Origin: an uncultured archaeon | GTDB taxonomy: Archaea; Thermoproteota; Nitrososphaeria; Nitrososphaerales; Gagatemarchaeaceae | Assembly: GCA_963817525.1 (NCBI GenBank) | Contig: CAWFOU010000007.1 | Location: 128,001-192,000 of the forward strand | Length of the DNA stretch: 64,000 bases | Direction of reading: 5' to 3' | Shown: positions 1 through 64,000 of the stretch, one piece after another | How the letters are laid out: each line of letters begins with the position of its first letter | How positions within the stretch are numbered: position 1 is the first letter of the stretch | Translations under genes and position numbers: made by a program | Notes under the pieces: generated by a model | Told to the model about the DNA's origin: nothing | Databases searched by the model: none | Seen by the model: the letters and a program-made list of their open reading frames with translations, nothing else

Positions 1-2
1 AC

Positions 3-647
3 CGCGGCGCTGCTCTGCGAGGCGGTGACTTGGGCGTCGCTCTGGAGCTTCGTGGTGATGTTGCTGGAGGCCACCGCTGCGGCGTAGGCCTGGTTGTCGT
101 ATGTCACTGAGGCAGACTGGATTCCCATGCGCACCGCGTCATAGGTGCCGCTCTGGATCTTCGCGGCCGCTATCGTCTGGCTCACGTTCTCGGAGCTCAT
201 CAGGTTGATGGTCCCCGTCCCGTTGAGCTGCACCCAACCGGTCGCGTTGCTGGCGCCGGCCGTGTGGACGGCAAGCGAGCTGTAGGTGGCTGTCGCCGCG
301 GTGACGCCGGACGCGACCACTGGCGGGTCGGTCGCCATCATTGCAAAGTCGCCGCTGGACCCCTGCTGACTGGTCGTGCTGCTTGACGCCGTCGCGCTCG
401 TGCTCTGCGCGCTCGGCGTTGAGCTCGAAGTGCTAGAGGTAACGCCCGGCGATCCGCCGGACGCGGTGCTAGACGCAGCTACCGTGCTGCTGCCAGTCGT
501 GCTCGTCAGGGTTCCCGGCGCAGTGCTGCTCGATAAAATGGAGCTAGTTGTCTGCGCGGGTTTCTGCGCGACTTGGACGCCGATCATCGCGACTGCCACG
601 ATGGCCAGCACCAAGAGCGCTCCTGCCGCAATTGCTGTCGTTTTCAT
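3..647 (-). CDS. Secreted/membrane-anchored Ser/Thr-rich protein, DUF4382-like (3' end runs off the window)
   Basis: Manual translation from ATG at 647: MKTTAIAAGALLVLAIVAVAMIG (TM), long S/T linker, then GDFAMMATDPP...YSSLAVH...GWVQL...TINLM...GTYDAVRM, typical of archaeal DUF4382 proteins; absent from ORF track because no stop lies in the window. Confidence 0.7.
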   Translation of the reverse strand, partial: MKTTAIAAGALLVLAIVAVAMIGVQVAQKPAQTTSSILSSSTAPGTLTSTTGSSTVAASSTASGGSPGVTSSTSSSTPSAQSTSATASSSTTSQQGSSGDFAMMATDPPVVASGVTAATATYSSLAVHTAGASNATGWVQLNGTGTINLMSSENVSQTIAAAKIQSGTYDAVRMGIQSASVTYDNQAYAAAVASSNITTKLQSDAQVTASQSSAA

Positions 648-760
648 GTCGGACACTAGAGTGGCTGCTAGGAAAAGGAACCCTGTGAAACAGGCGTTCC
701 ATTTGAAGCGGGACGAGGTTACAAAGTTGCAATTATTGCAGGAACGGAAGTCCTAGAGGC

Positions 761-1408
761 TCATCTGCCGGCGCCGAGGAGCTCCCCTAGCAGGCGCCTC
801 TCGGCTCTTCGCCGGTGCCCCACGAGGGTCGAGCTGCCTATCTTCAGCCTCTCCCCCAATTGCTGGGAGCTTATCCTGCGGGGCAGGTCGTAGTATCCCA
901 ACTCGTAGGCGACCGTGAGCACCCTCCGTTGTTTCTCCGTCAGGCGGCTGAGAGGGGAGTCCTTGGGAAACTTCGCGTCCGTGATGCTCTCCACCCTGTA
1001 CCTGGCGCCCGTGCTCTCGACGTCATCCAGGAAGGACCTCACCTGTTTGCCCGTGCCGAGGTAGGTCATGCGGGCCCGGCCATCCCTTATCTCGAAGGGG
1101 ACGGACAGGTAGCCCCCGGCGGTGATGTGGGTGGCGTTCGGCCTGCTCTTGATGAAGTAGGTGTACGCCCCGTCCTTGTCATGGTCGAGCACCTGCATCT
1201 CGACGATGTCGGCGTCTCGGAAGTCCTCCAGCCTCAAGGAGGGGTCGAGGAACTTCACCCTGCACACGATGGCGATCTCATCGGGGCCCTCGTGCAGGAA
1301 CTGCATTATCTCCATGGCCTCCACCTTCTCCCACATGGGGTTTGGTTCGGCGCTCGCGTCGAATTTCCGCATGTCCTCCAGGCTCATCTCGATTACCACT
1401 CTGCGCAT
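761..1408 (-). CDS. Bacterio-opsin activator-type HTH_10 transcriptional regulator
   Basis: C-terminal LTEKQRRVLTVAYELGYYDLPRRISSQQLGERLKIGSSTLVGHRRRAE; divergent from the MFS gene. Confidence 0.85.
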   Translation of the reverse strand: MRRVVIEMSLEDMRKFDASAEPNPMWEKVEAMEIMQFLHEGPDEIAIVCRVKFLDPSLRLEDFRDADIVEMQVLDHDKDGAYTYFIKSRPNATHITAGGYLSVPFEIRDGRARMTYLGTGKQVRSFLDDVESTGARYRVESITDAKFPKDSPLSRLTEKQRRVLTVAYELGYYDLPRRISSQQLGERLKIGSSTLVGHRRRAERRLLGELLGAGR

Positions 1409-1504
1409 GCCAGGCCCCGTCACAGTGCGGTCTCTAAGCATTTTTACCTACATGCGCATATGCGCGCTACAAGGCTAATCTGGGGTCTGGATGGCGTTGC
1501 AGCC

Positions 1505-3070
1505 ATGGATACGGATGCGGCCGCCGCGGGAGGAGACACCCCAGGGAAGGGGGACGGCCCCTCGACGACCCCCGGTCTTTCGAGGGTCGCCTCGATCCTT
1601 GTGCTGGCGGGGGTCTTCTTCGCGATCCTCCTCGGTGCGATGGACGGCCTTGTCGTGGCAACCGTCCTCCCGACCGTGGCGGCAGACCTCCACCAGGTAG
1701 ACGGGGTCACGTTCGTGGCGGGGGCCTATCTGATCAGCTCGACTATCTCAATCCCGATATTCGCCCGCCTTTCCGACGTCTCAAGCCGTCGAAACGTCTT
1801 CCTCGGCGGCCTCGCGGTCTTCACGGTCGGCTCCGCGCTGGCGGGCCAAAGCCAGAACCTTACCGAGCTGATAGTCTTCCGGGCCATCCAGGGGGCCGGC
1901 GGGGGAGGCATCTTCCCGGTCGCCATAGCGATGGTCGCCGTCTTGTTCCCTCCACAGACCCGGGCGAGGGCGACAGGAGTGCTGAGCGGCGCCGCCGGGC
2001 TCGCGATCGTCCTGGGCCCTCTCGTGGGCAGCTACATCGTCTCGATCACCACCTGGCGTTGGGTCTTCTACATCAACCTCCCCTTCGGGGTCGTGGCGGC
2101 GGTGATCATGCTGGCCGCGACAGGCCCACTCCGGCCTGCCGTGCCAGGCAAGTTCGACCTGCCTGGAGCCGGGTTGCTGACTGGGTGGGTCACGGCCCTC
2201 ATGGTGGCTCTCGTCGAGGTGTCGGATTCGGGATGGGCGTGGACCGACCCCCGGATCATCGCCCTTCTGGCGGCGTCGGCCGCGCTCTTCGCCGCCTTTC
2301 TGCGGTTCGAGCTCCGCTCAAAGGAGCCACTCGTCCCCCTCAGGCTGATGAGGCGGCGCATAATCGCGGCCGTCAGCGGGACCATGCTCTTCACCGGAGT
2401 CGTCCTGAGCACCCTGATCACATTCCTCTCAGTGTTCGTCGGGGTCGTCCTGCTGCACAGCGGCCCCACGGCCACGGCCTCCGTGCGGGACATCATCTAT
2501 TTCCTGGCCGTCCCGTTGATCCTCGGAGCGGCCCTCTCAGGCCAGATCCTCACCCGGGTACCGTACAGGACCGTCGTAGCGCCGGGCCTGGCGGTGGCGA
2601 CCATCGTGGGGCTGTTTCTGACGAGGCTGACCTCTTCGAGCCCTCTCTGGGTGCTGGCGAACGGGTTCCTGCCCGTCGGCGGGATCGCCCTCCCTCTGAT
2701 CCCCTTGGGGTTCGGCCTCGGTTTCGCGCTGTCCGTCCCGACCATAGCGGTGCAGAACGAGGTCCCGACGGAGGAGGTGGGCGCGGCCATCGGCCTGACG
2801 CGGTTTCTCCAGAGCCTTGGCGGAGCCCTCGGGATATCGCTCCTCACCGCCTTCGAGACTTGGCGCTTCCAGGCGCTCTCCCAGGGCGTCACTTCTCCTG
2901 CCCTGGTGACGGACGCCCTCGTGTCCACGTACGACGAGGTCTTTCTGATACTGGTCGCGTGCATCGCGGTCGCGTTCCTGTTCGCCATGTTCTTTGTCGG
3001 AAGGGTGCCCAAGGCGGAGACCAAGGGTGAAGAGGCGGGAATTGCGGCGGATGCCCCTCAAGCTTCGTAA
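1505..3070 (+). CDS. MFS drug:H+ antiporter (EmrB/QacA, DHA2 type)
   Basis: AMDGLVVATVLP, ARLSDVSSRR, FRAIQGAGGG, WRWVFYINLP motifs; many TM segments; likely start ATG 1505 rather than 815. Confidence 0.9.
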   Translation: MDTDAAAAGGDTPGKGDGPSTTPGLSRVASILVLAGVFFAILLGAMDGLVVATVLPTVAADLHQVDGVTFVAGAYLISSTISIPIFARLSDVSSRRNVFLGGLAVFTVGSALAGQSQNLTELIVFRAIQGAGGGGIFPVAIAMVAVLFPPQTRARATGVLSGAAGLAIVLGPLVGSYIVSITTWRWVFYINLPFGVVAAVIMLAATGPLRPAVPGKFDLPGAGLLTGWVTALMVALVEVSDSGWAWTDPRIIALLAASAALFAAFLRFELRSKEPLVPLRLMRRRIIAAVSGTMLFTGVVLSTLITFLSVFVGVVLLHSGPTATASVRDIIYFLAVPLILGAALSGQILTRVPYRTVVAPGLAVATIVGLFLTRLTSSSPLWVLANGFLPVGGIALPLIPLGFGLGFALSVPTIAVQNEVPTEEVGAAIGLTRFLQSLGGALGISLLTAFETWRFQALSQGVTSPALVTDALVSTYDEVFLILVACIAVAFLFAMFFVGRVPKAETKGEEAGIAADAPQAS

Positions 3071-3130
3071 GAGCTGAGAGCTGAGAGCCCCGCATGCGGT
3101 AAAATAGGGACGCCCGCAAGGAGGGGTGGC

Positions 3131-3243
3131 GGGCCCGTAGCTCAGATCCCGTAGAGGAGAGAAGCCAGGATAGAGCATCGGGCTTTTAACCCGAGGGTCA
3201 GGTCTCGGAACCCCCTAGGCGGGTTCGAATCCCGTCGGGCCCG
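3131..3243 (+). tRNA. tRNA-Lys(TTT) with two non-canonical introns (3146-3164 at position 15/16; 3200-3218 at position 48/49)
   Basis: Removing both 19-nt inserts gives GGGCCCG TA GCTC AGCCAGGATA GAGC A TCGGG CT TTT AA CCCGA GGGTC GCGGG TTCGAAT CCCGT CGGGCCC G, a complete cloverleaf; both inserts fold as BHB-like motifs. Confidence 0.92.
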
Positions 3244-3712
3244 CCTCCGCTCGAGTCCGAATCCCTTCCTTGCTCTTCGACTGCGGTTCGGTAGGCTTGG
3301 GCATACGGAATGGAGTACGCTCCTCGAATATAAGCGCCAACCCCTAGGCGTTGCAGACATCTGAAACGATTTGAATTCTATCTACCGAAGTAGAGGTAGA
3401 AGATAACTTCTACCTATCATGTAAAAGGGGACGGAGAAATGGCAAAAAATGCTAGGCTTGCTTGCCGAGAGCAGGATTGGAGCTTTATTTTACCGTCAAA
3501 TCCGTCCGGAGCGGCAAGGTCCAAGGTCAGGGTGTGGGCCCAGACATCTTGGTTCAAAAATTCCAACATCAGCACATGAGAAACGGGTTGGCAGTCCGAA
3601 ACAATTTTGCTCGCCCAGTCAATTAATCCTTCTCCAAAAGCCTAATGGCGCTCGTTTTATGACACCGTGAACCTCATTGTCAAGCCGACTACTCTTGACG
3701 TACGCCCGACCT

Positions 3713-5050
3713 ATGCGAATCCTCATCGATTCCTTCACTCTCGATAAGGCCCTCACGGCTGCCAATCCGATGGCGGCAATTCTACTGAAGTATAGTGACT
3801 CGAGTTTATTTGAATTCATTCGCTCTCCGGAGAGGACTACCGCATTACTCCTAGTTTCGATACCTGAATACAGCGTCAACACACAGGCACCACCAATGAT
3901 GACAACAATTCAGGTAGGAACGAGAAATAGGTCGTCGGAGTCCGCCTTCCCGTATCGTCAGGTCGACATGGATGTCGTTGGAAAATATGCATTCAGTTCG
4001 ACCGCGCTCTCACCTCGTCAAAAAGAGAGGATATTCCAAGTGTTTGTGCAGGCGGTTCTCAACGGCAGAGGTCCAGATCAGAGCTTATTTGTTACTGAAG
4101 ACAGAGTCCTCTTGAGAACTCGGCTGTGGTTTGAAGCGCACTTTCCCGGCAGGCGACTAAATATTGTCACAATCAATGAAGCCGCCGAGATGATGGATTT
4201 GTTCGCGAAATACAACCAAACATTCCTGCTCGCAAGCATAGCCACAACCAGGAAATGGCATCTGTATTGGTTATCGTTCAGAACCAAGGTACCATTTTTC
4301 AACGTTCCCTCCACTGCCGTTCAGGCCGCAGGTGCTTTGCGCTCCTCTAATTATCTGGACGCATTCTCATCGCGAATGATCTACTTGCTGATGTCAGTAG
4401 ATGAATTAGGATTCCAGCACTACTTGGGCGTGGATAACGACACGGAGGAAAATACGATGTACCATTTCAATTACGCGATTTCCCTTATTTCCAGCATCTT
4501 CGATAGCCTAGCCCTAGAAACCAAGGGCAAGCTGAGTCTTCATTTCAGGGACGAACACATTCCTTCTAGGACGTCGCTCTCAAAAGATGCAGGTGAAGAA
4601 TTCCTGAGAGCGATCGAGAGCAGAGACCCAATTCTGAGGACTCACATCCGAAACCATAGCGCGTTCATCAATCTCATAAGTCAACTTAGGCAATTAGCGA
4701 TTCACAGGGAAGGGTTTCTCAAGCTCGCATATGAAAAACGAGGGGCCCAAGGCGAAACCTGGAAATCAATCTTCATCCCCATTGACCAAGATATTTCAAA
4801 CAAGGTCAAGCATGCACTGGGGCGCAGACTCATTCCGTATGAGGAGATAACCGGTTCTGGCATTCACGAGATTGGTACTAGGCGCTATCTTCAACCATTC
4901 CATTTCGTTAAGGCCGCCGCCGGAAAGCTTAGCCAGTTTTCGTCACGGTACCTTGAATTGCTAGGCTACCCCAACTACATGACAACAGTCACACATCCCC
5001 AGTTCTCTACTGAAAGTAGATTGTACAGCCAGAATAAGCTTGGATTCTGA
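3713..5050 (+). CDS. Putative PIN-like + HEPN-like protein (possible defence effector)
   Basis: N-terminal ILIDS...FVTEDRVLL...IVTINEA resembles PIN; C-terminal helical region with LRQLAIH (RxxxxH). Confidence 0.55.
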   Translation: MRILIDSFTLDKALTAANPMAAILLKYSDSSLFEFIRSPERTTALLLVSIPEYSVNTQAPPMMTTIQVGTRNRSSESAFPYRQVDMDVVGKYAFSSTALSPRQKERIFQVFVQAVLNGRGPDQSLFVTEDRVLLRTRLWFEAHFPGRRLNIVTINEAAEMMDLFAKYNQTFLLASIATTRKWHLYWLSFRTKVPFFNVPSTAVQAAGALRSSNYLDAFSSRMIYLLMSVDELGFQHYLGVDNDTEENTMYHFNYAISLISSIFDSLALETKGKLSLHFRDEHIPSRTSLSKDAGEEFLRAIESRDPILRTHIRNHSAFINLISQLRQLAIHREGFLKLAYEKRGAQGETWKSIFIPIDQDISNKVKHALGRRLIPYEEITGSGIHEIGTRRYLQPFHFVKAAAGKLSQFSSRYLELLGYPNYMTTVTHPQFSTESRLYSQNKLGF

Positions 5051-5276
5051 CGAACCCGATTCGGTCATTCCAATGAGGCCTACGGGGCGGGGGAATCGTA
5101 CTTGATGCGGCTGAGGATCTTTTCGCGTTCCTCCTTTCTGTCGATTCCGAGCCGTTTGAGCGCTGCAAGGTGTCCAGCTCGCTCCTTCTTCGCGGCGAAT
5201 TCGACCTCGCCCCGTCAATCAGAAAGCCGCATTCAGTAAGTAAGCCTTTAATGCTGCAGAGAGCCAATTCGGAGAG

Positions 5277-6440
5277 TTGACGCTAGTAGTCTGCGTGCAG
5301 TGCAGAGAGGGCATGGTTGTTGCAACAGATAGCAGAGCTACTTACGAAGGCGCTCCGCTCATGAGAGAGACAACCGGAAAAATCTTCCCTATTGATAATA
5401 GATTCTGCATCGCCACAATCGGCTGGACTGGGGGTGCTGACAGAGTTGTTGACGAAATAAAGGTACAATTCGAAAAGGCCAGGATCGACACGACCAGAGC
5501 TTTCCTCGACTTATGTGAAGATACCTCGTTCAGCTATCTGAAGCGATACAAGGAGCGACTGGATGTTTCAGATGAAAATGACAAGGATGACATGAGCTTC
5601 TACTTGGTCTGTGCCTCTTCGAGCGGGATATTTACCGTCGAGGATGGCATATCAGAGCAGACCTACGATTACGGATGTTTTGGCAGCAGCGAGAATTACG
5701 GAGAATACATTCTGAAGCAACTTTACAAAAGGAATTCTTCACTCAAGGAGGGAACCAACTGGGCGGTCTATGCGATTAAACAAGCCATGAGTTTGGACCC
5801 AAATGTAGGTGGACCTGTATACGTTGCTCACCTCACGAAGAACGGAATAAAGATCCTCAACCAAGAGGAAGTACTGAAAGTCCAACAACAAATATCCAGT
5901 CAATCTCCCGAGTTTCAGAGAGGCCTCTTTGATCTGGTGGATAGAATAGTCCAAGCACGAAGAGAAATCAACCAACTCACCATGAAGGCGCACAAACTCC
6001 CGTTGTTCGATCAACAAGAGGCGCCCATATGGACGCTTGCGCATCAAGTTGTGACGGAAGAAGACTTCACGAATGGGATTCTTGCCCTGGGCGTTCTCGT
6101 CGATGAAATGACTGCGCCGGGTGTAGCGAGTCAAGAAAGGAGCCCTGGAACTCAGTCAATAGGCGGACTTGAGAAGTGGCTGCAGGAACAGCACGAGTCA
6201 AAGGAGGAGATTGAGAAAATAACAAAACCTCTGAGGCAGATACGCAGTCTACGAAACAAGAAACTTCCAGTTCATCCAGATGACGCCGAATTCATATCCG
6301 TGGTGGTGAACTGGGGCCTATCTTTTCCCCCCGACTGGGCCAGTTTGCATGTCATGGCGGTCGGCAAATATCTCTCATTCCTTGGAAACATGCTAGCGTT
6401 GCTCTCAAAAGAGAAAGGCAAAGCCAAAGCGCTCCGTTGA
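5277..6440 (+). CDS. Proteasome beta-type Ntn peptidase fused to a ~170-aa helical (HEPN-like) C-terminal domain
   Basis: (M)T1-LVV...ATD17SR19...K34IF, FGSS, DPNVGG motifs; C-terminal PLRQIRSLRNKKLPVH. Confidence 0.75.
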   Translation: MTLVVCVQCREGMVVATDSRATYEGAPLMRETTGKIFPIDNRFCIATIGWTGGADRVVDEIKVQFEKARIDTTRAFLDLCEDTSFSYLKRYKERLDVSDENDKDDMSFYLVCASSSGIFTVEDGISEQTYDYGCFGSSENYGEYILKQLYKRNSSLKEGTNWAVYAIKQAMSLDPNVGGPVYVAHLTKNGIKILNQEEVLKVQQQISSQSPEFQRGLFDLVDRIVQARREINQLTMKAHKLPLFDQQEAPIWTLAHQVVTEEDFTNGILALGVLVDEMTAPGVASQERSPGTQSIGGLEKWLQEQHESKEEIEKITKPLRQIRSLRNKKLPVHPDDAEFISVVVNWGLSFPPDWASLHVMAVGKYLSFLGNMLALLSKEKGKAKALR

Positions 6441-6451
6441 CTGTCGAGTTG

Positions 6452-7448
6452 TCATCTGTTCGTCGGCAACGCCAAGGTCGGCACGGCCCACGCGCCGAGC
6501 CAGTTGGAAATCTCCTGAGCGTCAACTTGAGAGGCGGTTGACAAGTCTACGCGGTAGTGGGTCTGTGAAACGCCGGGAGGCTCCGCCATCGTAAAGTGAG
6601 GGGCGTCCGCAGCTCTGTACCACGCTAGGGACTTCTCGGCTTCAGTTGCGTCAAACCCAGGGCCGGGCTCATTCAATAACTCCATACCTGCCTGACGTAC
6701 GGCTCTCTCCAGCTTGATGAATTCTTCGGTCCCTGACAAATCTGCCCTAGCGCTGATAATCAACTCGCGAAGACTGAGTCCGGCATCTTCTTTTCGGAGG
6801 AGGAGAGATGCTATCATGATTTCTTCCCCTTCAAGTGGATAGATTTGTCGGTGAGCGAAATGATGTATCCGAACAGGCCCCAAAGCTGTCTTTACTTCGA
6901 CTCTTTTGGCAAAAGTCGAGAAGTCGAACTTGCGTGTCGTCTCACTATGCCAAAAAGGCGCCCAGAAGGCAAATCCTTTCACGAGACTCATCATAAAGAG
7001 TTCTCCCCACAGCCCCTGCCTTTCGCCTTGAAGGTCGGAGGATTGCTCCACTGAGAACAGTCTTGACATCGAGCCAAAGAAAGAGGTCAACATGGCAAGG
7101 TCTACTCTCCCTTCCTCATGACGGCTGACAAACGCATCTATGAGCACAAGGAAGGCTTCGACATCTCGGTCGTCAGCGGTCTCGCAGCGAAGAGCGTGAA
7201 AGCGCCCGGTGGTCACGGGACCCCCTATCGTTGCAACACTATACTCCTGTCCAACTTGGAGAGACACGTGAGAGGTACGCAAGGGCGGCTCGAGAACCCT
7301 TTCATCAGCTCGAATGAAGAGGCATGGCTTTAGTTGAGTCCACGCCAAGGTAAGTGTCGTCGTGACCAGGCAGTGCCATTACAGTGAAGGTGTGGCTAGA
7401 AGGGTTTGCCCGAAGCTCTTTGTAGATTTCCGCTGTCCGCGCTGACAT
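6452..7448 (-). pseudogene. PD-(D/E)XK motif protein (DUF4420-like), frameshifted near 7330
   Basis: RQGLWGELF, KFDF...VEVKT...IHHF motifs; the N-terminal part (MSARTAEIYKEL...LGVDSTK) is in another frame and joins if one A of an AAA run is removed. Confidence 0.7.
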
Positions 7449-7588
7449 GGCTATGGGCCACGCACTACGAAGCCGAGGTCGAACCTTGGGTCTCCCTCCG
7501 GAATGTAGAGTGCCAGAGCAGTCGTCAGTCTCGGCATCACAGGAGTTGTATAAACTTATATAGACAGCTAGCTCGCAGTTAAAAAGCC

Positions 7589-7885
7589 ATGACGCTTCAG
7601 ACCGCACGCCACAGCCGCATCTCGATCAAGAGAGTGTTGCACGAGCCGAAGATATCGACCATGATGATGATAGAGAAGGCTATACTCGACCATCAGGATT
7701 ATCTGATGAGGACGGAGCTCTGGAACTCCCTCCCGAAGAAGGTCCAGTATCAGACCTTCCAGAGGGCGCTCCAGTACCTCGAGAGCCACGGCACCATCGC
7801 CATCGATGATGAGGGAAAGATCTTCTACACCGGGGTCAACAACCAAAAGCTCAGGAAGCTGCTCGCCACGAGCGTCCCCGCCTAG
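7589..7885 (+). CDS. Small winged-helix-like protein (paralog of 15555-15854)
   Basis: HEPKISTMMMIEKAI...LWNSLPKKVQYQTFQRALQYLE; TATA-like TATAAACTTATATA upstream. Confidence 0.75.
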   Translation: MTLQTARHSRISIKRVLHEPKISTMMMIEKAILDHQDYLMRTELWNSLPKKVQYQTFQRALQYLESHGTIAIDDEGKIFYTGVNNQKLRKLLATSVPA

Positions 7886-7889
7886 CGAA

Positions 7890-8216
7890 TCAATAACCGA
7901 ACCTCTCTTCGTAGCTCTTGTGTTCCAGGGCTTCGAGCACAAGCACGGAAACCTCGTCACCATCCCGAGCGAGCGTGTAGATCGCCCTGAAGCCCTCGGG
8001 GAGATGGTAGCGGAACAGGTTGTTCACGCCGAACCTTCTGATGTAGTGCTTGGGAATCAGGCTCTTTCGGATGCTCTCTCCAGCAAACATGTTTTCCAGA
8101 AGGACCAACTTCATGTTGTCAAGCCACTTCCGCTCCGGGTCGTTCTGCGGGAGACTGTCGAGGTGAGCCTGGAGCCTTTCTTCAAACTTGACTGATTTCG
8201 GGGCTCTGGCGATTGC
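7890..8216 (-). CDS. RelE/ParE-like toxin-fold protein; 5' end possibly disrupted
   Basis: GESIRKSLIPKHYIRRFGVNNLFRYHLPEGFRAIYTL...HKSYEERFGY; frame stays open upstream of ATG 8114 to ~8216 without a canonical start. Confidence 0.6.
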   Translation of the reverse strand, partial: AIARAPKSVKFEERLQAHLDSLPQNDPERKWLDNMKLVLLENMFAGESIRKSLIPKHYIRRFGVNNLFRYHLPEGFRAIYTLARDGDEVSVLVLEALEHKSYEERFGY

Positions 8217-8378
8217 TCAGCTCACCGATTCGAAAAACACCATCGGCATAGTAAAACGTTCTGAGCCGATCCAGATAGAAGGCAGAGGAAGCGGTAAAAC
8301 TAGGAAGGCCCGGAAGCGTCGTCGCGCTCCAGGCGGGAGAGGAGAGCCAAGAACCTATCAAGGACCTCGGTGCTTGAC

Positions 8379-9496
8379 CTACTGCCAAGTGTCTGTGAAT
8401 GTGGTTGATCCCGTTATCGAGCCGGCCGCTTCGAGTGTGCTGCTTTGATAGAGATCATAAAGGCCTACATTGTAGCTTGATCCGATGTAGGTGTCATGCA
8501 TCCCTGATGGATCTTCGTCCCAGCCAGTCAAGGTGGGGGAGTTTGCTGACCAAAGCACCAGGTTGTGATTCGAGTCTGGAGCTTCGAATATTCCTTCGGT
8601 TTGGACGAACGTTGACTGTGAAGAGCCACCATTGGCAAGGCTAACAGTGAGTGAGTAGCTCCAACTTCCTATTATCCACTGGAAGGTAGGGCTTTGGGTC
8701 GTCCCGAGGAACGAAAACACGTACTCCTCAGAAGTTCCGTTTATTGAGGTCGGGTAAGTACTAAGGTACTTTTCAGTGGAGTTCGAGCCATGGAAATCGG
8801 CATAGAATAGAAGCCATGTCATGGTATGATGACCCGTGTAACTTCCACCACCCGAGCATCCTGCCTCATTGTAGCACACATTCATCCCATTCTGAAGCAA
8901 TTCCCGGTCCCTGAATTACTGCCGCTCAGGCCGGTCCAAAAGCCTGTTGCGCAGCCCGACGCTCCACCATAGCAACTTCCGTCCCAGGTCAAGTCGCCGT
9001 CATACACCCCACTTGTCTGCAGCGTGTAGCTCGCGCTAGAACATACTAGGGCTGCTCCGGATGCCGTGAAGGTACAATTGCCAGATGCTCCTCCAGACCA
9101 ATTGCCGCTGGAAGCGGTAGGCGTATCTTTGAAGTCACCAGAGGTATTGGCCGGATTCAGGATGACCGTGGTCGCATTCATCTTGGCAACGGTAGCGGAC
9201 AATCCCGAATAGGGGTCGTTCAGAAGCTTATCGTAGGCAGTACGGTTCATCGACATCTGACCGTTACCAATGTACTGGATGGTGTAGGTTCCAGTCGGAT
9301 CCTGGATTATTCCTGTGTCGAGAGGGGGAACTATTGACGGCTCTGACACGCGTGGCGCGCTAGTGGAGCTAGGCGTGACGGCCATCGCCTGAATAGCCAT
9401 TACGTTTAGCGAGAGCAGAGACAAGAGGCCGATACTGAGAGCGATTGGGTAAGACTGTCTTGCGCCAATCTTGTGTTTCATTAGGCTTCGTAACAC
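8379..9496 (-). pseudogene. Secreted peptidase G1 (eqolisin/A4)-like glutamic peptidase, frameshifted near 8903
   Basis: Signal peptide, SSGNWSG and FWTGLSG in ORF 8882-9496; LLQNG and TEGIFEAP (putative catalytic Q/E) in ORF 8379-8900. Confidence 0.6.
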
Positions 9497-9570
9497 TCAA
9501 ACATTGGATATGAGAGTTTATCAGAGGACTCTGACTAAAGTATTTATAATAGAAACGCCGCTTTTTCCAA

Positions 9571-10140
9571 ATGTCTCGACTAGGCTCCATCCTAGTTGCT
9601 CTTATCGGCTTCGCAATTCTTAGCACAGTATTTGCAAGTATCCATCTCCTGACACTATCAGGTAACCGCCTCCAAGACTCGCTTCCCGCCGGAAGTTCGA
9701 CTCCGCAATCTTTGCTTTTCCTTCTGCCAGCAGTTCGGTTCCTTTCAAACAATTCATTTGTACTTGCGCCTACAAGTTGGCTCCTTGTCGGAGGTGTATG
9801 GATGTGGCGCGGGCGCCTCAAGTCCAGGTGGGAAGAACTTGGATTTGACTCGGATGTATTCCAGCTTTTCGTGAAGATGAAGGGCGGAAGAACCAAGCTG
9901 AAAGTGATGAATGCTCTTGGAAAGCCCAAAGATCGCTACCAATTGGCAAAAGAGCTCGGCTTGGACTGGAGAGCCGTTGACCAACACCTCGTAGCCCTGG
10001 CTCGTTGTGGGTTGGTTAGCAATGATGTAGTATATGGCAAGGTACGCATGTACGCACTGACATCGTCAGGAACACGACTTCTCAGGCTGCTGGAAGACAT
10101 GAATGCAGAGACAGATAAGATACCCGCCCACATCGACTAA
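9571..10140 (+). CDS. Membrane-anchored ArsR-like winged-helix regulator
   Basis: Two N-terminal hydrophobic segments, then MKGGRTKLKVM...RYQLAKELGLDWRAVDQHL...YALTSSG. Confidence 0.8.
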   Translation: MSRLGSILVALIGFAILSTVFASIHLLTLSGNRLQDSLPAGSSTPQSLLFLLPAVRFLSNNSFVLAPTSWLLVGGVWMWRGRLKSRWEELGFDSDVFQLFVKMKGGRTKLKVMNALGKPKDRYQLAKELGLDWRAVDQHLVALARCGLVSNDVVYGKVRMYALTSSGTRLLRLLEDMNAETDKIPAHID

Positions 10141-10510
10141 CTGAACTGAAGCGGTCCCTCTTGGGAATATGAGAGCCAAACTCTACACTACGCGCCCCGC
10201 CTCTTCGGGCTTGGTCGTGAAGCAGCCGTATTCCAGCGACGTCAGCATGTTGTAGAAGGGAACCCTCCCCTGCCCGTAAAGAGCATCCCGAACCCCTTGT
10301 CTACGCGCTCGATGAAGGCCTTCTCCTGGTCTTTCTTTCGACTTCATGACGGGGTCGCGTATATGGCTCATCAGCCATAACAAACCTAAAGAGAAGAAAG
10401 GAAGCTATGCGCGATAGCCCACACCAGCACCGGCAGGGGTGAAGAGTTCCTCGATGCGCTGCGGGGACCGGCCGAGCGTCCCGATCCGGGCGCGCCAGGC
10501 GACATTTGAG

Positions 10511-10780
10511 ATGAAATATCGAAGCAGGGTCGCGATCGCTTCCAACATCCTGCAGGTGGCTCGAGCGGGGAACGCGACCAAGACCAGGCTGATGTACGGG
10601 TCGTTCCTCTCCTTCGCCCAAATCAACGAGTACCTGGACTTCCTGCAGCTTAACGGACTCATCGTCCTGAGCGGAGAGACCCGCGTATACGCCCTCACCG
10701 AGAAGGGCCTGCGCTTCCTTCGCATCTATGACGAGCTGAGCGCTTTGGTCCCGTTCGACGGGCCCGTCCCGCCCGTCTGA
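10511..10780 (+). CDS. Winged-helix regulator (HTH_45/DUF4364-like)
   Basis: MKYRSRVAIASNIL...TKTRLMYGSFLSFAQINEYL...YALTEKG. Confidence 0.85.
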   Translation: MKYRSRVAIASNILQVARAGNATKTRLMYGSFLSFAQINEYLDFLQLNGLIVLSGETRVYALTEKGLRFLRIYDELSALVPFDGPVPPV

Positions 10781-11389
10781 GCCCTTAATGTGGCGTCGCT
10801 GATGACGCGACTACCTGCTTCCGTCGGGCTTCACAGCTTGTCGATGGTCGAGGAAGGTATCGACCCCTTCTGGCCTATGGCCTCGACGATCTAGTTCACT
10901 TTACCTCTGCCCCACGTCATCCTCTATTTGATGTCCCCAGAACAGCGGAGAAAAGGAGAGGGTAGGCGACCTTGAAGGCTCGTCGAGGACAACCCGGCAA
11001 CTTACACGAGTGATTCCGGAAATCTGATTGCCGACCAGCAGTTCGATCGGAGAGTCGAGAGCGGGGGGAGGACCAAGTATCAGTCACTGCAAGAGAGAGG
11101 AAGTCTGGCAAAAGCGGTCCAAAAAAAACAATAAGGCAGATAAGAAAGATATCCGCATTCATGTGAGGGCTCCAGGATGGCTCTTCGCCTTCCTGCTGAT
11201 GCGGAGGGGTGGGCACGGCTCGTTATTAGCCTAGCGACTCGACCGGGGTAGCAGCTCGCCACGCTCCGCTTTTACCGCATGCATTCGATAAGCGCTCCAC
11301 CTATGGTGGGCGTATTCTGACGATTCAACGGAAGCGGAGCATGCCACACTCAACGGGCAAAGCTCTCGGAGCTTGCGCTCCGCGCTCAG

Positions 11390-12660
11390 CGGATATAGAG
11401 TGGTCAGGCGTGCTGCCCTGTCCCGACTGTCGCGCTAGGCTACGCCGCCACCTCCTCTCTCGAGGCCTTCGAGCTTCTTGTTCGTGAGCGCTTCGTTCTC
11501 CCACCTCCAGTGCTCCCTCGTCTTCAGGACGTGGTAGGTCATCCGGAGCAGCTTCTTCATCGCGAGGACGTGGGCTCGCTTGCCGCTCTTTGTCCTCTCC
11601 TTCTGGTGGACGTAGTACCGGTGGAGGTGGGGGTTCCAGTGCATGACCGTGTCGGTCATGATCCCGAGGGTCCACCTGGCTATCGACGGGCCGTCCTTGG
11701 ACATCCTGCCTCTCCTCTTCACGTTCGCGCTGTCGCGCGTCTCCGGTATGATCCCGAAGAAGCTCGCCAGGTGGTCGACCGTCGGGAAGCGGTTGACGTC
11801 CCTGACGTACGAGGAGAAGAGCGCAGCGAGATAGTAGTCCACCCCGGGGATCGTCATGAGGAGCTTCACGTCCTCGTTGTCCTTTACGAGCGCCTTGGTC
11901 CTCTCCTCGAGCGGAGCGCATCTCTCCTCGTAGAACGCGATCTTCTCCATCATCGTCTTCAGGACGAGGTCCCTGTCGTCGCCGAACCTGATCGACCTGA
12001 TCGCCTCCCTCCTCGCGGCGCTGAAGTTGTTGTTCGCCTTCGGGAGCGTCGCGTAGACGTCCTCTCTCTTGAGGTAGCTGATCGCCGAGCTCTTCGTCCT
12101 CGCGATCTCCACGCCGAGCTTCACCCGCTGAATCAGGAGGCCCCTCAGGGTCTGTTCCTCCCTCGTGAGGAGGTGCGACTCTGGCAGCATGTCCATGAAG
12201 AGTAGCCTCGCGATCTTCTCGGAGTCTGCCCTGTCGTTCTTCTTCTTGGACCTCACGATGAGCGCGAGCTCCTTCGGGTGGGCGACCGTGATGTTCTGAT
12301 ATCCCATCGCCCGCAGCCTCCTGTTGACGGGATAGGCCATCGTGCTCGCCTCGTACCCGATCCTCGCGTCCTTCGGTATCCTGCTGGAGAAGAGGGCGTA
12401 GCCCGCGTCGTCCATGGAGAAGTTGAACCTCTCCGATATCTCGCCCAGGACGGAGTACATCGTCGCGACGCTGAACTCTTCGCCCAGGTCCAGTCCTACG
12501 GCAGGTGTCCTCGGAACGCTCAGTTGGCTCATTGCCCTTCGAACTGTCCTCGTGTCGTTTTTCTCTTTCTTCGTTGTCATTCTCTTCACCCTGACGCAGT
12601 AGCGACTCCCGTCCTGACGGGAGTCGCGGGCGAAGAGCCATCCGGAGGAGAGCCCTCACA
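11390..12660 (-). mobile_element. IS110-family insertion sequence (ends approximate)
   Basis: IS110 transposase plus upstream non-coding region with a strong hairpin; higher GC than the surrounding island. Confidence 0.75.
11435..12589 (-). CDS. IS110-family transposase (DEDD RuvC-like + Tnp20 domain)
   Basis: VGLDLG, GYEAST, KKNDRADS, LMTIPGV, FGIIPETRDSA, AMKKLLRMTYHVL. Confidence 0.95.
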   Translation of the reverse strand: MKRMTTKKEKNDTRTVRRAMSQLSVPRTPAVGLDLGEEFSVATMYSVLGEISERFNFSMDDAGYALFSSRIPKDARIGYEASTMAYPVNRRLRAMGYQNITVAHPKELALIVRSKKKNDRADSEKIARLLFMDMLPESHLLTREEQTLRGLLIQRVKLGVEIARTKSSAISYLKREDVYATLPKANNNFSAARREAIRSIRFGDDRDLVLKTMMEKIAFYEERCAPLEERTKALVKDNEDVKLLMTIPGVDYYLAALFSSYVRDVNRFPTVDHLASFFGIIPETRDSANVKRRGRMSKDGPSIARWTLGIMTDTVMHWNPHLHRYYVHQKERTKSGKRAHVLAMKKLLRMTYHVLKTREHWRWENEALTNKKLEGLERGGGGVA

Positions 12661-13011
12661 ATTCAGTCAACGGTATCAGAAGAGCGGCTGGATTAGGACG
12701 ACGGTGTCAACGATTCGCATGGGAACCCGGCCTTTACTTCTCCATCGTCCTGAAGAGGTACTCCTCGGCGTCCCCGTCCACGTGACCATTCAGCTTGCCC
12801 TGCAGTTGTTCACTCAACTTCAAGGCCAGCCTCTCGAGCTCGGCCCTTCACGGCTTCCTCTTCTCTTCCTGCTTAGGTTCCATGCCCTTGGCCTCCCGAC
12901 CTGGTCCCGTCCTGATAAGGTTGCCGCGCTCGGGTTTGGTTCTGTCCCGTTGACGGGCGATCCGCGAGCGTATCCCAAACTGGGTGATTTCGCCTTTGTC
13001 GTGGTCAGCCT

Positions 13012-13380
13012 TCAGTCGTCTTTCGGAGGGTCGATGAAGGTGTAAAGGGCGCTCATTCGCCCTCCGGTGACGACACCCACGTCCATCCCCGTAATATTCA
13101 TCGGTTCGCTCGGTGGCCCAAATGCCCACGAAAAGCGCCCGACGCCGTGAAACGCTTGTATCGGACCGAGTAAAGTAAAGAGATATCCGGGGAACTGATC
13201 ATGGAGGCTTGCGGCCGTCTCATCCAATTCTGCTTGGCCGTGATGAGGCCCGTCAAGATCGATGAAGACCCCGTCAGCAGTCCAGATATTCGCGATAGCG
13301 GCACGGCGTTTTTCTGCGTCACGCTCGTTGAACACCGTGTAGAGGTTCCGTTTGAGCAGGCTTTCTGTCATCTCTGGCAT
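13012..13380 (-). CDS. SnoaL-like / NTF2-family protein
   Basis: VFNERDAEKRRAAIANIWTADGVFID...WAFGPP...TGMDV. Confidence 0.85.
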   Translation of the reverse strand: MPEMTESLLKRNLYTVFNERDAEKRRAAIANIWTADGVFIDLDGPHHGQAELDETAASLHDQFPGYLFTLLGPIQAFHGVGRFSWAFGPPSEPMNITGMDVGVVTGGRMSALYTFIDPPKDD

Positions 13381-13584
13381 ATGAGTATCTCTTAGTAAAC
13401 ACGGGCTTCTATTTTAGCTGTCAAAAACCTGACGGACTGTAGTTGCAGAGGACTATCTCTTCGCCCCGTGACCGGCAGTTCGATGGCGTCCGCTCGCGCC
13501 AGGTCTTCATGTGCCGTACGCAAAAAGAGAAAAAGATGGAATACGGCTTCAAAGGCCTGGTCAGCATTTAACGCGGGTCGGGCA

Positions 13585-13723
13585 GGTTGCCATTCTCGGG
13601 ACGGCTTTTGGCAACCCTGCAGTCCAAATGGCAACCCTGGATGGCGATTTGGCAACCTCCTGCCTCGGTTTTGGCAACCCCAGGACAGGTTTTGGCAACC
13701 TTCGACCCGTAATTTGGCAACCC
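13585..13723. repeat. Iteron-like array: six direct TGGCAACC copies at 20-22 bp period plus one inverted copy
   Basis: GGCAACC starts at 13610, 13630, 13651, 13673, 13694, 13716; GGTTGCCA at 13585-13592. Confidence 0.9.
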
Positions 13724-14542
13724 TGCTCTGCCGCGCTGCCAAAGCCGCGAGCCGCGGGAGGCGGAGTCTGCCGGGCTCTTGAGGTCGGCAGGATGTCGGT
13801 ATAGACCTGGAAATCGGTCCAAAAAACACACAAGGGGGAGGGAATTAACTAACCCGCAACTCTCTACCTGCGCTCACATACGGCTACTGCGTCTCGATTC
13901 GATGTATTGGCAGCTTGGACGGAGGACGCTTCGGGCATGAGCTCGAGCAGGGTGGCCGACGGGACGAAGAGGTCTTTCAGGTCCGATGTAGAAGACGTAC
14001 TCGTTCGCTCTTTCGTATCGGGGGTCTTTGCTGTCCATGTGGGCGAATTAGGACGGCGGTGTCAAAGGTCTGCATTGGAGGAACCCGGCCGTCGCTTCCT
14101 GAAGAGGAGCTTCTCCGCATCCATTCTTCGTCCTGTCCAGGACGCGCATGCAGCGCCCTCCGACCACCCGGGGCTGTTTGATATTGGCGCGTCTACGGAT
14201 CTCCTAACGCGGGCGTGAGTGGTGAGGTAAATGTTCGGGGTGGTCGCGGCTCAGAATCATTGCCTCTAGGCACGAAGTAGCAATCGCGCAGCTCTGCCGC
14301 TTGGGCATAGCCGAAGCTACCCTGCTTCTCGGACGGCACACTCCTACTGGAGCGGGCCTCTGTTTTTTTGGGGGGGGTTGCTTTGGATAGCGGTCGAGAA
14401 GTACGCGGGGATATTTAACGCGGGCAGAGCGCGGCGGTTCCTGTCGCGCTTTCCATGACCTGGACACACTCGAGCCCAAAACACCCGGACGTCGCGAGCC
14501 GGTCAGGGCCGGGCCATGACGAAAAGGCGCGGGTGCCGATGG

Positions 14543-14650
14543 CAAAGTGGACATTCGGGTCGAAAGTGGACATCCAGAAGGGTTCTGAGGCTGAATAGTG
14601 ACATCGAAAAGGGGCGAAGGGTGACATTTCTGGTTCGAATGGTGACATCG
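14543..14650. repeat. Second short-motif array (GTGACAT/GTGGACAT x5)
   Basis: GACAT at 14550, 14569, 14600, 14623, 14644 with A/G-rich 5' context. Confidence 0.65.
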
Positions 14651-14741
14651 CAGGTCCACCTTGACCCCAGAGGGGCCCCTGGCGTGTCGAGTTTCGAAGA
14701 GTACGTGGGTCCCTAGGAGCACCGGACATTCGGATCGATGC

Positions 14742-14869
14742 TAATGCTCCACCCTGGAACATTAGCGCGTTTGGGCTAATGCTCCACCCTGGAACATTAT
14801 TGCACTTGGAGTAATGCACAACCCTTGTGCATTGTGGCTTTTGGGCTAATGCACAACCCTTGTGCATTA
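14742..14869. repeat. Four 23-bp palindromic repeats at exact 35-bp period
   Basis: TAATGCTCCACCCTGGAACATTA x2 (14742, 14777) and TAATGCACAACCCTTGTGCATT(G/A) x2 (14812, 14847), separated by 12-bp spacers. Confidence 0.92.
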
Positions 14870-15060
14870 ACCAGTCCGGGAGACCGTGATATCCAGGTCA
14901 GAGACGCAATCAGGCCCTAAGGATCATTTTCGCGGTTCTCGCCGTTCAGTCGCGGACGTTACCTCCTCTGGAGGTCCCGTGACCCGCTGGGCTTTCATCG
15001 AGCCGCACTCGAATAGTGATGGCGGGCTATTTATTTCAATATCTGGTATCCTGTTCCAGG

Positions 15061-15357
15061 TTAGTCGGTCCTGGATGACTGGTACTTCGACGCCCAGTCC
15101 ATGAGCTCGTGCATCTCGTTTTCCACATTGAACTTGTATGCCTGCGCGTTCCCTATCTTGCGCGTCGGCTCCATGACCTTCCTCTCGACGAACTTGTTCA
15201 CGACCTTCTGGACGGTCTTGAAGCTCATGCCGGTCGATTCTCCGAGCATGGATATCGTCTGCTCCATGTTGCCGACCAGCAGACTCTGGTCCAGGACTCT
15301 GGCTTGCGCGCTCCCAAATATCGAAAAGAATGGTCCTGATGACTCGTACTTTGACAT
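15061..15357 (-). CDS. Small winged-helix DNA-binding protein
   Basis: IFGSAQARVLD...TISMLGESTGMSFKTVQKVV...TRKIGNAQAYKFN. Confidence 0.8.
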   Translation of the reverse strand: MSKYESSGPFFSIFGSAQARVLDQSLLVGNMEQTISMLGESTGMSFKTVQKVVNKFVERKVMEPTRKIGNAQAYKFNVENEMHELMDWASKYQSSRTD

Positions 15358-15554
15358 CTTTCTGCCTCTACAGGCGTTATTGAGAGCCGCACATTTTTAA
15401 GATTTGCCTAAATTCCATTGTTATTGGAAATATGTCCGCTGTTGAGAGGAGCCGCTCTGTGTTGCGCGGTGCAAACAAAAAGTCGCTAGAGGGACAGCAC
15501 CACAGCGCTCAGGCAAGAATATTTATATATAGTTATATAACTCACACGAGCGCC

Positions 15555-15854
15555 TTGCTGAAGAGCGACTCTGTGCGGGGACGTAGACCGGATAGTGCCT
15601 CGCATTCACCTACGCTCGATAGTATTCTGATGGTTGAAGCAGCCATAAAGCAGAGCAATACCCCGCCCTCGAAGGTTCAGCTCTGGCGTTCCCTCCCCAG
15701 GAGGATGATGTACCAGACGTTCCAGAGCATCGTGCAGTACCTGGAGGCATCGAATAAGATCATATTCGATGGAAGGAGGAGGATAGTCTGGGTTGCCGTC
15801 GACAATCCCAAGCTAGAGGCACTAATCAGGACCGGCGTGCGCCTCCGAGGCTAG
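15555..15854 (+). CDS. Small winged-helix-like protein (paralog of 7589-7885)
   Basis: HSPTLDSILMVEAAIK...LWRSLPRRMMYQTFQSIVQYLE; TATA-rich TTTATATATAGTTATATAA just upstream of TTG 15555. Confidence 0.75.
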   Translation: MLKSDSVRGRRPDSASHSPTLDSILMVEAAIKQSNTPPSKVQLWRSLPRRMMYQTFQSIVQYLEASNKIIFDGRRRIVWVAVDNPKLEALIRTGVRLRG

Positions 15855-15867
15855 ACAGAGAAACACT

Positions 15868-16218
15868 TCAGACGTCGTACCCGAACTTCTTGGCGTAGTC
15901 CTTGTGGGTCTGGAAGAAATCAATCACTCTCACTATTCCTCTCCCGTCACGATTCAGAATCACAGTGTATGAGATCCTCGCGCCTTTCGTGAGGTTGGCC
16001 TTGTAGACGTTCCCCAACCCCATCCGCTTGTATTCCTCTGGCCACCTGTCCTTCGGGACGAAGGCGCCTGCTTTGAGCGGGGCCCTCTCCAGGCTTTCAA
16101 CCAGCGAATCAATCGACTTCTTCATTTCCTCGCCTTCGTTCAGCGACCGATAGTATTCCCGGAACTCAGCGGGCACCGTGACCTCGAAGGTCTTCTCTTT
16201 CGGAGACTTCCGACTCAT
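15868..16218 (-). CDS. RelE/ParE-like toxin-fold protein (paralog of 7890-8216)
   Basis: AGAFVPKDRWPEEYKRMGLGNVYKANLTKGARISYTV...THKDYAKKFGY. Confidence 0.65.
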   Translation of the reverse strand: MSRKSPKEKTFEVTVPAEFREYYRSLNEGEEMKKSIDSLVESLERAPLKAGAFVPKDRWPEEYKRMGLGNVYKANLTKGARISYTVILNRDGRGIVRVIDFFQTHKDYAKKFGYDV

Positions 16219-16521
16219 TTCGCAGCCACGCTCGGGGCCTTATTCACGCCTGCCCACGATGGAGTGGATCGTTCGAGTTAAACACCCCTGTTCCGCCCAA
16301 TTTTTTGCCTCATCTTCCCGTAGAGCTTCATCGCGCCGTCCCTGCCGGACCCTCCCGGGCAGAACAGGTCTATCACGACCTAGACGGGTTCGGCCAAGGT
16401 GAATTCTCCCTTCCTCCGCGCGGTATCTAGAATCAGCTCGGAAAATGATCACAGCCTGTAGCGTTGTGAATCTCAGGCTCGCGTTAAGAGCTTCTCGCCG
16501 CACACTCTGACGAACCGGAAG

Positions 16522-16740
16522 ATGACGCTCGAAAATGACGCGGTCGACATGCGCGCATTCAAGGAGCGCCTGAGGGAGAAGCTGCCCCCTGACAGCCCCT
16601 TGCTGGCCGACCTGCTCGCTGAGCCAGACTCGATGCCCGTCGGGAAGGCCGAGGTCCTGGTCCCTCACTATCTGCAGCGGCTGGAAAGAGAACTCGAGGG
16701 CAAGGGAGCGTCGAGAGGACCGCTCCTCAGGCGCGCGTGA
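16522..16740 (+). CDS. Small protein convergent with the integrase (possible directionality/regulatory factor)
   Basis: 72-aa ORF with GC-rich coding pattern like the integrase, ending 5 bp from the integrase stop. Confidence 0.55.
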   Translation: MTLENDAVDMRAFKERLREKLPPDSPLLADLLAEPDSMPVGKAEVLVPHYLQRLERELEGKGASRGPLLRRA

Positions 16741-16745
16741 GTCTC

Positions 16746-18079
16746 TTAGGCTGTCCTCAGCCCTATCACGGCCCTTCCGTCGGGCAGGTCCCGCTTGTAG
16801 TCCCACCCCTGCTCTATCCAGCGCTCGAGCTCCGCGACGGGCACGACCTTCTGCGTCCCCTCCTTCAGCCCGAGCATCTGCTTCGACTTTGCGTGGATGA
16901 GCTGCTGGAGCTGCTCCATCGTGATCCGGGTGATGTCGCCGACCCCCAAGAGCTCCTCGTCCGTGTAGCCGAACATCTTGAGCGCCTCGGTCCGCGCGGT
17001 GTTCACGACTTCGTCCCTGCTTATGCTCGCCTGGACCAGGGTCGCCAAGTGCTTCTCCGAGGCCTTTGCGTATGCCTGCCTCATACCCTCCAGCAGGTCC
17101 TCGGGGAGGTGTCCCTTGTTGAGCGTGTAGACATGCTCGATGTCCCCGGTGTGCCCCATCCAGAACACGCGGTAGTCCTTGATCACCTTTCCCTCCTGCT
17201 CGGCGCCCATCATCCTCGTGTCGAAGTACCTCCGCAGGACGTATGGCCTCCAGTCGAACCCCGCGGTCCTGATGGCGTGCCTTACCGCGTCGCATACGTT
17301 GCACACCCTCACGAACCTGCCGATGTAACGGGGGTTGAACTGGTTGGCCGTGAGCAACGGGGAGGCCCCGTCGATCTTCTCCTTCAGGATGTGCATCCTC
17401 CACTCCAGGTACTGCTTCACGTAGCCGCACCCCTGTTCGGGCAGGAAGGAGATGTACTGCCTCCCCGTCTTGGATATCGTCCTCCTGACGACCACAATGG
17501 CGGGCACCTTCAGGAACTCGACCTTCTCCTCTCCTGCGTCGCCCTTTCGTATGGTCATCTCGGGCAGGTCTGACACCCTCAGGCCGTCGTGTTCGCGTCC
17601 CTGTTCCCCAGCACCCCCGGCCTCACGCCGGAGAACGCCATGAGGGCGCAGGCGACCCTCTTCTGGAGGTCAGCGTGCTCGAAGATCGAGTGAAGCTCCT
17701 GGTGGGAGGGGACGCGCTCGTTGTCGTACACCCCCACGTCCCTGGCGAGCCTCACCTGCCTCGTCACCTCGAGGTCGTTGAAGCGCCACCACCCCTTCAG
17801 CTGCTTGACGCACCCGGCGATGGTCGAGCTCCTGTTGCCGTCGCTCTCCAGGCGGGAGACCACCCTGAACAGGAAGGCCCCGGCCTCTCCCTTGGACATG
17901 ACGGCCAGGTCCCTCTGCGTGACCTGGAGCAGCATGCAGACCCTCCCGACCCTGCGCAAGGTCACCTCGGCGTTCACCTTGCTCCCCCTCGCGATGTTCT
18001 CTATCCACGAGGCGAAGGCTTCATCTTCCAGCAGGTGTCTGTACTTGCTGTTCGGGAACAGCTGCGGCTTGGGGGTCAC
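16746..18079 (-). pseudogene. Tyrosine site-specific integrase, frameshifted near 17590
   Basis: ALMAFSGVRP (R) in 5' ORF; RPYVLRRYF, WMGHTGDIEHVY (R/H/Y) in 3' ORF; GAC GCG AAC AC GAC GGC CTG carries an apparent extra AC that breaks the frame before DGLRVSDLPE. Confidence 0.85.
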
Positions 18080-18138
18080 GCCATTCCGGGGAATTTCTCC
18101 TAATAACGGCGGGGCTTCGACTCGTGCGGGCAGGCGTA

Positions 18139-18151
18139 CCGTCGGGCCCGC
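18139..18151 (+). repeat. attR of the integrative element (copy of tRNA-Lys 3' end)
   Basis: CCGTCGGGCCCGC identical to 3232-3244, ~60 bp upstream of the integrase start. Confidence 0.85.
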
Positions 18152-18417
18152 TAATTAACCCCATTCTGAGCTTTGTTTCGTCAGAAGGGGCGGAATGCAG
18201 GGATGCGGCGTTGACCTAGACTGTTTCAGGGAATTGTCGAAGGTCGCCTTCGCGTCACCAAGATTGCGCCGGCGAGGACCAGTAGGCGGAGGCGCAATCA
18301 TCGTAAGGGACGGCGAGGTGCAGGCCGGACAACCTCCAGATTCAGGCGCAATCTTTCGCCAGATTCAAGCCTGAAATCGTCTCTCTTTGGGCGAGTTCTT
18401 TCTGATCCGTGGGTATA

Positions 18418-19119
18418 CTACCGAGGGGGTTCGACGACGAAGGTAACGTACACGTATTGATTCCAATCGTCCCAGGCCAGGATTGTGTACTCGCCGGGAG
18501 AGAAGGGCACGAGAGTCCCGCTACCGGTATCATAGTAGCCAACCAGCCCCGGATTCTCGCAGCCGCAAGTCTGCTGCCTGTAAGAGAGGATTGTGGTCAC
18601 GTTGAGCCGGCTGGGAACGAGCCCTGAGATCGTTCCGAAATCGGTTTCGTTTGCTTTTGTCTGCGAGGCGCCCGGAAAGAAGGTGACTTGCGTAGGGTCA
18701 GTGGGACCACCACAATAAAGGACCACGGGCACCGCCAGTTGCAAGGGCGACCCCGCCGATGAGATGTTCCCAGCTGTGAAGTGCCCTGGGAAGACTGCAT
18801 AGCCCATGAAGTCCCAAAAGCCGCAGACGCTGATGTAACTGATCCAAGTCGTGAGGTTCTGACTCTGAGCGACCGAGACCGAGAGTGTGACGTTTCGGTC
18901 CGACTTGTTCACCACCGTCACCCGCCCGGTGATCGACCCGTTGAATCTCATGGCCGTGGCATTCAGCGTCAGGTCCAGCTGTAGGCCTTTCGCCGAGACC
19001 GGCGAGGCGAAGACCAGGGGTCCTCCGCCCTGAGTGCTCGAAGGCAATGCGACCAGGCCCAAGACCCCTATGATAATCCCTGCCTGCACGACCCAGAATG
19101 CCCCCTCCTTGCGCTTCAT
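18418..19119 (-). CDS. Membrane-anchored extracellular protein (shares a domain with 20519-21802)
   Basis: N-terminal TM; GLQLDLTLNAT...GEYTILAWDDWNQ. Confidence 0.75.
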   Translation of the reverse strand: MKRKEGAFWVVQAGIIIGVLGLVALPSSTQGGGPLVFASPVSAKGLQLDLTLNATAMRFNGSITGRVTVVNKSDRNVTLSVSVAQSQNLTTWISYISVCGFWDFMGYAVFPGHFTAGNISSAGSPLQLAVPVVLYCGGPTDPTQVTFFPGASQTKANETDFGTISGLVPSRLNVTTILSYRQQTCGCENPGLVGYYDTGSGTLVPFSPGEYTILAWDDWNQYVYVTFVVEPPR

Positions 19120-19321
19120 TCGACTTTTGGAGGGGTCGGACTGCTATAACCCATGTGGAACGCTGGTCGCGTTCGAGGCATTCGTCGGATCCCCTCATCC
19201 CGAAAGAGTTTGGAGCGCTGCGGATCTTTCCTGATAGCTGGATAGCTCACCTCAGGTTTTAAGCTGCCCTAATGGCCGAAGGCGCCGAGGGCGCAACGCG
19301 CCTTCCAGTGCGGCGTCGCAC

Positions 19322-19960
19322 TTACGGGAATGCGAACTGAGCCAAGATTACTGTAGTGTTTGTTGGGGGTGGCTGATGGGGCGCACCGGTGTCTTCCGTC
19401 CAGCTGAAGTTGAGATTTACGGCGACGCTCCCTGGTTGCGCCAGTCGGTAAACGAATTGGTCACCGGAAGCGGGAGAGAATAGCGTGAAATTCTGGTCAT
19501 GACCCAGGTCGATCTCTGCAGCAACAATCCCGGGGCAATTGCAACCCTCTGTGAGGAGAGAGGGATTTGGAATGACGTTAGAGTTGAGGACATAGGATTC
19601 AAAGGATATCGTGGAGTTGCCGATGTTCTTGACGGTTACGAAGAACATCACGTCTCCGCCGTTGAAACCTGTCGCTTCGACGGAGAGCACCTGTAAGGTC
19701 CCGATCGGACCATAGGTGAACACGCCGCAGGTGATGTTTGCGAGGGCGTAGGAGGTGTTGTCAGGTGCGGAAGGGAAGGGGGAGATGCGACCGACGGGAC
19801 AGGCGCCAGTCATCAGGCTGGTCGATGTAATAGTGGAGGTGCTGACGGAGGTGACTGTCTCCGTTGCTCTGGTGCTGTTTCCGGACAAGTAGCCGATGCC
19901 GAGGCTCGCCACGAGCAAGATTACGACCATTACCCCGACCGCTTGTCTCCCCATTTTCAT
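19322..19960 (-). CDS. Membrane-anchored extracellular protein
   Basis: N-terminal TM, Thr/Ser linker, beta-rich domain with VTVKNIG and Cys pairs. Confidence 0.7.
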   Translation of the reverse strand: MKMGRQAVGVMVVILLVASLGIGYLSGNSTRATETVTSVSTSTITSTSLMTGACPVGRISPFPSAPDNTSYALANITCGVFTYGPIGTLQVLSVEATGFNGGDVMFFVTVKNIGNSTISFESYVLNSNVIPNPSLLTEGCNCPGIVAAEIDLGHDQNFTLFSPASGDQFVYRLAQPGSVAVNLNFSWTEDTGAPHQPPPTNTTVILAQFAFP

Positions 19961-19968
19961 TCTTTCGG

Positions 19969-20517
19969 TCAGCTCCAAGTGCCTTCGAAGTTGAAGTTCG
20001 TCTCGGTCCCAGCGGAGTAGGGGCCCACAGAATCTACAATCTTCGCTTGGAAGAGCCCTTCCGACGATGACCCGCTCGGCTCATGGGCGAGCTCTGTCGT
20101 GGGGAGAGCGCAGGTCGCGGCGACCTGCGAGTTCGCGGGTATGCCCGCTGCGGCGGGACCGCCAACCGTGCCGTTGAAGTTGTTGTCTGTGGTGACCGTT
20201 AGGGTTGCAGTGCCCGTGGAAGATTGGCTGGTGGTGATGTAGGTGACGCCAGTGTCGTTGACGCCTATGACCACCGACACTTGACAGTCCTCCAGCTGCA
20301 AAGGCGTAGTGCTATTATTCACGATTGTGCAGATGCCCGTCGCAAGAGAGCACGAGACATCTTTCGCTGACAGTTCCCCTATCAATGGCTCAAAGCATTT
20401 GGGACAGTATCCAGTAGTCAAACCTGTTCCCGGGACGAGATTGACGTATGCCACGTATCCGGATGCGACCAGAAGGAGCGCCAGAATTGACAAGGCGAGA
20501 GGGAGCTTTGATTTCAT
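19969..20517 (-). CDS. Membrane-anchored Cys/Thr-rich extracellular protein
   Basis: MKSKLPLALSILALLLVASG signal anchor; abuts both neighbours as in an operon. Confidence 0.7.
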   Translation of the reverse strand: MKSKLPLALSILALLLVASGYVAYVNLVPGTGLTTGYCPKCFEPLIGELSAKDVSCSLATGICTIVNNSTTPLQLEDCQVSVVIGVNDTGVTYITTSQSSTGTATLTVTTDNNFNGTVGGPAAAGIPANSQVAATCALPTTELAHEPSGSSSEGLFQAKIVDSVGPYSAGTETNFNFEGTWS

Positions 20518-20518
20518 C

Positions 20519-21802
20519 CTAACCTTCACTCTGGAATTGGACATCCACTGTTTCTGAGAACGTGGTGAACTGAGCGGCACTAACCAACGTCCCGTTGAGC
20601 ACAAGGGGATAGGTTACTCCGCTAGCGAAGCCCGCACCGATTAGCGTCGTGGTGAAGTGGACCGTCTGCGCTGGGAACAAGGGGCTGGACGTGCTGACGT
20701 TGAAGTTGGTCGAGTGCGGGCCAGGTGAATCTGCAGGGATGGTCGGGAAAGTGGCTGACAACGATGTTATCGTCATGTTTCCCACGTTCTTGAACGCGAA
20801 GGCGACCACCGGTCCGCCCGGATTGTAGGGCGGGATAGGACCTGTTACCGAAAGAACGTCAACTGGGCTTGGCGTCGGGGAGGCGTCGAAGTAAGCGTAA
20901 GCGGCCTGGTTCCAAATGTCTTCCGCGAGAATCGTGTATGAGCCGGCGGGGAAGGGCTGAAATACGTCGTTGAGGCCTTCAGCACAGATGTCGACGGCCA
21001 CCTGCGTCGGTGCGGCCGGACACACCTGAGTCGTCCGGATCGGCCAATAGCCATAGAGCATGGAGCCGGGGTGACATCCAAGGCCGAACTCCTTACCGCT
21101 GTATGATAGTCGAGTGCCGTTCTCTACGTTACTATAGGAACCCGAACCAGCAGTGGGAGCGCATGCCTCCGTGGCGGCGCTTGTCAGCATCTTGACTTGT
21201 GCCGGCTTGAACACGCCGCTCTCAGAAGTGTTGGCTAGGAGGGTGGCGACGTCGCTGTAAGGCGGGAGCTCGATCGTCTTGACGTAGTTTGCGGGATGGA
21301 CGTAGTTGGGGCACAAACTGGGTTCTGGTGGCCAGAGCAACAACGGCAGACCCGCCTCGGAGACGTTCGCCGCAGTGAGGTGCCCCTGAAACAACGCATA
21401 ATCGAAGATATGGTCGACCGAGCTGAAATCGCACTCACTGTTGTCGCCGTTCCAGACGGCGAGGTTCGGGTTGGCCGAAAAGTTCGCCGCGAGAGAGACG
21501 GTCGTTGGCAATGTGTTGACGAGGTCTATTTGGGCGGCAACAACCCCTCCTTGCGGGATCGTTGTGGCGTTCAGATCCACTCGCAGTTGCAGCCCCATCG
21601 GAGAGACTGCCGAAATGAAAGTTGTCGAAGAATTAACCTGCGTCTGATTTCCTGGTTCGGAAGTTATCGAGACGACTCCCATCAACGCGACCATCGACAC
21701 TATAATCGCGACGAAGAGGATGTGAGAATTGACCGCAGCGCTCCTTCCGGTCACTTCTCGAAAACTCCTCTTTGAAACTATCCGTGTCAAGGCCCACCGC
21801 AT
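20519..21802 (-). CDS. Membrane-anchored multidomain extracellular protein
   Basis: TM; GLQLRVDLNAT...GSYTILAEDIWNQ domain plus C-terminal Ig-like (FKNVGNMTITSL) domain. Confidence 0.75.
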   Translation of the reverse strand: MRWALTRIVSKRSFREVTGRSAAVNSHILFVAIIVSMVALMGVVSITSEPGNQTQVNSSTTFISAVSPMGLQLRVDLNATTIPQGGVVAAQIDLVNTLPTTVSLAANFSANPNLAVWNGDNSECDFSSVDHIFDYALFQGHLTAANVSEAGLPLLLWPPEPSLCPNYVHPANYVKTIELPPYSDVATLLANTSESGVFKPAQVKMLTSAATEACAPTAGSGSYSNVENGTRLSYSGKEFGLGCHPGSMLYGYWPIRTTQVCPAAPTQVAVDICAEGLNDVFQPFPAGSYTILAEDIWNQAAYAYFDASPTPSPVDVLSVTGPIPPYNPGGPVVAFAFKNVGNMTITSLSATFPTIPADSPGPHSTNFNVSTSSPLFPAQTVHFTTTLIGAGFASGVTYPLVLNGTLVSAAQFTTFSETVDVQFQSEG

Positions 21803-21982
21803 GGTGTTTCGCTAGAAGGTGGCTCTTGGATGTTGTGGAGGTATGTTCTCTGTCAGGCGAGTACTTTGGAATGAAATATTCGCGGCGCCCCGGGCGGGAT
21901 CTCCATCATCTGGTTAGAATCCCCATCACGAGGACCCAAATCATGTCAGTGCGGAAGCTCTTTCCTGGCAAATCCGACGTAG

Positions 21983-23665
21983 TTAGGGACACAGCTCCTC
22001 GGATGGGAGGGCCTCTTGGGCATTGAACACGTGGACGGCCGCGCAGCTTCCCGATTCCATGGGTGAATCCGATGCCACAGCCCAGACCGATCCTGCGCCC
22101 GAGGTCACAGCTATCCCCTGGACGTCATAGCTTGCCAGGACCGTGCCGTTGTCCCCGACGAGGTCGGTTCCTGAGGCATCCCCGCCGCTGAGAATCAATG
22201 CAGAACCATTATCAACAAAGCCCGCTGGAATACCAAGATTCGTGAAGTTCCAGAGGAGCTGGCCACCGGCGGTGAAGAGTTGGGCACCGTCTCCTATCGC
22301 TGCGACGTACGATCCGTCAGGTGAAATAGCGACCGGCTGCGCAGCCATGCCTTCTTGGTGCTTCCAGAGAAGCGCGCCGGTCGCACCGTCGAAGAGATAG
22401 ACACTGCCGTTCGAGTTCCCGGTATATACCGGCCCCCCCGCAACATAGGAGCCATTAGTGGACATCAGGACATTTGCGGTACCCGCGTTGTCTTCAGTGT
22501 AATTCCACACCTGATGTCCCTGTGAATTGAGACAGAAGACGCCCCAACCGAAGTTCGTCCAATTTCCTAGAAGCATGTCCTCCGCACTCACGACGACTGA
22601 GCCCCCGTCCCTCGACATTGCCAGATGAATGCTATTACCGCCACTTCTACTGGGAAAGGTGAAGTTCCAAAGGACGTCGCCGGCGGTGTTGAGGTAGATC
22701 ACGCCAGCTGTGTAATCTGCGGCTATCCGCGACCCATTTGCGGAAATGGCCACCTGGAAGATGGGATATCTGCCGGTGGAGACGTTCCACAGCATCTTCC
22801 CCTGCGTGTTGAAGAGGTAGACCTCCCCGTCACGGTAAGCGGACCAATAGCCACCTGCCGCCACATAGGAGCCGTTGCCCGAGACGGCGACGGTATCGAT
22901 GGCCGTGTTGTTTGTGACGTGCCTCCACGACTGCGTCTGTGAGCTCAACGAGACCAGATAGACAGACCCGTTCATGTCACTACCATCTTTGGTTCCTGCG
23001 GCCTAGTTTGAGTCCGCGCTGATGCTCAAGGCATCCACGGCCTGAGTCGCCGATGCCGCTGGGCCTGGTCCCCCGCTGCTCACCAGGTACTCCGCGCCGT
23101 AGCTGAGGAAATCCCATACCTCCTGCGAGATGAGCCAAGCGCCGCTCGAAGCGGAGTAGGCGAAAGAGTCCTCCGCGGAAATCGTGGCGCTGACATTACC
23201 CAAGACAGGGTCCTCCCCAACGAGAGCAAAGCTCGAGTTCACCGTCGCCAGGTCGTCGGAAACGACGACTTTCCCTAGAGTTACGTTCCCGATGGATATC
23301 GAGATGAATTTTCCTAGGAAAGATCCCATCAGGATGCGTATGTTGCCTGCGCCGGAGTAGTTGCCTGTGAGACCGGCTACCTGCCCCGCCCAAGTGACGG
23401 TCGCGTTGCTAGCGTATTGGCTGTCTATTGCGGACAGGTTCCTAGAGGAGAGCCATTGCATGTGATCGGCAAAGCTGCTCTCGACAATAGCGGTATCGAT
23501 ACCCGTCGATGTTTTCTTCAAATCTACCCCGGATGATGTTGAGCTCGATCCGAGCCGAGCCGGCAAGATTGCTATCGCGGTCAAAACCACCAGGGCAGCG
23601 ATGACTATCGCCGCTGCCACGACCTTGTAGCGTCCGATGCCGCGTGCAGGCGGATTCGTCACCAT
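21983..23665 (-). pseudogene. NTF2-like + PQQ/WD40 beta-propeller surface protein with in-frame TAG at 23003-23005
   Basis: ORFs 23003-23665 and 21983-22975 are in the same frame, joined by TAG + 9 codons (AAGTKDGSD); repeated blades VAVSGNGSYVAAG. Confidence 0.7.
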
Positions 23666-23761
23666 TGTGCTTCACGGGGAAGAAGCAAAAGGAGATTCGG
23701 TGACTAATACGTTTGTCCGAGTGTTTAGAGCGTGGTCGCAGGGATTTGAACAGTTGCGGTC

Positions 23762-23802
23762 GGATTCGCTTAATATTCTAAGCGACTCCCCTCGGGCCCG
23801 CC
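23762..23802 (+). repeat. att-like site, type A (11-6-11 palindrome + tRNA 3' end)
   Basis: GGATTCGCTTA ATATTC TAAGCGACTCC CCTCGGGCCCGCC. Confidence 0.8.
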
Positions 23803-23851
23803 TTGATTCGAACCCACCCGGGTTCGAATCCCCCGCGTTCCTTCCTGCGAT

Positions 23852-23939
23852 TCTGTCAGCTTAAGGGACATGAAAGCCCTCCTGATTACAGTTGCATAAA
23901 TGCTACGATGAGAAATTCCATGTCCCTTGAGCTAACAGA
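23852..23939. repeat. 88-bp element with 24-bp imperfect terminal inverted repeats (MITE-like or hairpin)
   Basis: TCTGTCAGCTTAAGGGACATGAAA ... TTCCATGTCCCTTGAGCTAACAGA (3 mismatches). Confidence 0.65.
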
Positions 23940-23985
23940 GTGCTTCTTGCATATCGTTAAATATCATATAGCCAAGATTTAACCA

Positions 23986-24225
23986 ATGGAAAGTCGGCTC
24001 CTCAAGAGGATCGTCGTCGACCCGAGAATAATGGTCGGCAAGCCAGTGATTAGAGGGACCAGAATTCCTGTCGACACAATCATCCATAGGATTGCTCAGG
24101 GGGGCACCATCAAGGAGCTCCTAGAAGACTACCCAAAGATAACGCGGTTAGATGTGAAGGCGGCGCTAGAATACGCGGAGAGCCTTGTGCGGGGCGAAGA
24201 CGTTTTGCCGCAAATAAAGAGCTAG
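23986..24225 (+). CDS. DUF433 antitoxin
   Basis: RIVVDPRIMVGKPVIRGTRIPV...DYP...DVKAALEYA. Confidence 0.92.
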   Translation: MESRLLKRIVVDPRIMVGKPVIRGTRIPVDTIIHRIAQGGTIKELLEDYPKITRLDVKAALEYAESLVRGEDVLPQIKS

Positions 24226-24226
24226 C

Positions 24227-24583
24227 ATGCGCTTCCTTGTGGACGAGAGCACAGGAAGGAAGATCTGCGAACTCCTTGGCGCGGCTGGTCACGACACGAC
24301 GTTCGTCGGCGACTCGATGCCAGGCTCCGCGGACGAAGCCGTCCTCGCCTTGGCGGATAGCGAAAGGAGAATCTTAATCACTGATGACAAGGATTTTGGC
24401 GAGCTCATTTTCAGACTCGATAGGCCCACGACAGGGGTCATTCTGTTAAGGCTCTCGACGGCAAACTCTCGGAGACGAGTAAGAATTCTTCTTGATGTCA
24501 TCAAGAGCTTGCAGCTCGAGGGAAGTTTCACGACGGTCACGGACAACGGAATCAAGACACGAAGGTTGCGCTCCAGAGGGTAG
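24227..24583 (+). CDS. DUF5615 PIN-like toxin
   Basis: MRFLVDES...GHD...DEAVL...RILITDDKDFGEL. Confidence 0.92.
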   Translation: MRFLVDESTGRKICELLGAAGHDTTFVGDSMPGSADEAVLALADSERRILITDDKDFGELIFRLDRPTTGVILLRLSTANSRRRVRILLDVIKSLQLEGSFTTVTDNGIKTRRLRSRG

Positions 24584-24626
24584 GCGGCAAGCCCTTCGTC
24601 GAAGATTCTATCTTCCAACTTGACCG

Positions 24627-24676
24627 GGAATCCACTTTGAGAACCCGTTCAGGGGCGGGTCCCGTCGGGCCCGCCT
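24627..24676 (+). repeat. att-like site, type B (conserved ~35-bp leader + tRNA 3' end)
   Basis: GGAATCCACTTTGAGAACCCGTTCAGGGGCGGG TCCCGTCGGGCCCGCCT; last 17 bp identical to 3230-3246; followed by a type-A palindrome at 24678-24705. Confidence 0.85.
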
Positions 24677-25085
24677 TAGATTCGCTTGAGATGTTAAGCG
24701 AATCCAACTAAACTTGCTTAGAGTCCCAGGCGAAATCCATTTAGCGTAAGTACTTCCATCGCCCTCGGGTTCGAAGCCAAGGGATCGATTCTGCCGGCCC
24801 GTCGATTCCTGCGAGCAAAATTCAAAGGATCAACTTGATTCTACGGGCATTCGATGCTAAGAAGGATTCGCATAGATTCCCCCCAAGTGTTCTTGCTTCG
24901 ATGGCCCACGGGTTTCTCGTCGTCCGGCTCGACTTCCTGAGGAGGGAAATTACATTCGCCCTCTGATCGAGAGGCGGCCCTCTCTGCCGCTTGGCGTGCA
25001 TCTACGACCCTAATTTCAAGTTCGCCTTCAGCGTTGAACAGACACAACGGCTTTATGACGCGGCTCTTCGATTAATCGAGAAGTA

Positions 25086-27041
25086 ATGTCCCAGGGCGTA
25101 CGGAGACTTGCGGCTATAATGTTCACGGACATGGTGGGCTTCACAGCTCTGGGCCAACGGAATGAACAACTTTCCATTGCCCTGGTTGACGAACAAAGGA
25201 AACTGCTGAGGCCAATCTTCACCAGACATAACGGTAGAGAGGTCAAGACTATGGGAGATGCCTTCCTCGTTGAATTTCCAAGCGCACTGGATGCCGTGAG
25301 GTGTGGGTACGACATCCAAAGAGCCACCAGAGAATTCAATGTCTCGTTACCAAGCGAGAAGAGGGTACACCTGAGAGTCGGGGTTCACCTTGGGGACGTT
25401 GTGGAGTCTCAGGGGGACATTTCGGGCGATGCGGTAAACTTGGCATCGCGAATAGAGCCCTTGGCAGAAGATGATGGTGTGTGCATTACCCGTCAGGTCT
25501 ACGACCACGTCAAGAATAAGTTCGAGCTCCCATTGGCAAGCCTCGGGAGCAAATCCCTAAGGAGCATCGCCGAGCCGTTGGAAGTTTACAAGATGATAAT
25601 GCCGTGGGAAGAACGGAATGCCTCACAATCAGAACACTTCGACAGGAAAAGAATTGCAATCTTACCCTTTGCTAACATAAGCCAGGGTGACAACGACGAG
25701 TACTTCGCAGACGGCATGACAGAGGAGCTGATCTCCACACTATCTAGAATCGGAGGTCTGAAAGTCATTTCCCGCACTTCCGTGATGCGATACAAGGCCT
25801 CGGGCAAGAGCGTGAGCGAAATTGCCAAGGAGCTAGGAGTAGGGACGATCCTGGAGGGAAGCGTCAGGATGGCTGGCGGCCACCTGAGGGTCTCGGCCGA
25901 GCTCATAGATGCGGGAAGAGACGAGCATCTCTGGTCACAAGACTACGACAGGGATTTGGAAGACGTGTTCAAGATTCAGACGGAGATCGCCCAGAGAGTT
26001 GCTGAGGCACTGAGAATAGAGCTTCTTTCGGTCGAAAGAGAGGACATTGAACGCCGGGTGACCGAAAGCCCTCAGGCTCATAAGCTCTATCTGAGGGGGC
26101 GTCACTATTGGAACGAAAGGACCAAGGATAGCGTCGATAAAGCTGTAAAATACTTCGAGGAGGCCATCAAGCTGGATTCCAAATACGCGCTCGTCTATGC
26201 CGGGCTTGCTCGTTGCTACATCCTCTACGGTGCATGGGGCTTCATGAGACCGAATGATTCATTTCCCAAGGCCAAAAGGTACGCAATAAAGTCCATAGAG
26301 ATCGACCCGAGGTTGGCTGAGCCGCATACCATCTTTGCCGACGTCCTCAATGATTACGAAGGGCGCTGGGTGGAGTCGGAGCTAGAATACAGGCGGGCAT
26401 TGGAGCTCAATCCTAGCTACGCTACGGCACACATGTGGTATGGGCTCTTGTTAGTATTCTTGACAAGGTTTGACGAGGCTCGCGACCATATCAGGCTAGC
26501 CATCGAGCTTGATCCGCTCACCCATGTCGGTGCATTGAATCTTGCTGGAGTGTCACTCTATGAGGGAAGACCGCGAGACGCCGTAGAACAGATTGAAAAT
26601 GCAATTGAGGGAGACCCCGAATTCGCCCCCAACCACAATGCTCTCGCTTGGGCATACTGCCTTGACTCAAGAACCGACGAAGGGATCAGCGAGATGAGGA
26701 AGGCATTGGCAATGTCTGGCGAACCTATTGATAAAGCGGACTTGGCCTGCCTACTAGGCTTCTCCGGTCGAACGGAGGAGGCCCGCAGTATACTCAAAGA
26801 AATCAAAGAGACTTCGAAGGTTACCTATGTCTCCAAGATGAAGATTGCGCAAGTCTTGTTTGCCTTGGGAAATTACGATGAGGCATTCAAGCTCCTCGAA
26901 GAGGCGAGGGAAGATCATTCGCTCTTCACCCAACACGGGAGCTATCTCCTTGACATGAGATTGCTTCCTTTGTTCGCTCCGGTGCGAGAGGACAGAAGGT
27001 GGCAGACGTTTGTAGCAACCTTAAAGATCCCAGAAGCCTAG
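25086..27041 (+). CDS. Class III adenylate/guanylate cyclase-like + TolB-like + TPR protein
   Basis: RRLAAIMFTDMVGFT, KTMGDAFL, GDAVNLASRIE, IAILPFANIS...YFADGMTEELI, TPR repeats. Confidence 0.92.
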   Translation: MSQGVRRLAAIMFTDMVGFTALGQRNEQLSIALVDEQRKLLRPIFTRHNGREVKTMGDAFLVEFPSALDAVRCGYDIQRATREFNVSLPSEKRVHLRVGVHLGDVVESQGDISGDAVNLASRIEPLAEDDGVCITRQVYDHVKNKFELPLASLGSKSLRSIAEPLEVYKMIMPWEERNASQSEHFDRKRIAILPFANISQGDNDEYFADGMTEELISTLSRIGGLKVISRTSVMRYKASGKSVSEIAKELGVGTILEGSVRMAGGHLRVSAELIDAGRDEHLWSQDYDRDLEDVFKIQTEIAQRVAEALRIELLSVEREDIERRVTESPQAHKLYLRGRHYWNERTKDSVDKAVKYFEEAIKLDSKYALVYAGLARCYILYGAWGFMRPNDSFPKAKRYAIKSIEIDPRLAEPHTIFADVLNDYEGRWVESELEYRRALELNPSYATAHMWYGLLLVFLTRFDEARDHIRLAIELDPLTHVGALNLAGVSLYEGRPRDAVEQIENAIEGDPEFAPNHNALAWAYCLDSRTDEGISEMRKALAMSGEPIDKADLACLLGFSGRTEEARSILKEIKETSKVTYVSKMKIAQVLFALGNYDEAFKLLEEAREDHSLFTQHGSYLLDMRLLPLFAPVREDRRWQTFVATLKIPEA

Positions 27042-27079
27042 TTTTTTCGGCTCTCGGTCTCGAGACCTGTCCTGCAGCA

Positions 27080-27118
27080 GGGTTCGCTTGGAACATTAGG
27101 CAATCCCATCGGACCCGC
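27080..27118 (+). repeat. att-like site, type A (degenerate)
   Basis: GGGTTCGCTTG GAACAT TAGGCAATCC CATCGGACCCGC. Confidence 0.7.
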
Positions 27119-27489
27119 TAGCTTATCCAAACACGCTTCACCTCGGTGAAGTGCGGGTCATCTGTGACACAAGAGACGCGCAGACTCTTCGACGTTGCCA
27201 TGATCAACGAATCAGCCATGGGAACTCGCAGTCTATGGCTTATCCTAGCTCCCTCCTCCGCTATCCCGGCGCTCACATCGACTATGGTATACTCGTTTGC
27301 AATCGTGCGGGTGCGCAGCTCGGCAACCGTCTTGTCATCGTGTTCAATGGTCTGTTTGTATATCTCGTAAATGCTGATTGATGACGCGAACGGAGTCTTT
27401 GCCTTCTCGAAGATCGCCTTGAGCTTCCTGGTTATCTCCGCGTCCTTTGAAGTGAAGACGGCCCAGAAATACCTGGTCTCGAAGAGCAT
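27118..27489 (-). CDS. vapC: VapC-type PIN toxin
   Basis: MLFETRYF...SIYEIY...MADSLIMAT...VTDDPHF. Confidence 0.88.
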   Translation of the reverse strand: MLFETRYFWAVFTSKDAEITRKLKAIFEKAKTPFASSISIYEIYKQTIEHDDKTVAELRTRTIANEYTIVDVSAGIAEEGARISHRLRVPMADSLIMATSKSLRVSCVTDDPHFTEVKRVWIS

Positions 27490-27492
27490 GAG

Positions 27493-27717
27493 TCACCCCT
27501 CAGATGAGCGCATCTCGTCAAGCAGTCGGAAGGACTCCTCGGTGGACAGCTTGCTCTTTCCTGCAAGGTCGAAGATTGATGGAATTTTTGTGAGTACTAC
27601 CTTGTCCCCTTCCGTGTCGACCATTAGCCTTGTTCCCTCCTGTATTCCGAGTTTCTTTCTTATGGATATAGGTATCGTCGTCTGCCCTCGCCTGGTGACA
27701 ACAACCTCTTGAGCCAT
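27493..27717 (-). CDS. vapB: AbrB/MazE-type antitoxin (VapB)
   Basis: VTRRGQTTIPISIRKKLGIQEG; directly upstream of the PIN gene. Confidence 0.88.
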   Translation of the reverse strand: MAQEVVVTRRGQTTIPISIRKKLGIQEGTRLMVDTEGDKVVLTKIPSIFDLAGKSKLSTEESFRLLDEMRSSEG

Positions 27718-27840
27718 GAGAGTGGCACGAATTCCTACTATAAAGCAATTCCTACCGCCGTAGGATTCCTATCTGCCCCGTCAGTCAGCTTAGGCGGGCT
27801 GGCGCATAGGTTCCTAAGCGGGCTTCTCCGATGCGACCAA

Positions 27841-27889
27841 GGGAATCCGCTTTCAGAACCTGTTCAGGGGCGGACCCCGTCAGGCCCGC
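27841..27889 (+). repeat. att-like site, type B
   Basis: GGGAATCCGCTTTCAGAACCTGTTCAGGGGCGGACCCCGTCAGGCCCGC. Confidence 0.85.
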
Positions 27890-28018
27890 TAATGATAAGC
27901 TCAATTTGAACTCTTTTTGAGTATGGCGAACATATTTGTGCCATTCCAGCGATTGTCGAAGCTAATCCGTCTGAATCGAACCCCTAAATATCGTCACCCA
28001 CTACTTACGCCTCGCGTC

Positions 28019-28414
28019 TTGAACGACAAGAAGGGAACGGGACCTGGCCAAGTCAGCGAGTCTGAACTTGCTGATCGAATATTCTCGTTCGACGACGCCA
28101 TCATGTTCTGCGTGATTATGAGCTCCGACGGGGACGTTCACGTGATACGGTCGCAGCCGGGAAGCGGGAGCCTGGTACGGAATAAGGGCGACGTCGAAAT
28201 GCTAGCCAAGCGGTGGGCTATCGTCAGGGGGATAGACGACACGGCAGACAAGTTGTTGGGACAGTCGCGTAGCGCAATAATCCTTCGCGACAAGATTACA
28301 TTGATGAGCATAAACGCGCCCGGCGGAAGGTGCGCGTTCGTCGGGGCACGCCCGGACGTCGATATTCGAAAGGTAAGAGAGATGGAAGAGGCAGTCGCCC
28401 TACTCAGCCCATAA
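28019..28414 (+). CDS. Small roadblock/profilin-like protein (DUF6659-like)
   Basis: ADRIFSFDDAIMFCVIMSSDG...LLGQSRSAIILRDKITLMSI pattern; start TTG 28019 inferred. Confidence 0.55.
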   Translation: MNDKKGTGPGQVSESELADRIFSFDDAIMFCVIMSSDGDVHVIRSQPGSGSLVRNKGDVEMLAKRWAIVRGIDDTADKLLGQSRSAIILRDKITLMSINAPGGRCAFVGARPDVDIRKVREMEEAVALLSP

Positions 28415-28463
28415 CTGGCGAGGCTGGAGGTCAGCTCCCAGGGGGGGGCGCGGCGTCGCGCTT

Positions 28464-28506
28464 GAATCCGTTGAAAAACCGTTCGGAGGCGGCCCCGTAG
28501 GTCAGC
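28464..28506 (+). repeat. att-like site, type B (degenerate)
   Basis: GAATCCGTTGAAAAACCGTTCGGAGGCGGCCCCGTAGGTCAGC. Confidence 0.55.
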
Positions 28507-28577
28507 TGCCCTTCGCGAGGGTTGGATTCGAACTTCGAGTGCACGGCAACCCTATCGCGCAAGAGTCCTCTTGAGGA

Positions 28578-29438
28578 CTATAGGATATTCAGGTCGCTAG
28601 CTGCGTAATAAGAAGGAACCAACGGGCGAAATCCGAGACTTCTGATTTTTTCAGTGTTAAGGAGGCCGCTCCACGGGTTTATCAAAGGAGTCGCCGGGTC
28701 TGCCAGCTTCGCGGTCTGACCCGCCAGGCGGATGACCTCTTGTAGAGTAATCGGCGAGTCATCGGCGACGTTGCATATCTCGCCCCCCATGGCAGAGACG
28801 CCCAATGCCAGCTTCACGGCTTGCGCAACATCCAAATGGTGCAAAAGATGCAACCTATACGCCGGATGACGGGCCCACCGCTCAAAGAGCGGAATCGATT
28901 CTGGTAGATGCGGGTCACCGGCGCCGTAAACGAAGCTGAAGCGCAGGATGCTTACGTCAAGTTGTCTCGCCGCGTGCATGCCAAGCAAGAGTTTCTCCGA
29001 AGCCACTTTGCTCGAGGGATAGGCAGCCGTTGGACTGACGTGGTCGCTTTCTATGGCAGGCGCGGCGTCATTGCTGTAGACCGTGCTTGTGCTTGAAAAG
29101 ACAAAGCGAACCTCTGGGTTGATTTGGGAAGCCGCTCCGGCTATGTTTTTCGTGCCGGTCTCGTTTATGCTTTTGATCTTATCAGCGTCTTCGCTGCGAA
29201 GACTGCGAAAGAAAGCCGCAAGGTGCACGATTGCATCGACCCCGACAAGGGCTTCTTGCAGGCTCTCAGGCTGCATGATGTCGCCGACGAAGGTCTCTGC
29301 CCCTTTGGCTTTGAGCTTCCCCGCGGTTTCGTCATCGGTTCTTCGGACAAGTATTCGTACGGAATGACCGCCGGTGAGCAGAGACGGAACTAATCTGCTT
29401 CCTACTTTTCCAGTTGATCCCGTTACCAGGACGTTCAT
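28578..29438 (-). CDS. NAD-dependent epimerase/dehydratase family protein
   Basis: VLVTGSTGKVG, IVHLAA, YPSSK. Confidence 0.9.
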   Translation of the reverse strand: MNVLVTGSTGKVGSRLVPSLLTGGHSVRILVRRTDDETAGKLKAKGAETFVGDIMQPESLQEALVGVDAIVHLAAFFRSLRSEDADKIKSINETGTKNIAGAASQINPEVRFVFSSTSTVYSNDAAPAIESDHVSPTAAYPSSKVASEKLLLGMHAARQLDVSILRFSFVYGAGDPHLPESIPLFERWARHPAYRLHLLHHLDVAQAVKLALGVSAMGGEICNVADDSPITLQEVIRLAGQTAKLADPATPLINPWSGLLNTEKIRSLGFRPLVPSYYAASDLNIL

Positions 29439-29540
29439 TTTCTAGACTGCGAGGTAGTCGACGCGCCTATAAGAATGCTTTGTATAAAGTAAATTGGTAT
29501 AAAGTAATTAGATATAGAGGCGGGCAACCAACCGCCCCGC

Positions 29541-29984
29541 GTGGAAGCCAGTCCGAACGCCGGATCTCTTGGCCACTGGGTGAAGATGATAAACCATGAC
29601 GCGACCATCAAGGGGAACCGCCTCCTCAAACCATTCGGTCTGACTCAGAGCGCCTGGTACGTCCTCTATCAGGTCAACCAAGCGGAACGGATCTCCCAGA
29701 AGAAGCTTCAGGGGACCCTAAGAATAGAGTCCGGAAGCATGGCGATGATCGTGGATAGTCTCGTCCGAAAAGGGTGGCTCGAAAGAACCTCCAGCGAGAA
29801 AGATCGCCGAGCCAATTATCTCAAGCTCACCCCCAAGGGCGCCGCTCGGTGGAAGACAGTTCCGGACGTAGCATCTGTCTTACGAAAGGAAATGATGCGG
29901 GGCATCTCGGAGGCGGAGGAGAAAGCCGGCATAGCGGTACTGAAGAAGTGTTGGGCTAACCTGGAGAAGGCGACCGCTGTCTAA
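29541..29984 (+). CDS. MarR-family regulator
   Basis: GLTQSAWYVL...VDSLVRKGWLER...DRRANYLKLTPKG; divergent from the epimerase. Confidence 0.9.
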   Translation: MEASPNAGSLGHWVKMINHDATIKGNRLLKPFGLTQSAWYVLYQVNQAERISQKKLQGTLRIESGSMAMIVDSLVRKGWLERTSSEKDRRANYLKLTPKGAARWKTVPDVASVLRKEMMRGISEAEEKAGIAVLKKCWANLEKATAV

Positions 29985-30011
29985 CAGAAAGAGTCCGCGA
30001 ATCAATTCATC

Positions 30012-30051
30012 GGATCCGCCTAGAGGATTAAACGCATCCCGTGGGGCCCGC
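30012..30051 (+). repeat. att-like site, type A
   Basis: GGATCCGCCTA GAGGAT TAAACGCATCC CGTGGGGCCCGC. Confidence 0.75.
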
Positions 30052-30095
30052 TCCCATTACGGTTAATACACAGACCCCACCCAGTCACGGGCGTC

Positions 30096-30926
30096 TTGCC
30101 CACGATTAAGACGAAAGATGGGACTCAGATTTACTACAAGGACTGGGGGACGGGACAGCCTGTCGTCTTCAGCCACGGTTGGCCGCTCAGCGCCGACGCG
30201 TGGGAAGACCAGATGCTCTTCCTGGGCTCGCGCGGATATCGTTGCATAGCGCACGACCGCCGCGGTCATGGGCGCTCCGACCAGCCCTGGAACGGCAACG
30301 ACATGGACACCTACGCTGACGACCTTGCCGACCTTGTCAAGCATCTCGACCTCAAGGGCGCCGTTCACGTTGGTCACTCGACCGGGGGCGGCGAGGTCGC
30401 GCGCTACATTGGGCGGCATGGGACGAAGCGCGTCGCCAAGGCCGTTCTCATCGGGGCAGTGCCACCCATAATGGTGAAGACGCCGTCCAACCCTGGCGGC
30501 CTGCCTATCGAGACGTTCGACCAGATCCGCGCGGGAGTCCTGGCAGACCGCTCGCAGTTCTGGAAGGACCTGTCGATGCCGTTCTACGGCGCCAATCGCC
30601 CCAACTCCAAGGTGTCGCAAGGCCTGCGAGACTCGTTCTGGCTCCAGGGGATGTGGGCAAGCCACAAGGCGGTCTACGACTGCATCAAGCAGTTCTCCGA
30701 GACGGATTTCACCGAAGACCTCAAGAAGATCGACGTGCCGACGCTAGTCCTCCACGGGGACGACGACCAGATAGTGCCCATTGCGGACTCGGCGTTGCTG
30801 ACAGCCAAGATAGTTAGGAAGGCCACTCTGAAGGTGATCCCCGGAGCGCCCCACGGCATGTGCTCGACCCTCAAGGACACCATCAACGCAGAGCTGCTGG
30901 CGTTCCTGAAGCAAGGCCTTTCATGA
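30096..30926 (+). CDS. cpo: Non-heme chloroperoxidase / perhydrolase (alpha/beta hydrolase)
   Basis: [50 protein letters not shown]. Confidence 0.92.
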
Positions 30927-31016
30927 GCTCCCGAGACCGCTGAATCCCGAGCGGCTACGTTCCGATCCTTGGCAGGGCCGCCTCCTTATTATTATCAAGA
31001 CCTATCTCGGACAATC

Positions 31017-31868
31017 ATGACAGACTCGACGCAGAGCTTCTGGCCCAACGATGCACGGCTCGTCATCTCGGTTTCCATGCAGTTTGAAACCGGATCTCAA
31101 CCCGACCGTGGAGCCGCGAGCCCCTTTCCGCCTCTTGATCCCAAGTACCCTGACCTGCCCGCGCAAAAGTGGTACGACTATGGCTTCAAGGAAGGCATCC
31201 CCAGGCTCCTCGACCTGTGGGACCGGGTCGGCATCAAGGTGACGTCTCACATGGTCGGCCGAGCCGTCGAAAGACACCCTGAACTTGCGAAGGAGATCGT
31301 CGATCGAGGCCACGAGGCGGCCGGCCACGGTCAGACCTGGGAGCCGCAGTACTCCATGACCTCCGAGCAGGAGCGCGCCGGGTATCAGGCCAGCGTCGAC
31401 ACGATCCGGAGGGTGACGGGCACACGCCCGGTCGGTTTCAACGCGTTCTGGCTTCGCGGCACTACGAGCACCCTGGGAATCCTCCAAGACCTGGGCTTCA
31501 TCTACCACATCGATGACGTCAGCCGAGACGAGCCCTTCACGGTGACCGTGAAGGGGAAGCCCTTCGCCGTCGTGCCCTACACGATTCGCAACAATGACAT
31601 CGTGCGTTTTGATTCGCCGGCGATGACGAACGCCGCTTACCTGCAGGACGTTAAGGATGATTTTGATGTCCTCTACGCAGAGGCGGCCTCCCGCCGCCGG
31701 ATGATGTCGATCAGCACGCACGACCGGATCTCCGGCATCCCAGGACGAGTGAAAGTGCTGGAGGAGTTCATCAGGTATGCCCAAGGACGTGACGACGTCG
31801 TGTTCATGCGGAAGGACGAGATCGCAAGGTGGATCTTGTCGGCTTCCGACGCGCCTCGCGAAGAGTGA
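31017..31868 (+). CDS. Polysaccharide deacetylase family (PuuE-like) protein
   Basis: FWPNDARLVISVSMQFE, YGFKEGIPRLLDL, GHEAAGHG, MMSISTHDRISG. Confidence 0.88.
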   Translation: MTDSTQSFWPNDARLVISVSMQFETGSQPDRGAASPFPPLDPKYPDLPAQKWYDYGFKEGIPRLLDLWDRVGIKVTSHMVGRAVERHPELAKEIVDRGHEAAGHGQTWEPQYSMTSEQERAGYQASVDTIRRVTGTRPVGFNAFWLRGTTSTLGILQDLGFIYHIDDVSRDEPFTVTVKGKPFAVVPYTIRNNDIVRFDSPAMTNAAYLQDVKDDFDVLYAEAASRRRMMSISTHDRISGIPGRVKVLEEFIRYAQGRDDVVFMRKDEIARWILSASDAPREE

Positions 31869-31901
31869 GCCGACCGGCCACCCATTGAGCGAGAGATTTT
31901 C

Positions 31902-31949
31902 GGAGTCCATTTGCAGAACCCGTTAAGGGGCAGACCCCGTCGGTCCCGC
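31902..31949 (+). repeat. att-like site, type B
   Basis: GGAGTCCATTTGCAGAACCCGTTAAGGGGCAGACCCCGTCGGTCCCGC. Confidence 0.8.
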
Positions 31950-32032
31950 TGCCAATACTTGCCTGGAAGTATTGGATAGAGTTATGTTTCCGTCGAGGTG
32001 GCGTCTCGGGTCGAGAAGGGGTTGGTAAGAAA

Positions 32033-32821
32033 TTGGGCATGCTAGAAGGCAAGACTGCGGTGGTCTACGGGGCGGCAGGGGGCATTGGGAGCGCCACGGC
32101 AAAGGCATTCGCAAGGGAGGGCGCGTTTGTCTTCCTTGCCGGCAGAACGCTGAAGTCGCTTGAATCGGTCGAAGCCCAAATTCGCGGGTCGGGAGGACTC
32201 GCCGAGAGCGGGGTCGTCGATGCCCTTGACGAGCAATCGGTCGAGGACAATCTGTCGAAGTTGGTCAGAGACCGTGACGGGCTAGACGTGTCGTACAATC
32301 TGATGTCGACCAACGTGGAGATGGGCGGGAGATTGGCAGAACTATCTGAGAAGCGGTTCTCCAAAGCCGCGTTCGACAGGGTCAGGTCGAATTTCGTCAC
32401 CGCTACCGCCGCCGCGAGGGTCATGCAGAAACAAGGGGGCGGTGTCGTGATTGGACTGACGGCTAGCACCGGCAGATTTCCCCAGGCGGACACCGGTGGC
32501 TTCTCAGTAGGGTGCGCCGCAATCGAGACACTTCTCAAACAGCTCGCCGTCGAGGTGGGCCCGTCGGGGGTCAGGGTCGTCTGCTTGAGGACGGGGGCCA
32601 CACCGGAGAACCCTGTGCTGCAGCAGGTATACCAGCGGCTGGCCGAAGTAAGGGGAACGACAAAGGAAGTTGTGGAGAGAGCCGAAGCGGAGCACACCGC
32701 CCTGAAGCGCTCTCCGCGCATAGCAGAGGTCGCCAACGCCGCCGTGCTCGTCGCATCAGATTACGCTAGCGCCATCACGGCGACCCCCGTGAATGCATCG
32801 TGTGGGGAGCTCGTGGATTAG
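32033..32821 (+). CDS. Short-chain dehydrogenase/reductase (atypical)
   Basis: AVVYGAAGGIG; GFSVGCAAI replaces YxxxK. Confidence 0.85.
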   Translation: MGMLEGKTAVVYGAAGGIGSATAKAFAREGAFVFLAGRTLKSLESVEAQIRGSGGLAESGVVDALDEQSVEDNLSKLVRDRDGLDVSYNLMSTNVEMGGRLAELSEKRFSKAAFDRVRSNFVTATAAARVMQKQGGGVVIGLTASTGRFPQADTGGFSVGCAAIETLLKQLAVEVGPSGVRVVCLRTGATPENPVLQQVYQRLAEVRGTTKEVVERAEAEHTALKRSPRIAEVANAAVLVASDYASAITATPVNASCGELVD

Positions 32822-33091
32822 TATCAGCTGCACTTTCGAGCTGGACACCCACCAATTCGATGCCCCAATGGCGATATCGTACCCGTCCGCTTCCAGGCCC
32901 CCGACGACGCTTCGGCCACCTCAGAGGAAGAGACGGACCACCCGGCCTTCTCGATGGGTTTACCCTTCATCTCTTGTGTCGTGGATCGTCGCAAGGATGA
33001 CCTTCTTGCACTTTGGCTTGGTCGTTGCTTCGGGCCGACGCAATCAATGGTTTAGCCTGCCTCTTTGGTGCTAGCCCTCCGCAAAGCTCGC

Positions 33092-33238
33092 TTAGGCGAC
33101 TACGACTCTTCTCTTCTGCTCGAGGTAGCCGCCACACACCGCGCACTTACCTGCAATCGTGAACGCACCCCAGTCCAGCCTTGAGATTGGGTAATCGATG
33201 TCCCTGAGCGCTCGACAGTTTGCACAGCGCGCCTTCAT
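33092..33238 (-). CDS. 48-aa C4 zinc-ribbon micro-protein
   Basis: MKARCANCRALRDI...IAGKCAVCGGYLEQKRRVVVA (manual translation). Confidence 0.6.
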   Translation of the reverse strand: MKARCANCRALRDIDYPISRLDWGAFTIAGKCAVCGGYLEQKRRVVVA

Positions 33239-33423
33239 TGAGCTTTGAACTTCCCGTCGTCAGAGTCAGGTCCGAAGAAGAATACCTTCTTCAACGACAT
33301 GTCACAAACTTCGTTACATATATCGCGAACGCAAGATTGTGCTAGAACCTTGTTACAGAGCTTTTCCTGCTAGGCTCCACTTCCGTAGAACCCCCACGTC
33401 AGGTTATACCAAGCAGGGGGGCA

Positions 33424-34446
33424 ATGAGTCCGAGGAGCGCACAAGTCAATTATAGTGACGACGGGGCTAGAAACTCTGTGGCGAGCTCTTCGGGAGGATC
33501 AGGCCCTATGAGCGGGAAAGTCGCATCCCTAGCGAATGGAGAGACGACCTGGGTGGACGTCACAGACCCCGGCCCCGCCGAATTGGCCACGCTGGCCCGC
33601 GACTACCATTTCCACCCTCTGGACCTGGAAGCCTACATCTCAACGGTCCATTTTACGAAGATGGAGGATCACGATGGGCATTTCTTCATCACACTGCAGG
33701 TCCCGGACCAGCCAGTCCCGGGCGCGATAGTCTCGAACCAGGTCATGATGTTCTTGGGAGCGGACTACTTGGTGACTCTACACTCCTCGAGTCTAAAGAC
33801 CGTGCAGACGTTGTTCCAGTCGTGCAAAGACGACGAGAAGCAGCGAAGCGCCATGATGAAGTCCTCGGCCTACTTGGCCTATAAGATAATTGACAGATTA
33901 GTCGATAGTGTCTTTTCGATTCTTAGCAGCGTCCAAACGAGCCTCGACAACATCGAGGCTGTTGTGTTCGATGAAAAGACCTCCTCCGCGCGCGCAATAA
34001 ACATCGCGCGTCGTCAGATAGCGATCTTGAGAAGGATCCTCTATCCTCTGGGGCTCTACATACCGGACCTAGCCAAGGCCCAGAAGTTCAGCAAGGAGGA
34101 CCTTACCATCTACTTCAGCGATGTCCGGCACAAGGTCGGGAAGCTCACTGCGACGGTGGACGAGATGAAGGAGATGGTAGAGATCTACAACGATACGGAC
34201 TTCACTATCGCAAGCGAACGGACGAATACCGTGCTTTCCTTCCTGACGATCATCTTCACGCTGACCCTCCCGGCCGCGGTGATAGCGGCGTTCTACGGGA
34301 TGAACATCCCCATCCCCGGCGCCCTGGATCCCGGAGCATGGGGGTCGCCCCTTGGACCTTTCACGTCGCTAATCTTCATCCTCGTCCTGATTCTCGTCCC
34401 GACCCTCGCCATGGCATCTTACTTCTGGCGCAGGGGCTGGTTCTAG
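33424..34446 (+). CDS. corA: CorA-family Mg2+/Co2+ transporter (start may be ATG 33508)
   Basis: WVDVTDP, FHPLDLE, FYGMN signature, two C-terminal TMs. Confidence 0.92.
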   Translation: MSPRSAQVNYSDDGARNSVASSSGGSGPMSGKVASLANGETTWVDVTDPGPAELATLARDYHFHPLDLEAYISTVHFTKMEDHDGHFFITLQVPDQPVPGAIVSNQVMMFLGADYLVTLHSSSLKTVQTLFQSCKDDEKQRSAMMKSSAYLAYKIIDRLVDSVFSILSSVQTSLDNIEAVVFDEKTSSARAINIARRQIAILRRILYPLGLYIPDLAKAQKFSKEDLTIYFSDVRHKVGKLTATVDEMKEMVEIYNDTDFTIASERTNTVLSFLTIIFTLTLPAAVIAAFYGMNIPIPGALDPGAWGSPLGPFTSLIFILVLILVPTLAMASYFWRRGWF

Positions 34447-34639
34447 CTCCCAGCCATCACCTACCTCCAGAAGCCCGCCACTTCGTCGACGTGGTCGCCA
34501 GGGATGCGGCGTTCTGGGGATGCTGACGAACGGCGCAGCCGGGAGTCCCTCGAAGAGAGAGGCCCTTCACCACGGAGGCGAGTGCTCGGATGGATTGTCG
34601 ATAAGGAAGCGGTTTTGGGTCAATTCCGGCTAGTTGTGC

Positions 34640-35029
34640 CTACTCGTCGACCCGTTTCAGCGAGGCGGAGTTTATGCAGTACCTGAGGCCGGTCGGAGCG
34701 GGACCGTCGCCGAACACGTGACCAAGGTGCGAGCCGCATTTCGCGCATTGGACCTCCGTCCTCTTCATGAAAAAGAAACTGCGATCCGACTCCTCTCTTA
34801 TGCCTCCTTTCTCTATCGGTTTCCAGAAGCTGGGCCAGCCGGTCCCAGAATCGAACTTGGTCTCCGAGTCGAAGAGGGGGTTCCCGCAGACCACGCAATT
34901 GTATATCCCCTTTTCGTGGCTGTCCCAATATTCTCCCGTGAACGGCATCTCGGTCCCCTTCTTGACGCAGACGCTGAATTGCTGAGGCGTCAGTCGCAGC
35001 TTTAGCTTCGCCTCTTCTTCCTTTTGCAT
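34640..35029 (-). CDS. msrB: Peptide-methionine (R)-S-oxide reductase
   Basis: [29 protein letters not shown]...RYCINS. Confidence 0.97.
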
Positions 35030-35105
35030 ACATGAAAAGCGTCACCCGGAATCGTATAAGGTTTGGCCAAACTGGCTTCGTCGCAAAAGGCGCGGCGGGC
35101 GCCTT

Positions 35106-35684
35106 CTACCCGACGGGCTCGCCAAGTGTGGCAAGAATCTTCTTCGCCGCCTCCTCTGGAGAGGTCGCTCGCGAATCGATGACCAGCGCGTCTCTGGGCG
35201 GCTCGAACGAGCTCCAGAGCCTCATGAAGCTCTCACGCGAGACCCGTGGGTTCTTCTGCGCGTTCCTCTGGAAGGCGAGGACCGGGTCGCACCAAGCCCA
35301 AACCACGAGCCGCGACTCGCACAACTTGGCAAGCTTGGTGATCGCCTCGCGCCTGAATTCCTCCTTGGCGAACGTGGCGACCAGCACCACGTCAAACTTG
35401 TGTCTGAGGGCCTGCTCCGCCACGGCGATCGCGCTGCGGTAGACGAACCTCGACTCTCCCGACGCATATGGAGGCTTCGCGACCATGCTCCTGATCACGT
35501 CGGTCTCGATATGGACGCACCTTTCGAGCCTCGCCCCTATCGCCAAGGCTATGCTGGTCTTGCCGCTGCCGGCGATCCCGCATAGTAGTATGAGACGTCC
35601 GCGGCGCGCGGGAGCGGCGGCAGCCTTCGTTTTCCCTGCTTGCGATTGGGCTGGGCCGGTCCCCGCGGGCTCAGGTTGAAACAT
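35106..35684 (-). CDS. P-loop kinase (AAA_33-like)
   Basis: LILLCGIAGSGKTS, IETDVIR. Confidence 0.85.
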   Translation of the reverse strand: MFQPEPAGTGPAQSQAGKTKAAAAPARRGRLILLCGIAGSGKTSIALAIGARLERCVHIETDVIRSMVAKPPYASGESRFVYRSAIAVAEQALRHKFDVVLVATFAKEEFRREAITKLAKLCESRLVVWAWCDPVLAFQRNAQKNPRVSRESFMRLWSSFEPPRDALVIDSRATSPEEAAKKILATLGEPVG

Positions 35685-35889
35685 CGATTCATCTCTCCTA
35701 TCTTTTCTCGCGCATATCAGGACTGAAGAGCTTGGACTGCGATAGTGAGAAGGTCAGGCGCAATCCCAGTTTCTCTCCTCCTCGCTCCCCACTAGATTGT
35801 CTCTCGGAGGACCTTTTCAGTCTTCTCGCAAATTCCACGTTCCGAACCCACCCACGAGCGTGTCCGTCGGGTCGTTGGTTTCAATCAGC

Positions 35890-36231
35890 CTACTTGTAAT
35901 ACCTGAACTCGAGAATCAAGCAAGTCTTCAGGCACTTGAAGGGCCCGTGCGGTTCGCCTGGCTTGTGGAACACGTACGCCCCGCCTTTGATTGTCTTCCC
36001 GGTCTTGGTGTTCAGCATCTCCCCTTCCAGATAGTACGCCTCTTCGTAGAACTCGTGCTTTACAGGCTGAGCAAATTCCACCCCTCCCTTTACTCGAAGG
36101 ACGTGCGTGTAGCTCCCATCTTTGTGCCGGTGCAGCACGATCTCGTCGACTCCTTCGGGCTCGCCCTTCGCTCGCCTCCATCCCGCTCGGTCAGAATTGA
36201 ACTCGAAATACGCCCCGGCCTTGATTGCCAT
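35890..36231 (-). CDS. Cupin (ChrR-like) protein
   Basis: HEFYEEAYYLEG...YVFHKPGEPHGPF. Confidence 0.85.
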   Translation of the reverse strand: MAIKAGAYFEFNSDRAGWRRAKGEPEGVDEIVLHRHKDGSYTHVLRVKGGVEFAQPVKHEFYEEAYYLEGEMLNTKTGKTIKGGAYVFHKPGEPHGPFKCLKTCLILEFRYYK

Positions 36232-36302
36232 GCCCCGCGTTCTTCGAGCGCCCTAAAAAGCGGGACGCCAAGCCCCAAGAGCGATCGGCTTGACCCGAAG
36301 CT

Positions 36303-37346
36303 TCAGGCCTGGGCGGAGAGTTCCTCGACGGCCTCCATAAGCACCCCCTTCGCCACGTCGACCTGGTAGGCGTTGTTCTCCAGTGGGGTGGCCGCAGAGA
36401 GGGCCGGGCCGGCAGCTTGCTCGGGCGTGATCGACGAGAGGATGCTCCCGTTCAGCATCGCTTCGACCGCCGAGTCCCTGTACGGCGCAGGAGCTATCCC
36501 TCCGAAGACCACCCGCGCGTCCTCCACCGTGCCCCCGTCCATTGAGAGAGTGACCGCCACGCTCGCGATGCCAAAGTCGACGGCGTTCCTTATCTTGGAC
36601 TTTACGAACGTCGACAGTAAGCCCTGCGGCGAGGGAGGGATGTTCACGGCCGTGACCAGCTCGGTCGGAAGGAGGATGTGCGACTGGAGCACCCCGCCCA
36701 CCCAGACGTTGCCCGGGAGGAACTCGGCCAGCGGCACGCTCTTGGTCCCGTATCCCCCGGCGACCACCACGGAGACGTCGAGCGCCTCGAGGCAGACCGC
36801 GAGGTCAGAGGGGTGGGCCGCGTAGCAGTCGTCGCCGCCCATGACGCTCATGTAGTACCTGTTGTCCGCGCCCGGTTGGGTCGCATAGCAGATGGACCCG
36901 CCAGCCCTCCAGCACCTCAGCGCGTTCCTCAGGAACGGACACCACACCTGCTGGGCGAGGGCGCCCCCCACAGTGGCGACGTTCCTCACCTGCGGCGAGG
37001 ATATCTCTCCGGAGACCTGGCTCAGCAGCGGGTAGTTCTCCGAGATGACCTCGGAGCTCTCGATGTCCCCGACGGTCACGAGCGACCCCATCGAGAGGCC
37101 GGCCGTCGGGTCGAAGGTGAGCTGGCCCAGCTCTGCGATCTTCTTGATGTCCACGACCACCTCGGGCGGGGAGGGCATCGCGTCCCTCTTCATCATGTAG
37201 AGGAGGTCCGAGCCGCCCGCCATCACCTTCGCCTTGCTCCCGTACTCCGCCAGCAAAGACATCGCCTCCGAGAGAGTGGTGGGAGCGACGTAGCTGAACG
37301 GGGGGAGCGTCCTGGGGGTGAGCTCGGGAAGGAGGCCGTCGGACAC
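36303..37346 (-). CDS. Xanthine-dehydrogenase-family FAD subunit with Cys insert (PaoB/YagS-like)
   Basis: MAGGSDL, QVRNVATVGG, WCPFLR...CWRAGGSIC...DDCYAAHPSD. Confidence 0.9.
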   Translation of the reverse strand: MSDGLLPELTPRTLPPFSYVAPTTLSEAMSLLAEYGSKAKVMAGGSDLLYMMKRDAMPSPPEVVVDIKKIAELGQLTFDPTAGLSMGSLVTVGDIESSEVISENYPLLSQVSGEISSPQVRNVATVGGALAQQVWCPFLRNALRCWRAGGSICYATQPGADNRYYMSVMGGDDCYAAHPSDLAVCLEALDVSVVVAGGYGTKSVPLAEFLPGNVWVGGVLQSHILLPTELVTAVNIPPSPQGLLSTFVKSKIRNAVDFGIASVAVTLSMDGGTVEDARVVFGGIAPAPYRDSAVEAMLNGSILSSITPEQAAGPALSAATPLENNAYQVDVAKGVLMEAVEELSAQA

Positions 37347-37347
37347 G

Positions 37348-39636
37348 CTACTGGCCTCCGCCCGTCTTCAGGGCCTCGAGCACCATTTGCGGGGTTATGG
37401 GGATGGAGGTGAACCTGACGCCTATGGCGTTCGCTATCGCGTTCCTGATCGCGGAGTGCGTGCAGATGATCATGCTCTCCCCCGCCCCCTTGGCTCCGAA
37501 GGGCCCCCGGGGGTCGGGGTTCTCGATGGAGATGGGCACCATGTCGGGGACGTCCATCGTCGTAGGGACCTTGTAATAGAGCCAGTCCCGCGTGATGGAC
37601 TGGGCCGTCGTCACGTCCACGACGTAGTCCTCGAGAAGGCCGTAGCCCAAGCCTTGTATGGCGGCGCCCTGCATCTGCCCCTCGGCGGCTAGCGGGTTTA
37701 TCACCTGGCCGTAGTCCTGGACCATGGTCAGCTTCTTCACGTCTATCTTCCCGGTCCACAGGTTGACCTGGACCTCGGCGAAGCATGTCCCGAACTGGAA
37801 GCCCGACTTGCTGGTCTGGGCCGTCTGGGTGTACTGGCCTGACCCTTGCACGCCCGCCCCTCCAGGCGCGCCCTGCGCGACCTGGGAGAAGCTGGCGCTT
37901 CGGCTCGAGCCGTTGACCATGACCTGGCTGTTGTTGGTCGCGAGCTGGTCGGGCGTGGTGCCCAGCAGTCCGGCCGCCGCGGTCAGGAGGTTCTGCTTCG
38001 CGTTCGCGGCTGCCGCCTTGGCCGCGTTCCCCGCGATGAAGGTCGTACGGCTCCCGAAGCTCCCCAGGGCCGGGGCCGCGGGGTAGTTCGTATCGCCGAG
38101 GAGGACTGTGATATCGTCGAGGGCCGCTCCGAGCTCTTCCGCGACTATCATCGACAAGGTCGTCGCCTGCCCGCCGCCCAGGTCAGACGTCCCCATCGTC
38201 ACCTCGACCTGGCCGCTTGGTCCGATGGTGATCGAGACGTTCGCGGTGTCGGGCTTGTGGCCGAACCCGTAAGTGAGAAGCGCCATCCCCAGGCCCGTGC
38301 GCTTGTGCCCGGTGGAGCTCACGGGGCCTGCGGCGCTCCACCTCGCCGTCCAGTCGGTCGCGGCCATCCCCTTCTCGATGGCCTCCATGAAGGCCGAGCC
38401 GCCCACCTGGGAAAAGTCGACGGGCTCGTCCTCTATCTCGAGCACGTCGTCGGGCCTTATGCAGTTCATGTATTGCAGGGCGGTCGGATCCATCCCGAGC
38501 TGCGCGGCCAGGTCGTCCATGGCCGACTGGACCGCGAAGTTCGACTGCACCCCCCCGTACCCCCTGAACGCGCCGGCGGGGGGGTTGTCCGTGAAGACGG
38601 CGTAGGTGGTATAGCTCAGGTTGGGGCAGCGGTAGCCATTGAAGAGCGCCCTTGCGGCGACGTAGGGGACGGACGAGCCGCCCGCAAGGTAGGCGCCCTT
38701 GTCAAAGGTCGCCTGGAGGTCGATGGCAGTGATGGTGCCGTCGCTCGTCGCGCCCAGCTTCACGGTGAAGCTCGCGGCATGCCGCTTGTTGGGGGACCCC
38801 TCGAATGCGTAGTCCGGGGGCATCACCATCTTGACCGGGCGCGAGGTCTTCTGCGCGAGGACGGCGGCGAGCGGGATGTACCTCCAGAGGTTGTCCTCCC
38901 CGAACCCTCCCCCCAGATACTGGGAGACCACCCTCACGTTCTGCGTTGGTATCCCCAGGAGGGTGGCAAGCTCTCCCTGCCTCACGAAGATCACCTGGCT
39001 GTCGGTGTAGACCGTGAGGTTGTCTCCTTCCCACTCCGCCAGGGCCGAGGACGACCTGAGGGAGGCGGCGGGTTGGGGCGGCACCTGGTACTGGCCTTGG
39101 AAGACCACGTCGGCCTGGGCGAACCCCGCGTCGACGTCGCCCCTCGCCATGACGAGGGGCGAGTAGGCCGTCTGGACGTTCCCGGGGAACCATGGCGACT
39201 CGACGTCGGGGGCGCCGGGGTTCATGGTGGTCGCGGCGTCGAGGTTGAAGGGGAGCGGCTGGTATTGAACGTCGACGAGCTTTGCCGCGGCGTCCGCAAT
39301 CTCGGCTGTCTCCGCTGCGATCGCGGCGACCTCGTCCCCTACGAACCTGACGCCGTTGTCCGCGGCCCCGGCCAGGACCCTGAGGTCGTAGGAGAGGAGG
39401 GGAGGGAAAGGTACCTCGGGGACGTCCTTTCCCGTGATGACCGCCTTGACGCCCGGGAGGGCTTCGGCCTTCGAGGCGTCTATGCTGAGGATGGTAGCCC
39501 TGGGTTGCGTGCTCCTCACCACCCGCCCGATGAGCATGTTCGGCCTCGTGAGGTCGATGGTGTACTGGGCGGTCCCGGTCACCCTCTGGGGGCCGCGGAC
39601 GTCGGGGACGTTAGTCCCCACAACGGAGTTGCTCAA
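37348..39636 (-). CDS. Xanthine-dehydrogenase-family molybdopterin subunit (aldehyde oxidoreductase-like)
   Basis: VTGTAQYTID, LGGGFG, AGAFRGYG, GSRTT, GAKGAGE; TTG start overlaps the upstream TGA. Confidence 0.92.
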   Translation of the reverse strand: MSNSVVGTNVPDVRGPQRVTGTAQYTIDLTRPNMLIGRVVRSTQPRATILSIDASKAEALPGVKAVITGKDVPEVPFPPLLSYDLRVLAGAADNGVRFVGDEVAAIAAETAEIADAAAKLVDVQYQPLPFNLDAATTMNPGAPDVESPWFPGNVQTAYSPLVMARGDVDAGFAQADVVFQGQYQVPPQPAASLRSSSALAEWEGDNLTVYTDSQVIFVRQGELATLLGIPTQNVRVVSQYLGGGFGEDNLWRYIPLAAVLAQKTSRPVKMVMPPDYAFEGSPNKRHAASFTVKLGATSDGTITAIDLQATFDKGAYLAGGSSVPYVAARALFNGYRCPNLSYTTYAVFTDNPPAGAFRGYGGVQSNFAVQSAMDDLAAQLGMDPTALQYMNCIRPDDVLEIEDEPVDFSQVGGSAFMEAIEKGMAATDWTARWSAAGPVSSTGHKRTGLGMALLTYGFGHKPDTANVSITIGPSGQVEVTMGTSDLGGGQATTLSMIVAEELGAALDDITVLLGDTNYPAAPALGSFGSRTTFIAGNAAKAAAANAKQNLLTAAAGLLGTTPDQLATNNSQVMVNGSSRSASFSQVAQGAPGGAGVQGSGQYTQTAQTSKSGFQFGTCFAEVQVNLWTGKIDVKKLTMVQDYGQVINPLAAEGQMQGAAIQGLGYGLLEDYVVDVTTAQSITRDWLYYKVPTTMDVPDMVPISIENPDPRGPFGAKGAGESMIICTHSAIRNAIANAIGVRFTSIPITPQMVLEALKTGGGQ

Positions 39637-40244
39637 TCCGAGTCGCTCCCTTGGGCGGCCGCGAGGACGGCGTTTGTGATGTGGGGGTAGCTGCCGCAGC
39701 GACATATGTTGCCCGAGAGGCCTTCGCACACCTCGGCGGCGGTCGGGTGAGGGTTCGACTCAAGGAGGGCGGTGGCCGCGACGATAAAGCCCGGCGTGCA
39801 ATAGCCGCACTGGAAGGCCCCCTCGTCGATGAACGCCTGCTGGAGGGGGCTCAGCGACCCAAGCGAGCCAAGGCCTTCTATCGTCGTGACCTTGCGGCCG
39901 TCGGCCTCGACCGCCAGCCTCTGGCACGAATAGACGGGCGTACCGTCGAGGAGGACCGTGCACGTGCCGCACGAGCTGTTCGAGCACCCCGGCTTCGTCC
40001 CCGTGAGGCCCAGGTCCTCCCTCAGGAGGCCGAGGAGCGTCGAGTTCGCGGCGACCTGGAGCTGGTGGTCTGCGCCGTTCACGTTGACCTTGATGCTCTT
40101 TGAAGCCTCCGGCGCGGAGGAAGGCAACACGGAGTCTAGGGCGGCCCTGCCCGACGACGTGCCCGTGAGCCACGCCACGGCTCCGACCACGGCCGCCGCG
40201 CTCCCCGCGAAAAGCTTCAAGAAATTCCTCCTGGAAATCCTCAA
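39633..40244 (-). CDS. 2Fe-2S subunit with twin-arginine signal (PaoA-like)
   Basis: SRRNFLK Tat motif; GTKPGCSNSSCGTCTV, QCGYCTPG, NICRCG. Confidence 0.92.
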   Translation of the reverse strand: MRISRRNFLKLFAGSAAAVVGAVAWLTGTSSGRAALDSVLPSSAPEASKSIKVNVNGADHQLQVAANSTLLGLLREDLGLTGTKPGCSNSSCGTCTVLLDGTPVYSCQRLAVEADGRKVTTIEGLGSLGSLSPLQQAFIDEGAFQCGYCTPGFIVAATALLESNPHPTAAEVCEGLSGNICRCGSYPHITNAVLAAAQGSDSD

Positions 40245-40305
40245 AGTGAAGAGTCGATGGCATTTCGGCTGATAATGTATCTTTCGAAGGGGGACGGAGA
40301 CCGGG

Positions 40306-41139
40306 TCAGTCCGCGCTGCCGCCGGCGCCAGGCTTCCTCCATTCGCGATATTCTCCGATGACGCGAAAGCCCATCTTCTCGTAGATGGGTCGCCCCATCT
40401 TGCTCGCCTGCAGATAGCCCAGCGTGCAACCGGCCGCGCGGCCGTCCGAGACGGCCCGCCACGCCATCGCCTCCCCGAAGCCCCTTCGTCGGAATTCCGG
40501 GAGGGTGCTGACGAAGTAGATCCCCGCGACGTCGCCTGTCCTTATCCGGACCGAGGTGGCTGCGGGCTTCCGGCCGGCGTACCCGACGTAGTTCGCGCCG
40601 TGGACCCAAGGGCCCGAGGCTCCGGCGAGAATTGAGGGCTTCCAGGAGTGGAAGAAGTCGGGGGCGACCCCGAACCCGAGGGCTCCGGTCGTCAGGTGGT
40701 CATCGACCTCCTTCGGGGTGGTGGCGAGCCTGACCTCGAGCGCCTTTGGAGGGCGAGGGTGGGAGTCTGGGATCGGGTCTAGGACCATACCCGGGATGAC
40801 CTCCATCTCCGTGAGGCCCGCCTCCTGTATGACCGGGTCAAGCTCGTCCGAGGTCCCTGGCAGCGTCAGGACCTGGAACTCCGTTCGGGTCCGCGAGAAG
40901 ACCCTCTCGATCCCCTCTCTCACCTGGGCGATGGATTTGGGATGGTCGAGCCCGAACACCCAGTTGAAGCCTGGCCCTGGCATCTCGCCGCGCACGGCAG
41001 TCAGGCCCCCGATTTGCTCAACTATGCCGCCGGGGACAACCCGGGCCACCGTCTCGAAGGCGACGACGAGGTTATCGTGGCATGATCCCAGCAGCGATGA
41101 CGGCCCATCGCCAACCTTGCCGACCATCATCGGAATCAC
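40306..41139 (-). CDS. GNAT acetyltransferase
   Basis: VSTLPEFRRRGFG, LQASKMGRPIYEKMGF. Confidence 0.88.
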   Translation of the reverse strand: MIPMMVGKVGDGPSSLLGSCHDNLVVAFETVARVVPGGIVEQIGGLTAVRGEMPGPGFNWVFGLDHPKSIAQVREGIERVFSRTRTEFQVLTLPGTSDELDPVIQEAGLTEMEVIPGMVLDPIPDSHPRPPKALEVRLATTPKEVDDHLTTGALGFGVAPDFFHSWKPSILAGASGPWVHGANYVGYAGRKPAATSVRIRTGDVAGIYFVSTLPEFRRRGFGEAMAWRAVSDGRAAGCTLGYLQASKMGRPIYEKMGFRVIGEYREWRKPGAGGSAD

Positions 41140-41372
41140 GACAAGCGGGTTTAAATAGGAGTGCCTCGCTATATCAGCTCGAGTTCCAAGGTCGAAAAAG
41201 GCGTGGAACGGACGTAGAGCAGGAGGGAGAACCGTGAAAGCGGTTGCTCCTTTCTTGACTCGCGGAATTTTACTTTAGCTCAAACTGGGAAGGCTGCGTC
41301 ATTTCGTTACACCCTGCGACGAACTCGGGTCGCCTGAAGGATTTAAGCCGCAGCAAAGGCCGTCTCGGACTC

Positions 41373-42626
41373 TTGGAGCCCAGGCCGGGCGGGAACCTCT
41401 GGCATCATAGGGAGTTCATGCGCTTCTGGTTCGCCGACACGGTGAGCCAGTTCGGCAGCCAGTTCAGCGGCTTCGCGCTGCCCGTGCTGGCGGTGTTGAG
41501 CTTCGACGCCACTCCCCTAGACATCGGCATCATCACCGCGCTGGCCATCATCCCATACCCCCTCCTCGGGCTCTTCGTGGGAGTCTGGGCGGACAGGTTC
41601 AGGAAGAGGAGGATAATGATGGCCTGTAACTTTGGGCGGATGGCGACGCTCGGCTCCGTCCCAATCGGCTACGTGCTCGGGGTCCTGAGCCTGAACCAAC
41701 TCTTCGCTGTGTCCCTCGCGACAGGGATATTCTCGGTCTTCTTCGACATCTCCTATCAGGCGTACCTCCCCATCCTCGTGGACAAGGGAGACCTCATCGA
41801 GGGGAACCAGAAGCTCCAGCTCAGCGCCTCGGGGGCCCAGGTCGCCGGACCCGGGATAGCGGGGCTGGTCTACCAAGCTATCGGCGGCGCGTTCACGGTG
41901 GCGGCAGACTCGGTCGGGTACCTGGTCTCGGCGATCACCCTCCTCACCGTGAGGAAGGACGAGGCTCCGAAGGTGAGGGGCGACGGGGACCCCGCGCCCG
42001 ACTTCTTCGGCGAGATGAGGGAGGGCCTCCAGGTCGTCCTCGGCAACAGATACCTGCGGATGATCGCGGGGAGTACGGCGACCAGCAACCTCGGCACGAA
42101 CATGGTGGGGGCGGTCATGACCATCTTCGCCCTGAGGGTTCTGCACTTCACGACCACGGAGCTCGGCTTCGTCGGGTCGATAGGGGCCTTGGGGTTCCTG
42201 GCGGGGGTCATAGTCGTGAGGCGTTTCACCTCCGGGGTCGGGCTGGGGAGGGTGCTAGCGCTCTCCATCACGGTGCCCGGAGCCTTCGTCCTCATGCCGC
42301 TGGCTCTCCTCGGATACCCCTTCCTTGTCCTTGCCACCGTCTCCTTCGTGGTCGGCCTGAGCGTGCCCGCCTACAACATCAACCAGATCAGCCTCAGACA
42401 GGCGATAACGCCTGACCGTCTCCAGGGGAGGATGAACGCGACCATGCGCGTCATAGTCTGGGGTACGATACCCGTCGGCTCGCTCCTGGGCGGCCTTCTG
42501 GGCAACGACGTGGGGGTGGTGGACACCATCTACGTGGGGGGAGCCGTAGCGGCGCTGGCTGGAGCGTGGATCGCGCTAGGCCCGGTGATGAAGCTGAGGC
42601 GCCAGCCCGAGCCGGTCGAGGGCTAA
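41373..42626 (+). CDS. MFS transporter (MFS_3/DHA3-like)
   Basis: GVWADRFRKRRIM, LRQAITPDRLQGRMNA; ~12 TM. Confidence 0.9.
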   Translation: MEPRPGGNLWHHREFMRFWFADTVSQFGSQFSGFALPVLAVLSFDATPLDIGIITALAIIPYPLLGLFVGVWADRFRKRRIMMACNFGRMATLGSVPIGYVLGVLSLNQLFAVSLATGIFSVFFDISYQAYLPILVDKGDLIEGNQKLQLSASGAQVAGPGIAGLVYQAIGGAFTVAADSVGYLVSAITLLTVRKDEAPKVRGDGDPAPDFFGEMREGLQVVLGNRYLRMIAGSTATSNLGTNMVGAVMTIFALRVLHFTTTELGFVGSIGALGFLAGVIVVRRFTSGVGLGRVLALSITVPGAFVLMPLALLGYPFLVLATVSFVVGLSVPAYNINQISLRQAITPDRLQGRMNATMRVIVWGTIPVGSLLGGLLGNDVGVVDTIYVGGAVAALAGAWIALGPVMKLRRQPEPVEG

Positions 42627-42985
42627 CGCTGGGTCGGAGCTTCGGAGATGAATGGCAGGACCCACGCCTCTCCCCACGCTTTCAGGGCCTGCATTATCGG
42701 GCTTATCTGCCGCCCCTTCTCCGTCAGGGCGTACCTGACCGTGAAGGGCTGCGTGCCGAGGACATCCCTACGGACGATCTCCTCCTTCGTGAGGTACTTC
42801 AGGACGCGGGAGAGCGTCTTCGGGTCGATCCCGCAAGCGACCTTGAGCAGCTCGTTGAACCTCATCGGCCCCTCCAGGAGGTACCGGACCACGATGAGGC
42901 GCCACTGGTTCCCAATCGTCCGGGCCGACTCCACGGCGCCGCACAGGACGTAATCTTTCGTCCCCGTGCGCGAATAGTCGGCCAT
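42623..42985 (-). CDS. HxlR-family regulator
   Basis: IGNQWRLIVV...PMRFNEL...VRYALTEKG. Confidence 0.9.
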   Translation of the reverse strand: MADYSRTGTKDYVLCGAVESARTIGNQWRLIVVRYLLEGPMRFNELLKVACGIDPKTLSRVLKYLTKEEIVRRDVLGTQPFTVRYALTEKGRQISPIMQALKAWGEAWVLPFISEAPTQR

Positions 42986-43085
42986 CGTGCGTCTCCTTCG
43001 CTTAGCTGGCATATTGTCCGCAGGTGGCGTCGGAGCCAGCAAGATATATTAGCTATCATTTTGCCATCTGATTCGAGTTTTACCC

Positions 43086-43526
43086 TTGCCCATGATAGAT
43101 GTCTACGCGCCGTCTGACCTCTTCCCTCCGGGGACGGACGGTCAGCTAGGGCACGAGCTCACGATGGCGGTGCTCCGCGCGGAGGGCGTCGCCACCCCGG
43201 GGCCGTTCCACCTCAACAACACGGCCGCGTTCATTCATCGGATGGACCCTCACGCCGTCCACACGGCCGCGACGGACTCCGCCCGCGTCGTGCGCGTCCA
43301 GGTCATCACGCCTCCCGGGGCGCTGGATCGCGAAGGGCAGAAGAGACTCGTCAAGGAGGTCACCGAAGCGGTGGCCAAGACCTCGGGCGACCCTACCCAG
43401 GCCGGCCGGACGTGGGTGATACTCACCGAGGCCGCGGAGGGAGGCTGGGGCCTTGCGGGGACGGCCTTTGGCCGCCAGGAGTTCGCGGACCTCGCCGCCA
43501 AGGCTGCCGCGGCGCGCGGGAAGTAG
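43086..43526 (+). CDS. Tautomerase family (4-OT/cis-CaaD-like) protein
   Basis: N-terminal Pro1 (MPMIDVY), TWVILTEAAEGGWGLAG. Confidence 0.85.
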   Translation: MPMIDVYAPSDLFPPGTDGQLGHELTMAVLRAEGVATPGPFHLNNTAAFIHRMDPHAVHTAATDSARVVRVQVITPPGALDREGQKRLVKEVTEAVAKTSGDPTQAGRTWVILTEAAEGGWGLAGTAFGRQEFADLAAKAAAARGK

Positions 43527-43553
43527 CCGCGCGACGTTTCGGGCTGACACAGA

Positions 43554-43847
43554 TCAGAGCGCGATTCCGAAGCCCTTGACAAAGGCCTCGGCCTTCCTGA
43601 CGTTGTCGATGAACTCAAGCCCCTTGGGCGTGAGCACATAGTATCTGCTGTCCTCCTCCTGCCTCTCCTCGAGGAGCTGCTTGTTCACCAGTTCTTGCAG
43701 GTGCTTGTTCAGCCTGTCGTAGGCTAGGTTGGCCTTCTGGAGGATGCGCGTTGGCTTGGCCCGCCCCTCGTCGCGGACCGTGACGAGGATGTCCAGGTAG
43801 GTCTTCAGCGTGCTGCGGGCCTTCTCAGGTTGAACCAATGCGTCCAC
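43554..43847 (-). CDS. Winged-helix regulator (HTH_45-like)
   Basis: RSTLKTYLDIL...PTRILQKANLAY...YVLTPKG. Confidence 0.85.
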   Translation of the reverse strand: MDALVQPEKARSTLKTYLDILVTVRDEGRAKPTRILQKANLAYDRLNKHLQELVNKQLLEERQEEDSRYYVLTPKGLEFIDNVRKAEAFVKGFGIAL

Positions 43848-44505
43848 TCCTTATCACGAAGGCCAGCAGAGAGAGGAATCCGAGGAACTGGACGGTCGCG
43901 GCGATGAGGTACTCGGTCCCGGAGATGGCGAGTATCGAGTGCAGGACGACCACGTGCCCGACGAAGATGAGCGCAAATCCCAGCAGGACGAGGAGCGAGG
44001 AGTTGTCGCGCCCCTTGGAGTAGATGAGGAACCCCTGGAAGATGATGAAGACGAGGATGAGGAGGATGACGAACTCGAGCCCAAGGTAGAGGTAGTAGAG
44101 CAGGAGGGCGAGCCCCACGAGCTTCGCTACCTTGGCCTTGGTCGCGTAGACAACGAAGCCAGACGCCGCCTCCGACAGGAGGCTAGTAGTCCTGCCGAAC
44201 GCGGCCTGCGCGTAACCTACGGCGATGACTAGCAGGGCGGCGACCTGCAGGAAGAGATAGACCAGGTTCTCTAGGAGCTCGAAGGTCCTGAGCCTGGTGG
44301 CGGACACGATGGTCAGCCCCAGGGAGACGGTGGTGACCGCCTCCACCAGGAGGGCGGCCCCGAGGAGCATGAATCCGAAGCTGATCGCGCTGAGCACGCT
44401 GCTGTCGATGAGCCTCCTAGCCTGGAAGGCGTAGTAGCTCACGAGCAGGGCGATTATTCCGCTGAAGAGGTCGAAGGCTACGACGAGAGGTATCGTGTCT
44501 GCCAT
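43825..44505 (-). CDS. Multi-pass membrane protein coupled to the wHTH gene
   Basis: Six to seven hydrophobic helices; overlaps the wHTH start. Confidence 0.75.
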   Translation of the reverse strand: MADTIPLVVAFDLFSGIIALLVSYYAFQARRLIDSSVLSAISFGFMLLGAALLVEAVTTVSLGLTIVSATRLRTFELLENLVYLFLQVAALLVIAVGYAQAAFGRTTSLLSEAASGFVVYATKAKVAKLVGLALLLYYLYLGLEFVILLILVFIIFQGFLIYSKGRDNSSLLVLLGFALIFVGHVVVLHSILAISGTEYLIAATVQFLGFLSLLAFVIRSGRIGST

Positions 44506-44641
44506 GCAAATTTCATCTTATTCGAGAGTGTTTTTCGAGGATTTCATCGTGTTGTACTCTGCGTATATACGCCGCGTATACACGGACCGTTCCTTCCCAA
44601 TAAATAGATTCCAGCGTTCGTGCGAGTCGAGGAAAAAGAAA

Positions 44642-45211
44642 TTGAAGACGACAAGCACGAAAATAGCGTCACTGGGCGCGGCGGTAGGGATCGTGGCGGC
44701 ACTCCTGGCTCTGTCGGGGGCGCTGACACCGGTCTTCGCGGCGACCCCACAGGCGACGAGCGCAGCCACCACATCTTCCGTCAGCACGGCGAACATCCCC
44801 GGCCTCACGGTCGGACAGACCATCACCATCACAAGCACCTCTGGCCACTTCTACGTGGTCGGGGATAAGTCAGAGACAGGCCCGGCATCCGGCACGGTGA
44901 CCTTGACCGTAACTGGCAAGTTCGCCGGGGGATACAGCCTCTCCATCACGACCGGAAGCCTCGGCGTCAACGGGACGACGTACGCCATCGCGTCCGGATC
45001 GGCGGAGATGGGACCATACGCGCATCACCTGGTCGGGCAGGGAACTACCACACCCGTAACAACCACACCCGGGACGACCGCGTCGGGATCGTTCCTGATG
45101 AAGGCGACCGCACGTGGGAGCTTCGCGGGTGAGTACGCGACAGCGACGCTAGACCTTCAGACTGGGGCAACCGAGTACATCATTTCCCTCATAGGCACGG
45201 TCCAGGGCTAG
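44642..45211 (+). CDS. Secreted Thr/Gly-rich beta protein (paralog of 51232-51903)
   Basis: Signal peptide; LTVGQTITITSTSG...VTGKFAGGYSLSITTGS...TEYIISLIGTVQG. Confidence 0.8.
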   Translation: MKTTSTKIASLGAAVGIVAALLALSGALTPVFAATPQATSAATTSSVSTANIPGLTVGQTITITSTSGHFYVVGDKSETGPASGTVTLTVTGKFAGGYSLSITTGSLGVNGTTYAIASGSAEMGPYAHHLVGQGTTTPVTTTPGTTASGSFLMKATARGSFAGEYATATLDLQTGATEYIISLIGTVQG

Positions 45212-45214
45212 AGT

Positions 45215-45240
45215 ACTCGGCCCTCCCCCTTTTTTTCTTC
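45215..45240 (+). terminator. Archaeal oligo-T terminator
   Basis: ACTCGGCCCTCCCCCTTTTTTTCTTC right after the stop; near copy after 51903. Confidence 0.6.
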
Positions 45241-45253
45241 CCAGCAAGACCGC

Positions 45254-46000
45254 TCACTTCCACTTTGTGAGTATCTCTTCCCTGCGGAAGGTGGCCGTCG
45301 TAACGAAGAAGAGGAGCACGTCGGCCGCGAGGACGGCGCCCGTGATGATCAATAGGTTCTCCACGGAGCCGAGGTCGATGATGCCGAGCTCTCCGCCGAG
45401 ATAGAGCCCCGCGAAGGGAAGGACTGAGAGGACGCCAACCTGCTGACCGGTCCTGACGTCGCTTATCCTCGAGGAGACTATCACGTTCATCTGGACGCTC
45501 ATCAACAACGCTAGCGGGGCCAGCACAAAGAAGGTGAGCACCGCCCCCCAGGTCGGGAAGTAGTAGTAGCCCAGCTCGCTGTGAGTGACGAGGTCGACGA
45601 GGCCCATGAACACCACCGATGCTCCCAATATTGCGACCAACGGCGGGAGGAAGGCCGCTAGCCCTTTACCAAGCAGGATCTCACTGTCCGTCGTGGGAGT
45701 GGCCAAAAGCGGCTCGAGGCTCTTCTCCACCTTCTCCCCAACCAGTGTATAAGACGCGATGGGTGTTGGGAGATAGGCGCCCAGTATCACGTAGAAGAAG
45801 CCGAAGGCGGGAAGGAGCAGCACCAGCTCTGCCGGTGGGATGCCGCTCGCTCCGTTCTTGCGTCCCGCGTACGCTAGAATTGCGGGAAAGAGGATGGTGA
45901 CTAGGGTTGGAACCACAGCCAGCGCGTAGATTATGTTCTTCCTCTTCCTGAATGTCTTGAAATCCTTCGCTGCGATGATCCAGGACTTTGATAGCTTCAT
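45254..46000 (-). CDS. ABC-2 type permease
   Basis: VGEKVEKSLEPLLATP...ILLGK; ~6 TM. Confidence 0.9.
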   Translation of the reverse strand: MKLSKSWIIAAKDFKTFRKRKNIIYALAVVPTLVTILFPAILAYAGRKNGASGIPPAELVLLLPAFGFFYVILGAYLPTPIASYTLVGEKVEKSLEPLLATPTTDSEILLGKGLAAFLPPLVAILGASVVFMGLVDLVTHSELGYYYFPTWGAVLTFFVLAPLALLMSVQMNVIVSSRISDVRTGQQVGVLSVLPFAGLYLGGELGIIDLGSVENLLIITGAVLAADVLLFFVTTATFRREEILTKWK

Positions 46001-46921
46001 TCAGGGCAGCTCTTTCACAAGTTTCAGGTACGCGTCCTCGAGGGAGGAGCCGATGACGGAGACCGACTGGACGTTCCCCCCAGCCAGGACTATCGCGCCG
46101 ACGATGGCGGCGTTCTCCTTGTCCGGGTCCTTCACGTCGATCGTGAGCTTGTTTCCGTCTACCGACATTCCTGCAACTGGAAGATTCCGAAGAGCAGTAA
46201 GCACCGAATCGTTCACCTGCTCGAGCTGAATCACCGTCCTCCTGACCGTCACCTTGCCTTCGAGCTCCTCCGGAGTGCCGATCGCCATCAGTCTGGCGTT
46301 CAGTATCCCAATCCTGTCGCAGATCTTCTGTGCCTCGTCGAGGTTGTGGGTGTTGAGGAAGATGGTCCTCTTCTCTCTCTTGAGCTCCAAGATGAAGTCC
46401 CTGACGGTCTTCGATGACTCGGGGTCCAGGTTCGCCGTCGGCTCGTCCATGAAGAGGACCGTCGGGTCGTGTATGAGGGCGCGCGCTATGGCGAGCTTCT
46501 GCTTCATACCCTTGGAGAACGTGCCTGCCGCCACGTCCTTCTTGTCCCAGAGCCCCAGAAGGGTGAGGAATTTCTGGATGTTCTCCTTCCTCTGGGCCTC
46601 CGGGCAGTCGTAGAGCTTCCCGTAAAAGTCCAGGTTCTCATAGGCTGTGAGGTCATCGTAGAGGCCCACGTTGTCGGGCACCAACCCGATGAGCTTCCTT
46701 ATGTTCAGAGAGTCCGAATCCTTCCCGACGTCGTAGTCGCCTATCCTCGCCTCCCCGCTGGTCTTCGATATCAGGCAGCAGAGCATCCTCACGGTTGTGG
46801 TCTTCCCCGCCCCGTTCGGGCCCAGGAAGCCGAAGACTTCGCCCTGCTCGACGCGTAGGGTGACGCCGTCGACCGCGGTGAGGTCGCCGAACTTCTTGGT
46901 GAGGTTGGTGGTCTCGATCAA
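46001..46921 (-). CDS. ABC transporter ATP-binding protein
   Basis: GPNGAGKTT, FSKGMKQK, MDEPT, NTH. Confidence 0.95.
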   Translation of the reverse strand: MIETTNLTKKFGDLTAVDGVTLRVEQGEVFGFLGPNGAGKTTTVRMLCCLISKTSGEARIGDYDVGKDSDSLNIRKLIGLVPDNVGLYDDLTAYENLDFYGKLYDCPEAQRKENIQKFLTLLGLWDKKDVAAGTFSKGMKQKLAIARALIHDPTVLFMDEPTANLDPESSKTVRDFILELKREKRTIFLNTHNLDEAQKICDRIGILNARLMAIGTPEELEGKVTVRRTVIQLEQVNDSVLTALRNLPVAGMSVDGNKLTIDVKDPDKENAAIVGAIVLAGGNVQSVSVIGSSLEDAYLKLVKELP

Positions 46922-46975
46922 ACGCGTGCCCGGCGCGTGGACCTTTTGCCGCTTCTCAGATAACGCTTTGCTGGG

Positions 46976-49591
46976 TTATGAGCCGGTGGGCTTCCCGGAC
47001 GCCTGCTCCTCGGTCTTGGCGACGCGTTGGGAGATCTTGGTCGGCCACCAGTTGAACCTCTCGGCGAGTGCCATCAGGGCGGGGACGAAGAGGAGGATCA
47101 CGATTCCCACGTCGACTAGGACCGCGGCCGCCACGACGAAGCCTATCTCACCCAGGAGAGCAATCCTCGTGACTATGAGCGAACTGAAGACGGTCGCCAG
47201 GACCAGCCCTAGCCCGAATATCGTGACCCACACCTTGTCGAGGGCCGTCCTGATGGCGTCCCTGTCGGTCCTCCCGTTCAGGACCTCCTCACGGATCCTG
47301 GTCACGAAGAAGATGTCATAGTCTATGCCCACCCCTAGCATCGTCACCACGACGAAGAGCGGGGCAAAGTCGAGGATGGGCAGGCCCTGTGCATAGTAGT
47401 AGATTATGACGAGGAGGGCCATCGAGAACGCCACGCTGCAGAGTATCGTGAAGATCAGCCGGATCGGCGTGAAGGCGGATCTCAGCTGGATGAGAAGGAT
47501 GACGTACACCGCCGCGGCGAGGACGAGGATGACCTGTGGGAGGATTCCGTTGAGGAAGGACTGGCTGTCGTAGGTCGACTGGGTCTCCCCGCCGTAGTAG
47601 ACGGAGACTCCCTTCAGGAGCGGCTGGTGGGAGACCGCCGACTCGACCTTGAGGAGCGTGTCGATCGCCGCCTGGCTCTGGCCGTCGCTCTGGAGCCCGA
47701 CCATTATCGAAGCCGTCTCGTTGTTCGCGCCGATGTAGGAGAGCATCCCGGCGAGGTACTGCTCCCGGACGGGCACGGGGAGCTGCGCCAGGCCTGTGTA
47801 GTTGAATGGCGTGCCGTACGGGCTGGTCGGCCCAGTGGAGCTGACGACCCCGGGGACGGAGGAGGCAGCGGAGCTGATCTGCTCGATCTGCTTGAGCAGG
47901 GTCTGGTTGAACTGGTCGTCGCCGTACACGATGGGGGTGGAGGTGGTCACGACTATCGAGGTGGGCGCCGTCGCGGCGCTCCCCAGCTCGTCGGTGATGA
48001 CCGTGAGGCCTTGGTTGGACGGGAAGTCGGGGAAGAGCTTCAGGATGTTCGCGCCGCTGGGCGCGCTCTGTGAGAGGTAGAACGCGCCGAGGGCCAGGGC
48101 GGAGACCACGAGGATTATCGCGATCCTCTTGTCGATGGTGTTCTCCGCCAGGCTGTTCAGCCGGGAACGCTTCGGGCGCTGGACCAGCTTGGTCCTGTTG
48201 AGCCCGGGCCAGAAGAGGCGGTCCTTGAGCGCTAGCTCGAGCGACGGGAGGAGCGTCAGGGCGGCGAGGATGAGGATCGAGACGGCGATCGCGATCGAGG
48301 TGCCCACGCCGCTGAAGAGCGGGACGTTGGCCACCGCCATCACGATGTAGGCGACCACCACGGTTATCCCCGCGGTGAGCACCGCCTGACCCGCCCACCG
48401 GACTGACGTCGAGACGCTGTCCTCGGTTGACTTGCCGTTCAACCTCTCCTCCCTCGTCCTCCTGAGCTGGAGGACGGAGTAGTCGATGGCGAGCCCCAGG
48501 GTGAGCAGAATCGTCAGCGCGGGCGTGAGGAACGTGAGCGTGCCGTGGCCGAGGATCGTGACGCTGTAGTAGATGGTGGGGAGGGCGATCGCTATCGCGA
48601 TCCCTCCGACGATGACGGGCACGATTGCGGCAAGCGGTGCCAGGAGGAGCACCCCGACTATCGCGAGCGCCGCGAGGACGCCCGGGACGACGGTTATCCC
48701 GAGGACAGGCCCGAACACCTTCGAGATGTCCTGCGTGAGGACCGCGCCGCCGGTCACATAGTAGGTGCCCAACGCGGGGATCGCCGAGCTCCCTATGTCG
48801 GACCTGAAGGCGGCTATCATGTCGGGGCTGGGCGCGCCCGCGAAGTTGTAGATCACGATCATCGTGCTGTTGTCGGGGCTGACGAAGTTGCTCGTCAGGG
48901 AGCGGGAGAGCACGAGCGGGTAGTCCGTGTAGGACTCGTTCGCCACGGCGGCGAGCTCCGCGGCGCGGACCTGGGAGGCGCCGGTCCCCGAGCCCAAGGA
49001 TGAGAGGAAGGCGCCCATCCGGGCCGCGTTGACCTTGAAGAGCGGGGAGCCGGATAACGAGGAGGCGCTGCCGTTGGCGACGAGTTGCGACGCGACGTCC
49101 CACGACTGCTGGGCCGTCAGGGGATGGCCTGCGGGGGCCATCGCGGCCACGCTCGAGTTGAGCTGGGAGACCTGCGCCACCAGCGAGGGCATGACGGAGG
49201 CCAGGAAAGAGTACTCCGTGCTGAAGACGCTGCTCAGCCCGGTGAAGTTCTTCGCCAGCGTGTGGTCTGTGGCCACGGTCTGGTTGAAGGCCAAGACGGC
49301 CGACTCCACGGAGCTCGAGTAGACCGGGCTGCTCTGGATCACCACGATGATCCCGTCGTCGCTCGAGTTGACAGAGCGGGGGAACTGCGCGTTGATGATG
49401 TTCTGAGCCTGCTGCGACTCGGAGTTGGTGGGTCCTCCGAAGCTTGAGCCCGCCACGTTGTATGAGACGTGGCTGAAGAAGACGGAGATCTGTGAGCCCG
49501 CGACGATGACCGCGATGATCCACGCTACGATGATGAGCTTGTGATACCTCCTAAGGAAGGAGTTGAACGGGTCGAACCTTGAGCGTGCCAA
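46976..49591 (-). CDS. MMPL/RND-family transporter
   Basis: GLAIDYS...RTREER and GVGIDYDIFFVTRIREE; duplicated TM/loop architecture. Confidence 0.9.
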   Translation of the reverse strand: MARSRFDPFNSFLRRYHKLIIVAWIIAVIVAGSQISVFFSHVSYNVAGSSFGGPTNSESQQAQNIINAQFPRSVNSSDDGIIVVIQSSPVYSSSVESAVLAFNQTVATDHTLAKNFTGLSSVFSTEYSFLASVMPSLVAQVSQLNSSVAAMAPAGHPLTAQQSWDVASQLVANGSASSLSGSPLFKVNAARMGAFLSSLGSGTGASQVRAAELAAVANESYTDYPLVLSRSLTSNFVSPDNSTMIVIYNFAGAPSPDMIAAFRSDIGSSAIPALGTYYVTGGAVLTQDISKVFGPVLGITVVPGVLAALAIVGVLLLAPLAAIVPVIVGGIAIAIALPTIYYSVTILGHGTLTFLTPALTILLTLGLAIDYSVLQLRRTREERLNGKSTEDSVSTSVRWAGQAVLTAGITVVVAYIVMAVANVPLFSGVGTSIAIAVSILILAALTLLPSLELALKDRLFWPGLNRTKLVQRPKRSRLNSLAENTIDKRIAIILVVSALALGAFYLSQSAPSGANILKLFPDFPSNQGLTVITDELGSAATAPTSIVVTTSTPIVYGDDQFNQTLLKQIEQISSAASSVPGVVSSTGPTSPYGTPFNYTGLAQLPVPVREQYLAGMLSYIGANNETASIMVGLQSDGQSQAAIDTLLKVESAVSHQPLLKGVSVYYGGETQSTYDSQSFLNGILPQVILVLAAAVYVILLIQLRSAFTPIRLIFTILCSVAFSMALLVIIYYYAQGLPILDFAPLFVVVTMLGVGIDYDIFFVTRIREEVLNGRTDRDAIRTALDKVWVTIFGLGLVLATVFSSLIVTRIALLGEIGFVVAAAVLVDVGIVILLFVPALMALAERFNWWPTKISQRVAKTEEQASGKPTGS

Positions 49592-49656
49592 CCGTTTTTC
49601 GGGCCTTTGAATACTTCATTTAAGCCTTGGGAGTGCGGGGGCCAATCTGCAAGCCC

Positions 49657-50826
49657 TCACGAGTCGCCCTTCCTGCCGAGGAGGAGGGGTACTACGAGGG
49701 AGACCGAGAGGATCCCGAGGATGATCAGCGAGTAGGCGAGCCCGTCTATCAGGCCGCTGCCCAGGGCGACCGAGGCGATCACTATCCCGACCGCGCCCCT
49801 CCCTCCGAGGGTGACCGCGATCTGCTTGGCAGCGTCCCGCTCGCCCACTTTGAGGATGTTCTTCACCGCGAAGTAGCTGAGGCCGATGCACAGCACGAGC
49901 GCCACGGCGACCACTACCGCCAGCCTCGGGATGTACTCGAACTGTGACGCGGAAAGATCAGCCTCGAGACCGGCGAGCCCGAAGAAAAGCGGGATGAAGA
50001 GCGCCCTGTTCATCCTGGCGAAGGTCGTCGATATCTCGTGGAAGGCCTTCCTACCGATGAGGCCGTCGTGCACTATGAGGCCCGCGAAGAACGCACCGAT
50101 GATGTAGCTCAGCCCGATCGCCTGAAAGAGGCCCGCCACGAAGAGGCCCACCAGGATGAGGATTGCGTAGGACATATCCTCGCGCCTCACGAGCTTCCCC
50201 GCCCTCTCGACCAACCGCCGAAAAGCGGTGGGCCTGAAGTTGAGCACCCAGTCAACGACTACCAACGCCACGATCAGGATGCCCGTGTAGGCCACGACCG
50301 AGACTGTGCTCCGGACCGGCTGTGATATCGCCACCAGCAGGACGAACGCCACGACGTCGGCCACCGTCACGGTCGAGAGGATCACCCGCCCGGTCTCCTT
50401 CTCCAGCAGGTTGTACTGCATCACCAGGACCGAGATTATCGATATCGAGGGCACGGCGACCGCCATGGCCACCACGAGGTCTGAGACCGCCCCGAAGGGG
50501 AAGAGAAGAAGGCAGAGCGCGAAGCCCGCGAACATCGGGACGATGAAGGCGGTGTCAGCGAGGAGTATCCCGTGGAGGATGTGCTTCCTCACCATCTCCG
50601 TGTTCATCTCGAACCCGATCAGGAATATGATGAAGAAGAGCGCCAGCGAGGAGATCGCCTGCACCTGGACGTTCGTAGTCACTACGTTCAAGATGGTCGG
50701 GCCCAGGATCAGGCCGCTCAGGAGCTCGCCCGCTACGGAGGGGAGCCTGAACTGCTCGAAGACCTCACCCGTGAGGATGGCCGCCGCGAGGACAATCAGC
50801 ACCTGGATGATTATCTCGTAGGTCAA
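49657..50826 (-). CDS. Cation:proton antiporter (CPA2 family)
   Basis: LPSVAGELLSGLILGP, TVADV, IIGAFFAGL, GGRGAVG. Confidence 0.9.
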   Translation of the reverse strand: MTYEIIIQVLIVLAAAILTGEVFEQFRLPSVAGELLSGLILGPTILNVVTTNVQVQAISSLALFFIIFLIGFEMNTEMVRKHILHGILLADTAFIVPMFAGFALCLLLFPFGAVSDLVVAMAVAVPSISIISVLVMQYNLLEKETGRVILSTVTVADVVAFVLLVAISQPVRSTVSVVAYTGILIVALVVVDWVLNFRPTAFRRLVERAGKLVRREDMSYAILILVGLFVAGLFQAIGLSYIIGAFFAGLIVHDGLIGRKAFHEISTTFARMNRALFIPLFFGLAGLEADLSASQFEYIPRLAVVVAVALVLCIGLSYFAVKNILKVGERDAAKQIAVTLGGRGAVGIVIASVALGSGLIDGLAYSLIILGILSVSLVVPLLLGRKGDS

Positions 50827-51231
50827 GTCCCATCGTCTCTCCTCTTCGCGCCGCTCGACACTGTCCCCAGGCCGGGCACTTAAGCGAGACAATGAAGTGG
50901 GGACTTCAGACCGGCTCCAGGATCAGTTCTGGACCCTTCTGGGTCTTGAGGACGATCGAAGCTGACGGTTCTCCTCTAGTGGAGGTGCACCATCTCTTCG
51001 AGATTGGAGAGGGCCGCGACCACCCGTCCATCTCGGGCTGCTCGACCAAGACGTCAACGAAGACGAGGGACCGTGCTACCGGTCCAGCCCCGGAAGGCCG
51101 CCGGCCATGTAGCTTGCACGAGGCCGAACCTCCGGAAAGTTGCGCGCATCTGGCAACGATTCTCTACCGATTTGGGAAGGATAATGGAAATCCAGTAAAT
51201 ACTCGGTGGCCCTTGCTGGTCTTGACGAAAC

Positions 51232-51903
51232 ATGACGACGAAAACAAAGACGGCTACGGTCGCAGCCGTGGCGGTGACGCTGGTGGCAGTAATGCTGGCC
51301 TATTCGGCCATGGTACTGCCGGCGTCGGCGCAGACGGCCGCGACATCTTCGACATCCGCATCCGCGTCTAGCAGCAACACACCAGTCGCCCAAGGCCAGT
51401 GGGGCGGCGCAGGAGGCCCAGGCGGGCAGTCCGGACAATTCCAGGGAGGATTCCCAGGAGGGTTCCAGGGCGCTCAAGGGCGAGGAGGCCCGGGTCGCGC
51501 TCCGCAGCAACAGCAGGCAAACCTGACCGTTGGGCAAACAATCACGGTCACCAGCACGCAGGGCAGGTACTTTGTCGTTGGCGACGCCAATGATACAGGG
51601 ACCGCGTCCGGCGCAGTCACCTTCACAGTGACGGGCAAGCTGGCGGCAGGGTACACGCTCTCGATCACTTCGGGCAGCGTCGTGGTCAACGGCACGACTT
51701 ACACCATCTCATCCGGGTCAGCACAGACGGACCCGACAGCCACCACTCTGACCGGGCAGGGAGCTACGACCCCGGCGGGGCAGTTCATCATCCAGGCGGA
51801 GGCCCACGGCAGCTTCGCGGGCTCAAGCGCGACGCTGTCTCTCGACCTCGGCGCGGGATCAACCGAGTACCTAGTCACCCTCGCAGGCTCTGTGGAGGGA
51901 TAG
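51232..51903 (+). CDS. Secreted protein with Gly/Gln-rich insert (paralog of 44642-45211)
   Basis: Signal peptide; GQFQGGFPGGFQG repeats; LTVGQTITVTSTQG...TEYLVTLAGSVEG. Confidence 0.8.
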   Translation: MTTKTKTATVAAVAVTLVAVMLAYSAMVLPASAQTAATSSTSASASSSNTPVAQGQWGGAGGPGGQSGQFQGGFPGGFQGAQGRGGPGRAPQQQQANLTVGQTITVTSTQGRYFVVGDANDTGTASGAVTFTVTGKLAAGYTLSITSGSVVVNGTTYTISSGSAQTDPTATTLTGQGATTPAGQFIIQAEAHGSFAGSSATLSLDLGAGSTEYLVTLAGSVEG

Positions 51904-51980
51904 ACTACGGCCACTCGGCCCCTTTTTTTCTCACAAAGCGCGGGCAATGGCCCTAGCGGCGGCAGGAGGGCGGACGTGTG

Positions 51981-52133
51981 ATGTCGCAGGTCCACGTCTG
52001 CTCGTACTGCTACCTGATACAGCGGGCCGACAGAGAGGAGCACCAAGGGCTCTCTCCCGAGGACGTTCGGAGGTACCTGGCTCATCTCCGGGCGAAGCAC
52101 GGAGTGACTCCGGGCCCGGAGATAACGGCGTGA
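51981..52133 (+). CDS. 50-aa C2H2-type zinc-binding micro-protein
   Basis: MSQVHVCSYCYLIQ...YLAHLRAKHG (manual translation); GGAGG upstream. Confidence 0.6.
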   Translation: MSQVHVCSYCYLIQRADREEHQGLSPEDVRRYLAHLRAKHGVTPGPEITA

Positions 52134-52144
52134 GCGTGGTCAGG

Positions 52145-52285
52145 ATGCAGAGAGCCAAGCAAGAGTACCGCTGCGTGATCGACGGCCTCTGGTACGACAG
52201 CATCGAGGCGGTCGCGGCTCACCTCAGGATGCAGCACGGCGTCAGGAACTATAGGATCTACATCGACCTTCGGAAGCCCTGGTGA
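52145..52285 (+). CDS. 46-aa C2H2-like micro-protein
   Basis: YRCVIDGLWYDSIEAVAAHLRMQHG. Confidence 0.55.
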   Translation: MQRAKQEYRCVIDGLWYDSIEAVAAHLRMQHGVRNYRIYIDLRKPW

Positions 52286-52292
52286 GGCTCGG

Positions 52293-53357
52293 CTACCGGG
52301 CGACCTGGGTCTGCATCATCTCGTTCAGGGCGGCCGCGAATATCGGGGCGACCGGGACGATGTGCTTCGTTATGGGCTCCCTGTTCTTGACGGTGTCGGT
52401 GGTGACTATCCTCGACACGCCAGCCCTCGTGAGCCTCTCGAGGGTCGACATTGACGTCGTCTCCCCGGGCGCCTTGCGCTTGTGGTTTATCGCGTGGGTG
52501 CACGCAAGGGTGATGTCGTTGGCCCCCTTCGACCTGAGCCAAGTGGAGACCTTCGCGATGGTCGTGCCCGTCCCTACCATGTCGTCGAAGATCATCAGCT
52601 GCCTGCCCCCTAGGTTGGGGACGCTCCTTCCCGACGCCAGGGAGACGGAGACGTCGTCCCTCTTCCTCACCTTGTCGAAGAGTATCACCTCGTCGTCCGA
52701 GGTCCTGAAGAACCTCTCCACGGGCTCTGCCGCGGGCCTGTGGCCCTTGTCGGGTATCACGATTATTGGGTGCAATATCCCCAGCTTCTCCTTCGCATAG
52801 GCGGCCAGGGCGTCCGTGGCGGTAAGGTTGTAGACCTGCAGGTCAGAGCCGTCTATGGTGATAGGGCCGATCTGCGTGGACTCAAAGTCCACGCGGCCTA
52901 CGCTCCTCCAAAAGTGCACGTCGATGGTGAATATCCGATTGACCTTCATCGCCTTGATCGCCCTGAGGATTGCCCTGATGCTGAGCGCCTCCCCGGGGTG
53001 GAACACTTTGTCCTGACGGGCATGTACCAGATACGGGATGACCAGGTCTATCCACCCCACACGCTGCTCCTTGAGGGCGTCCAGGGTCAGGAGCGTCTCG
53101 ATGAAGTGGTGGTTCTCCACCGGGACGGTCGTCTGGACGTAGATCGCGTGCGACCCGGCCAGGCTCCGCCTGACCTGGTCGAGTGGCAAGCGGACGTAGG
53201 TCTCGCTGTCCGCGAAGTCCTCCGCGAAGACGTCGATGGCCTCACCCAGCCCGAGCGATTTCGCGATACCGCGCGCGATATGGCGCGAGCTTCCTGCCCT
53301 CCCTGCGAAGACGACCGTATTGTCCGGGTTCAAGAGGCTCCGCGTCGAGGTTACCAT
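52293..53357 (-). CDS. prs: Ribose-phosphate pyrophosphokinase-like protein
   Basis: FADSETYVR, IPYLVHARQDK, TIDVH, IFDDMVGTGTT, CTHA, TTDTV. Confidence 0.8.
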   Translation of the reverse strand: MVTSTRSLLNPDNTVVFAGRAGSSRHIARGIAKSLGLGEAIDVFAEDFADSETYVRLPLDQVRRSLAGSHAIYVQTTVPVENHHFIETLLTLDALKEQRVGWIDLVIPYLVHARQDKVFHPGEALSIRAILRAIKAMKVNRIFTIDVHFWRSVGRVDFESTQIGPITIDGSDLQVYNLTATDALAAYAKEKLGILHPIIVIPDKGHRPAAEPVERFFRTSDDEVILFDKVRKRDDVSVSLASGRSVPNLGGRQLMIFDDMVGTGTTIAKVSTWLRSKGANDITLACTHAINHKRKAPGETTSMSTLERLTRAGVSRIVTTDTVKNREPITKHIVPVAPIFAAALNEMMQTQVAR

Positions 53358-53454
53358 TCGCGGGTTCTAAAGGTCGAGACTTCGAAGGCCTTTTTAGTCG
53401 TTATGGATTGGAGAGACACACGGTCGGTGGAAGAGGCGCATAAAGGGGACGTCC

Positions 53455-53829
53455 CTACCCCTCCGGACCTTTGACGTCGATAACCACGGGCCCGCGGCCC
53501 ACCAGGATGTTCGTGATGAGCACCTTCCGCTCCTTGCTCAGGTTCACGTCCCTGTGGATGAGGCCGGCGGGGATGCTGAAGTAGTCCCCCGGGTTCAGCT
53601 CGACCGCTGCCTTCCCCTTCGGCCCGAACTCTAGCTTCATGTGCCCGGAGATCAAGAACCCGTAGAGGTGCCTCTGGCCGTGGTGGTGCCACGCAGACAC
53701 GACGCCGCCACCGACGGTCGACCTGGCGACCAGGATGCCGTCGCCCTCGAAGGCCTTCTCCCGGAGTATGCCTGGCGAAGACCGCCCCTCCGCCAGGCTC
53801 TTCTTGCGGACCACCTCTATCCTTGGCAT
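53455..53829 (-). CDS. Cupin-domain protein
   Basis: SAWHHHG...PGDYFSIPAGLIHRDVN. Confidence 0.85.
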   Translation of the reverse strand: MPRIEVVRKKSLAEGRSSPGILREKAFEGDGILVARSTVGGGVVSAWHHHGQRHLYGFLISGHMKLEFGPKGKAAVELNPGDYFSIPAGLIHRDVNLSKERKVLITNILVGRGPVVIDVKGPEG

Positions 53830-53918
53830 GAGCGAGGAGGCGAGACGAATCTAGTTATGCGTATCCTCGAATCCGCGAGGCTACTTTTAATATCGACCGG
53901 GAAGTGGGGGTTTCGGCT

Positions 53919-54055
53919 GCCCTGGTCGTATAGAGGCCAATGCCGTACATTGGCCCAGTATGCCGCCCTGTCAATAGGGGGTCCTCCCTCCTAGCAGACC
54001 GGCGGTGACGCGGGTTCGAAATCGAGTTCGCTCGACGAATATCCCGCCCAGGGCG
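53919..54055 (+). tRNA. tRNA-Asp(GTC) with three introns (53941-53957 at 21/22; 53974-53999 at 37/38; 54021-54041 at 59/60)
   Basis: Spliced: GCCCTGG TC GTAT AGAGGCCAA GTAT G CCGCC CT GTC AC GGCGG TGAC GCGGG TTCGAAT CCCGC CCAGGGC G; BHB motifs at the junctions; TTTTAATA TATA box at 53885. Confidence 0.92.
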
Positions 54056-54772
54056 CCTACAATTCGACCTCGACTCCCGTCCGTTAGAGGCGGCGGCGAC
54101 CGGCCAATGTGAAAGATACGCGGCGAGTGGAGGAAGGAGAACAAGGCCAAGGTCGAGGATGCTTCGGATACTCCTGTCCCTCTTCATTCGCGTTATTCCA
54201 GGTTGGTTCGGAAGAGGCGCAGGAGTGACCTTGATCTAGGTCGGAGGCAACCCAGAGACCCAATCGGCCCTATTCCGCCTAGGCTTTGTCTGGTTCTTGA
54301 CGGCCGCCTTTCCGAGCGATCGTTCTTTCTTCAGTTGTTCTCCTCTGTTTGCTTCGGCATCCTCCTGTTCTCTTACGAGTTTGCGGTGTTTTTTCGCCGC
54401 GCTCAAATCAATCCTTCCCTCTGTCACCTTGCCGGGTATTTGTCGGTTTTCTCTTGCTTGGGGGATGCTTGCAGCCTCCCTGTCGATTTCGTCTTCGTCT
54501 ACCGGGCAGGGCCCCGGTTGTACCACCACATGGACTTCGACATTTTAGGCGATACGTAGGATTCGACTTCTATACCCGGACTAGAGTTTCTTCTTCGAAA
54601 GAAGGGCGTCCGCTCGGATCATGGTGAACGCATTGGCCAGCGCCTCGGGCGGACTGGCGCCAACCTTGTCGGACGTCGTCGGGGGAAGGTCAGACCGCTC
54701 CTGGGCGAAGAAACCGGATTGGCGCTTAAATCATTAAATATAATCCATCATCATTAGTTGAAACCATCAGCC

Positions 54773-54985
54773 ATGAAGTATCGGGTGAATATCGAGAAAG
54801 ACGAGGACGGCGTGTTCATCGCTAAATGTCCGGCTCTCCCTGGCTGCATCTCGCAAGGCAAGACAAGAAAAGAAGCTCTCGCAAACATCAAGGACGCCAT
54901 GGAAGGATACCTCGCCAGTTTGAAGAGGCACAACGAGCCCGTGCCTCCTTCCATAGAGGAAGAAACGGTAGAGGTCAGTGCCTAA
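54773..54985 (+). CDS. hicB: HicB-family antitoxin
   Basis: IEKDEDGVFIAKCPALPGCISQGKTRKEALANIKDA. Confidence 0.92.
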   Translation: MKYRVNIEKDEDGVFIAKCPALPGCISQGKTRKEALANIKDAMEGYLASLKRHNEPVPPSIEEETVEVSA

Positions 54986-55202
54986 GCTTCCTGTCGTTTC
55001 TGGCAGAGAAGTCGTCAAAGCACTTTCCAGAATCGGCTACGAGGTCGACCATCAGACAGGCAGTCACATGATCCTCAGGCTGACCTCTCCACCCCATAGA
55101 AGACTGACAGTTCCGAATCACAAGGAGTTGGCGAAGGGAACGTTACGTGGGATCATTGATGAGGCGGGATTGACTGTGGAGGAATTTCAGCGACTACTTT
55201 GA
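54978..55202 (+). CDS. hicA: HicA-family toxin
   Basis: SGREVVKAL...QTGSHMIL...TVPNHKELAKGTLRGI. Confidence 0.92.
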   Translation: MPKLPVVSGREVVKALSRIGYEVDHQTGSHMILRLTSPPHRRLTVPNHKELAKGTLRGIIDEAGLTVEEFQRLL

Positions 55203-55329
55203 ACCACACGTGTGAAGAATTAGTGGTGGCAGGTAGCGGCTGACCTGAACTCCGGCATATAGAACTCGCTGGTTTCTCAGGCGCAGGTTCCTGCGCAAGG
55301 CGCCGCCATTTTTCATCCGGTCCCTCCCC

Positions 55330-55800
55330 TTACTCCAGGCTCAGGTAGAGGAACACGGTGTAGGCGCATATCTCCAAGACGTCCGAGAGTGTGGGGAGCG
55401 AGCCGCTCACGAAGAGGACATGCCCCTGGAGCCCCAGGACGAGGGGGTACGAGAAGACCGTCTGGAGGAAGAGCGCCCCGAGGACTATCACCAGACCCAG
55501 GGCGAAGTTTGCTCTCGTCTCGTTGTAGACCCTCAGGTAGACTACCACGAGCGCGATGAGCAGCGCGACCTCCACGGTTGTGAGGATTACGTGGAGGCGG
55601 ATGGTGGGGTCCGGGTTGAAATGGGGGACGCCGCGGAGAAACGGCGGCGTCGCTTGCGCGGACTGCGTGGAGAGGTCAGCCAAAAGGACCCCCGCCACCA
55701 GCCCGACCAGCAGCACCACAGGTACCCAGAGCTTTCCTGTCGACGACCTTTTCGGCGCGACGACCGGTTGATTGATTCCGTTATTGTTGTTTGTTTCCAA
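55330..55800 (-). CDS. Small 4-TM membrane protein
   Basis: Hydrophobic helices; VYLRVYNETRANFALGL motif; downstream of an ArsR gene. Confidence 0.7.
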   Translation of the reverse strand: METNNNNGINQPVVAPKRSSTGKLWVPVVLLVGLVAGVLLADLSTQSAQATPPFLRGVPHFNPDPTIRLHVILTTVEVALLIALVVVYLRVYNETRANFALGLVIVLGALFLQTVFSYPLVLGLQGHVLFVSGSLPTLSDVLEICAYTVFLYLSLE

Positions 55801-55806
55801 TTTTTG

Positions 55807-56106
55807 TCAGCCCTTCGCCTTCACTTTCGTCCGCTTCAGGATCCCTTCGAGCGTCGTCCAGTGAGACTCCATGTTCTCGGAGACGAAGTAGACCCTTCCG
55901 TATTTGTCGCCCTCTGCGAGCACTATCTTGTTCGTCTCGAGGACCCTCAGGTGGTGCCTCACCGTCGTGTAGTCAAGGTGCAGCGACTGCGAGAGTTGCT
56001 GCGCGTTCTTCGGCTGCTCCTTCAGGCTGAAGAGAACGAGCGCCCTCGTCTTCGCGCCCGCGCTCCCAGCGAAGAGCCACCAAAGTAGCCGTTCGAAGGA
56101 GTCCAA
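55807..56106 (-). CDS. ArsR-family winged-helix regulator
   Basis: LLWWLFAGSAGAKTRA...NAQQLSQSLHLDYTTVRHHLRVL...GDKYG. Confidence 0.85.
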   Translation of the reverse strand: MDSFERLLWWLFAGSAGAKTRALVLFSLKEQPKNAQQLSQSLHLDYTTVRHHLRVLETNKIVLAEGDKYGRVYFVSENMESHWTTLEGILKRTKVKAKG

Positions 56107-56176
56107 CGTGACTACGAAGGCATCCCTCGTCGCTATCGATATTATTGCTTCCTCGGCGGGATGAAAGTGTTCCCAG

Positions 56177-56938
56177 CTAGCGCTTCCCAATCATTTCGAC
56201 CACTACGGGGGGCATAGTCCTCGCCGCGGGGAGAGGCCCCCCTGTGGCGACCGGCTCGACATGCGCCCTCGCGACGAGGCTCCCGAGCCTGCCCGCCCAC
56301 CTCTTCCACGTTCTGGGGTAGTATGACCTAACGAAGCGCAGGACATCGTCGCGGTCCGCCGCCACCTCGTAGACCACCCCGTCGCTGTTCCTGCTCTTGC
56401 TCACCACGCCGAGGCGCGTGAGCCGGTCCATGTGCCAGGAGACCGTCGGCTGCGAGTGTCCGAGGCCCTTCGCGAGGCCGCCCTGGGTCATCGTCCCTTG
56501 GAGGAGCAGGAGGAGGATCTCTCGCGGAGTCTCCTGCGAGAGGACCCCCAGGAGGACCTCCTGGTCCTCCCTGAAGACCAACGTCGGGAAGACGAAGCGG
56601 TAGAACCCGTTCTTCATAGTCTTGACGAAGCCGTTCCTCTCCAGCCAGAAGAGGTGGTAATGCAGGTCGCCGGTGGCGAGGCCGAGGTCCCTGGCCATCC
56701 CGCGGACATGCGCACCCGGGTGCTCGCGGACGTACTCGTAGATGACGCCGCGCCGAGTGAGGCCGGACTCCGCCCCTGCCGGTTTGCTCACCAGCTGCCT
56801 CCCGCGGGCTGGGCCCGCCAATGCCGTCCTCCTGCCCCTGGCCTCGGTGAGGCCCGAGTGGCCGTCGAGGAACCTGCCGAGAGGCTCGAACGGCGAGGCG
56901 GCGAGCCTCCGGGTCCCGTCGCTCAGAACCCCGTTCAT
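56177..56938 (-). CDS. Double winged-helix regulator (HVO_0163-like)
   Basis: IYEYVREHPGAHVRGMARDLGLATGDLHYHL...SQPTVSWHMDRL. Confidence 0.85.
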   Translation of the reverse strand: MNGVLSDGTRRLAASPFEPLGRFLDGHSGLTEARGRRTALAGPARGRQLVSKPAGAESGLTRRGVIYEYVREHPGAHVRGMARDLGLATGDLHYHLFWLERNGFVKTMKNGFYRFVFPTLVFREDQEVLLGVLSQETPREILLLLLQGTMTQGGLAKGLGHSQPTVSWHMDRLTRLGVVSKSRNSDGVVYEVAADRDDVLRFVRSYYPRTWKRWAGRLGSLVARAHVEPVATGGPLPAARTMPPVVVEMIGKR

Positions 56939-57144
56939 TCCGTCAGCTCGTCTCCTTTGGGCCGGGGCTGGTTCACCTTGTCATCGGGAAGCCGCACCCC
57001 GTGCGCGATCTGGAGATGGTGGAGGTACATCTCTCGGTCGTACGAGGAGCGATACTGGCCTCTCCCCATGCTCTGGAAGAGCAGGCAGATGGTGCACTTT
57101 TGCTGCGTCTGCTGGCGGTCCGACCGACGGAGGTGGTGCGCCAT
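56935..57144 (-). CDS. Small C2H2-type zinc-binding protein
   Basis: CTICLLF...YLHHLQIAHG; 4-bp overlap with the downstream regulator. Confidence 0.6.
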   Translation of the reverse strand: MAHHLRRSDRQQTQQKCTICLLFQSMGRGQYRSSYDREMYLHHLQIAHGVRLPDDKVNQPRPKGDELTE

Positions 57145-57531
57145 GCTGGTCTCACCGCGAGGGTCGTGCCCAGCTCCGGGCGGGCTGGACGAGGCCTCTC
57201 TCCATCATGAGCCCGGTAAGGTACGAGTCGACGATGCCGACCCCCGCCGCCGTGAGCGGTAGAAGGCTTGAGACGAAGTCCAGGCCTTCGAGCGTTACCT
57301 GCGCGCGCCGGGCACACGAGTGGGCCGACGCGAGAATCTTGGCCGACGGGGTCAGCGGCCCCGTCGACTCCCTTCCAGCTTCGACGTTTGCGCGTGACAT
57401 TCTGGGTCCTTGCATCCAAGGAGCCCCGCTCACTATATAGTGGATTTCCGAGATTATTCCCAAATCTTTAGAGAATCGGCGCAAGAAAAGGGCTCGATTC
57501 GCGAGGCGACAAAGCCTTTTTTTGGAAGCAG

Positions 57532-57834
57532 GTGAGTCCCCTCCTTGTGAGCAAGGAAGAGTTCCAGATGTGGTTCAAGACGGGGTCGAGGTTCCCCCTC
57601 GCCATCAAGGGTCACACCTTCGCCCTCTCCCGCGACGGCATGGTCAAGGTCGACGGCGGCAAGTTCGTCTACGAAGAGGCGCTGCAGCTGGTTGCGATGT
57701 TGAACTCGCGCAGCCCGTTCACCCAGATGAACGCGACGCTGGTGATCTGGGAGAGGAACGGCGCGCTGAGGTTCATAGTCATCGCCTTGCTGGTCATCCT
57801 AGTGGCCGCCGTGTTCGTGATAGCGAACAGGTGA
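57532..57834 (+). CDS. Hypothetical protein with C-terminal TM
   Basis: Host-like codon usage; C-terminal hydrophobic anchor. Confidence 0.6.
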   Translation: MSPLLVSKEEFQMWFKTGSRFPLAIKGHTFALSRDGMVKVDGGKFVYEEALQLVAMLNSRSPFTQMNATLVIWERNGALRFIVIALLVILVAAVFVIANR

Positions 57835-57857
57835 GCCCGGAGGCCCGTGTGGGCTTT

Positions 57858-60743
57858 CTACGAAGTTATCGTGACATAGTAGAGGTCGGTCACGCCGCCC
57901 TTCAGCTGGAAGATGCCGACGTTGATGGCGCCCGCGCTGTCCTCCCAGACGTAGAGCGAGCCTCCCGCGCTCCCGGACCCATAGGTCTGGATGAGGTCGC
58001 TGACCTGGGAGAGGGCGCCGCTGACACCCACCTTCGCGAGGGAAACCGTCGCCGTGTTGATGAAGACGTTCGGGCTGACCGTCGTCGCGTTGACGATGCC
58101 CAGGTCCGAGGAGGCCGCTAGCTTCTCTATCCCCGCGAGGAGGGCTTGCGTGCTGCTCGCCCCGATGGAGGTGCTCGTCGTCGTGCTGCTTGATGACGAG
58201 GAGGTCGTGCTGTTGGTCGTCGATCCAGGAAGCCCCCCGTTCCCGTTGCCGGAGCTCGTGCTCGCCGTGCCCGCCTCCACCGCGAGGAGGTTGTAATATG
58301 CGGCGGACGCGTTGGCCCCCACCCCGACCTTGTCAGTCAGGGGGCTCACCGCGGTCATGAACGGGAGTTGCGTGACGACGCCCGACGTCCCGGGGTTGGT
58401 GTAAAAGGCGACGAAATACGTCAATGTTCCCCCGACGGAATACAAGAGATATGACCCGAAACGGCTGTTGGGCAAGAGCGTCTGCTCGGTCCTGACCTGC
58501 TGGTTTGTGGTAAGGGCGTTTTCAGCCGCGGCAGGGCCGATGATGGTCGTGGAGTTCGAGGGGTTCTGGTAGAGATAGATCTGGCCCAGCCTGGCGCCTC
58601 CGTAGGCGATATACATCCCCGCGAGGTTCTGGCTCGCGGCGTTCTTGTAGTGCACCAGCTGGGTGGCCGCGAAGTAGGTCTGGTTCCCCACGGCCCATGG
58701 GATGTACTGCACCGTTGTGTTAGTGGGCCTCTGGTAGAACTGGGAGCCCGACCGCCATATGAAGGGGTCGTCCACGTGGAACTGGAAGTCCACGTCTAGC
58801 TGCCCGGGGACGCTCTGCGTGCCCAGGAGCTGCTCCGGATACCTGAGCTGCGGTATCAGCCAGGCGGGCGGGCTCGACCAGTTGCTGTAGTAGGTCGAGT
58901 AGAACTGCGAGATGAAGTCCGAGGTGCTCGTGCCTACCAGGTTCGAGACGTTGTAGAACTGCATCTCGCCGTTGGCCACGTTGACGAGGGCCACCCCGAA
59001 GAACCTGAGGTAGGGGCTCGCCGCAAAGCCGGACTGGAGCGGGTAGTCGATGTAGATCTGGACGGCATAGTAGATGCTATGCCCGTCGGACACCAGGTAC
59101 GCCGAGGGGTCCTCGACGAGGCCCGGGATCAGGACGCTCTGGACCCTGTTGAAGACGTTCCTGTTCCAGAGCATCTGCATCGTGCTCCCGGAGAATGCAA
59201 AGCCGATCTGCCCCTCGGAGAAGGTCATCCACATGGACTTTTGCCAGCCTGTCAGGTTGTAGTCGGAGGGCCCGGAGTAAGAGGCGTTGCCTATCTCCTG
59301 GTAGCCTGGGACGTGGACGTAGACGTTGTTGTCAAAGCCGGAGCCCTGGCCGTAGTAGAGGGGCGGCGCTTCGGGGACCCCGTAGGCCTTCGTGACGGGG
59401 ATCTCGGAGCCGTTGTAGGTGTCGATTACCAGGATCTTGGCGGCGTGGGTGTAGATGAGGTGCTCGCTGATCCAGTCCGTGGCCGGGTAGGCGGGCGTGG
59501 TCGGCGAGACCCAGTACTCCGTGTTGTTGAGGTAGACTATCTCGGAGCTTCCCAGGGCCATCCAGTTGTAGGCCCCTATCGCCTTCGTGTTCGTGACGTT
59601 GGCGGCGGTCTGGTCCCACTGCCTGACCACGTCGAGGATGGTCGACGGGCTGCTGGTGGGGAGGGCGGTGATGTTCCCCTCGGTGATGTTCTGGATTCCT
59701 GCAGCCCACCTAGTCACGGTGATCTGCTTCTGGACACCGGGGTCGAACTGGTATGGGACGTAGTTGTTGTTCCAGTTGAAGTAGAGGAACGCGAGCGCCC
59801 CCACCTGGATGATCAGCATGAAGATGAGGACGACCCCGAGCGCCCTGTAGAGCCCTCGATTGGGGAGGATGGCCGCCCTGGGCCTTCCGAAGTAGGTGTA
59901 CCCGAAGAGTATCGAGGCGAGGACGACGATGGAGAGGCCGTAGAGGTAGGGGGTCGCCGCGGTCATGTACCAGTAGGGCGCGCTCAGGGTGATGGCGACG
60001 GAGACGGCCGCGGCGATGGCGAGGATGTTGCGTATCCAGACGTTGCTCGCCCGGGTGGTGAGGTTCTTCAGGAGGCGCAGTATCATCCTCAACACGAAGA
60101 CCGTCAGGACCGCGGAAACGGCGTAGTAGACCAGGTTGTACTGGACCTCCATCGTGGGCATCAGGCCAATCAGCTGGGTCCCCGACGGGGGGGAGAGCGG
60201 GAGAGCGAGGAGCCTCGGGACCTGCGCCCAGCTCCCGATCCCCTGGGTGAGCATCGCGACCGAGTTCATTATGGGGCCCAAGGTTGGGAAGCCGCCGTTG
60301 ATGACGAAGAACCCGAAGACCAGCGCCCACTTTGCGAACTGCCAAAGGCCCCAGACCCAGGCCCCCGGGTGGAGCTCGGCGAGCGGCCTCTGTATCTCGT
60401 CGCTGTATTGCGACGTCCTCCTCGTCAGCATCGTGACCAGTCCGCCGAGGTCGCTCTTCCCGACGCGGGGGTTGACCACCAGCAGCGCAAGAATCCCGCC
60501 GACGAGGAAGGTGTAGTCGTGGTAGAACGTGATGCCGAACCAGCTCAAATCGGACTTTGTGGAATAGACGTGCTGGGCGATGGACCAGTTCAGGTAAATC
60601 CACGCGGCAAAGAGAGCGACGACGACCGCGAATATCCCTATGACGACCCAGATGGCCCTAGGCCCGAACGAGATGGGATCTCGTGGCCGCTGCTCGTCCA
60701 GGGGGGGTCCGGCGTCCTGCAATCCGAGGAAGCCGAAATGCAC
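57858..60743 (-). CDS. UPF0182-family membrane protein
   Basis: Multiple N-terminal TMs; HLIYTH, LYYGQG, DPSAYLV, LRYPEQLL, FGSYLLY. Confidence 0.85.
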   Translation of the reverse strand: MHFGFLGLQDAGPPLDEQRPRDPISFGPRAIWVVIGIFAVVVALFAAWIYLNWSIAQHVYSTKSDLSWFGITFYHDYTFLVGGILALLVVNPRVGKSDLGGLVTMLTRRTSQYSDEIQRPLAELHPGAWVWGLWQFAKWALVFGFFVINGGFPTLGPIMNSVAMLTQGIGSWAQVPRLLALPLSPPSGTQLIGLMPTMEVQYNLVYYAVSAVLTVFVLRMILRLLKNLTTRASNVWIRNILAIAAAVSVAITLSAPYWYMTAATPYLYGLSIVVLASILFGYTYFGRPRAAILPNRGLYRALGVVLIFMLIIQVGALAFLYFNWNNNYVPYQFDPGVQKQITVTRWAAGIQNITEGNITALPTSSPSTILDVVRQWDQTAANVTNTKAIGAYNWMALGSSEIVYLNNTEYWVSPTTPAYPATDWISEHLIYTHAAKILVIDTYNGSEIPVTKAYGVPEAPPLYYGQGSGFDNNVYVHVPGYQEIGNASYSGPSDYNLTGWQKSMWMTFSEGQIGFAFSGSTMQMLWNRNVFNRVQSVLIPGLVEDPSAYLVSDGHSIYYAVQIYIDYPLQSGFAASPYLRFFGVALVNVANGEMQFYNVSNLVGTSTSDFISQFYSTYYSNWSSPPAWLIPQLRYPEQLLGTQSVPGQLDVDFQFHVDDPFIWRSGSQFYQRPTNTTVQYIPWAVGNQTYFAATQLVHYKNAASQNLAGMYIAYGGARLGQIYLYQNPSNSTTIIGPAAAENALTTNQQVRTEQTLLPNSRFGSYLLYSVGGTLTYFVAFYTNPGTSGVVTQLPFMTAVSPLTDKVGVGANASAAYYNLLAVEAGTASTSSGNGNGGLPGSTTNSTTSSSSSSTTTSTSIGASSTQALLAGIEKLAASSDLGIVNATTVSPNVFINTATVSLAKVGVSGALSQVSDLIQTYGSGSAGGSLYVWEDSAGAINVGIFQLKGGVTDLYYVTITS

Positions 60744-60784
60744 GGCGTTATACGCCTTGTGCGCCGCCTCGTTTCGGTTGGACG

Positions 60785-62308
60785 CTAGGCGGGGACGACT
60801 ATCCTCAGGAAGGAGGACTCGTAGGTCACCCCGTCCGTCGCCGTCAGGATCGCAGTGTAGGTCCCTGGCTTGAGAGCACCCAGCGCCGCGACGGTCACAG
60901 GGACCGTCGTCGTGCCGATGGGGACGGACGGGGGCAGCGAGGGGGCGCTGAAGGTGATGTTGGACGGCGTCGAGGTCAACCCCTCCGAGTCGGCGAAGCT
61001 CAGCGTGAGTCCTCCCTGGTAGGTGGTGTCGTGGACGACTAGGTCCACGGTGGCGCTCGAGCCCCTGTCAACGACCACGGTGGAGTTCCCCGCGATGGTC
61101 GTGTAGAAGCCAGGGGTGTAGGATGCGTCCGCGTACCCGAGGACGTTCCCGGTGAGCTCCGCGAACCACGCCCTCCCACCGCCCACGCCGAAGGTGAGGG
61201 CGTTCCCGATGGTGGACCCGTTCACCGGCTGTCCCGACTCCGAGTACTCTGTGAGCGAGCCGTTGCCCGGGTCGATCCTCGCCATCCTGTTCCCGTAGTG
61301 CTCGTTGACCCAGACTGAGGAGCCGTTGGCGTCGACGAAGTAGGGGAGGGTGGTCGGCGCCCAGGAGATGGGCGTGGTCGGGTAGTAGGACCAGGTCTTG
61401 GTGGTGAAGTTGTAGCTCCCCACGCTCGAAGAGCCGTGGAGGGCGACCCAGAGGGCCCCCGACCCGATGGAGAGACTGGAAGGGTCGGTCAGGTGCTGCC
61501 CCCCCAGGAGCTGGGGCGCGAAGCGGGTGGTGTTGAACGCGTAGACGCCTCCTCCCTGGGGCTCGCTGACGCCCACCGCGGAGTAGTAGCCGGAGGTGGA
61601 GTTCACGAAGACGATCTGCGAGGGCTCCGAGGCCGCGCCGCCAGGGAGGGGGTACTGGCGGATGCTCCCGTCCTGGCTCAAGGCGCCGAGCTCGCCCGTG
61701 AAGAGCTCCGTGAACCAGAGCGTGTCGTTCGGCCCCGGGGTCGCCGTGTAGGGGAAGCTGTCGTTGGTCGGTATCTTGACGGTGGTGACGTCCCCGGTCG
61801 AGGGGTCGAGGGCGACGAGCTGGTTCCCCGAGGTGTCGGTGGCCCAGACCTTTCCGTCCCAGAGGACGACACCCCACGTGCTGGTCCTCTGCCCGCAGAG
61901 CCCGCCAGGGCTGGGCGGGGCGGGATAGTCGAACGGCCACGCGTACTCCACCAGCGTAAGGTTGTTCGGGAAGAAGTGCGCCAGCCCCGCGACTGACTCC
62001 TCCGCGAACCAGACCGAGCCGTCTGGCGCGACGGTCGGCGAGCTCGGGGCCCTGATGGGCGTGGGAAGCGCGAACAGGGTCACCCCGCCGACCGTCGTGG
62101 GCGGGGCGAGTTGCGTGACGAGCATCTTCGCGCCCCCCAGTGGGTCGGAGCAGCTCGGGCCGGCGGGGGGCTCCCCGGATGGCTTGAGCACCTGGTAGAT
62201 GTAGAGACCGCTCGCGGAGGTGACCAGGATCAGGATGACGAGGGCGGCGACCAGGAGGATCCTCCCGGACCTGGGAGGCTTCTCGGATTCTTGGGACATA
62301 TTGGACAC
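60785..62308 (-). CDS. Membrane-anchored Vgb (streptogramin lyase)-like beta-propeller
   Basis: Repeats DGSVWFAE, TLWFTEL, VWVNEHYGNRMARID, AWFAELTGN. Confidence 0.8.
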   Translation of the reverse strand: MSNMSQESEKPPRSGRILLVAALVILILVTSASGLYIYQVLKPSGEPPAGPSCSDPLGGAKMLVTQLAPPTTVGGVTLFALPTPIRAPSSPTVAPDGSVWFAEESVAGLAHFFPNNLTLVEYAWPFDYPAPPSPGGLCGQRTSTWGVVLWDGKVWATDTSGNQLVALDPSTGDVTTVKIPTNDSFPYTATPGPNDTLWFTELFTGELGALSQDGSIRQYPLPGGAASEPSQIVFVNSTSGYYSAVGVSEPQGGGVYAFNTTRFAPQLLGGQHLTDPSSLSIGSGALWVALHGSSSVGSYNFTTKTWSYYPTTPISWAPTTLPYFVDANGSSVWVNEHYGNRMARIDPGNGSLTEYSESGQPVNGSTIGNALTFGVGGGRAWFAELTGNVLGYADASYTPGFYTTIAGNSTVVVDRGSSATVDLVVHDTTYQGGLTLSFADSEGLTSTPSNITFSAPSLPPSVPIGTTTVPVTVAALGALKPGTYTAILTATDGVTYESSFLRIVVPA

Positions 62309-62404
62309 GGGAAATCACTCCAGGCTCTAAGGCTGTCCCATCAGCTCTGGCCGGTCAGGGGCATCTGCGAAGGGCCTCGAGGCAGGCGCCCGGGTCGTCC
62401 AGGC

Positions 62405-62836
62405 CTAGCCACCCCACCGCTCTTTCTGGACTCGCCCCTTGATGTGGTTGATTATCTCCTCGAGTGATGTCCCCGGGCCGTAGAGTCCGGAGATGCCAAG
62501 CTTCAGGAGCTTGGGCTTGTCCTCGTCGGGGATGATGCCCCCGCCGGTGACTATGATGTCCTTGCCCCCGTACTTCTCCAGCAGCCTCTTCACCTGGGGG
62601 AAGGCGGTCATGTGCGCGCCGTTGAGGAGGGAGAGCGCGACCACGTCGACGTCCTCGTCGACGGCCATCCGCGCGACCTCCTCGGGGCTCGGGAGGAGAC
62701 CGATGTAGATCACCTCCATCCCGGCGTCCCTAAAGGCCCGGGCGAGCACGAGCACGCCCCTGTCGTGGCCGTCGAGGCCGGGCTTTGCGACCAGGATCCG
62801 GATCTTCCTCTTCTCCTGGGCGGTGCGCTGGCGCAT
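62405..62836 (-). CDS. Methylmalonyl-CoA mutase-type cobalamin-binding small subunit
   Basis: ILVAKPGLDGHDRG (DxHxxG), GGGIIP. Confidence 0.93.
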   Translation of the reverse strand: MRQRTAQEKRKIRILVAKPGLDGHDRGVLVLARAFRDAGMEVIYIGLLPSPEEVARMAVDEDVDVVALSLLNGAHMTAFPQVKRLLEKYGGKDIIVTGGGIIPDEDKPKLLKLGISGLYGPGTSLEEIINHIKGRVQKERWGG

Positions 62837-63415
62837 TGGGTCGCCGGCGGCCTGCCCATTAGAAAAACAATTCTGTGTCCGCTGGCTAACGCCGTTTGAT
62901 GTTGGCGGCTATCACATACAAGCTGGCGAGCGTCCATAGCTCCCCTCCAGAGGTCTCGGGGGAGCGCTTGGCGGAATGAAGAACTCGTTCTTTGGCGACG
63001 GGCATCAGGGCCCGAACCTGCTCTTCCAGCTCATCATCTATGCTTTCGCTGGACATTGTGCGCTCTGTCGAGGAGGTCATTTGCCCAGAGCCTGAACTTG
63101 GCTGGATCGGCCCTGATGGCCCTCAGGAACTCTATGTCCTCCTTGATCTCCTTGTCCGAAATCGCATCGATGTCTCGCTCGACTCGATTATCTCCTTGGG
63201 TCTCATAAACGCCACTCTGACTAGGCCAGCTGGGGCTCGCCGCGCATTGAACCGTCGTTGCCCACCGATGAAGAGTGTTCTGCGAGCCGCCACCCCGCGT
63301 GCTGGGATTCCCGGGCCAGCGCATGAAGAAGCGCCACTCAGGGAGAACTTTGATACCTAAGATTTAGTCGCTAAACACTTGATGCCCGCGGCGCTCCTCA
63401 TTCGACGCGAATCAG

Positions 63416-63586
63416 TTGGAAACGCTACAATACAGCTGTGGGACGTGCGGCCTGACCTTCACCTGGCACGAGGAGCTGGAAAGACACTATGTGGAGGCGC
63501 ATCTTGACATGAGCAACCGACCTAGGCACCTGAATCAGAGGGACCGGACTCGGGCTCAGCCCCGGCGAGGGCCCGCGGGCAGATAG
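63416..63586 (+). CDS. 56-aa classical C2H2 zinc-finger micro-protein
   Basis: YSCGTCGLTFTWHEELERHYVEAH (manual translation from TTG 63416). Confidence 0.7.
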   Translation: METLQYSCGTCGLTFTWHEELERHYVEAHLDMSNRPRHLNQRDRTRAQPRRGPAGR

Positions 63587-63641
63587 TGCGTCACCCTCAG
63601 AATACTCGCTTTAAGTAAGAAACGGTCGTGAGGGAGGGGCG

Positions 63642-64000
63642 ATGGCCGTAGACTACCTTTTCCTGGTTAGGCATGGGGAGACCAAGGCCAACGAAGAAGG
63701 CGTGGAGGCAGGCCCGCTGCGCTACCCCCTCGCCAAGAAGGGGCTCAAGGACGCGGAGTTCATCGCCAAGACTCTTTCTAGGATAGAGGTCAGCGCGGTC
63801 TACAGCAGTCCGATCTTTCGTGCAGTCGAAACGGCGAAGATTCTCGCTCGCCCGCACAGCTTGAAGGTCAAGACGCTCGAGGAATTGACCGAAGCGAAGT
63901 TCAAGCCCCGATTCGTCGGGAAGAAGGGAAGACACCACATTCTTACTGACCCCGAAGCGTTCTCGGAGACGAACGCCGACCTCCTAGCCCGGACGGCTAA
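63642..64000 (+). CDS. Histidine phosphatase (phosphoglycerate mutase) family, truncated by the window end
   Basis: LFLVRHGETKAN...VYSSPIFRAVETA. Confidence 0.9.
   Translation, partial: MAVDYLFLVRHGETKANEEGVEAGPLRYPLAKKGLKDAEFIAKTLSRIEVSAVYSSPIFRAVETAKILARPHSLKVKTLEELTEAKFKPRFVGKKGRHHILTDPEAFSETNADLLARTA

Follow-up and report, generated by a model that had tools for sequence, protein, structure and literature searches.

Why should a tRNA gene be followed by a row of small gene groups, each closed by a copy of that gene's own 3′ end? This is the question raised by the window, the 64,000-nucleotide stretch of an uncultured Gagatemarchaeaceae soil archaeon (genome G000) analysed here, in which a sequence-only reading had seen a candidate integron-like array, functionally an integron but built on tRNA-derived sites.

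The tRNA-Lys gene and its repeated 3′ end

The array is headed by the following features.

3131–3245, plus strand: tRNA-Lys(UUU) gene with two non-canonical introns, in the D-loop and at the variable-loop/T-arm junction
3230–3245, plus strand: core, the last 16 nt of tRNA-Lys, repeated along the array

Because of the two non-canonical introns, the unspliced gene is called by neither ARAGORN nor Rfam. With the introns removed by program, ARAGORN gave Lys(ttt) in 951 of 2646 boundary variants and one other call. The tRNA-Lys stretch has DNA matches of 79–90% in many genomes of the same genus.

Eight same-strand copies of the 3′ end follow, ending at 18152, 23802, 24675, 27119, 27890, 28507 (degenerate), 30052 and 31950. 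Allowing three mismatches, the 16-mer TCCCGTCGGGCCCGCC has 10 matches in the window against 2.47 expected, and none of 100 shuffles reached 10. Nine of the ten are on the plus strand, eight of these being the tRNA end and seven downstream copies. The same-orientation recurrence described by the sequence-only reading therefore stands, with seven copies within 1 base of the ends it gave. The remaining copy, which it placed at 28506, is absent from the matches with up to three mismatches. At 28493–28507 (CCCCGTAGGTCAGCT), it keeps about 10 of the 16 core positions in an alignment made by eye, and is accepted as a decayed site given the recognisable degenerate type A arm (described below) before its core. 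The distal cores of the window are degenerate, with 2–6 differences. Every core copy is intergenic, as had been proposed; that at 27104–27119 overlaps the vapC stop by 2 nt (ORF 27118–27489, minus strand). Separate contigs from public runs span the sites at 23802, 24675, 27119, 27890 together with 28507, 30052 and 31950, and the array can therefore not be put down to misassembly of this single record.

Module 1 and its integrase

The first module is a conventional element of the type that inserts at a tRNA 3′ end, duplicating it.

3246–18152: module 1, a 14.9-kb integrative element (Pfam/PHROGs)
16746–18079, minus strand: distal integrase gene of module 1, from a divergent family of tyrosine recombinases (tblastn E 1.75e-20)
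18137–18152, plus strand: attR, distal core of module 1, TACCGTCGGGCCCGCT, with neither a type A nor a type B arm

Its cargo comprises a phrog_33637-like 457-aa ORF and proteasome-like, DUF4420 nuclease-like, wHTH and SnoaL proteins. The 457-aa ORF, which adjoins the tRNA (3677–5050), is not an integrase. The integrase start is separated by 58 bp from the core at 18137–18152, and the sequence upstream of attR is the integrase promoter region. In a sister species (G009), TACCGTCGGGCCCGCT occupies the same place, and the left end of module 1 and window 12722–18177 are 84.6–97% identical to the element there.

Profile comparison assigns this integrase family to the tyrosine recombinases (hhalign 99.7%, E 1.1e-25, with the Pfam-positive integrases of the genome; E 2.4e-4 with PDB 4a8e). 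Searched with eight genomic integrases by tblastn, the window gave a sole match at 16758–18016 (all others E ≥ 0.27), with no integrase or remnant in modules 2–8; that only the first module has an integrase was thus correctly read. The gene is broken by a 2-nt insertion (an extra AC) between about 17585 and 17615, as seen against G009; in both copies of the element examined (G000 and G009) the integrase is broken, at different places. G000 also holds three apparently intact copies of the family, one of them 77–79% identical to that of the window, and these could act in trans. Several copies or remnants in G000 directly abut cores or type B arms, and remnants lie in some of its arrays (C7:988391–987753, C7:84174–84641 and C7:1046021–1046320). 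A 5.8-kb element at tRNA-Ile is bounded on the left by an integrase remnant and on the right by a type B arm, which shows that arms of this type can belong natively to the end of an integrase element.

The small modules and their arm + core sites

Modules 2–8 are discrete units of 0.6–5.7 kb, bounded by tRNA-derived sites as the sequence-only reading had described, with 1–6 genes each on both strands and no integrase.

18153–23802: module 2, 5.65 kb; five or six minus-strand genes without assigned function, one a beta-propeller; type B site 23761–23802
23803–24675: module 3, 0.87 kb; DUF433 + DUF5615 (PIN-like) pair (plus); type A site 24626–24675 with exact core
24676–27119: module 4, 2.44 kb; adenylate/guanylate cyclase-TPR (plus); type B site 27079–27119
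27120–27890: module 5, 0.77 kb; vapC (PIN) + MazE/AbrB-type antitoxin (both minus); type A site 27841–27890
27891–28507: module 6, 0.62 kb; 165-aa gene (plus); degenerate type A site 28461–28507
28508–30052: module 7, 1.55 kb; NAD-dependent epimerase (minus) + MarR (plus); type B site 30010–30052
30053–31950: module 8, 1.90 kb; alpha/beta hydrolase + polysaccharide deacetylase (both plus); type A site 31901–31950
31951–35878: possible older module(s); SDR, CorA, MsrB and AAA_33 kinase (Pfam)

Pfam agreed with the earlier gene assignments for modules 3, 4, 5, 7 and 8. Of the "five surface proteins" of module 2, it matched one only, as a beta-propeller, and the "roadblock-like" product of module 6 had no Pfam match. 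Toxin–antitoxin pairs are frequent cargo, as had been suggested; vapBC homologues in six other genomes have no flanking site of the array type. Beyond module 8, codon usage becomes native-like at 35829–35878, where a decayed type A-like site is found that is weak (nhmmer E 0.44) and excluded from the site count.

At its tRNA-distal end, each small module has a site of about 50 bp, consisting of a conserved arm of about 35 nt and a 16–20-nt copy of the tRNA 3′ end. The type A arm is GAATCCACTTTGAGAACCCGTTCAGGGGCGGG; the type B arm, GGATTCGCTTAA..TTAAGCGAATCC, forms an imperfect palindrome with a right half mimicking the junction of T-loop and T-stem. Sites within one array differ in arm type, which leaves about 16 nt in common. 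Eighteen aligned type A sites, joined to at least five different cores, have a mean column identity of 82%, and the arms keep this level between genera with gene identities of about 70%. Neither arm derives from the tRNA, and both are conserved beside unrelated cargo; it is mainly for these reasons that we read the sites as functional. No folded structure is supported for arm + core. The sequence-only account lacks the arm.

Other arrays in the genome and the family

The same architecture recurs at other tRNAs and across the family. G000 has further arrays at tRNA-Gln (11 modules), at tRNA-Arg (3) and elsewhere. In a structural genome scan, orphan 3′-end copies downstream on the same strand numbered 4 at up to two mismatches and 7 at up to three for tRNA-Lys; 6 and 11, all within 19 kb, for tRNA-Gln; and 3, all exact, for tRNA-Arg(CCT). 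Within 60 kb of these three genes there are no opposite-strand copies, and the sites are specific to their own tRNA. The tRNA-Gln array region contains no integrase or remnant, and none lies near the Gln and Arg(CCT) arrays, so the enzyme is linked to the sites by association only. In the Gln array, core decay does not rise with module rank, which gives no support to the earlier idea that modules were captured one after another at the tRNA. This array also holds a copy of the module 7 cargo (75–81%; C1:788945–790104), flanked on the right by an arm and core of the Gln type and on the left by an embedded core, ...CTGCCGGGCCCGCC.

Of 36 other Gagatemarchaeaceae-like genomes, 24 have type A sites, compared with only 2 of 24 genomes from the order's other families; in the relatives they usually form same-strand clusters. 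The acceptor segment CGGGCCCGC is common to several tRNAs, and in G018 (L036) modules sit in arrays where CGGGCCCGC is all that the tRNA has in common with the module core. Cargo is not always foreign: some consists of an ordinary gene present throughout the genus. None of the 10 other relatives examined has a site adjoining the module 8 hydrolase, and in G012 the orthologue of window gene 46976–49591, which is conserved flank in G000, sits between two type A sites.

Module order and transfer between species

In G000, modules 5-6-7-8 stand in this order behind modules 2–4. In G009, modules 6, 5 and 8 (82–85% identity) are arranged 6-5-8, directly behind the same integrase element. Homology stops exactly after ...GCCCGCT at all four G000/G009 junctions examined, where each module retains its own left end and arm type. 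Thus, in G009, module 6 directly follows the attR of the integrase element, module 5 has the same left end and type A arm with another neighbour, and the left end of module 8 is the one found in G000. Modules 5 and 6 are swapped, and deletions alone cannot convert one order into the other. The comparison suggests that modules are reshuffled as units, as integron cassettes are in bacteria.

The integrase element itself has moved between species very recently. In G000 (C1) and L039/G012, 11,399 bp of such an element are 100.000% identical, in genomes whose native genes are 76–84% identical. The identity ends exactly at the attR core, and the small modules beyond differ.

Proposed mechanism and alternatives

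We consider it probable that the region is a tRNA-anchored integrative-module array, whose integrase-less cassettes are moved by site-specific recombination, probably in trans. An excised module would be a circle carrying arm + core as an attP-like site, which could insert into any core of an array, be it the tRNA itself or the site of another module; excision would run the other way, with two flanking cores as partners. The enzyme would be an integrase of the window's family, supplied in trans, as co-location suggests, by a resident element or by an intact paralogue in another part of the genome; the process may continue today. Modules could also land behind other tRNAs, since several have CGGGCCCGC in common. 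Excision or circle joints, which the earlier proposal had led one to look for, were absent from the Logan contigs of four runs compared with 16500–36000, at a depth of about 3–5 and with rare variants dropped. The degenerate, fossil-like distal cores, the broken integrase in both copies of the element, the Gln and Arg(CCT) arrays with no integrase nearby, the vapBC homologues that lack flanking sites and the cargo of non-foreign origin count against this reading.

Passive accretion followed by decay is an unlikely competitor. In that case, modules would be leftovers of once-autonomous tRNA integrants whose integrase and backbone were deleted; their sites would be fossils, and the small modules would have lost, or never had, mobility of their own. 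The decayed distal cores would fit, integrase remnants do exist in some arrays of this genome, the tRNA-Ile element displays a type B arm as its native end, and an equivalent route has been described for bacterial CIMEs (PMC5704250). What it explains poorly is the conservation of the arms beyond that of the genes, and the exact boundaries at which modules 5 and 6 changed places. It would furthermore require many independent deletions, all sparing the site, to yield as many as 11 modules of 0.6–3.5 kb per array, and none of the small modules examined, 7 of the Lys array and 11 of the Gln array, gave an integrase fragment.

Somewhat less probable still is that the sites act as portable homology for RadA-dependent recombination, for example once foreign array DNA has been taken up; no dedicated site-specific reaction would then act on the small modules. 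A conserved 50-bp site could serve homologous recombination with the same breakpoints, and breakpoints within a common stretch of 16–50 bp are expected under either mechanism; the lack of joints in the Logan contigs and the Gln and Arg(CCT) arrays without an integrase in or beside them would suit it too. Against this, sites keep to a single orientation with respect to the tRNA, A and B arms within an array leave a very limited common stretch, the overlap in G018 is very short for homologous exchange, and the same core also serves the integrase element, which terminates exactly there. That the repeats are small-RNA genes, chance matches in GC-rich DNA, an assembly artefact, or transcript-processing or termination signals mimicking a tRNA 3′ end is largely refuted and highly improbable. 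The core is GC-rich and has 164 genome-wide matches at up to three mismatches; yet the shuffles never attained the observed count, orientation tracks the tRNA and not the genes, cores match the local tRNA in three arrays of quite different sequence, the module boundaries of a second species fall at cores, and contigs from other runs span the sites.

Relation to known systems

Close bacterial precedents exist in cis-mobilizable elements and the Dehalococcoides ssrA islands. The latter, as reported by McMurdie et al. 2011 (PMC3146451), are likewise tandem and downstream of a stable-RNA gene, bounded by a 20-bp 3′-end repeat, upstream of which lies another conserved motif that does not stem from the RNA gene; 15 of 31 lack an integration module, and the authors suggest that these may be cis-mobilizable. 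They differ in being bacterial and larger, with a serine recombinase module and one anchor gene per genome, whereas here a tyrosine recombinase is involved, modules lie behind several tRNAs, and those without an integrase, mostly 0.6–3.5 kb, far outnumber integrase elements. Streptococcal CIMEs, in the account of PMC5704250, are also att-flanked, devoid of integration genes and in tandem with integrase-bearing elements at a tRNA 3′ end, and rely on a neighbour's integrase for mobilisation. That account presents each CIME as a single decayed derivative of an ICE or IME that moves in cis along with a conjugative element. Here, in contrast, up to 11 modules stand in tandem, no conjugation genes were seen, arm families are common to modules with unrelated cargo, and the 100%-identical element moved without its neighbouring modules.

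Prochlorococcus tycheposons (bioRxiv 10.1101/2020.12.28.424599) resemble the arrays in that a few tRNA genes receive one insertion after another, which displaces older elements into an island, with scattered partial tRNAs and cargo as plug-in cassettes. As described there, they have their own integrase and often replication genes, and partial tRNAs elsewhere in islands are read as remnants; that description includes no conserved arm or regular integrase-less array. Integrated elements of Thaumarchaeota (Krupovic et al. 2019, PMC6563490; review PMC8371274) share the phylum and the tRNA targets, including intron-bearing ones; short att sites (median 17 bp) and tandem integration at one site are known. 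The elements described there carry an integrase ("cryptic integrated elements") and do not form arrays of small modules that share arms and lack integrases, although the supplementary tables may list such arrays.

The comparison that prompted this study is with integrons. Integrons, with IntI integrase, attI and attC-bounded cassettes, and among them chromosomal super-integrons and the archaeal integrons of Ghaly et al. (bioRxiv 10.1101/2022.02.06.479319), share with the present arrays many small cassettes of 1–3 accessory genes, one site of about 50 bp at the distal end of each, CALIN-like arrays without a neighbouring integrase, frequent toxin–antitoxin pairs and a cassette order that varies between relatives; in the body of that paper, "tRNA" occurs 0 times. 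Here, however, another integrase stands in place of IntI, the array is anchored by a tRNA gene and not by an attI beside an integrase, sites are a tRNA 3′ end with a sequence-conserved arm instead of a folded attC, genes lie on both strands, often with their own regulators, in place of co-oriented promoterless cassettes, and one genome has several arrays, each with its own core. The array is therefore integron-like in its working, yet it is not an integron.

The anchor and its copies

The array starts at a tRNA-Lys(UUU) gene at 3131–3245, which was read by eye and is interrupted in the D-loop and at the junction of the variable loop and the T-arm. Neither ARAGORN nor Rfam finds a tRNA at 3131–3245 in the unspliced window. 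Both interrupting stretches were then removed by program in 2646 boundary variants; ARAGORN recognised tRNA-Lys(ttt) in 951 of them and made one other call. Thus the gene shows a cloverleaf and its anticodon once the introns are out, and it is also present in relatives. The window spans C7:128001-192000 of a genome, G000, of 2.82 Mb in 15 contigs with ~60% G+C. For the whole genome, ARAGORN gives only 33 tRNA genes, several with implausible 'introns' of 300–1700 nt. Many tRNAs of this genome carry non-canonical introns, and standard tools miss or miscall these tRNAs; because the tRNAs are so rich in introns, the anchors of arrays are overlooked by such tools.

The last 16 nt of the gene, TCCCGTCGGGCCCGCC (the core), have 10 matches in the window with at most three mismatches, as opposed to 2.47 expected, a number that none of 100 shuffles of the window reached. 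Nine lie on the plus strand; one of them is the tRNA itself, and seven more are the copies that end at 18152, 23802, 24675, 27119, 27890, 30052 and 31950. A further site, 28493–28507, is too decayed for this search and has the same upstream arm. The eight copies of the tRNA end that the sequence-only reading had described are therefore borne out, to within one base, and so is the array that they form.

Features of the tRNA-Lys array (coordinates of the window; modules in order from the tRNA)
3131–3245, plus strand: tRNA-Lys(UUU) gene
3246–18152: module 1, 14.9 kb, ordinary integrative element
18079 to 16746, minus strand: integrase, far end of module 1
Module 2, 5650 bp: uncharacterised proteins, one a beta-propeller; closed by type B site
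Module 3, 873 bp: DUF433/DUF5615 pair; closed by type A site
Module 4, 2444 bp: cyclase-TPR protein; closed by type B site
Module 5, 771 bp: vapBC pair, PIN/MazE-type; closed by type A site
Module 6, ~617 bp: 165-aa uncharacterised protein; closed by type A site
Module 7, ~1545 bp: epimerase and MarR; closed by type B site
Module 8, 1898 bp: alpha/beta hydrolase and polysaccharide deacetylase; closed by type A site

The genes of the modules occur on both strands, and codon usage is unusual between ~3.2 and 35 kb and resembles that of native genes from ~36 kb onwards. Pfam and tblastn searches found no integrase or integrase fragment in modules 2–8. The cyclase-TPR gene of module 4 (25086–27041) is a member of a large family of paralogues, and DNA matches of 64–72% are numerous in this genome and throughout the genus. 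The hydrolase of module 8 lacks an adjacent site in all 10 other relatives examined, where it is an ordinary gene; it therefore adds no evidence for mobility.

Where the array ends is less clear-cut. Orthologues of the window genes at 43554–46921 lie 2–7 kb from tRNA-Lys in three relatives (G001, G010 and G022), ~33 kb from it in a fourth, G009, and ~40–42 kb in the present genome, and a weak, decayed type A-like site is found at 35829–35878. From these distances and this site, the array may include older, eroded parts, and the border between cassettes and chromosome is not sharp. In addition, the orthologue of a gene from the conserved flank (46976–49591) sits between two type A sites in the related genome G012.

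Arms of the putative recombination sites

The ~35 nt upstream of each core are not tRNA-derived and fall into families. The type A arm is GAATCCACTTTGAGAACCCGTTCAGGGGCGGG. The type B arm is an imperfect palindrome, GGATTCGCTTAA..TTAAGCGAATCC, which extends into the first bases of the core, and its right half is identical to the T-loop/T-stem junction of the tRNA. The distal core of module 1 has neither arm type; there the promoter region of the integrase adjoins the core. Across 18 type A sites from six genomes, mean column identity is 82%, with at least five different cores attached. Within 80 nt of 31 sites, a GGATTCG box and its complement occur 3- to 5-fold more often than at random places.

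Two further ideas about the arms gained no support. One was an attC-like hairpin: RNAalifold gave −3.9 kcal/mol and no compensatory pairs for the 18 type A sites, and no consensus pairs for 16 type B and Gln-type B sites. Neither type therefore shows a consensus fold or compensatory changes; type B, by eye an imperfect palindrome, may still fold. The other was viral carriage: a 19-nt arm pattern hit viral contigs at five loci, all by chance, without the remaining arm, core or integrase.

The integrase element

Module 1 has the make-up of a tRNA-targeting integrative element, namely an intact tRNA, a direct repeat of the tRNA 3' end, an integrase beside one att site and an occurrence of the unit in other genomes. 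Its copy in G009 has the same attR and is 84.6–97% identical over the shared parts. The integrase starts 58 bp from the distal core, and tblastn links it to a Pfam-positive integrase encoded in this genome (E 1.75e-20); single-sequence searches of Pfam, NCBIfam and PDB do not recognise the family. When an alignment of eight members was compared by hhalign with six Pfam-positive integrases, the match reached 99.68% (E 1.1e-25, 361 columns), and the family profile also matched an archaeal XerC-like structure, PDB 4a8e_A (E 2.4e-4). In the latter alignment GLRVSDL and WRPYVLRRYFDT pair with the Arg-I and HxLR [(H/Y)xxR] boxes; MGHTGDIEHVYT, assigned by eye, is a candidate His/Tyr box. By catalytic-domain homology and motifs, the integrase at 16746–18079 and its paralogues thus belong to the tyrosine recombinase superfamily. 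Its relatives occur in Nitrososphaerota or Nitrososphaerales MAGs, one of them Candidatus Gagatemarchaeum stordalenia. A 457-aa ORF beside the tRNA (3677–5050) was also considered as the integrase and rejected, as it has no match in Pfam, PDB or NCBIfam and hits only phrog_33637, whose function is uncharacterised.

Compared with two relatives, the window integrase carries a 2-nt insertion that breaks it, and in both examined copies of the element the gene is broken. The differences listed between the window and contigs from public sequencing runs include none at this frameshift. Elsewhere the genome has three apparently intact members of the family, one of them at G000:C1:1153421-1154746, and four remnants; several of these copies adjoin cores or type B arms. 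The closest paralogue (77–79% identical) lies on contig C1 in a window-like layout, and behind it come modules whose closing sites are of types B, A and B.

A stretch of 11,399 bp that includes this paralogue, an intact integrase (G000:C1:1153346-1164744), is 100.000% identical to positions 9925–21323 of L039, a locus on contig C5 of G012. The identical stretch ends precisely at the distal core, beyond which the two genomes carry different modules, and native genes of the two are 76–84% identical. This paralogous integrase element was thus transferred between species very recently, and alone. Since the C1 and L039 contigs both end inside the element, it probably breaks assemblies. A fragment of a different, Pfam-positive integrase (G000:C7:393647-393943; residues 30–123, 72% identity) ends exactly at a Lys-like core, the outcome to be expected when an integrase of SSV type splits its own gene on integrating.

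Arrays elsewhere in the genome and family

The genome was scanned by finding tRNA 3' ends structurally and then searching for orphan copies of each. These orphans form arrays downstream of their tRNA gene and on its strand.

Further arrays in the genome
C1:773832-792684 (locus L027), tRNA-Gln(CTG) array: 11 copies of the 3' end in 19 kb, spacing 0.7–3.5 kb
C8, tRNA-Arg(CCT) array: three exact copies
C7:561909-574171 (locus L070), 23S-anchored array: ~10 same-strand copies of a repeat, ..CCCGGCGGAGGCGCAATGAACCC.., in 12 kb

The arms of the Gln array follow the same plan with either a Gln-specific sequence, CAAATTCCnCCTAAAAGCCCCTAAACAGGTGCAGC, or a GGATTCG-hairpin variant. Its 11 modules (Q1–Q11) carry two vapBC pairs and a further PIN gene, HxlR with TetR and SDR, a P-type ATPase, an ABC transporter, MarR regulators, and glyoxalase with EVE and MarR. 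No integrase was found in the modules of the Gln array or in the Arg(CCT) array, and no opposite-strand copies lie within 60 kb of the Lys, Gln and Arg(CCT) arrays. Other tRNAs of the genome have single copies. A shared gene at the array heads was also sought, and the first ORFs after tRNA-Lys, tRNA-Gln, tRNA-Arg and the 23S rRNA are mutually unrelated (E > 4).

The 23S-anchored array begins 8 nt beyond the 3' end of the 23S rRNA (Rfam LSU, L070 16180–19846, minus strand). Its repeat is unrelated to the tRNA-anchored sites, and the array is built in the same style, with units of accessory genes (MFS-Usp, DUF929, RibD_C) and no integrase. The repeat also brackets vapBC homologues on both sides at five of six loci in other species, and two copies of it lie within a module of the Gln array. 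Sites of the window type were found at none of six further vapBC homologues.

Searched with a model of the type A site, 27 of 61 related genomes yield copies. Within the family, 24 of the 36 other genomes do so, compared with 2 of 24 that belong to different families of the order. Each genome has at most 13 copies, mostly in same-strand clusters. At the tRNA-Lys loci of relatives, a further downstream copy on the same strand (at most two mismatches) is present in 8 of 14, and G018 and G012 have two more tRNA-anchored type A arrays. In the present genome, another intron-bearing tRNA with its integrase element is followed by an integrase remnant and then by modules with Lys-type cores and type A arms (G000:C7:984289-988391, locus L030), on the strand opposite to the window array; this layout could reflect exchange or inversion between arrays.

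Modules as units

Comparison with G009 shows the modules behaving as units. Downstream of its tRNA-Lys, that genome has a 2.4-kb type B module, then the window's integrase element, module 6, module 5 and the start of module 8, the last three at 82–85% identity, as compared with 69–74% for native genes of the two genomes. The order is thus 6-5-8, as opposed to 5-6-7-8 in the present genome, where modules 2–4 intervene after the element, and deletion alone cannot interconvert the two. Left end and arm type stay with each module despite different neighbours, and homology breaks exactly past ...GCCCGCT at all four junctions examined. The cargo of module 7 recurs in the Gln array at 75–81% identity. 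There an embedded ...CTGCCGGGCCCGCC core precedes it, and a Gln-type arm and core follow.

The sequence-only reading had the modules captured one after another at the tRNA. Core mismatches, listed by rank from the tRNA, are 2, 1, 0, 3, 3, ~6, 2 and 3 in the Lys array and 3, 3, 2, 2, 3, 3, 3, 1, 2, 2 and 1 in the Gln array; with no gradient in either, insertion at the tRNA only is not supported. Site-specific movement has to be set against homologous recombination between sites as the cause of the module breakpoints, as the latter would yield identical breakpoints.

Contigs of four of seven soil-metagenome runs (X1, X2, X3 and X5) cover 16500–36000 without joints and show neither an excision nor a circle junction, which, at a depth of ~3–5 and with contigs only, is uninformative on excision. 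A loose end at 23765/23802 in X3 is the type B site of the C8 array, whose arm matches. Relative to the window, the public contigs have GA inserted after 19129 (4/4 runs) and one nucleotide missing at 28441 and at 35085 (three runs each), which may be assembly errors or strain variants. The short contigs C13, C11 and C4 duplicate stretches of C1 (C13:4411/5481 = C1:543091/544161; C11:1849 = C1:289865), which fits the stated 8.75% contamination/redundancy of the genome.

Discussion

Integrons are the textbook case of a dedicated platform on which single genes are stored and reshuffled. Where tRNA loci gain genes without integrons, the usual account is of entire elements that arrive and then decay. 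The proposal of an integron-like cassette array filled by an integrase acting in trans is supported in its cassette logic: there are many small cassettes with one distal site each, integrase-less arrays, toxin–antitoxin cargo and an order that varies between relatives. The defining parts of an integron, on the other hand, are absent. Judged by PF00589 and gene position, there is no IntI: the seven loci that PF00589 matches in the genome all lie outside the window, whose integrase it does not recognise; that integrase is located at the distal end of a 15-kb element, and the Gln and Arg(CCT) arrays have none. The head of the array is a tRNA gene rather than attI with a promoter. Type A and B sites give no support for a fold like that of the imperfect inverted repeats of attC, and instead of promoterless, co-oriented genes both strands are used, with several modules bringing MarR, TetR or HxlR regulators.

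The nearest described systems are bacterial. In the text available to us, the integration module is missing in 15 of 31 Dehalococcoides ssrA islands (PMC3146451), cis-mobilizable elements accrete with ICEs at tRNA genes (PMC5704250), and tycheposon islands are among the closest likenesses. Modules 2–8 and Q1–Q11 have the make-up of a CIME, with cores as att sites on both sides and neither integration nor transfer genes; Pfam and tblastn reveal no recombinase in them. In a tRNA-Ile integrase element the type B arm is the native right end, which fits derivation of a CIME by deletion. On the question of whether movement is in cis, as in a CIME, the 100%-identical element moved without its neighbouring modules, and modules change order on their own. 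For Thaumarchaeota, the parts available of PMC6563490 and PMC8371274 describe tRNA-targeted elements, short att sites and tandem integration, and the available part of PMC10640624 contains neither 'integrase' nor 'mobile'. Among the article texts searched, we found no description of archaeal regular arrays of small, arm-bearing, integrase-less modules; integrase-less tandem units may be listed in supplements, such as Table S2 of PMC6563490 or those accompanying the tycheposon and ssrA articles.

We regard the system as accretion at tRNA anchors that involves non-autonomous elements and has here been elaborated into a cassette system resembling an integron. A stronger reading, which we offer tentatively and to which we give somewhat less than even chances, is a general gene-cassette system of Gagatemarchaeaceae-like archaea, convergent with integrons, that combines arm-and-core sites, a tyrosine recombinase acting in trans, multiple arrays and the exchange of ordinary genes between species. 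In such a system, sites made of arms and of cores from the 3' ends of several tRNAs, and perhaps of 23S rRNA, would delimit cassettes of one to three genes; the divergent recombinase would excise, insert and reshuffle them in trans, giving several arrays per genome; and the arrays would take up ordinary chromosomal genes and pass them between species.

These uncultured, little-studied soil archaea carry up to 11 integrase-less modules of one to three genes per array, each module with a conserved 50-bp site, and several arrays per genome, with unit-wise re-ordering between species and one integrase element identical in two of them. The sites can serve as a marker of the flexible gene pool in these genomes. 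If the modules moved in trans, this would be an independent invention of cassette-based genome plasticity from ordinary tRNA-integrase parts and a concrete path to the gene gain that is reported to be frequent in these archaea. It would also provide a testable intermediate between 'decayed island' and 'integron', with a bearing on the origin of attC-type sites and of cassettes.

Follow-up and report, generated by a model that had tools for sequence, protein, structure and literature searches.

A group of 28-bp palindromes lies at positions 23762-30051 of the window (the whole 64,000-nucleotide stretch of DNA analysed here) and raises the question of what these sequences are and which enzyme might act on them. 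The initial annotation read them as core sites of a Xer recombinase, possibly an archaeal analogue of pdif modules. We favour another reading, to which we give a probability of roughly 0.7: the palindromes, called type A, are the element-side arms of tRNA 3'-end attachment sites in an integron-like array, and not dif/pdif sites.

The four main palindromes were found where they had been annotated, at 23762, 24678, 27080 and 30012. Site 1 (23762-23803, plus strand; 54.7 bits with site model R1) consists of the palindrome (23762-23789) and a tRNA-end tail and closes a 5.6-kb block (18152-23803). Site 2 (24678-24705, minus strand, where it scores 40.9 bits with R1) is inverted, lacks a tail on the plus strand and directly follows a type B site; the two sites share the GGCGGGCCCGCC core, which is palindromic too. 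Site 3 (27080-27119, plus strand; R1 40.1 bits), with a degenerate tRNA-end tail, closes a cyclase cassette, and site 4 (30012-30052, plus strand; R1 47.2 bits), also with a tRNA-end tail, closes an epimerase/MarR cassette. The proposed 11-6-11 layout holds at 23762, 24678 and 30012 (1, 2 and 3 inverted-repeat mismatches respectively, so that only the first two pass a limit of ≤2), but not at 27080, whose right arm has 10 nt. A variant listed in the initial annotation, TGATTCGAACC-N6-GGTTCGAATCC (23804-23831, plus strand), opens the next cassette; it is an inverted repeat with one mismatch and folds as a hairpin. The weaker candidate at 27798 is poorly supported: by inspection 5 of its 11 positions are complementary, it gives no match to the site model at E ≤ 1 and it is absent from the G009 counterpart (G000 denotes the genome of the window; G009, G012 and G046 are other genomes).

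The 11-6-11 geometry by itself is common in the window (22 generic inverted repeats with ≤2 mismatches). The type A palindromes are a real, non-random family. A genome-wide count, which had been proposed as a check, gave 5, 8, 11 and 11 sites with a 6-nt spacer at ≤2, 3, 4 and 5 mismatches to the 22-nt consensus, compared to mean counts of 0, 0, 0 and 0.7 in the 30 Markov-1 simulated genomes used as the chance baseline. Using the site model, 13 strong type A matches were obtained in G000, and 29 of 41 genomes had a match at E ≤ 0.1, including 19 of the 22 in the genus. These matches, from many genomes and at least three genera, are grouped in arrays.

As the initial annotation had noted for three cases, the right arm runs straight into tRNA T-stem/acceptor sequence at 23762, 27080 and 30012. 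These sites read into C-N3-GGGCCCGC, with the spacing of the T-loop-to-3'-end stretch of a tRNA-Lys(UUU) gene at 3131-3246 (plus strand). This gene has two non-canonical introns (3146-3166 and 3200-3218) and is 85% identical to the G009 copy. Unspliced, it was missed by ARAGORN and by Rfam; ARAGORN calls tRNA-Lys(ttt) once both introns are removed in silico. It is likely the original target (attB/attL) of the island. Its 3' part, too, forms an inverted repeat of 11-6-11 layout, GGCGGGTTCGA-ATCCCG-TCGGGCCCGCC. The type A tail varies with the tRNA species (Lys, Arg-like, Ile): CGTC-GGGCCCGCC matches tRNA-Lys, TGCC-GGGCCCGCC-A matches a tRNA at C7:1220085 and CTTC-CGGCCC-A matches the tRNA-Ile at C7:1045843. 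Type A sites behave like attR in two places. The flank that follows the tRNA-Lys of the window recurs in G009 behind a type A site bearing the tRNA-Lys end (91.5% identity, 118 nt). In G000, tRNA-Ile and a type A site at C7:1051704 that bears the tRNA-Ile end bound a 5.8-kb block carrying an integrase fragment (C7:1046003-1046323).

In the window, the sites mark the 3' ends of cassettes of one or two genes, downstream of the intron-bearing tRNA-Lys and a frameshifted integrase gene. A DUF433 and DUF5615 (PIN-like) toxin-antitoxin pair (23986-24583, plus strand; Pfam E 3.9e-24 and 2.3e-20) is closed by a type B site, GGGAATCCACTTTGAGAACCCGTTCAGGGGCGGG plus a tRNA end (24626-24677, plus strand; repeat family D3), copies of which occur elsewhere in the genome and in relatives. 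The cyclase cassette carries an adenylate/guanylate cyclase-TPR gene (25086-27041, plus strand; Pfam), and paralogues of this gene recur next to type A sites in G000 and in relatives. A PIN and MazE/AbrB toxin-antitoxin cassette (27118-27717, minus strand; Pfam), 82% identical to a G009 cassette at a different array position, is closed by a type B site at 27841-27890 (plus strand). The following cassette (27917-28507, plus strand) has a 165-aa ORF with no Pfam match and a degenerate B-type site at about 28463-28507; it is 83% identical to the cassette that stands first after the integrase in G009. Site 4 closes the cassette of a NAD-dependent epimerase (minus strand) and a MarR regulator (plus strand) (28578-29984; Pfam). 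Another type B site (31901-31950, plus strand; family D3) stands after hydrolase and deacetylase genes.

The integrase gene (16746-18079, minus strand) had been overlooked in the initial annotation. It encodes a divergent tyrosine integrase and is split by the frameshift into an N part (17579-18079) and a C part (16746-17576), with a 2-nt insertion near 17590 relative to G009. In tblastn it is 77-78% identical, in two frames, to an intact paralogue (G000 C1:1153427-1154740). The G009 orthologue is also frameshifted, at a different place. A tRNA 3'-end copy (18126-18151, plus strand; attI-like or attR core; repeat families D9 and D16) lies 77 nt from the integrase reading frame and is kept in G009, with a different cassette after it. 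This integrase-core layout recurs in G012 and G046; the order integrase, core, cassettes was found in the window, at G000 C1:1150490-1154746, in G012 and in G046 (another genus), and the cargo of the arrays with this layout is also rich in toxin-antitoxin genes.

Pfam is silent on this integrase family, whose alignment has invariant R, K, R, H and Y columns. Its profile matches the XerA structures 4a8e (E 4.6e-8) and 5hxy (E 1.5e-6), archaeal XerA proteins being its closest solved relatives. There are 13 matches in G000 (4 full length), the family is present in 16 of 27 genomes of the taxonomic family, and the copies are located 47-100 nt from tRNA genes or tRNA-end copies. At the top type A loci in relatives, none (0 of 11) has an integrase of this family within 1.5 kb, so the assignment is based on association at a minority of sites; we infer from it that this family is the enzyme acting on the sites.

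Cassettes are present, absent or reordered across G000, G009 and G012, with breakpoints at the sites. Starting with the integrase-proximal core, G000 harbours the 5.6-kb block, the DUF433 toxin-antitoxin pair, the cyclase, PIN-MazE, the 165-aa cassette, epimerase/MarR and the hydrolase block, while the order in G009 is 165-aa cassette, PIN-MazE, hydrolase block. Such differences in order and content among close relatives require recent mobility of integrase-less units. Homology to G009 begins right after type A site 27080, and homology to its alpha/beta-hydrolase block begins at 30038; between the two genomes it changes over exactly 3' of GGGCCCGCT. G012 and C1 of G000 are 100% identical over 4001 nt, including the integrase; the identity ends inside the core and different cassettes follow. 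Part of this identical block could reflect one population binned into two assemblies (contamination of G000 is 8.75%).

The homology breakpoints fall exactly after GGGCCCGC(C/T), at least 4 bp outside the palindrome. In the tRNA-Lys of G009, T7:A66 is a compensated pair; its attR copy has C there, which places the exchange right of position 66, within GGGCCCGCC. The crossover was mapped from this one compensated base pair and from the breakpoints, the latter giving the right-hand limit only. Together they suggest an exchange point in the tRNA-derived GGGCCCGC(C/T), outside the palindrome.

The initial annotation described the arms as conserved, and this is true of the left arm only. Mean information over 38 distinct sites amounts to 1.75 bits in the strongly conserved left arm, GGATTCGCTTAA, compared to 1.30 bits in the right arm, which drifts without compensation (compensatory change in 2 of 415 cells). 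No covariation was seen between the two type A arms and they are not co-conserved. In these 38 sites the conserved portion is the G+C-rich outer arm and the variable portion the AT-rich centre. The 6-bp spacer is different at every type A site, as had been annotated, and unlike the tRNA target. On the element side, type A sites carry the T-loop motif once more in inverted orientation (GGATTCG...CGAATCC). The conserved left arm and the inverted CGAATCC motif may form an accessory or half-site binding element for the integrase; conservation of the palindrome and left arm could also have a cause other than protein binding.

The proposed reading joins what the analysis shows: the site family, its link to several tRNA ends, a cassette polymorphism that breaks at the core, and an integrase family that lies adjacent. 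Type A sites would be attP/attR-like, with an attC role within the array. Each would be composed of the portable arm GGATTCGCTTAA, about 6 variable bases and the T-loop-like TAAGCGAATCC, followed by 13-20 bp that repeat the T-stem and acceptor 3' strand of the tRNA targeted. Strands would be exchanged in this tRNA-derived part, at GGGCCCGC(C/T), rather than in the palindrome's 6-bp spacer. A dedicated tyrosine integrase of about 430-440 aa is probably the catalyst, and the intact paralogue elsewhere in the genome could serve the array in trans. Units that integrate, excise and re-integrate time and again at the common core would give a row of integrase-less cassettes of 0.6-5.6 kb, each closed by a type A or a type B site. 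The idea that the palindromes belong to recombinase sites is retained, in that they would lie within site-specific recombination sites bounding mobile modules, but the palindrome would not be the core.

Cis-mobilizable elements (CIMEs; ICESt1/ICESt3-type) are integrase-less and are moved in trans. The units described here resemble CIMEs, and tyrosine-integrase elements accreted in tandem at tRNA genes, in being bounded by direct tRNA 3'-end copies, in the presence of integrase-less units beside integrase-bearing ones, in the association of a tyrosine recombinase (activity predicted) with the sites, and in the presence/absence and order polymorphism with breakpoints at repeats (G000/G009; G000 C1/G012). 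They differ in size (mostly 0.6-2.4 kb, 1-2 genes), in having two arm types (A and B, ~30-50 nt) common to unrelated cargo, and in density, with rows of up to about 11 cores per 10 kb. Symmetric tRNA stem-loops are said to have been recognised as integrase core sites by Williams in 2002; the symmetry of the tRNA-Lys 3' part and the copying of the T-loop-to-acceptor region agree with this, while the inverted T-loop copy added on the element side is a difference. Thaumarchaeal integrated elements also lie at tRNA 3' ends and have short att cores (median 17 bp), and the available part of the survey that describes them mentions neither such cassette arrays nor the inverted T-loop copy (PMC6563490).

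A more specific and tentative version is that this lineage of soil Thaumarchaeota has a dedicated cassette-capture system convergent with integrons, with a XerA-related integrase beside an attI-like tRNA-end core, arms A and B and a palindromic GGGCCC overlap. Unrelated 1-2-gene cassettes would carry one of two portable attC-like arms, and in type A the integrase would bind a pair of sites, the left arm and the T-loop-like right arm. Exchange in the palindromic overlap would permit insertion in either orientation, which would account for the genes on both strands and for the inverted type A site 24678. Archaeal integrons with IntI, attI and attC cassettes have been described (PMC9668308, available part). 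The array resembles them in having an integrase beside the first site and then a row of small cassettes, a conserved site with an imperfect palindrome at the end of every cassette, toxin-antitoxin-rich cargo and, within a lineage, sites more similar than cargo. In contrast to integrons, IntI (TIGR02249) was not found (best match 34.4 bits, cut-off 265), the core is a tRNA 3' end, cassette genes are on both strands and the exchange point is mapped outside the hairpin. By inspection, the junctions have no R''/R' boxes or GTTRRRY and read GGGCCCGC(C/T), then N.

Tyrosine-recombinase elements are known in tandem at one att site (PMC6563490, available part), and the array might consist of inert scars: decayed tandem integrations at tRNA-Lys in which A and B no longer function, being remnants of integrase leaders or attP arms, and T-loop mimicry has produced the palindrome incidentally. 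The two frameshifted integrase genes agree with this, as does the resemblance of type B to the leader that separates the integrase start from the core, and low-depth contigs of four runs revealed no joints (excised circles or empty junctions). We consider it unlikely, since the left arm stays conserved across many genomes from at least three genera, type A and B modules share sharply defined 5' boundaries beside unrelated cargo, and cassette order and content vary between close relatives.

pdif modules are modules bounded by Xer recombination sites. If the palindrome were a core of this kind, the host XerA would cut at the spacer edges and the modules would be the archaeal counterpart of pdif, for which we see very little chance. 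The geometry is that of dif, two inverted 11-nt arms with a 6-nt spacer (PMC8371274, PMC2958812; available parts), the modules lie between recombination sites, and the integrase family is distantly XerA-like. However, the comparison with host XerA proposed in the initial annotation found that none of the 23 genomes in the genus exceeds the cut-off for the XerA equivalog (NF040815; 6 of 23 without any match at E ≤ 1e-5), and the best G000 recombinase reached 76.6 bits (cut-off 220). The arms are unequally conserved with uncompensated drift on the right, spacers are unshared between sites, the mapped crossover and the breakpoints are outside the palindrome, and the 13 copies per genome are fused to several different tRNA ends.

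It is equally improbable that the sites are expression signals, with the hairpin acting at the 3' end of a cassette as a transcription terminator or insulator, or the AT-rich centre as a TATA-like promoter. Sites lie 39 nt past the cyclase stop codon and 28 nt past the MarR stop codon, the centre is AT-rich, and the regions 23725-23830 and 24620-24720 fold better than shuffles (z -3.8 and -4.4 respectively). By contrast, 27080 (z -1.03) and 30012 (z +1.13) fold no better than shuffled sequences, no T-run follows the hairpin, 23762 is on the 5' side of a divergent gene, covariation is absent, and it is the G+C-rich outer arm that is conserved. Recognition of the hairpin as folded single-stranded DNA, as in integron attC or IS200/IS605 ends, would fit a cassette array adjoining an integrase and imperfect palindromes with a variable loop, but is most doubtful given that neither IntI nor a Y1 transposase was found in the searches, that the exchange point is outside the hairpin and that the pairing has no compensatory upkeep.

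If the reading as tRNA 3'-end attachment sites holds, capture of genes in small cassettes would be independent of IntI and attC, and an ordinary tRNA-site integrase with a short portable arm would suffice for integron-like arrays. With one integrase, two arm types and a core of about 15 bp, the system would be simple and testable. The site model, which is searchable, and the Pfam-silent integrase family would also provide markers of genomic islands for annotation in the taxonomic family. For soil archaea, the array would be a concrete route to acquire and shuffle toxin-antitoxin pairs, signalling cyclases and regulators.

The four main type A palindromes reported in the initial annotation (11-6-11 palindromes with a tRNA-end tail) were present with their exact sequences in the sequence display, at 23762 (GGATTCGCTTA-ATATTC-TAAGCGACTCC), 24678 (AGATTCGCTTG-AGATGT-TAAGCGAATCC), 27080 (GGGTTCGCTTG-GAACAT-TAGGCAATCC) and 30012 (GGATCCGCCTA-GAGGAT-TAAACGCATCC). 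As described there, the right arm continued into tRNA-end sequence (C-N3-GG(G/A)CCCGC) at 23762, 27080 and 30012. The weaker site proposed at 27798 was not upheld, being complementary at just 5 of 11 positions and unmatched by our covariance model of type A. A genome-wide count with a 22-nt consensus and the spacer fixed at 6 nt gave 5, 8, 11 and 11 sites at up to 2, 3, 4 and 5 mismatches respectively, far over the means of 0, 0, 0 and 0.7 in 30 Markov-1 simulated genomes, demonstrating that the type A family is real. The loose pattern CNNNGGNCCCGC was not enriched in the window (11 vs. 6.0 expected; 11 reached in 6 of 100 shuffles). The 11-6-11 geometry by itself is nothing special: the window holds 22 such inverted repeats at up to 2 mismatches, only three of the six annotated sites (23762, 23804 and 24678) are found within them, and the 27080 and 30012 regions folded no better than shuffles.

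The covariance model was built from 13 sites and gave 13 strong matches in the genome under study (contigs C1, C7 and C8, to which prefixed coordinates refer; the window lies on C7). At E<=0.1, matches were present in 29 of 41 genomes; these included 19 of the 22 genomes of the genus and 21 of the 24 of the taxonomic family, and beyond the family all matches were weak (best E 0.015-0.075). Pairing was analysed against 500 shuffles in 40 matches, of which 38 are distinct, drawn from 26 sources. The proportion of paired cells was 84.3%, compared to 84.4% in the shuffles (319/500 equal or higher), and just 2 of 415 cells had changed on both sides, indicating that the hairpin is not maintained by compensatory change. 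The earlier description of the arms as conserved holds for the left arm only (mean information 1.75 bits, compared to 1.30 bits for the right); the conserved part of type A is the sequence GGATTCGCTTAA.

ARAGORN detected no tRNA in the window, and Rfam gave nothing at the gathering threshold there or at E<=10 over 23000-32500. Positions 3131-3246 encode a tRNA-Lys(UUU) interrupted by two non-canonical introns (3146-3166 and 3200-3218), located in the D-loop and ahead of the T-stem; ARAGORN calls tRNA-Lys(ttt) only once both are cut out in silico. Introns seem to be present in many tRNAs of this genome. The 3' end of this gene, CGAATCC-CGT-CGGGCCC-G-CC (T-loop, T-stem 3' strand and acceptor 3' strand), has the spacing of the type A right arm plus tail. 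Two other tails fused to the palindrome, TGCC-GGGCCCGCC-A and CTTC-CGGCCC-A, agree with the tRNA at C7:1220085 and the tRNA-Ile at C7:1045843 respectively. As the palindrome is joined to differing tRNA ends, its left part is a portable module, while the tail tracks the target tRNA. A conserved trailer of ~40 nt (CCGCTCGAGTCCRAAYCC...GCTCTTCGA) was observed 3' of the tRNA-Lys gene (3247-3290), after another tRNA gene (C7:1220146-1220185), after the last type A of the C1 array (C1 ~1150450-1150490) and after the attR (locus L012) of G009, a genome of the same genus.

The G009 genome carries tRNA-Lys, then 2.4 kb, then a type A site with a tRNA-Lys end, after which comes the flank found immediately 3' of the window's tRNA-Lys gene (91.5% over 118 nt). 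This site behaves as an attR. Window positions 12722-18177 are 92-97% identical to G009, compared to just 74-84% for core genes, and this shared block runs up to the copy of the tRNA end at 18126-18151, the core proximal to the integrase. Three tandem 35-bp units, each with a small palindrome (TAATGC.C..CCCT.G..CATTA, repeat family D2), were observed within this block at 14742-14869. Past the core, the order in G009 is a 165-aa cassette, a type B site, a PIN-MazE cassette, a type B site and a hydrolase block, and in the window it is a 5.6-kb block, the DUF433 pair, cyclase, PIN-MazE, the 165-aa cassette, epimerase/MarR and the hydrolase block. The homology between the two genomes switches exactly 3' of GGGCCCGCT at each of the junctions.

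Type B sites (GGGAATCCACTTTGAGAACCCGTTCAGGGGCGGG plus a tRNA end) alternate with type A; a repeat search located them at 24626, 27841 and 31901, with further copies elsewhere in the genome. The cargo between sites consists of DUF433 + DUF5615, a cyclase-TPR protein, PIN + MazE, a 165-aa ORF (family unassigned), epimerase + MarR and alpha/beta-hydrolase + deacetylase. Cyclase-TPR paralogues (25086-27041 in the window; C7:1052109-1054067) adjoin type A in the genome under study and in three relatives (G003, G020 and G021), and this protein is a recurrent cassette cargo. A conserved composite of ~90 nt was also observed in five genomes (C8:72540-72655 and, in relatives, L043 11208-11300, L044 7199-7291, L047 1933-2020 and L042 10477-10569), in which a core is followed by CAACTTTTCACGCTCAAC...GAAGAGCCGAATTC and then by a type A in inverted orientation, its right arm running into GGGCCC. 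Separately, a 444-aa ORF without Pfam match (11325-12659, minus strand) has copies at C8:15378-16667 and C1:1164558-1165848 (99.5-100% identity), and this element is probably an active insertion sequence with an undescribed type of transposase.

Arrays with up to ~11 cores per 10 kb were present in G009, G012, G003, G020, G021, G022, G008 and G023. The stretch C1:1153345-1157345 was 100% identical to G012 contig C5 (L043 1-4001) over 4001 nt, integrase gene included; identity stops inside the core, beyond which the cassettes differ, and the distal flank is 87.7% identical. This stretch may have been transferred recently, or a single population may have been binned as two assemblies; the contamination of the genome under study is 8.75%. 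An empty tRNA-Lys site was not found in G007, G015 or G021, which share the hydrolase coding region alone and are not syntenic at tRNA-Lys. Low-depth contigs from four soil runs showed no joints, and the loose contig ends at 23765 and 23802 came from a paralogous site on contig C8. A ~37-kb segment (C7:66000-103100) upstream of the window is missing from the syntenic G009 region; it encodes a 418-aa recombinase (C7:101975-103228) and harbours long tRNA-Lys-end copies at two places (C7:84060 and 89910), each adjoining an integrase fragment.

PF00589 matched at seven places in the genome, none of them in the window. Pfam missed the integrase pseudogene of the window, assigned its N-terminal ORF to no family, and gave no family for a full-length paralogue at E<=0.01. 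The integrase family was found by tblastn using a 429-aa ORF whose start lies 47 nt past the type A site at C7:691824. It comprises proteins of 430-440 aa that are 26% identical to a PF00589-positive recombinase, with which they also have a C-terminal tail in common; a nine-member profile matches the structures 4a8e (E 4.6e-8) and 5hxy (E 1.5e-6), both of XerA, and the alignment shows invariant R, K, R, H and Y columns. There are 13 matches in the genome, four of them full length; within the taxonomic family, 16 of 27 genomes have members. In the window copy (16746-18079, minus strand), 2 nt inserted relative to G009 break the reading frame, and the G009 orthologue is frameshifted too, at a different place. 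Members lie directly 3' of tRNA genes (C7:1001 kb; tRNA-Lys in genome G059) or beside tRNA-end copies, and an integrase fragment after tRNA-Ile opens a 5.8-kb block that ends in type A at C7:1051704. An integrase followed by a core and then cassettes was observed in the window, in C1, in G012 and in G046, which belongs to another genus and again carries toxin-antitoxin cargo. Against a simple link, none of the top 11 type A loci from relatives had an integrase-family gene within 1.5 kb. A 410-aa integrase (C7:688953-690185) was discarded as partner, as it is not consistently near type A in relatives. The search for SSV-type integrases gave a single match (C1:965538), far from any site.

The homology breaks set the right-hand limit of the exchange just past GGGCCCGC(C/T). 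The G009 tRNA-Lys has a compensated T7:A66 pair, but C stands at position 66 of the attR copy; provided that A66 is the native base, the exchange would lie to its right, within GGGCCCGCC and at least 4 bases outside the palindrome. The 3' part of tRNA-Lys also has the form of an 11-6-11 inverted repeat (3218). The core GGCGGGCCCGCC is perfectly palindromic, and this may account for the inverted orientation of type A at 24678 and for genes being on both strands. By inspection, a symmetric model (CGAATC-N5-GGGCCC-N5-GATTCG) fitted only two of the eight window junctions and is thus kept as a lead only.

The sites had been interpreted as Xer/dif-like. In the available sections of PMC8371274 and PMC2958812, dif is two 11-nt repeats flanking a 6-nt spacer, cleaved at the spacer ends. 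Type A has the same geometry, but its spacers differ from site to site and the breakpoints lie elsewhere. The XerA equivalog cut-off was reached in none of the 23 genomes of the genus (best protein of the genome under study, 76.6 bits vs. 220), and 6 of the 23 had no match to the model at E<=1e-5. Type A is not a member of Xer/dif; geometry alone is shared. Nor is this an integron, as the junctions lack GTTRRRY and no IntI integrase was found. IS200-type ends are unlikely, as no Y1 transposase was found, and minus-strand tRNA genes or halves were dropped (no acceptor pairing, a 6-nt loop and nothing in Rfam).

Published work covers thaumarchaeal elements that are integrated at the 3' ends of tRNAs, have short att sites and can reuse one site in tandem (available sections of PMC6563490), as well as canonical archaeal integrons (available sections of PMC9668308). 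The type A/B arms or arrays were not described in the sections available of these papers or of the review PMC8371274, nor in the literature searched, and the family genomics paper (PMC10640624) does not mention integrase, mobile genetic, toxin or genomic island. The initial interpretation was right in kind, since these are sites of recombination at the borders of mobile modules; the Xer/dif mechanism and the palindrome as core did not stand. The palindromes perhaps bind the integrase or an accessory factor. They are best read as attachment-site arms belonging to an integrase system that targets tRNA genes and has assembled an integron-like array of cassettes.

Follow-up and report, generated by a model that had tools for sequence, protein, structure and literature searches.

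What are the short motifs that recur behind one unrelated gene after another in the genome of an uncultured archaeon, and what could they have to do with the movement of those genes? The question arises from a stretch of 64,000 nucleotides of a member of the Gagatemarchaeaceae (the window, hereafter), where a reading made before any database search had noticed a conserved leader in front of copies of a tRNA end, at sites called type B that are interspersed with others called type A. This sequence-only reading offered two interpretations of the leader, either a shared att arm or an attC-like structure formed by a single strand, both implying that unrelated cargo had been packaged with one common mobilisation end.

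The IUPAC consensus given for type B is matched exactly at 24627-24674, 27842-27889 (initially placed at 27841) and 31902-31949, all on the forward strand and with 0 mismatches, while the chance expectation is a mean of 0.00 matches (100 dinucleotide shuffles). The degenerate copy proposed at 28464 can be aligned across the whole motif, yet it is weak (nhmmer E 0.51). The sites do run in the order A, B, A, B, B, A, B, starting at 23751, 24627, 27068, 27842, 28464 (the degenerate B), 30000 and 31902, all on the forward strand. Among those of type A, one formed by a palindromic leader and a core lies at 23751-23802 (nhmmer E 5.4e-13), another at 27068-27120 ends an adenylate-cyclase/TPR cassette, and a third at 30000-30052 ends an epimerase/MarR cassette (both from nhmmer and Pfam neighbours). 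The type B sites close a DUF5615 toxin-antitoxin cassette (24627-24675, 64.9 bits), a PIN toxin-antitoxin cassette (27842-27890) that is B-ended in another genome, G009, too, the cassette of a 165-aa ORF (the degenerate site, 28464-28510), found with an intact B site in G009, and a cassette with an alpha/beta-hydrolase plus a deacetylase (31902-31950; consensus match, Pfam). The genes upstream of the B copies are indeed unrelated: a DUF5615 PIN-like toxin, a PIN toxin pair on the other strand, the 165-aa ORF, without a Pfam family, and a polysaccharide deacetylase. Between 23.8 and 32 kb, none of the six cassettes encodes a recombinase. Cassettes without integrase have a median size of 1.9 kb and mostly contain 1-2 genes, whose orientation is weakly biased (36 crude ORFs on the strand of the site and 20 on the opposite one), B copies being found behind genes in either orientation.

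Each type B element, of about 50 bases, consists of three parts: an outer leader of 25 conserved nt (GGAATCCACTTTGAGAACCYGTTCA), an inner arm and about 7 variable bases. The inner arm GGGGCGGG repeats the invariant GGGCCCGCC in inverted orientation, and the variable bases lying between GGGGCGGG and GGGCCCGCC copy the 3′ strand of the T-stem in one particular tRNA. The spacer between the arms measures 4-10 nt, depending on how they are drawn, so that any cut positions are guesses. The 7 bases preceding CGGGCCCGC match the tRNA that heads the array, Lys in the window and three Arg tRNAs elsewhere. In the window, this anchor of the island is a probable tRNA-Lys(UUU) at ~3131-3245 (forward strand; read by eye), whose D-loop and variable region each contain an insertion. 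This gene bears out the "tRNA end" of the sequence-only reading; its 3′ end is CCCGTCGGGCCCGCC, and its final 15 nt are the core sequence. The gene was missed by ARAGORN and by Rfam, each without result for the window, and again by ARAGORN with introns allowed, whose calls were mostly implausible. It is 81-90% conserved (15 matches in 14 genomes of the genus), and GC content falls from ~0.65 to ~0.52 directly after it. Array-heading tRNAs are tRNA-Arg(TCG) at three loci, tRNA-Arg(CCG), tRNA-Arg(CCT) and tRNA-Lys, and the units lie between direct repeats, each a copy of the neighbouring tRNA gene's 3′ end. Compared over the 7 nt in front of the core, 13 of 17 sites are nearest to the tRNA of their own array, 3 are tied and 1 is nearer to another tRNA, a count that mis-parsed the site at 24627, which by eye has 1 mismatch to its own tRNA and would raise the figure to 14/17. 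The leader was also considered as a tRNA anticodon arm, a candidate that was rejected with its candidate stems unpaired.

Do these sites separate pieces of DNA with different histories? When 65 A/B sites were compared, at least 120 bp of upstream flank were common to 13 pairs and of downstream flank to 12; both flanks were shared in just 4 pairs, one of them an artefact of two overlapping hits, and the flank alignments reach right up to the site. The pairs sharing only the upstream flank (9) are all B-B, and among those sharing only the downstream flank (8), 3 are A versus B, which indicates that the leader belongs to the left cassette. This supports the earlier proposal of unrelated cargo with one common mobilisation end: the leader stays with the upstream cassette, and it is at the sites that homology between genomes is lost. 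Three cassettes (PIN, 165-aa and hydrolase) are common to the window and G009, at 81-85% identity, in a different order and with breaks in the core; two adjacent cassettes were matched as one piece in 0 of 40 relatives. These alignments show that A and B sites are recombination joints, with left and right flanks that are inherited independently. A search for the empty site found the island's left flank, the tRNA and the right flank to be non-syntenic in 22 relatives of the genus, and the far boundary of the island, at ~35-36 kb, is therefore approximate. Homologues of the hydrolase cassette in six other genomes match in the coding region alone, without sites, and are thus uninformative on mobility.

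The next question concerns the enzyme. Searches with PF00589 detected no recombinase near any array, and the recombinase that we call X came to light solely by clustering ORFs across loci. In the window, X (16746-18133, reverse strand; tblastn and motif alignment) is ~470 aa long and frameshifted near 17588-17594, so that tblastn recovers it as two pieces (aa 11-188 and aa 189-470), with one stop read through. It has no Pfam match and falls below the PF00589 threshold; it shows the motifs RPG, K, LRR, GH and Y in the motif alignment, retrieves XerA (4a8e, E 6.7e-7) in a PDB profile search, and gives a structure model (pLDDT 82.5) with XerA, IntI 2a3v, Cre and lambda Int as top Foldseek matches, and its homologues are named integrase in their source databases. 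X is a tyrosine recombinase. It occupies the far end of an integrated element (3246-18125) that extends from the tRNA end to the core copy at 18138 and whose cargo includes, by Pfam, a proteasome-like gene and a DUF4420 gene; the stretch 13799-18177 is 92-97% identical to part of G009. The core copy next to X, ACCGTCGGGCCCGCT (18126-18152, forward strand), has its own conserved leader, with the same layout and leader at six other loci, and occupies the position equivalent to attI in an integron.

This core is placed at the 5′ end of X or a short way upstream of it. The sequence-only reading had suggested looking for the leader next to integrase genes elsewhere, and X is found at the array heads, in a divergent layout with the core, in 7/7 assessable loci of the closest X clade, with more sites within 10 kb beyond in 5/6. 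Full-length X adjoins its own core at G000:C1 (an intact paralogue, 1153337-1154746) and at G012:C5. An integrase of the SSV type (self-partitioning) was ruled out, as attP is not inside the X ORF and full-length X stands beside the core. Many arrays have neither X nor a PF00589 gene nearby (e.g., G018:C3, G026:C2, G014:C3 and G009:C3:1.23 Mb). Because the X of the window is frameshifted, its array may be frozen, or it may be served in trans by a paralogue, a candidate for which has its own array with an Arg-type core.

On these grounds, type B is probably the cassette-borne arm plus core of a double-strand att site, placed at the right-hand end of integrase-less cassettes, where recombinases of the X family would act. 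Such an enzyme would bind both inverted arms on double-stranded DNA, with strand exchange taking place within the tRNA-matched stretch, and the tRNA 3′ end, together with each core copy that follows it, could then serve for the insertion, excision and shuffling of cassettes. In this scheme, the outer leader would provide a binding region of the accessory or arm type.

The attC-like interpretation holds instead that one strand of leader plus core folds into an imperfect hairpin, which would be recognised by its shape. In its favour, the layout resembles that of an integron (divergent recombinase, proximal site, cassette array), the integron integrase IntI is among the structural matches of X, and in-register pairing of two foldable segments reaches 83-87% of cells, compared with at most 60% with slid partners. 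Such a fold can be drawn, but the MFE z-scores of the three copies are −1.80, 0.00 and −0.36, and the second and third B copies fold as DNA no better than shuffles on either strand. Compensatory substitutions, the check that had been suggested, stay at chance level over 58 copies: 83.4% of cells show the proposed pairs, and 83.3% do so after shuffling, the observed pairing of the hairpin and of a second palindrome is reached by 227 and 221 of 500 shuffles, compensatory pairs number 3 versus 2.9 and 2 versus 3.3 in the two helices, and the RNAalifold covariation term is 0.04, with the consensus pair 9-33 unpaired in 43/58 copies. The R″/R′ GTTRRRY pair is absent from the site ends, and exchange maps to the tRNA-like core; canonical attC boxes, looked for by eye, were likewise rejected, the GAAC/GTTC apex being a mere 4-bp palindrome in the middle of the leader. 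In the light of this lack of covariation, the single-strand fold is unsupported and an attC-like site seems highly unlikely, so that only one of the two early interpretations stands, the shared att arm, favoured by the breaks at the sites, the match of the core to the anchoring tRNA and the recombinase at the array heads. Another reading, unconnected with site-specific recombination, would see in the motif a dispersed repeat of the MITE/REP kind or a tRNA-like RNA element (a terminator or a 3′ tag). The motif is dispersed, with five further places in the window's genome, at least six regions in all, and the GCC(A) end of its 3′ palindrome recalls an acceptor minihelix. However, B copies always belong to arrays that run on a single strand, include type A sites and follow tRNA genes or X, and their core is matched to that tRNA; they have neither terminal inverted repeats nor target duplications, they follow genes of both orientations, and they match no Rfam family. 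Every full copy carries a tRNA-end-like core, contrary to what is expected from a generic repeat unlinked to tRNA ends, and this explanation is scarcely credible. Among the compared genomes, all of them metagenome bins, the motif is found in 24/36 of the family versus 3/24 outside it; a scan of genomes of all species found the full motif in 54/57 loci of Nitrososphaerota/Thaumarchaeota or unnamed archaea and in 0/20 other loci, and viral contigs gave one pattern match, without the full motif.

A subtler alternative accepts the att sites and denies their use: successive integrase-bearing elements would have entered at one tRNA and decayed, leaving passive scars whose common leader is an inherited, no longer used similarity of attP arms. 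That tRNA att sites are used repeatedly in tandem is well established (PMC6563490; PMC8371274; the tycheposon preprint, 10.1101/2020.12.28.424599), and truncated X fragments do lie beside tRNA ends or cores at two loci (G000:C7:84111-84731 and C7:987753-988394). Nor was activity seen in contigs of four soil runs, which confirmed the assembled joints and contained no excision product, circle or alternative joint; against positions 17000-36900 of the window they gave no such joint at any core, and one loose contig end at 24627 stems from the flanking sequence of a different B copy. On the other hand, no integrase remnants are found in the cassettes between sites, 58 copies of the leader from across the family have retained ~80% column identity between unrelated flanks, and the same cassettes appear reordered with clean breaks at the core, which decay alone does not produce. 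We therefore consider passive scars unlikely.

How does an att site at the end of integrase-less cassettes relate to known systems? Integrons, including the archaeal ones (Ghaly et al. 2022, PMC9668308, in the portion available), share with these arrays a divergent tyrosine recombinase at a proximal site and, beyond it, small cassettes that contain 1-2 genes (toxin-antitoxin pairs included), carry the site at their 3′ end and vary in order between genomes. In contrast, X is below the PF00589 threshold, the sites have neither R″-L″/L′-R′ architecture nor covariation, exchange falls in a copy of a tRNA 3′ end, the array is anchored at a tRNA gene, and gene orientation is only weakly biased. The layout is integron-like, yet this does not appear to be an IntI/attC integron, as the kind of site is different and the recombinase probably so. 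Tandem accretion at tRNA att sites, as in the CIMEs of ICE/IME systems, also yields units parted by partial tRNA copies, some of them recombinase-less with att bounds, and here too one unit encodes a recombinase (the frameshifted X) and the six cassettes do not; the Prochlorococcus tycheposons, in the accessible part of their preprint (10.1101/2020.12.28.424599), are likewise tRNA-anchored islands that grow by repeated insertion. Unlike in CIMEs and tycheposons, integrase-less units are the rule here, are very small and bear one of two family-wide arms (A or B), the same arm has been re-fitted to at least four tRNAs, and the distal end, the one facing the array, is occupied by a dedicated recombinase clade. 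The integrated elements of Thaumarchaeota (Krupovic et al. 2019, PMC6563490) coincide in phylum, in tRNA 3′-end targets, intron tRNAs included, in short att cores and in tyrosine integrases; in the sections of that article at hand, att cores have a median of 17 bp and the elements, of 2.6-140 kb, are each defined by their own integrase, and arrays of integrase-less cassettes with conserved arms are not described.

These comparisons allow the tentative suggestion, to which we would give somewhat less than even chances, of an integron analogue of independent origin in soil Nitrososphaerota, where a dedicated recombinase clade with its own proximal site would capture cassettes of 1-2 genes with A or B ends, and the exchange region could be rewritten to various tRNA 3′ ends, so that several tRNA genes could become capture platforms. 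The compact site, with a conserved arm beside a target-matched stretch, suggests a recombinase that can be retargeted by few base changes. Models of A, B and X offer a sequence handle with which the flexible gene pools of these genomes could be mapped. If active, the cassettes would represent a second integron-style route of gene capture, apparently independent of IntI/attC, in abundant uncultured soil archaea, and would explain the exchange of toxin-antitoxin pairs, regulators, hydrolases and FtsZ-like genes among them.

The consensus of the type B site, in which a conserved leader precedes a copy of a tRNA 3' end (the core), matches the window three times without mismatch, always on the + strand (24627-24674, 27842-27889 and 31902-31949), and never its shuffled versions, while the copy at 28464, already listed as degenerate by the sequence-only reading, can be aligned over its full length. 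The last 13-17 bases of the anchoring tRNA are repeated on the + strand at 18138, 23788, 24661, 27105, 27876, 30038 and 31936, and the copies at 23788, 27105 and 30038 follow a leader unlike that of type B, strongly palindromic and built as GGATTCGCTTAA..TTAAGCGA (type A sites). Type A and type B sites thus alternate along the array as A,B,A,B,B,A,B, as that reading had it. The sites separate small units (cassettes) whose genes bear no relation to one another: one has a DUF5615 toxin pair, another an adenylate cyclase-TPR protein, and others a PIN toxin pair, a 165-aa ORF, an epimerase together with MarR, an alpha/beta hydrolase plus a deacetylase, or an SDR. Some cores are followed after ~5-50 nt by an inverted type-A-like palindrome (window 24679-24705; loci L028 14266-14303 and L005 10623-10664) that belongs to a recurring cassette start (CAACTTTTCACGCTCAACC...), so that the left ends of cassettes form families, too. 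One site in relative G011 (L128, contig C69, 1745-1797) combines a B-type inner arm (GGCGGGTCCCGT) with an unrelated AT-rich outer leader, which suggests more site types than A and B.

The anchor of this array is a probable tRNA-Lys(UUU) gene (~3131-3245) whose D-loop and variable region both contain inserts and whose end reads CCCGTCGGGCCCGCC. It was detected by neither ARAGORN nor Rfam; it is 81-90% conserved across the genus, and many tRNAs of the source genome seem to contain non-canonical introns. Directly past this gene the G+C content drops from ~0.65 to ~0.52, rising again near 36 kb. Other arrays start right after tRNA-Arg(TCG), as at three loci, or after tRNA-Arg(CCG) or tRNA-Arg(CCT). 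All these anchoring tRNAs terminate in CGGGCCCGCC, and the 7 bases before it vary among them; at the sites, these 7 bases are closest to the anchor of their own array in 13 of 17 cases (among them site 24627, with one mismatch by eye), tied in 3 and closer to another tRNA in 1. In the alignment of 58 copies the same bases (columns 37-43) are the least conserved, at about 50-60%. On either side of them stands a well-conserved block, GGGGCGGG and GGGCCCGCC, each the inverted repeat of the other. Such an anatomy would be that of a tyrosine-recombinase core site, in which a pair of inverted binding arms flanks the exchange region and the latter needs to match its partner, a reading we infer from what is established for the sites of lambda Int, Cre and Xer.

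A 20-kb stretch of relative G009, compared with the window by blastn, holds the same cassettes at 81-85% identity in a changed order: the recombinase gene X described below, core, 165-aa cassette, B, PIN cassette, B and hydrolase cassette, against PIN cassette, B (27842), 165-aa cassette, degenerate B, epimerase/MarR, A and hydrolase in the window. All breaks lie within the core. Among 65 A and B sites of the loci compared, an upstream flank of at least 120 bp is common to 13 pairs and a downstream flank to 12, both flanks being common to just 4 pairs, one of them an artefact of two overlapping matches; the flank alignments reach the site and then end. Since the pairs sharing only the upstream flank are all B with B (9/9), and 3 of the 8 sharing only the downstream flank set A against B, the leader belongs to the left-hand cassette, as the sequence-only reading had supposed. 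None of 40 relatives matched a neighbouring pair of window cassettes as one continuous stretch. The joints at 27105, 27876/28464, 30038 and 31936 are bridged by independent contigs from four soil runs, the source sample possibly among them, and are therefore not assembly errors. Judged from these sequence comparisons, the A and B sites are recombination joints.

The type B motif extends beyond this island. A profile built from the three window copies found five more full copies in the source genome (contig C7 at 984 and 986 kb; contig C1 at 776, 1054 and 1151 kb) and a partial one (C1, 785 kb). Of 36 other genomes in the family, 24 have the motif according to a sequence-only covariance model, as do 3 of 24 from the order's other families, with up to 16 copies per genome, mostly in same-strand clusters spaced 0.4-10 kb; type A sites share these arrays and their orientation. 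A scan with a degenerate 23-base pattern over one genome per prokaryote species returned 77 loci, and the full motif was present at 54 of the 57 titled Nitrososphaerota, Thaumarchaeota or unnamed archaeon and at none of the other 20 (19 bacterial and one Methanobacterium), one of which had a pattern-only match. In IMG/VR viral contigs the pattern matched a single time, and the motif was absent there.

For 25 measured units between sites, the median size is 1.9 kb (range 0.68-5.9 kb); 19 contain one or two ORFs of 70 aa or longer, and one contains none. By crude ORF calls, 36 ORFs run along the strand of the site and 20 opposite. The source genome holds a second epimerase-MarR cassette (C1:788945-790104, 81% and 75% identical to window 28519-29969), near the partial B site at C1:785417. 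The alpha/beta hydrolase (window 30096-30926) has 79-83% homologues in six relatives (L042-L047), where the match is confined to the coding region and sites are absent nearby, the pattern that recruitment of a chromosomal gene into a cassette would be expected to leave. Several genomes carry an FtsZ/tubulin-family gene as a cassette with a B site at its end (L002 8304-9347, L033 7312-8358, L028 9234-10262).

PF00589 genes are missing from the surroundings of every array. When the ORFs of different loci were clustered, a ~470-aa protein, X, without match in Pfam, came to light in five of them. It carries the motifs expected of a tyrosine recombinase, SGVRPG, RRTISKxGRQY, WRPYVLRRYF and WMGHxGDIEHVY; a profile of 31 homologues matches the archaeal XerA (4a8e, E 6.7e-7), and its AlphaFold model (mean pLDDT 82.5) resembles XerA, the integron integrase 2a3v, XerH, Cre and lambda Int. 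Several homologues (Nitrososphaerales, Nitrososphaerota, Bathyarchaeia) are named "site-specific integrase" in their source databases, and 11 of the 120 listed have a precomputed PF00589 match. In the window, X (16746-18133, minus strand) is frameshifted near 17590 and has its 5' end directly against the core copy at 18138. This layout, with a common ~60-nt leader (..CCTAATAACGG..), is present at seven loci (window, G000:C1:1153337 in the source genome, and G012:C5, G009:C2, G001:C92, G011:C218 and G011:C69 in relatives), which makes 7/7 of those closest-clade members (identity of about 70% or above) that have their 5' flank on the contig. Leaving out G011:C218, whose contig ends too early, more sites follow within 10 kb in five of six, G001:C92 having none. 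Remoter paralogues (35-45% identity) are placed in the customary manner, directly behind a tRNA and pointing away from it, and many arrays have no X nearby. Truncated N-terminal fragments of the family, at C7:84095-84731 and C7:987563-988394 of the source genome, immediately adjacent to a tRNA 3' end or core copy, are decayed integrases at other islands. The X-bearing element of the window also contains at least three tandem 35-bp units (14742-14869), each with an internal palindrome (TAATGC..GCATTA), which could be iterons or a replication origin, and, at 5277-7348, a proteasome/HslV-like gene with an adjoining DUF4420 PD-(D/E)XK gene, which may be a defence module.

The leader had been proposed to be either a shared attP arm or an attC-like structure folded from a single strand. 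We counted two helices on 10 and then 58 copies, with 500 shuffles as control: the hairpin originally noticed, in which TCCGCTTT pairs with GGGGCGGA around a GAAC/GTTC apex, and a second palindrome, formed by GGCGGGYCC and GGGCCCGCC. In-register pairing was 83.4% and 87.3%, respectively, against 83.3% and 87.2% in the shuffles, 227 and 221 of which reached the observed value. Compensatory substitutions, suggested as a check for the fold, did not exceed chance (3 double-sided changes against 2.9 expected; 2 against 3.3 for the second palindrome). One consensus pair of the original stem is unpaired in 43 copies, the RNAalifold covariation term is 0.04, and DNA-fold z-scores of the three window copies are -1.80, 0.00 and -0.36 for the top strand and -2.23, -0.63 and -0.04 for the bottom strand. 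With pairing and compensatory changes at the shuffled level, the symmetry is conserved as sequence, and fits better with protein binding to duplex DNA than with a selected hairpin. A fold may form all the same, but the attC-like reading is not supported, whereas the shared att arm is, by the joints, the match between core and tRNA and the linkage of the leader to the left cassette.

Att-bounded units without a recombinase, known as CIMEs, have been the subject of a review. Both such units and the tandem re-use of tRNA att sites are already known, as far as the consulted portions of the sources go (PMC6563490, PMC8371274, tycheposon preprint). The layout of recombinase, proximal site and cassette array is like that of an integron, but by the criteria in the consulted portion of PMC9668308 it lacks defining features of one: attC architecture is absent here, and an IntI domain is not demonstrated for X. 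In these portions and in full-text searches of the literature, to which supplements may add, we came across no account of cassette ends that are conserved throughout a family and re-fitted to several archaeal tRNAs. The system reads best as a variant on the known tRNA-att theme rather than an IntI/attC integron, and the new features here are the two standard cassette ends, the adaptation of the core to one tRNA or another, and the candidate recombinase that heads the array.
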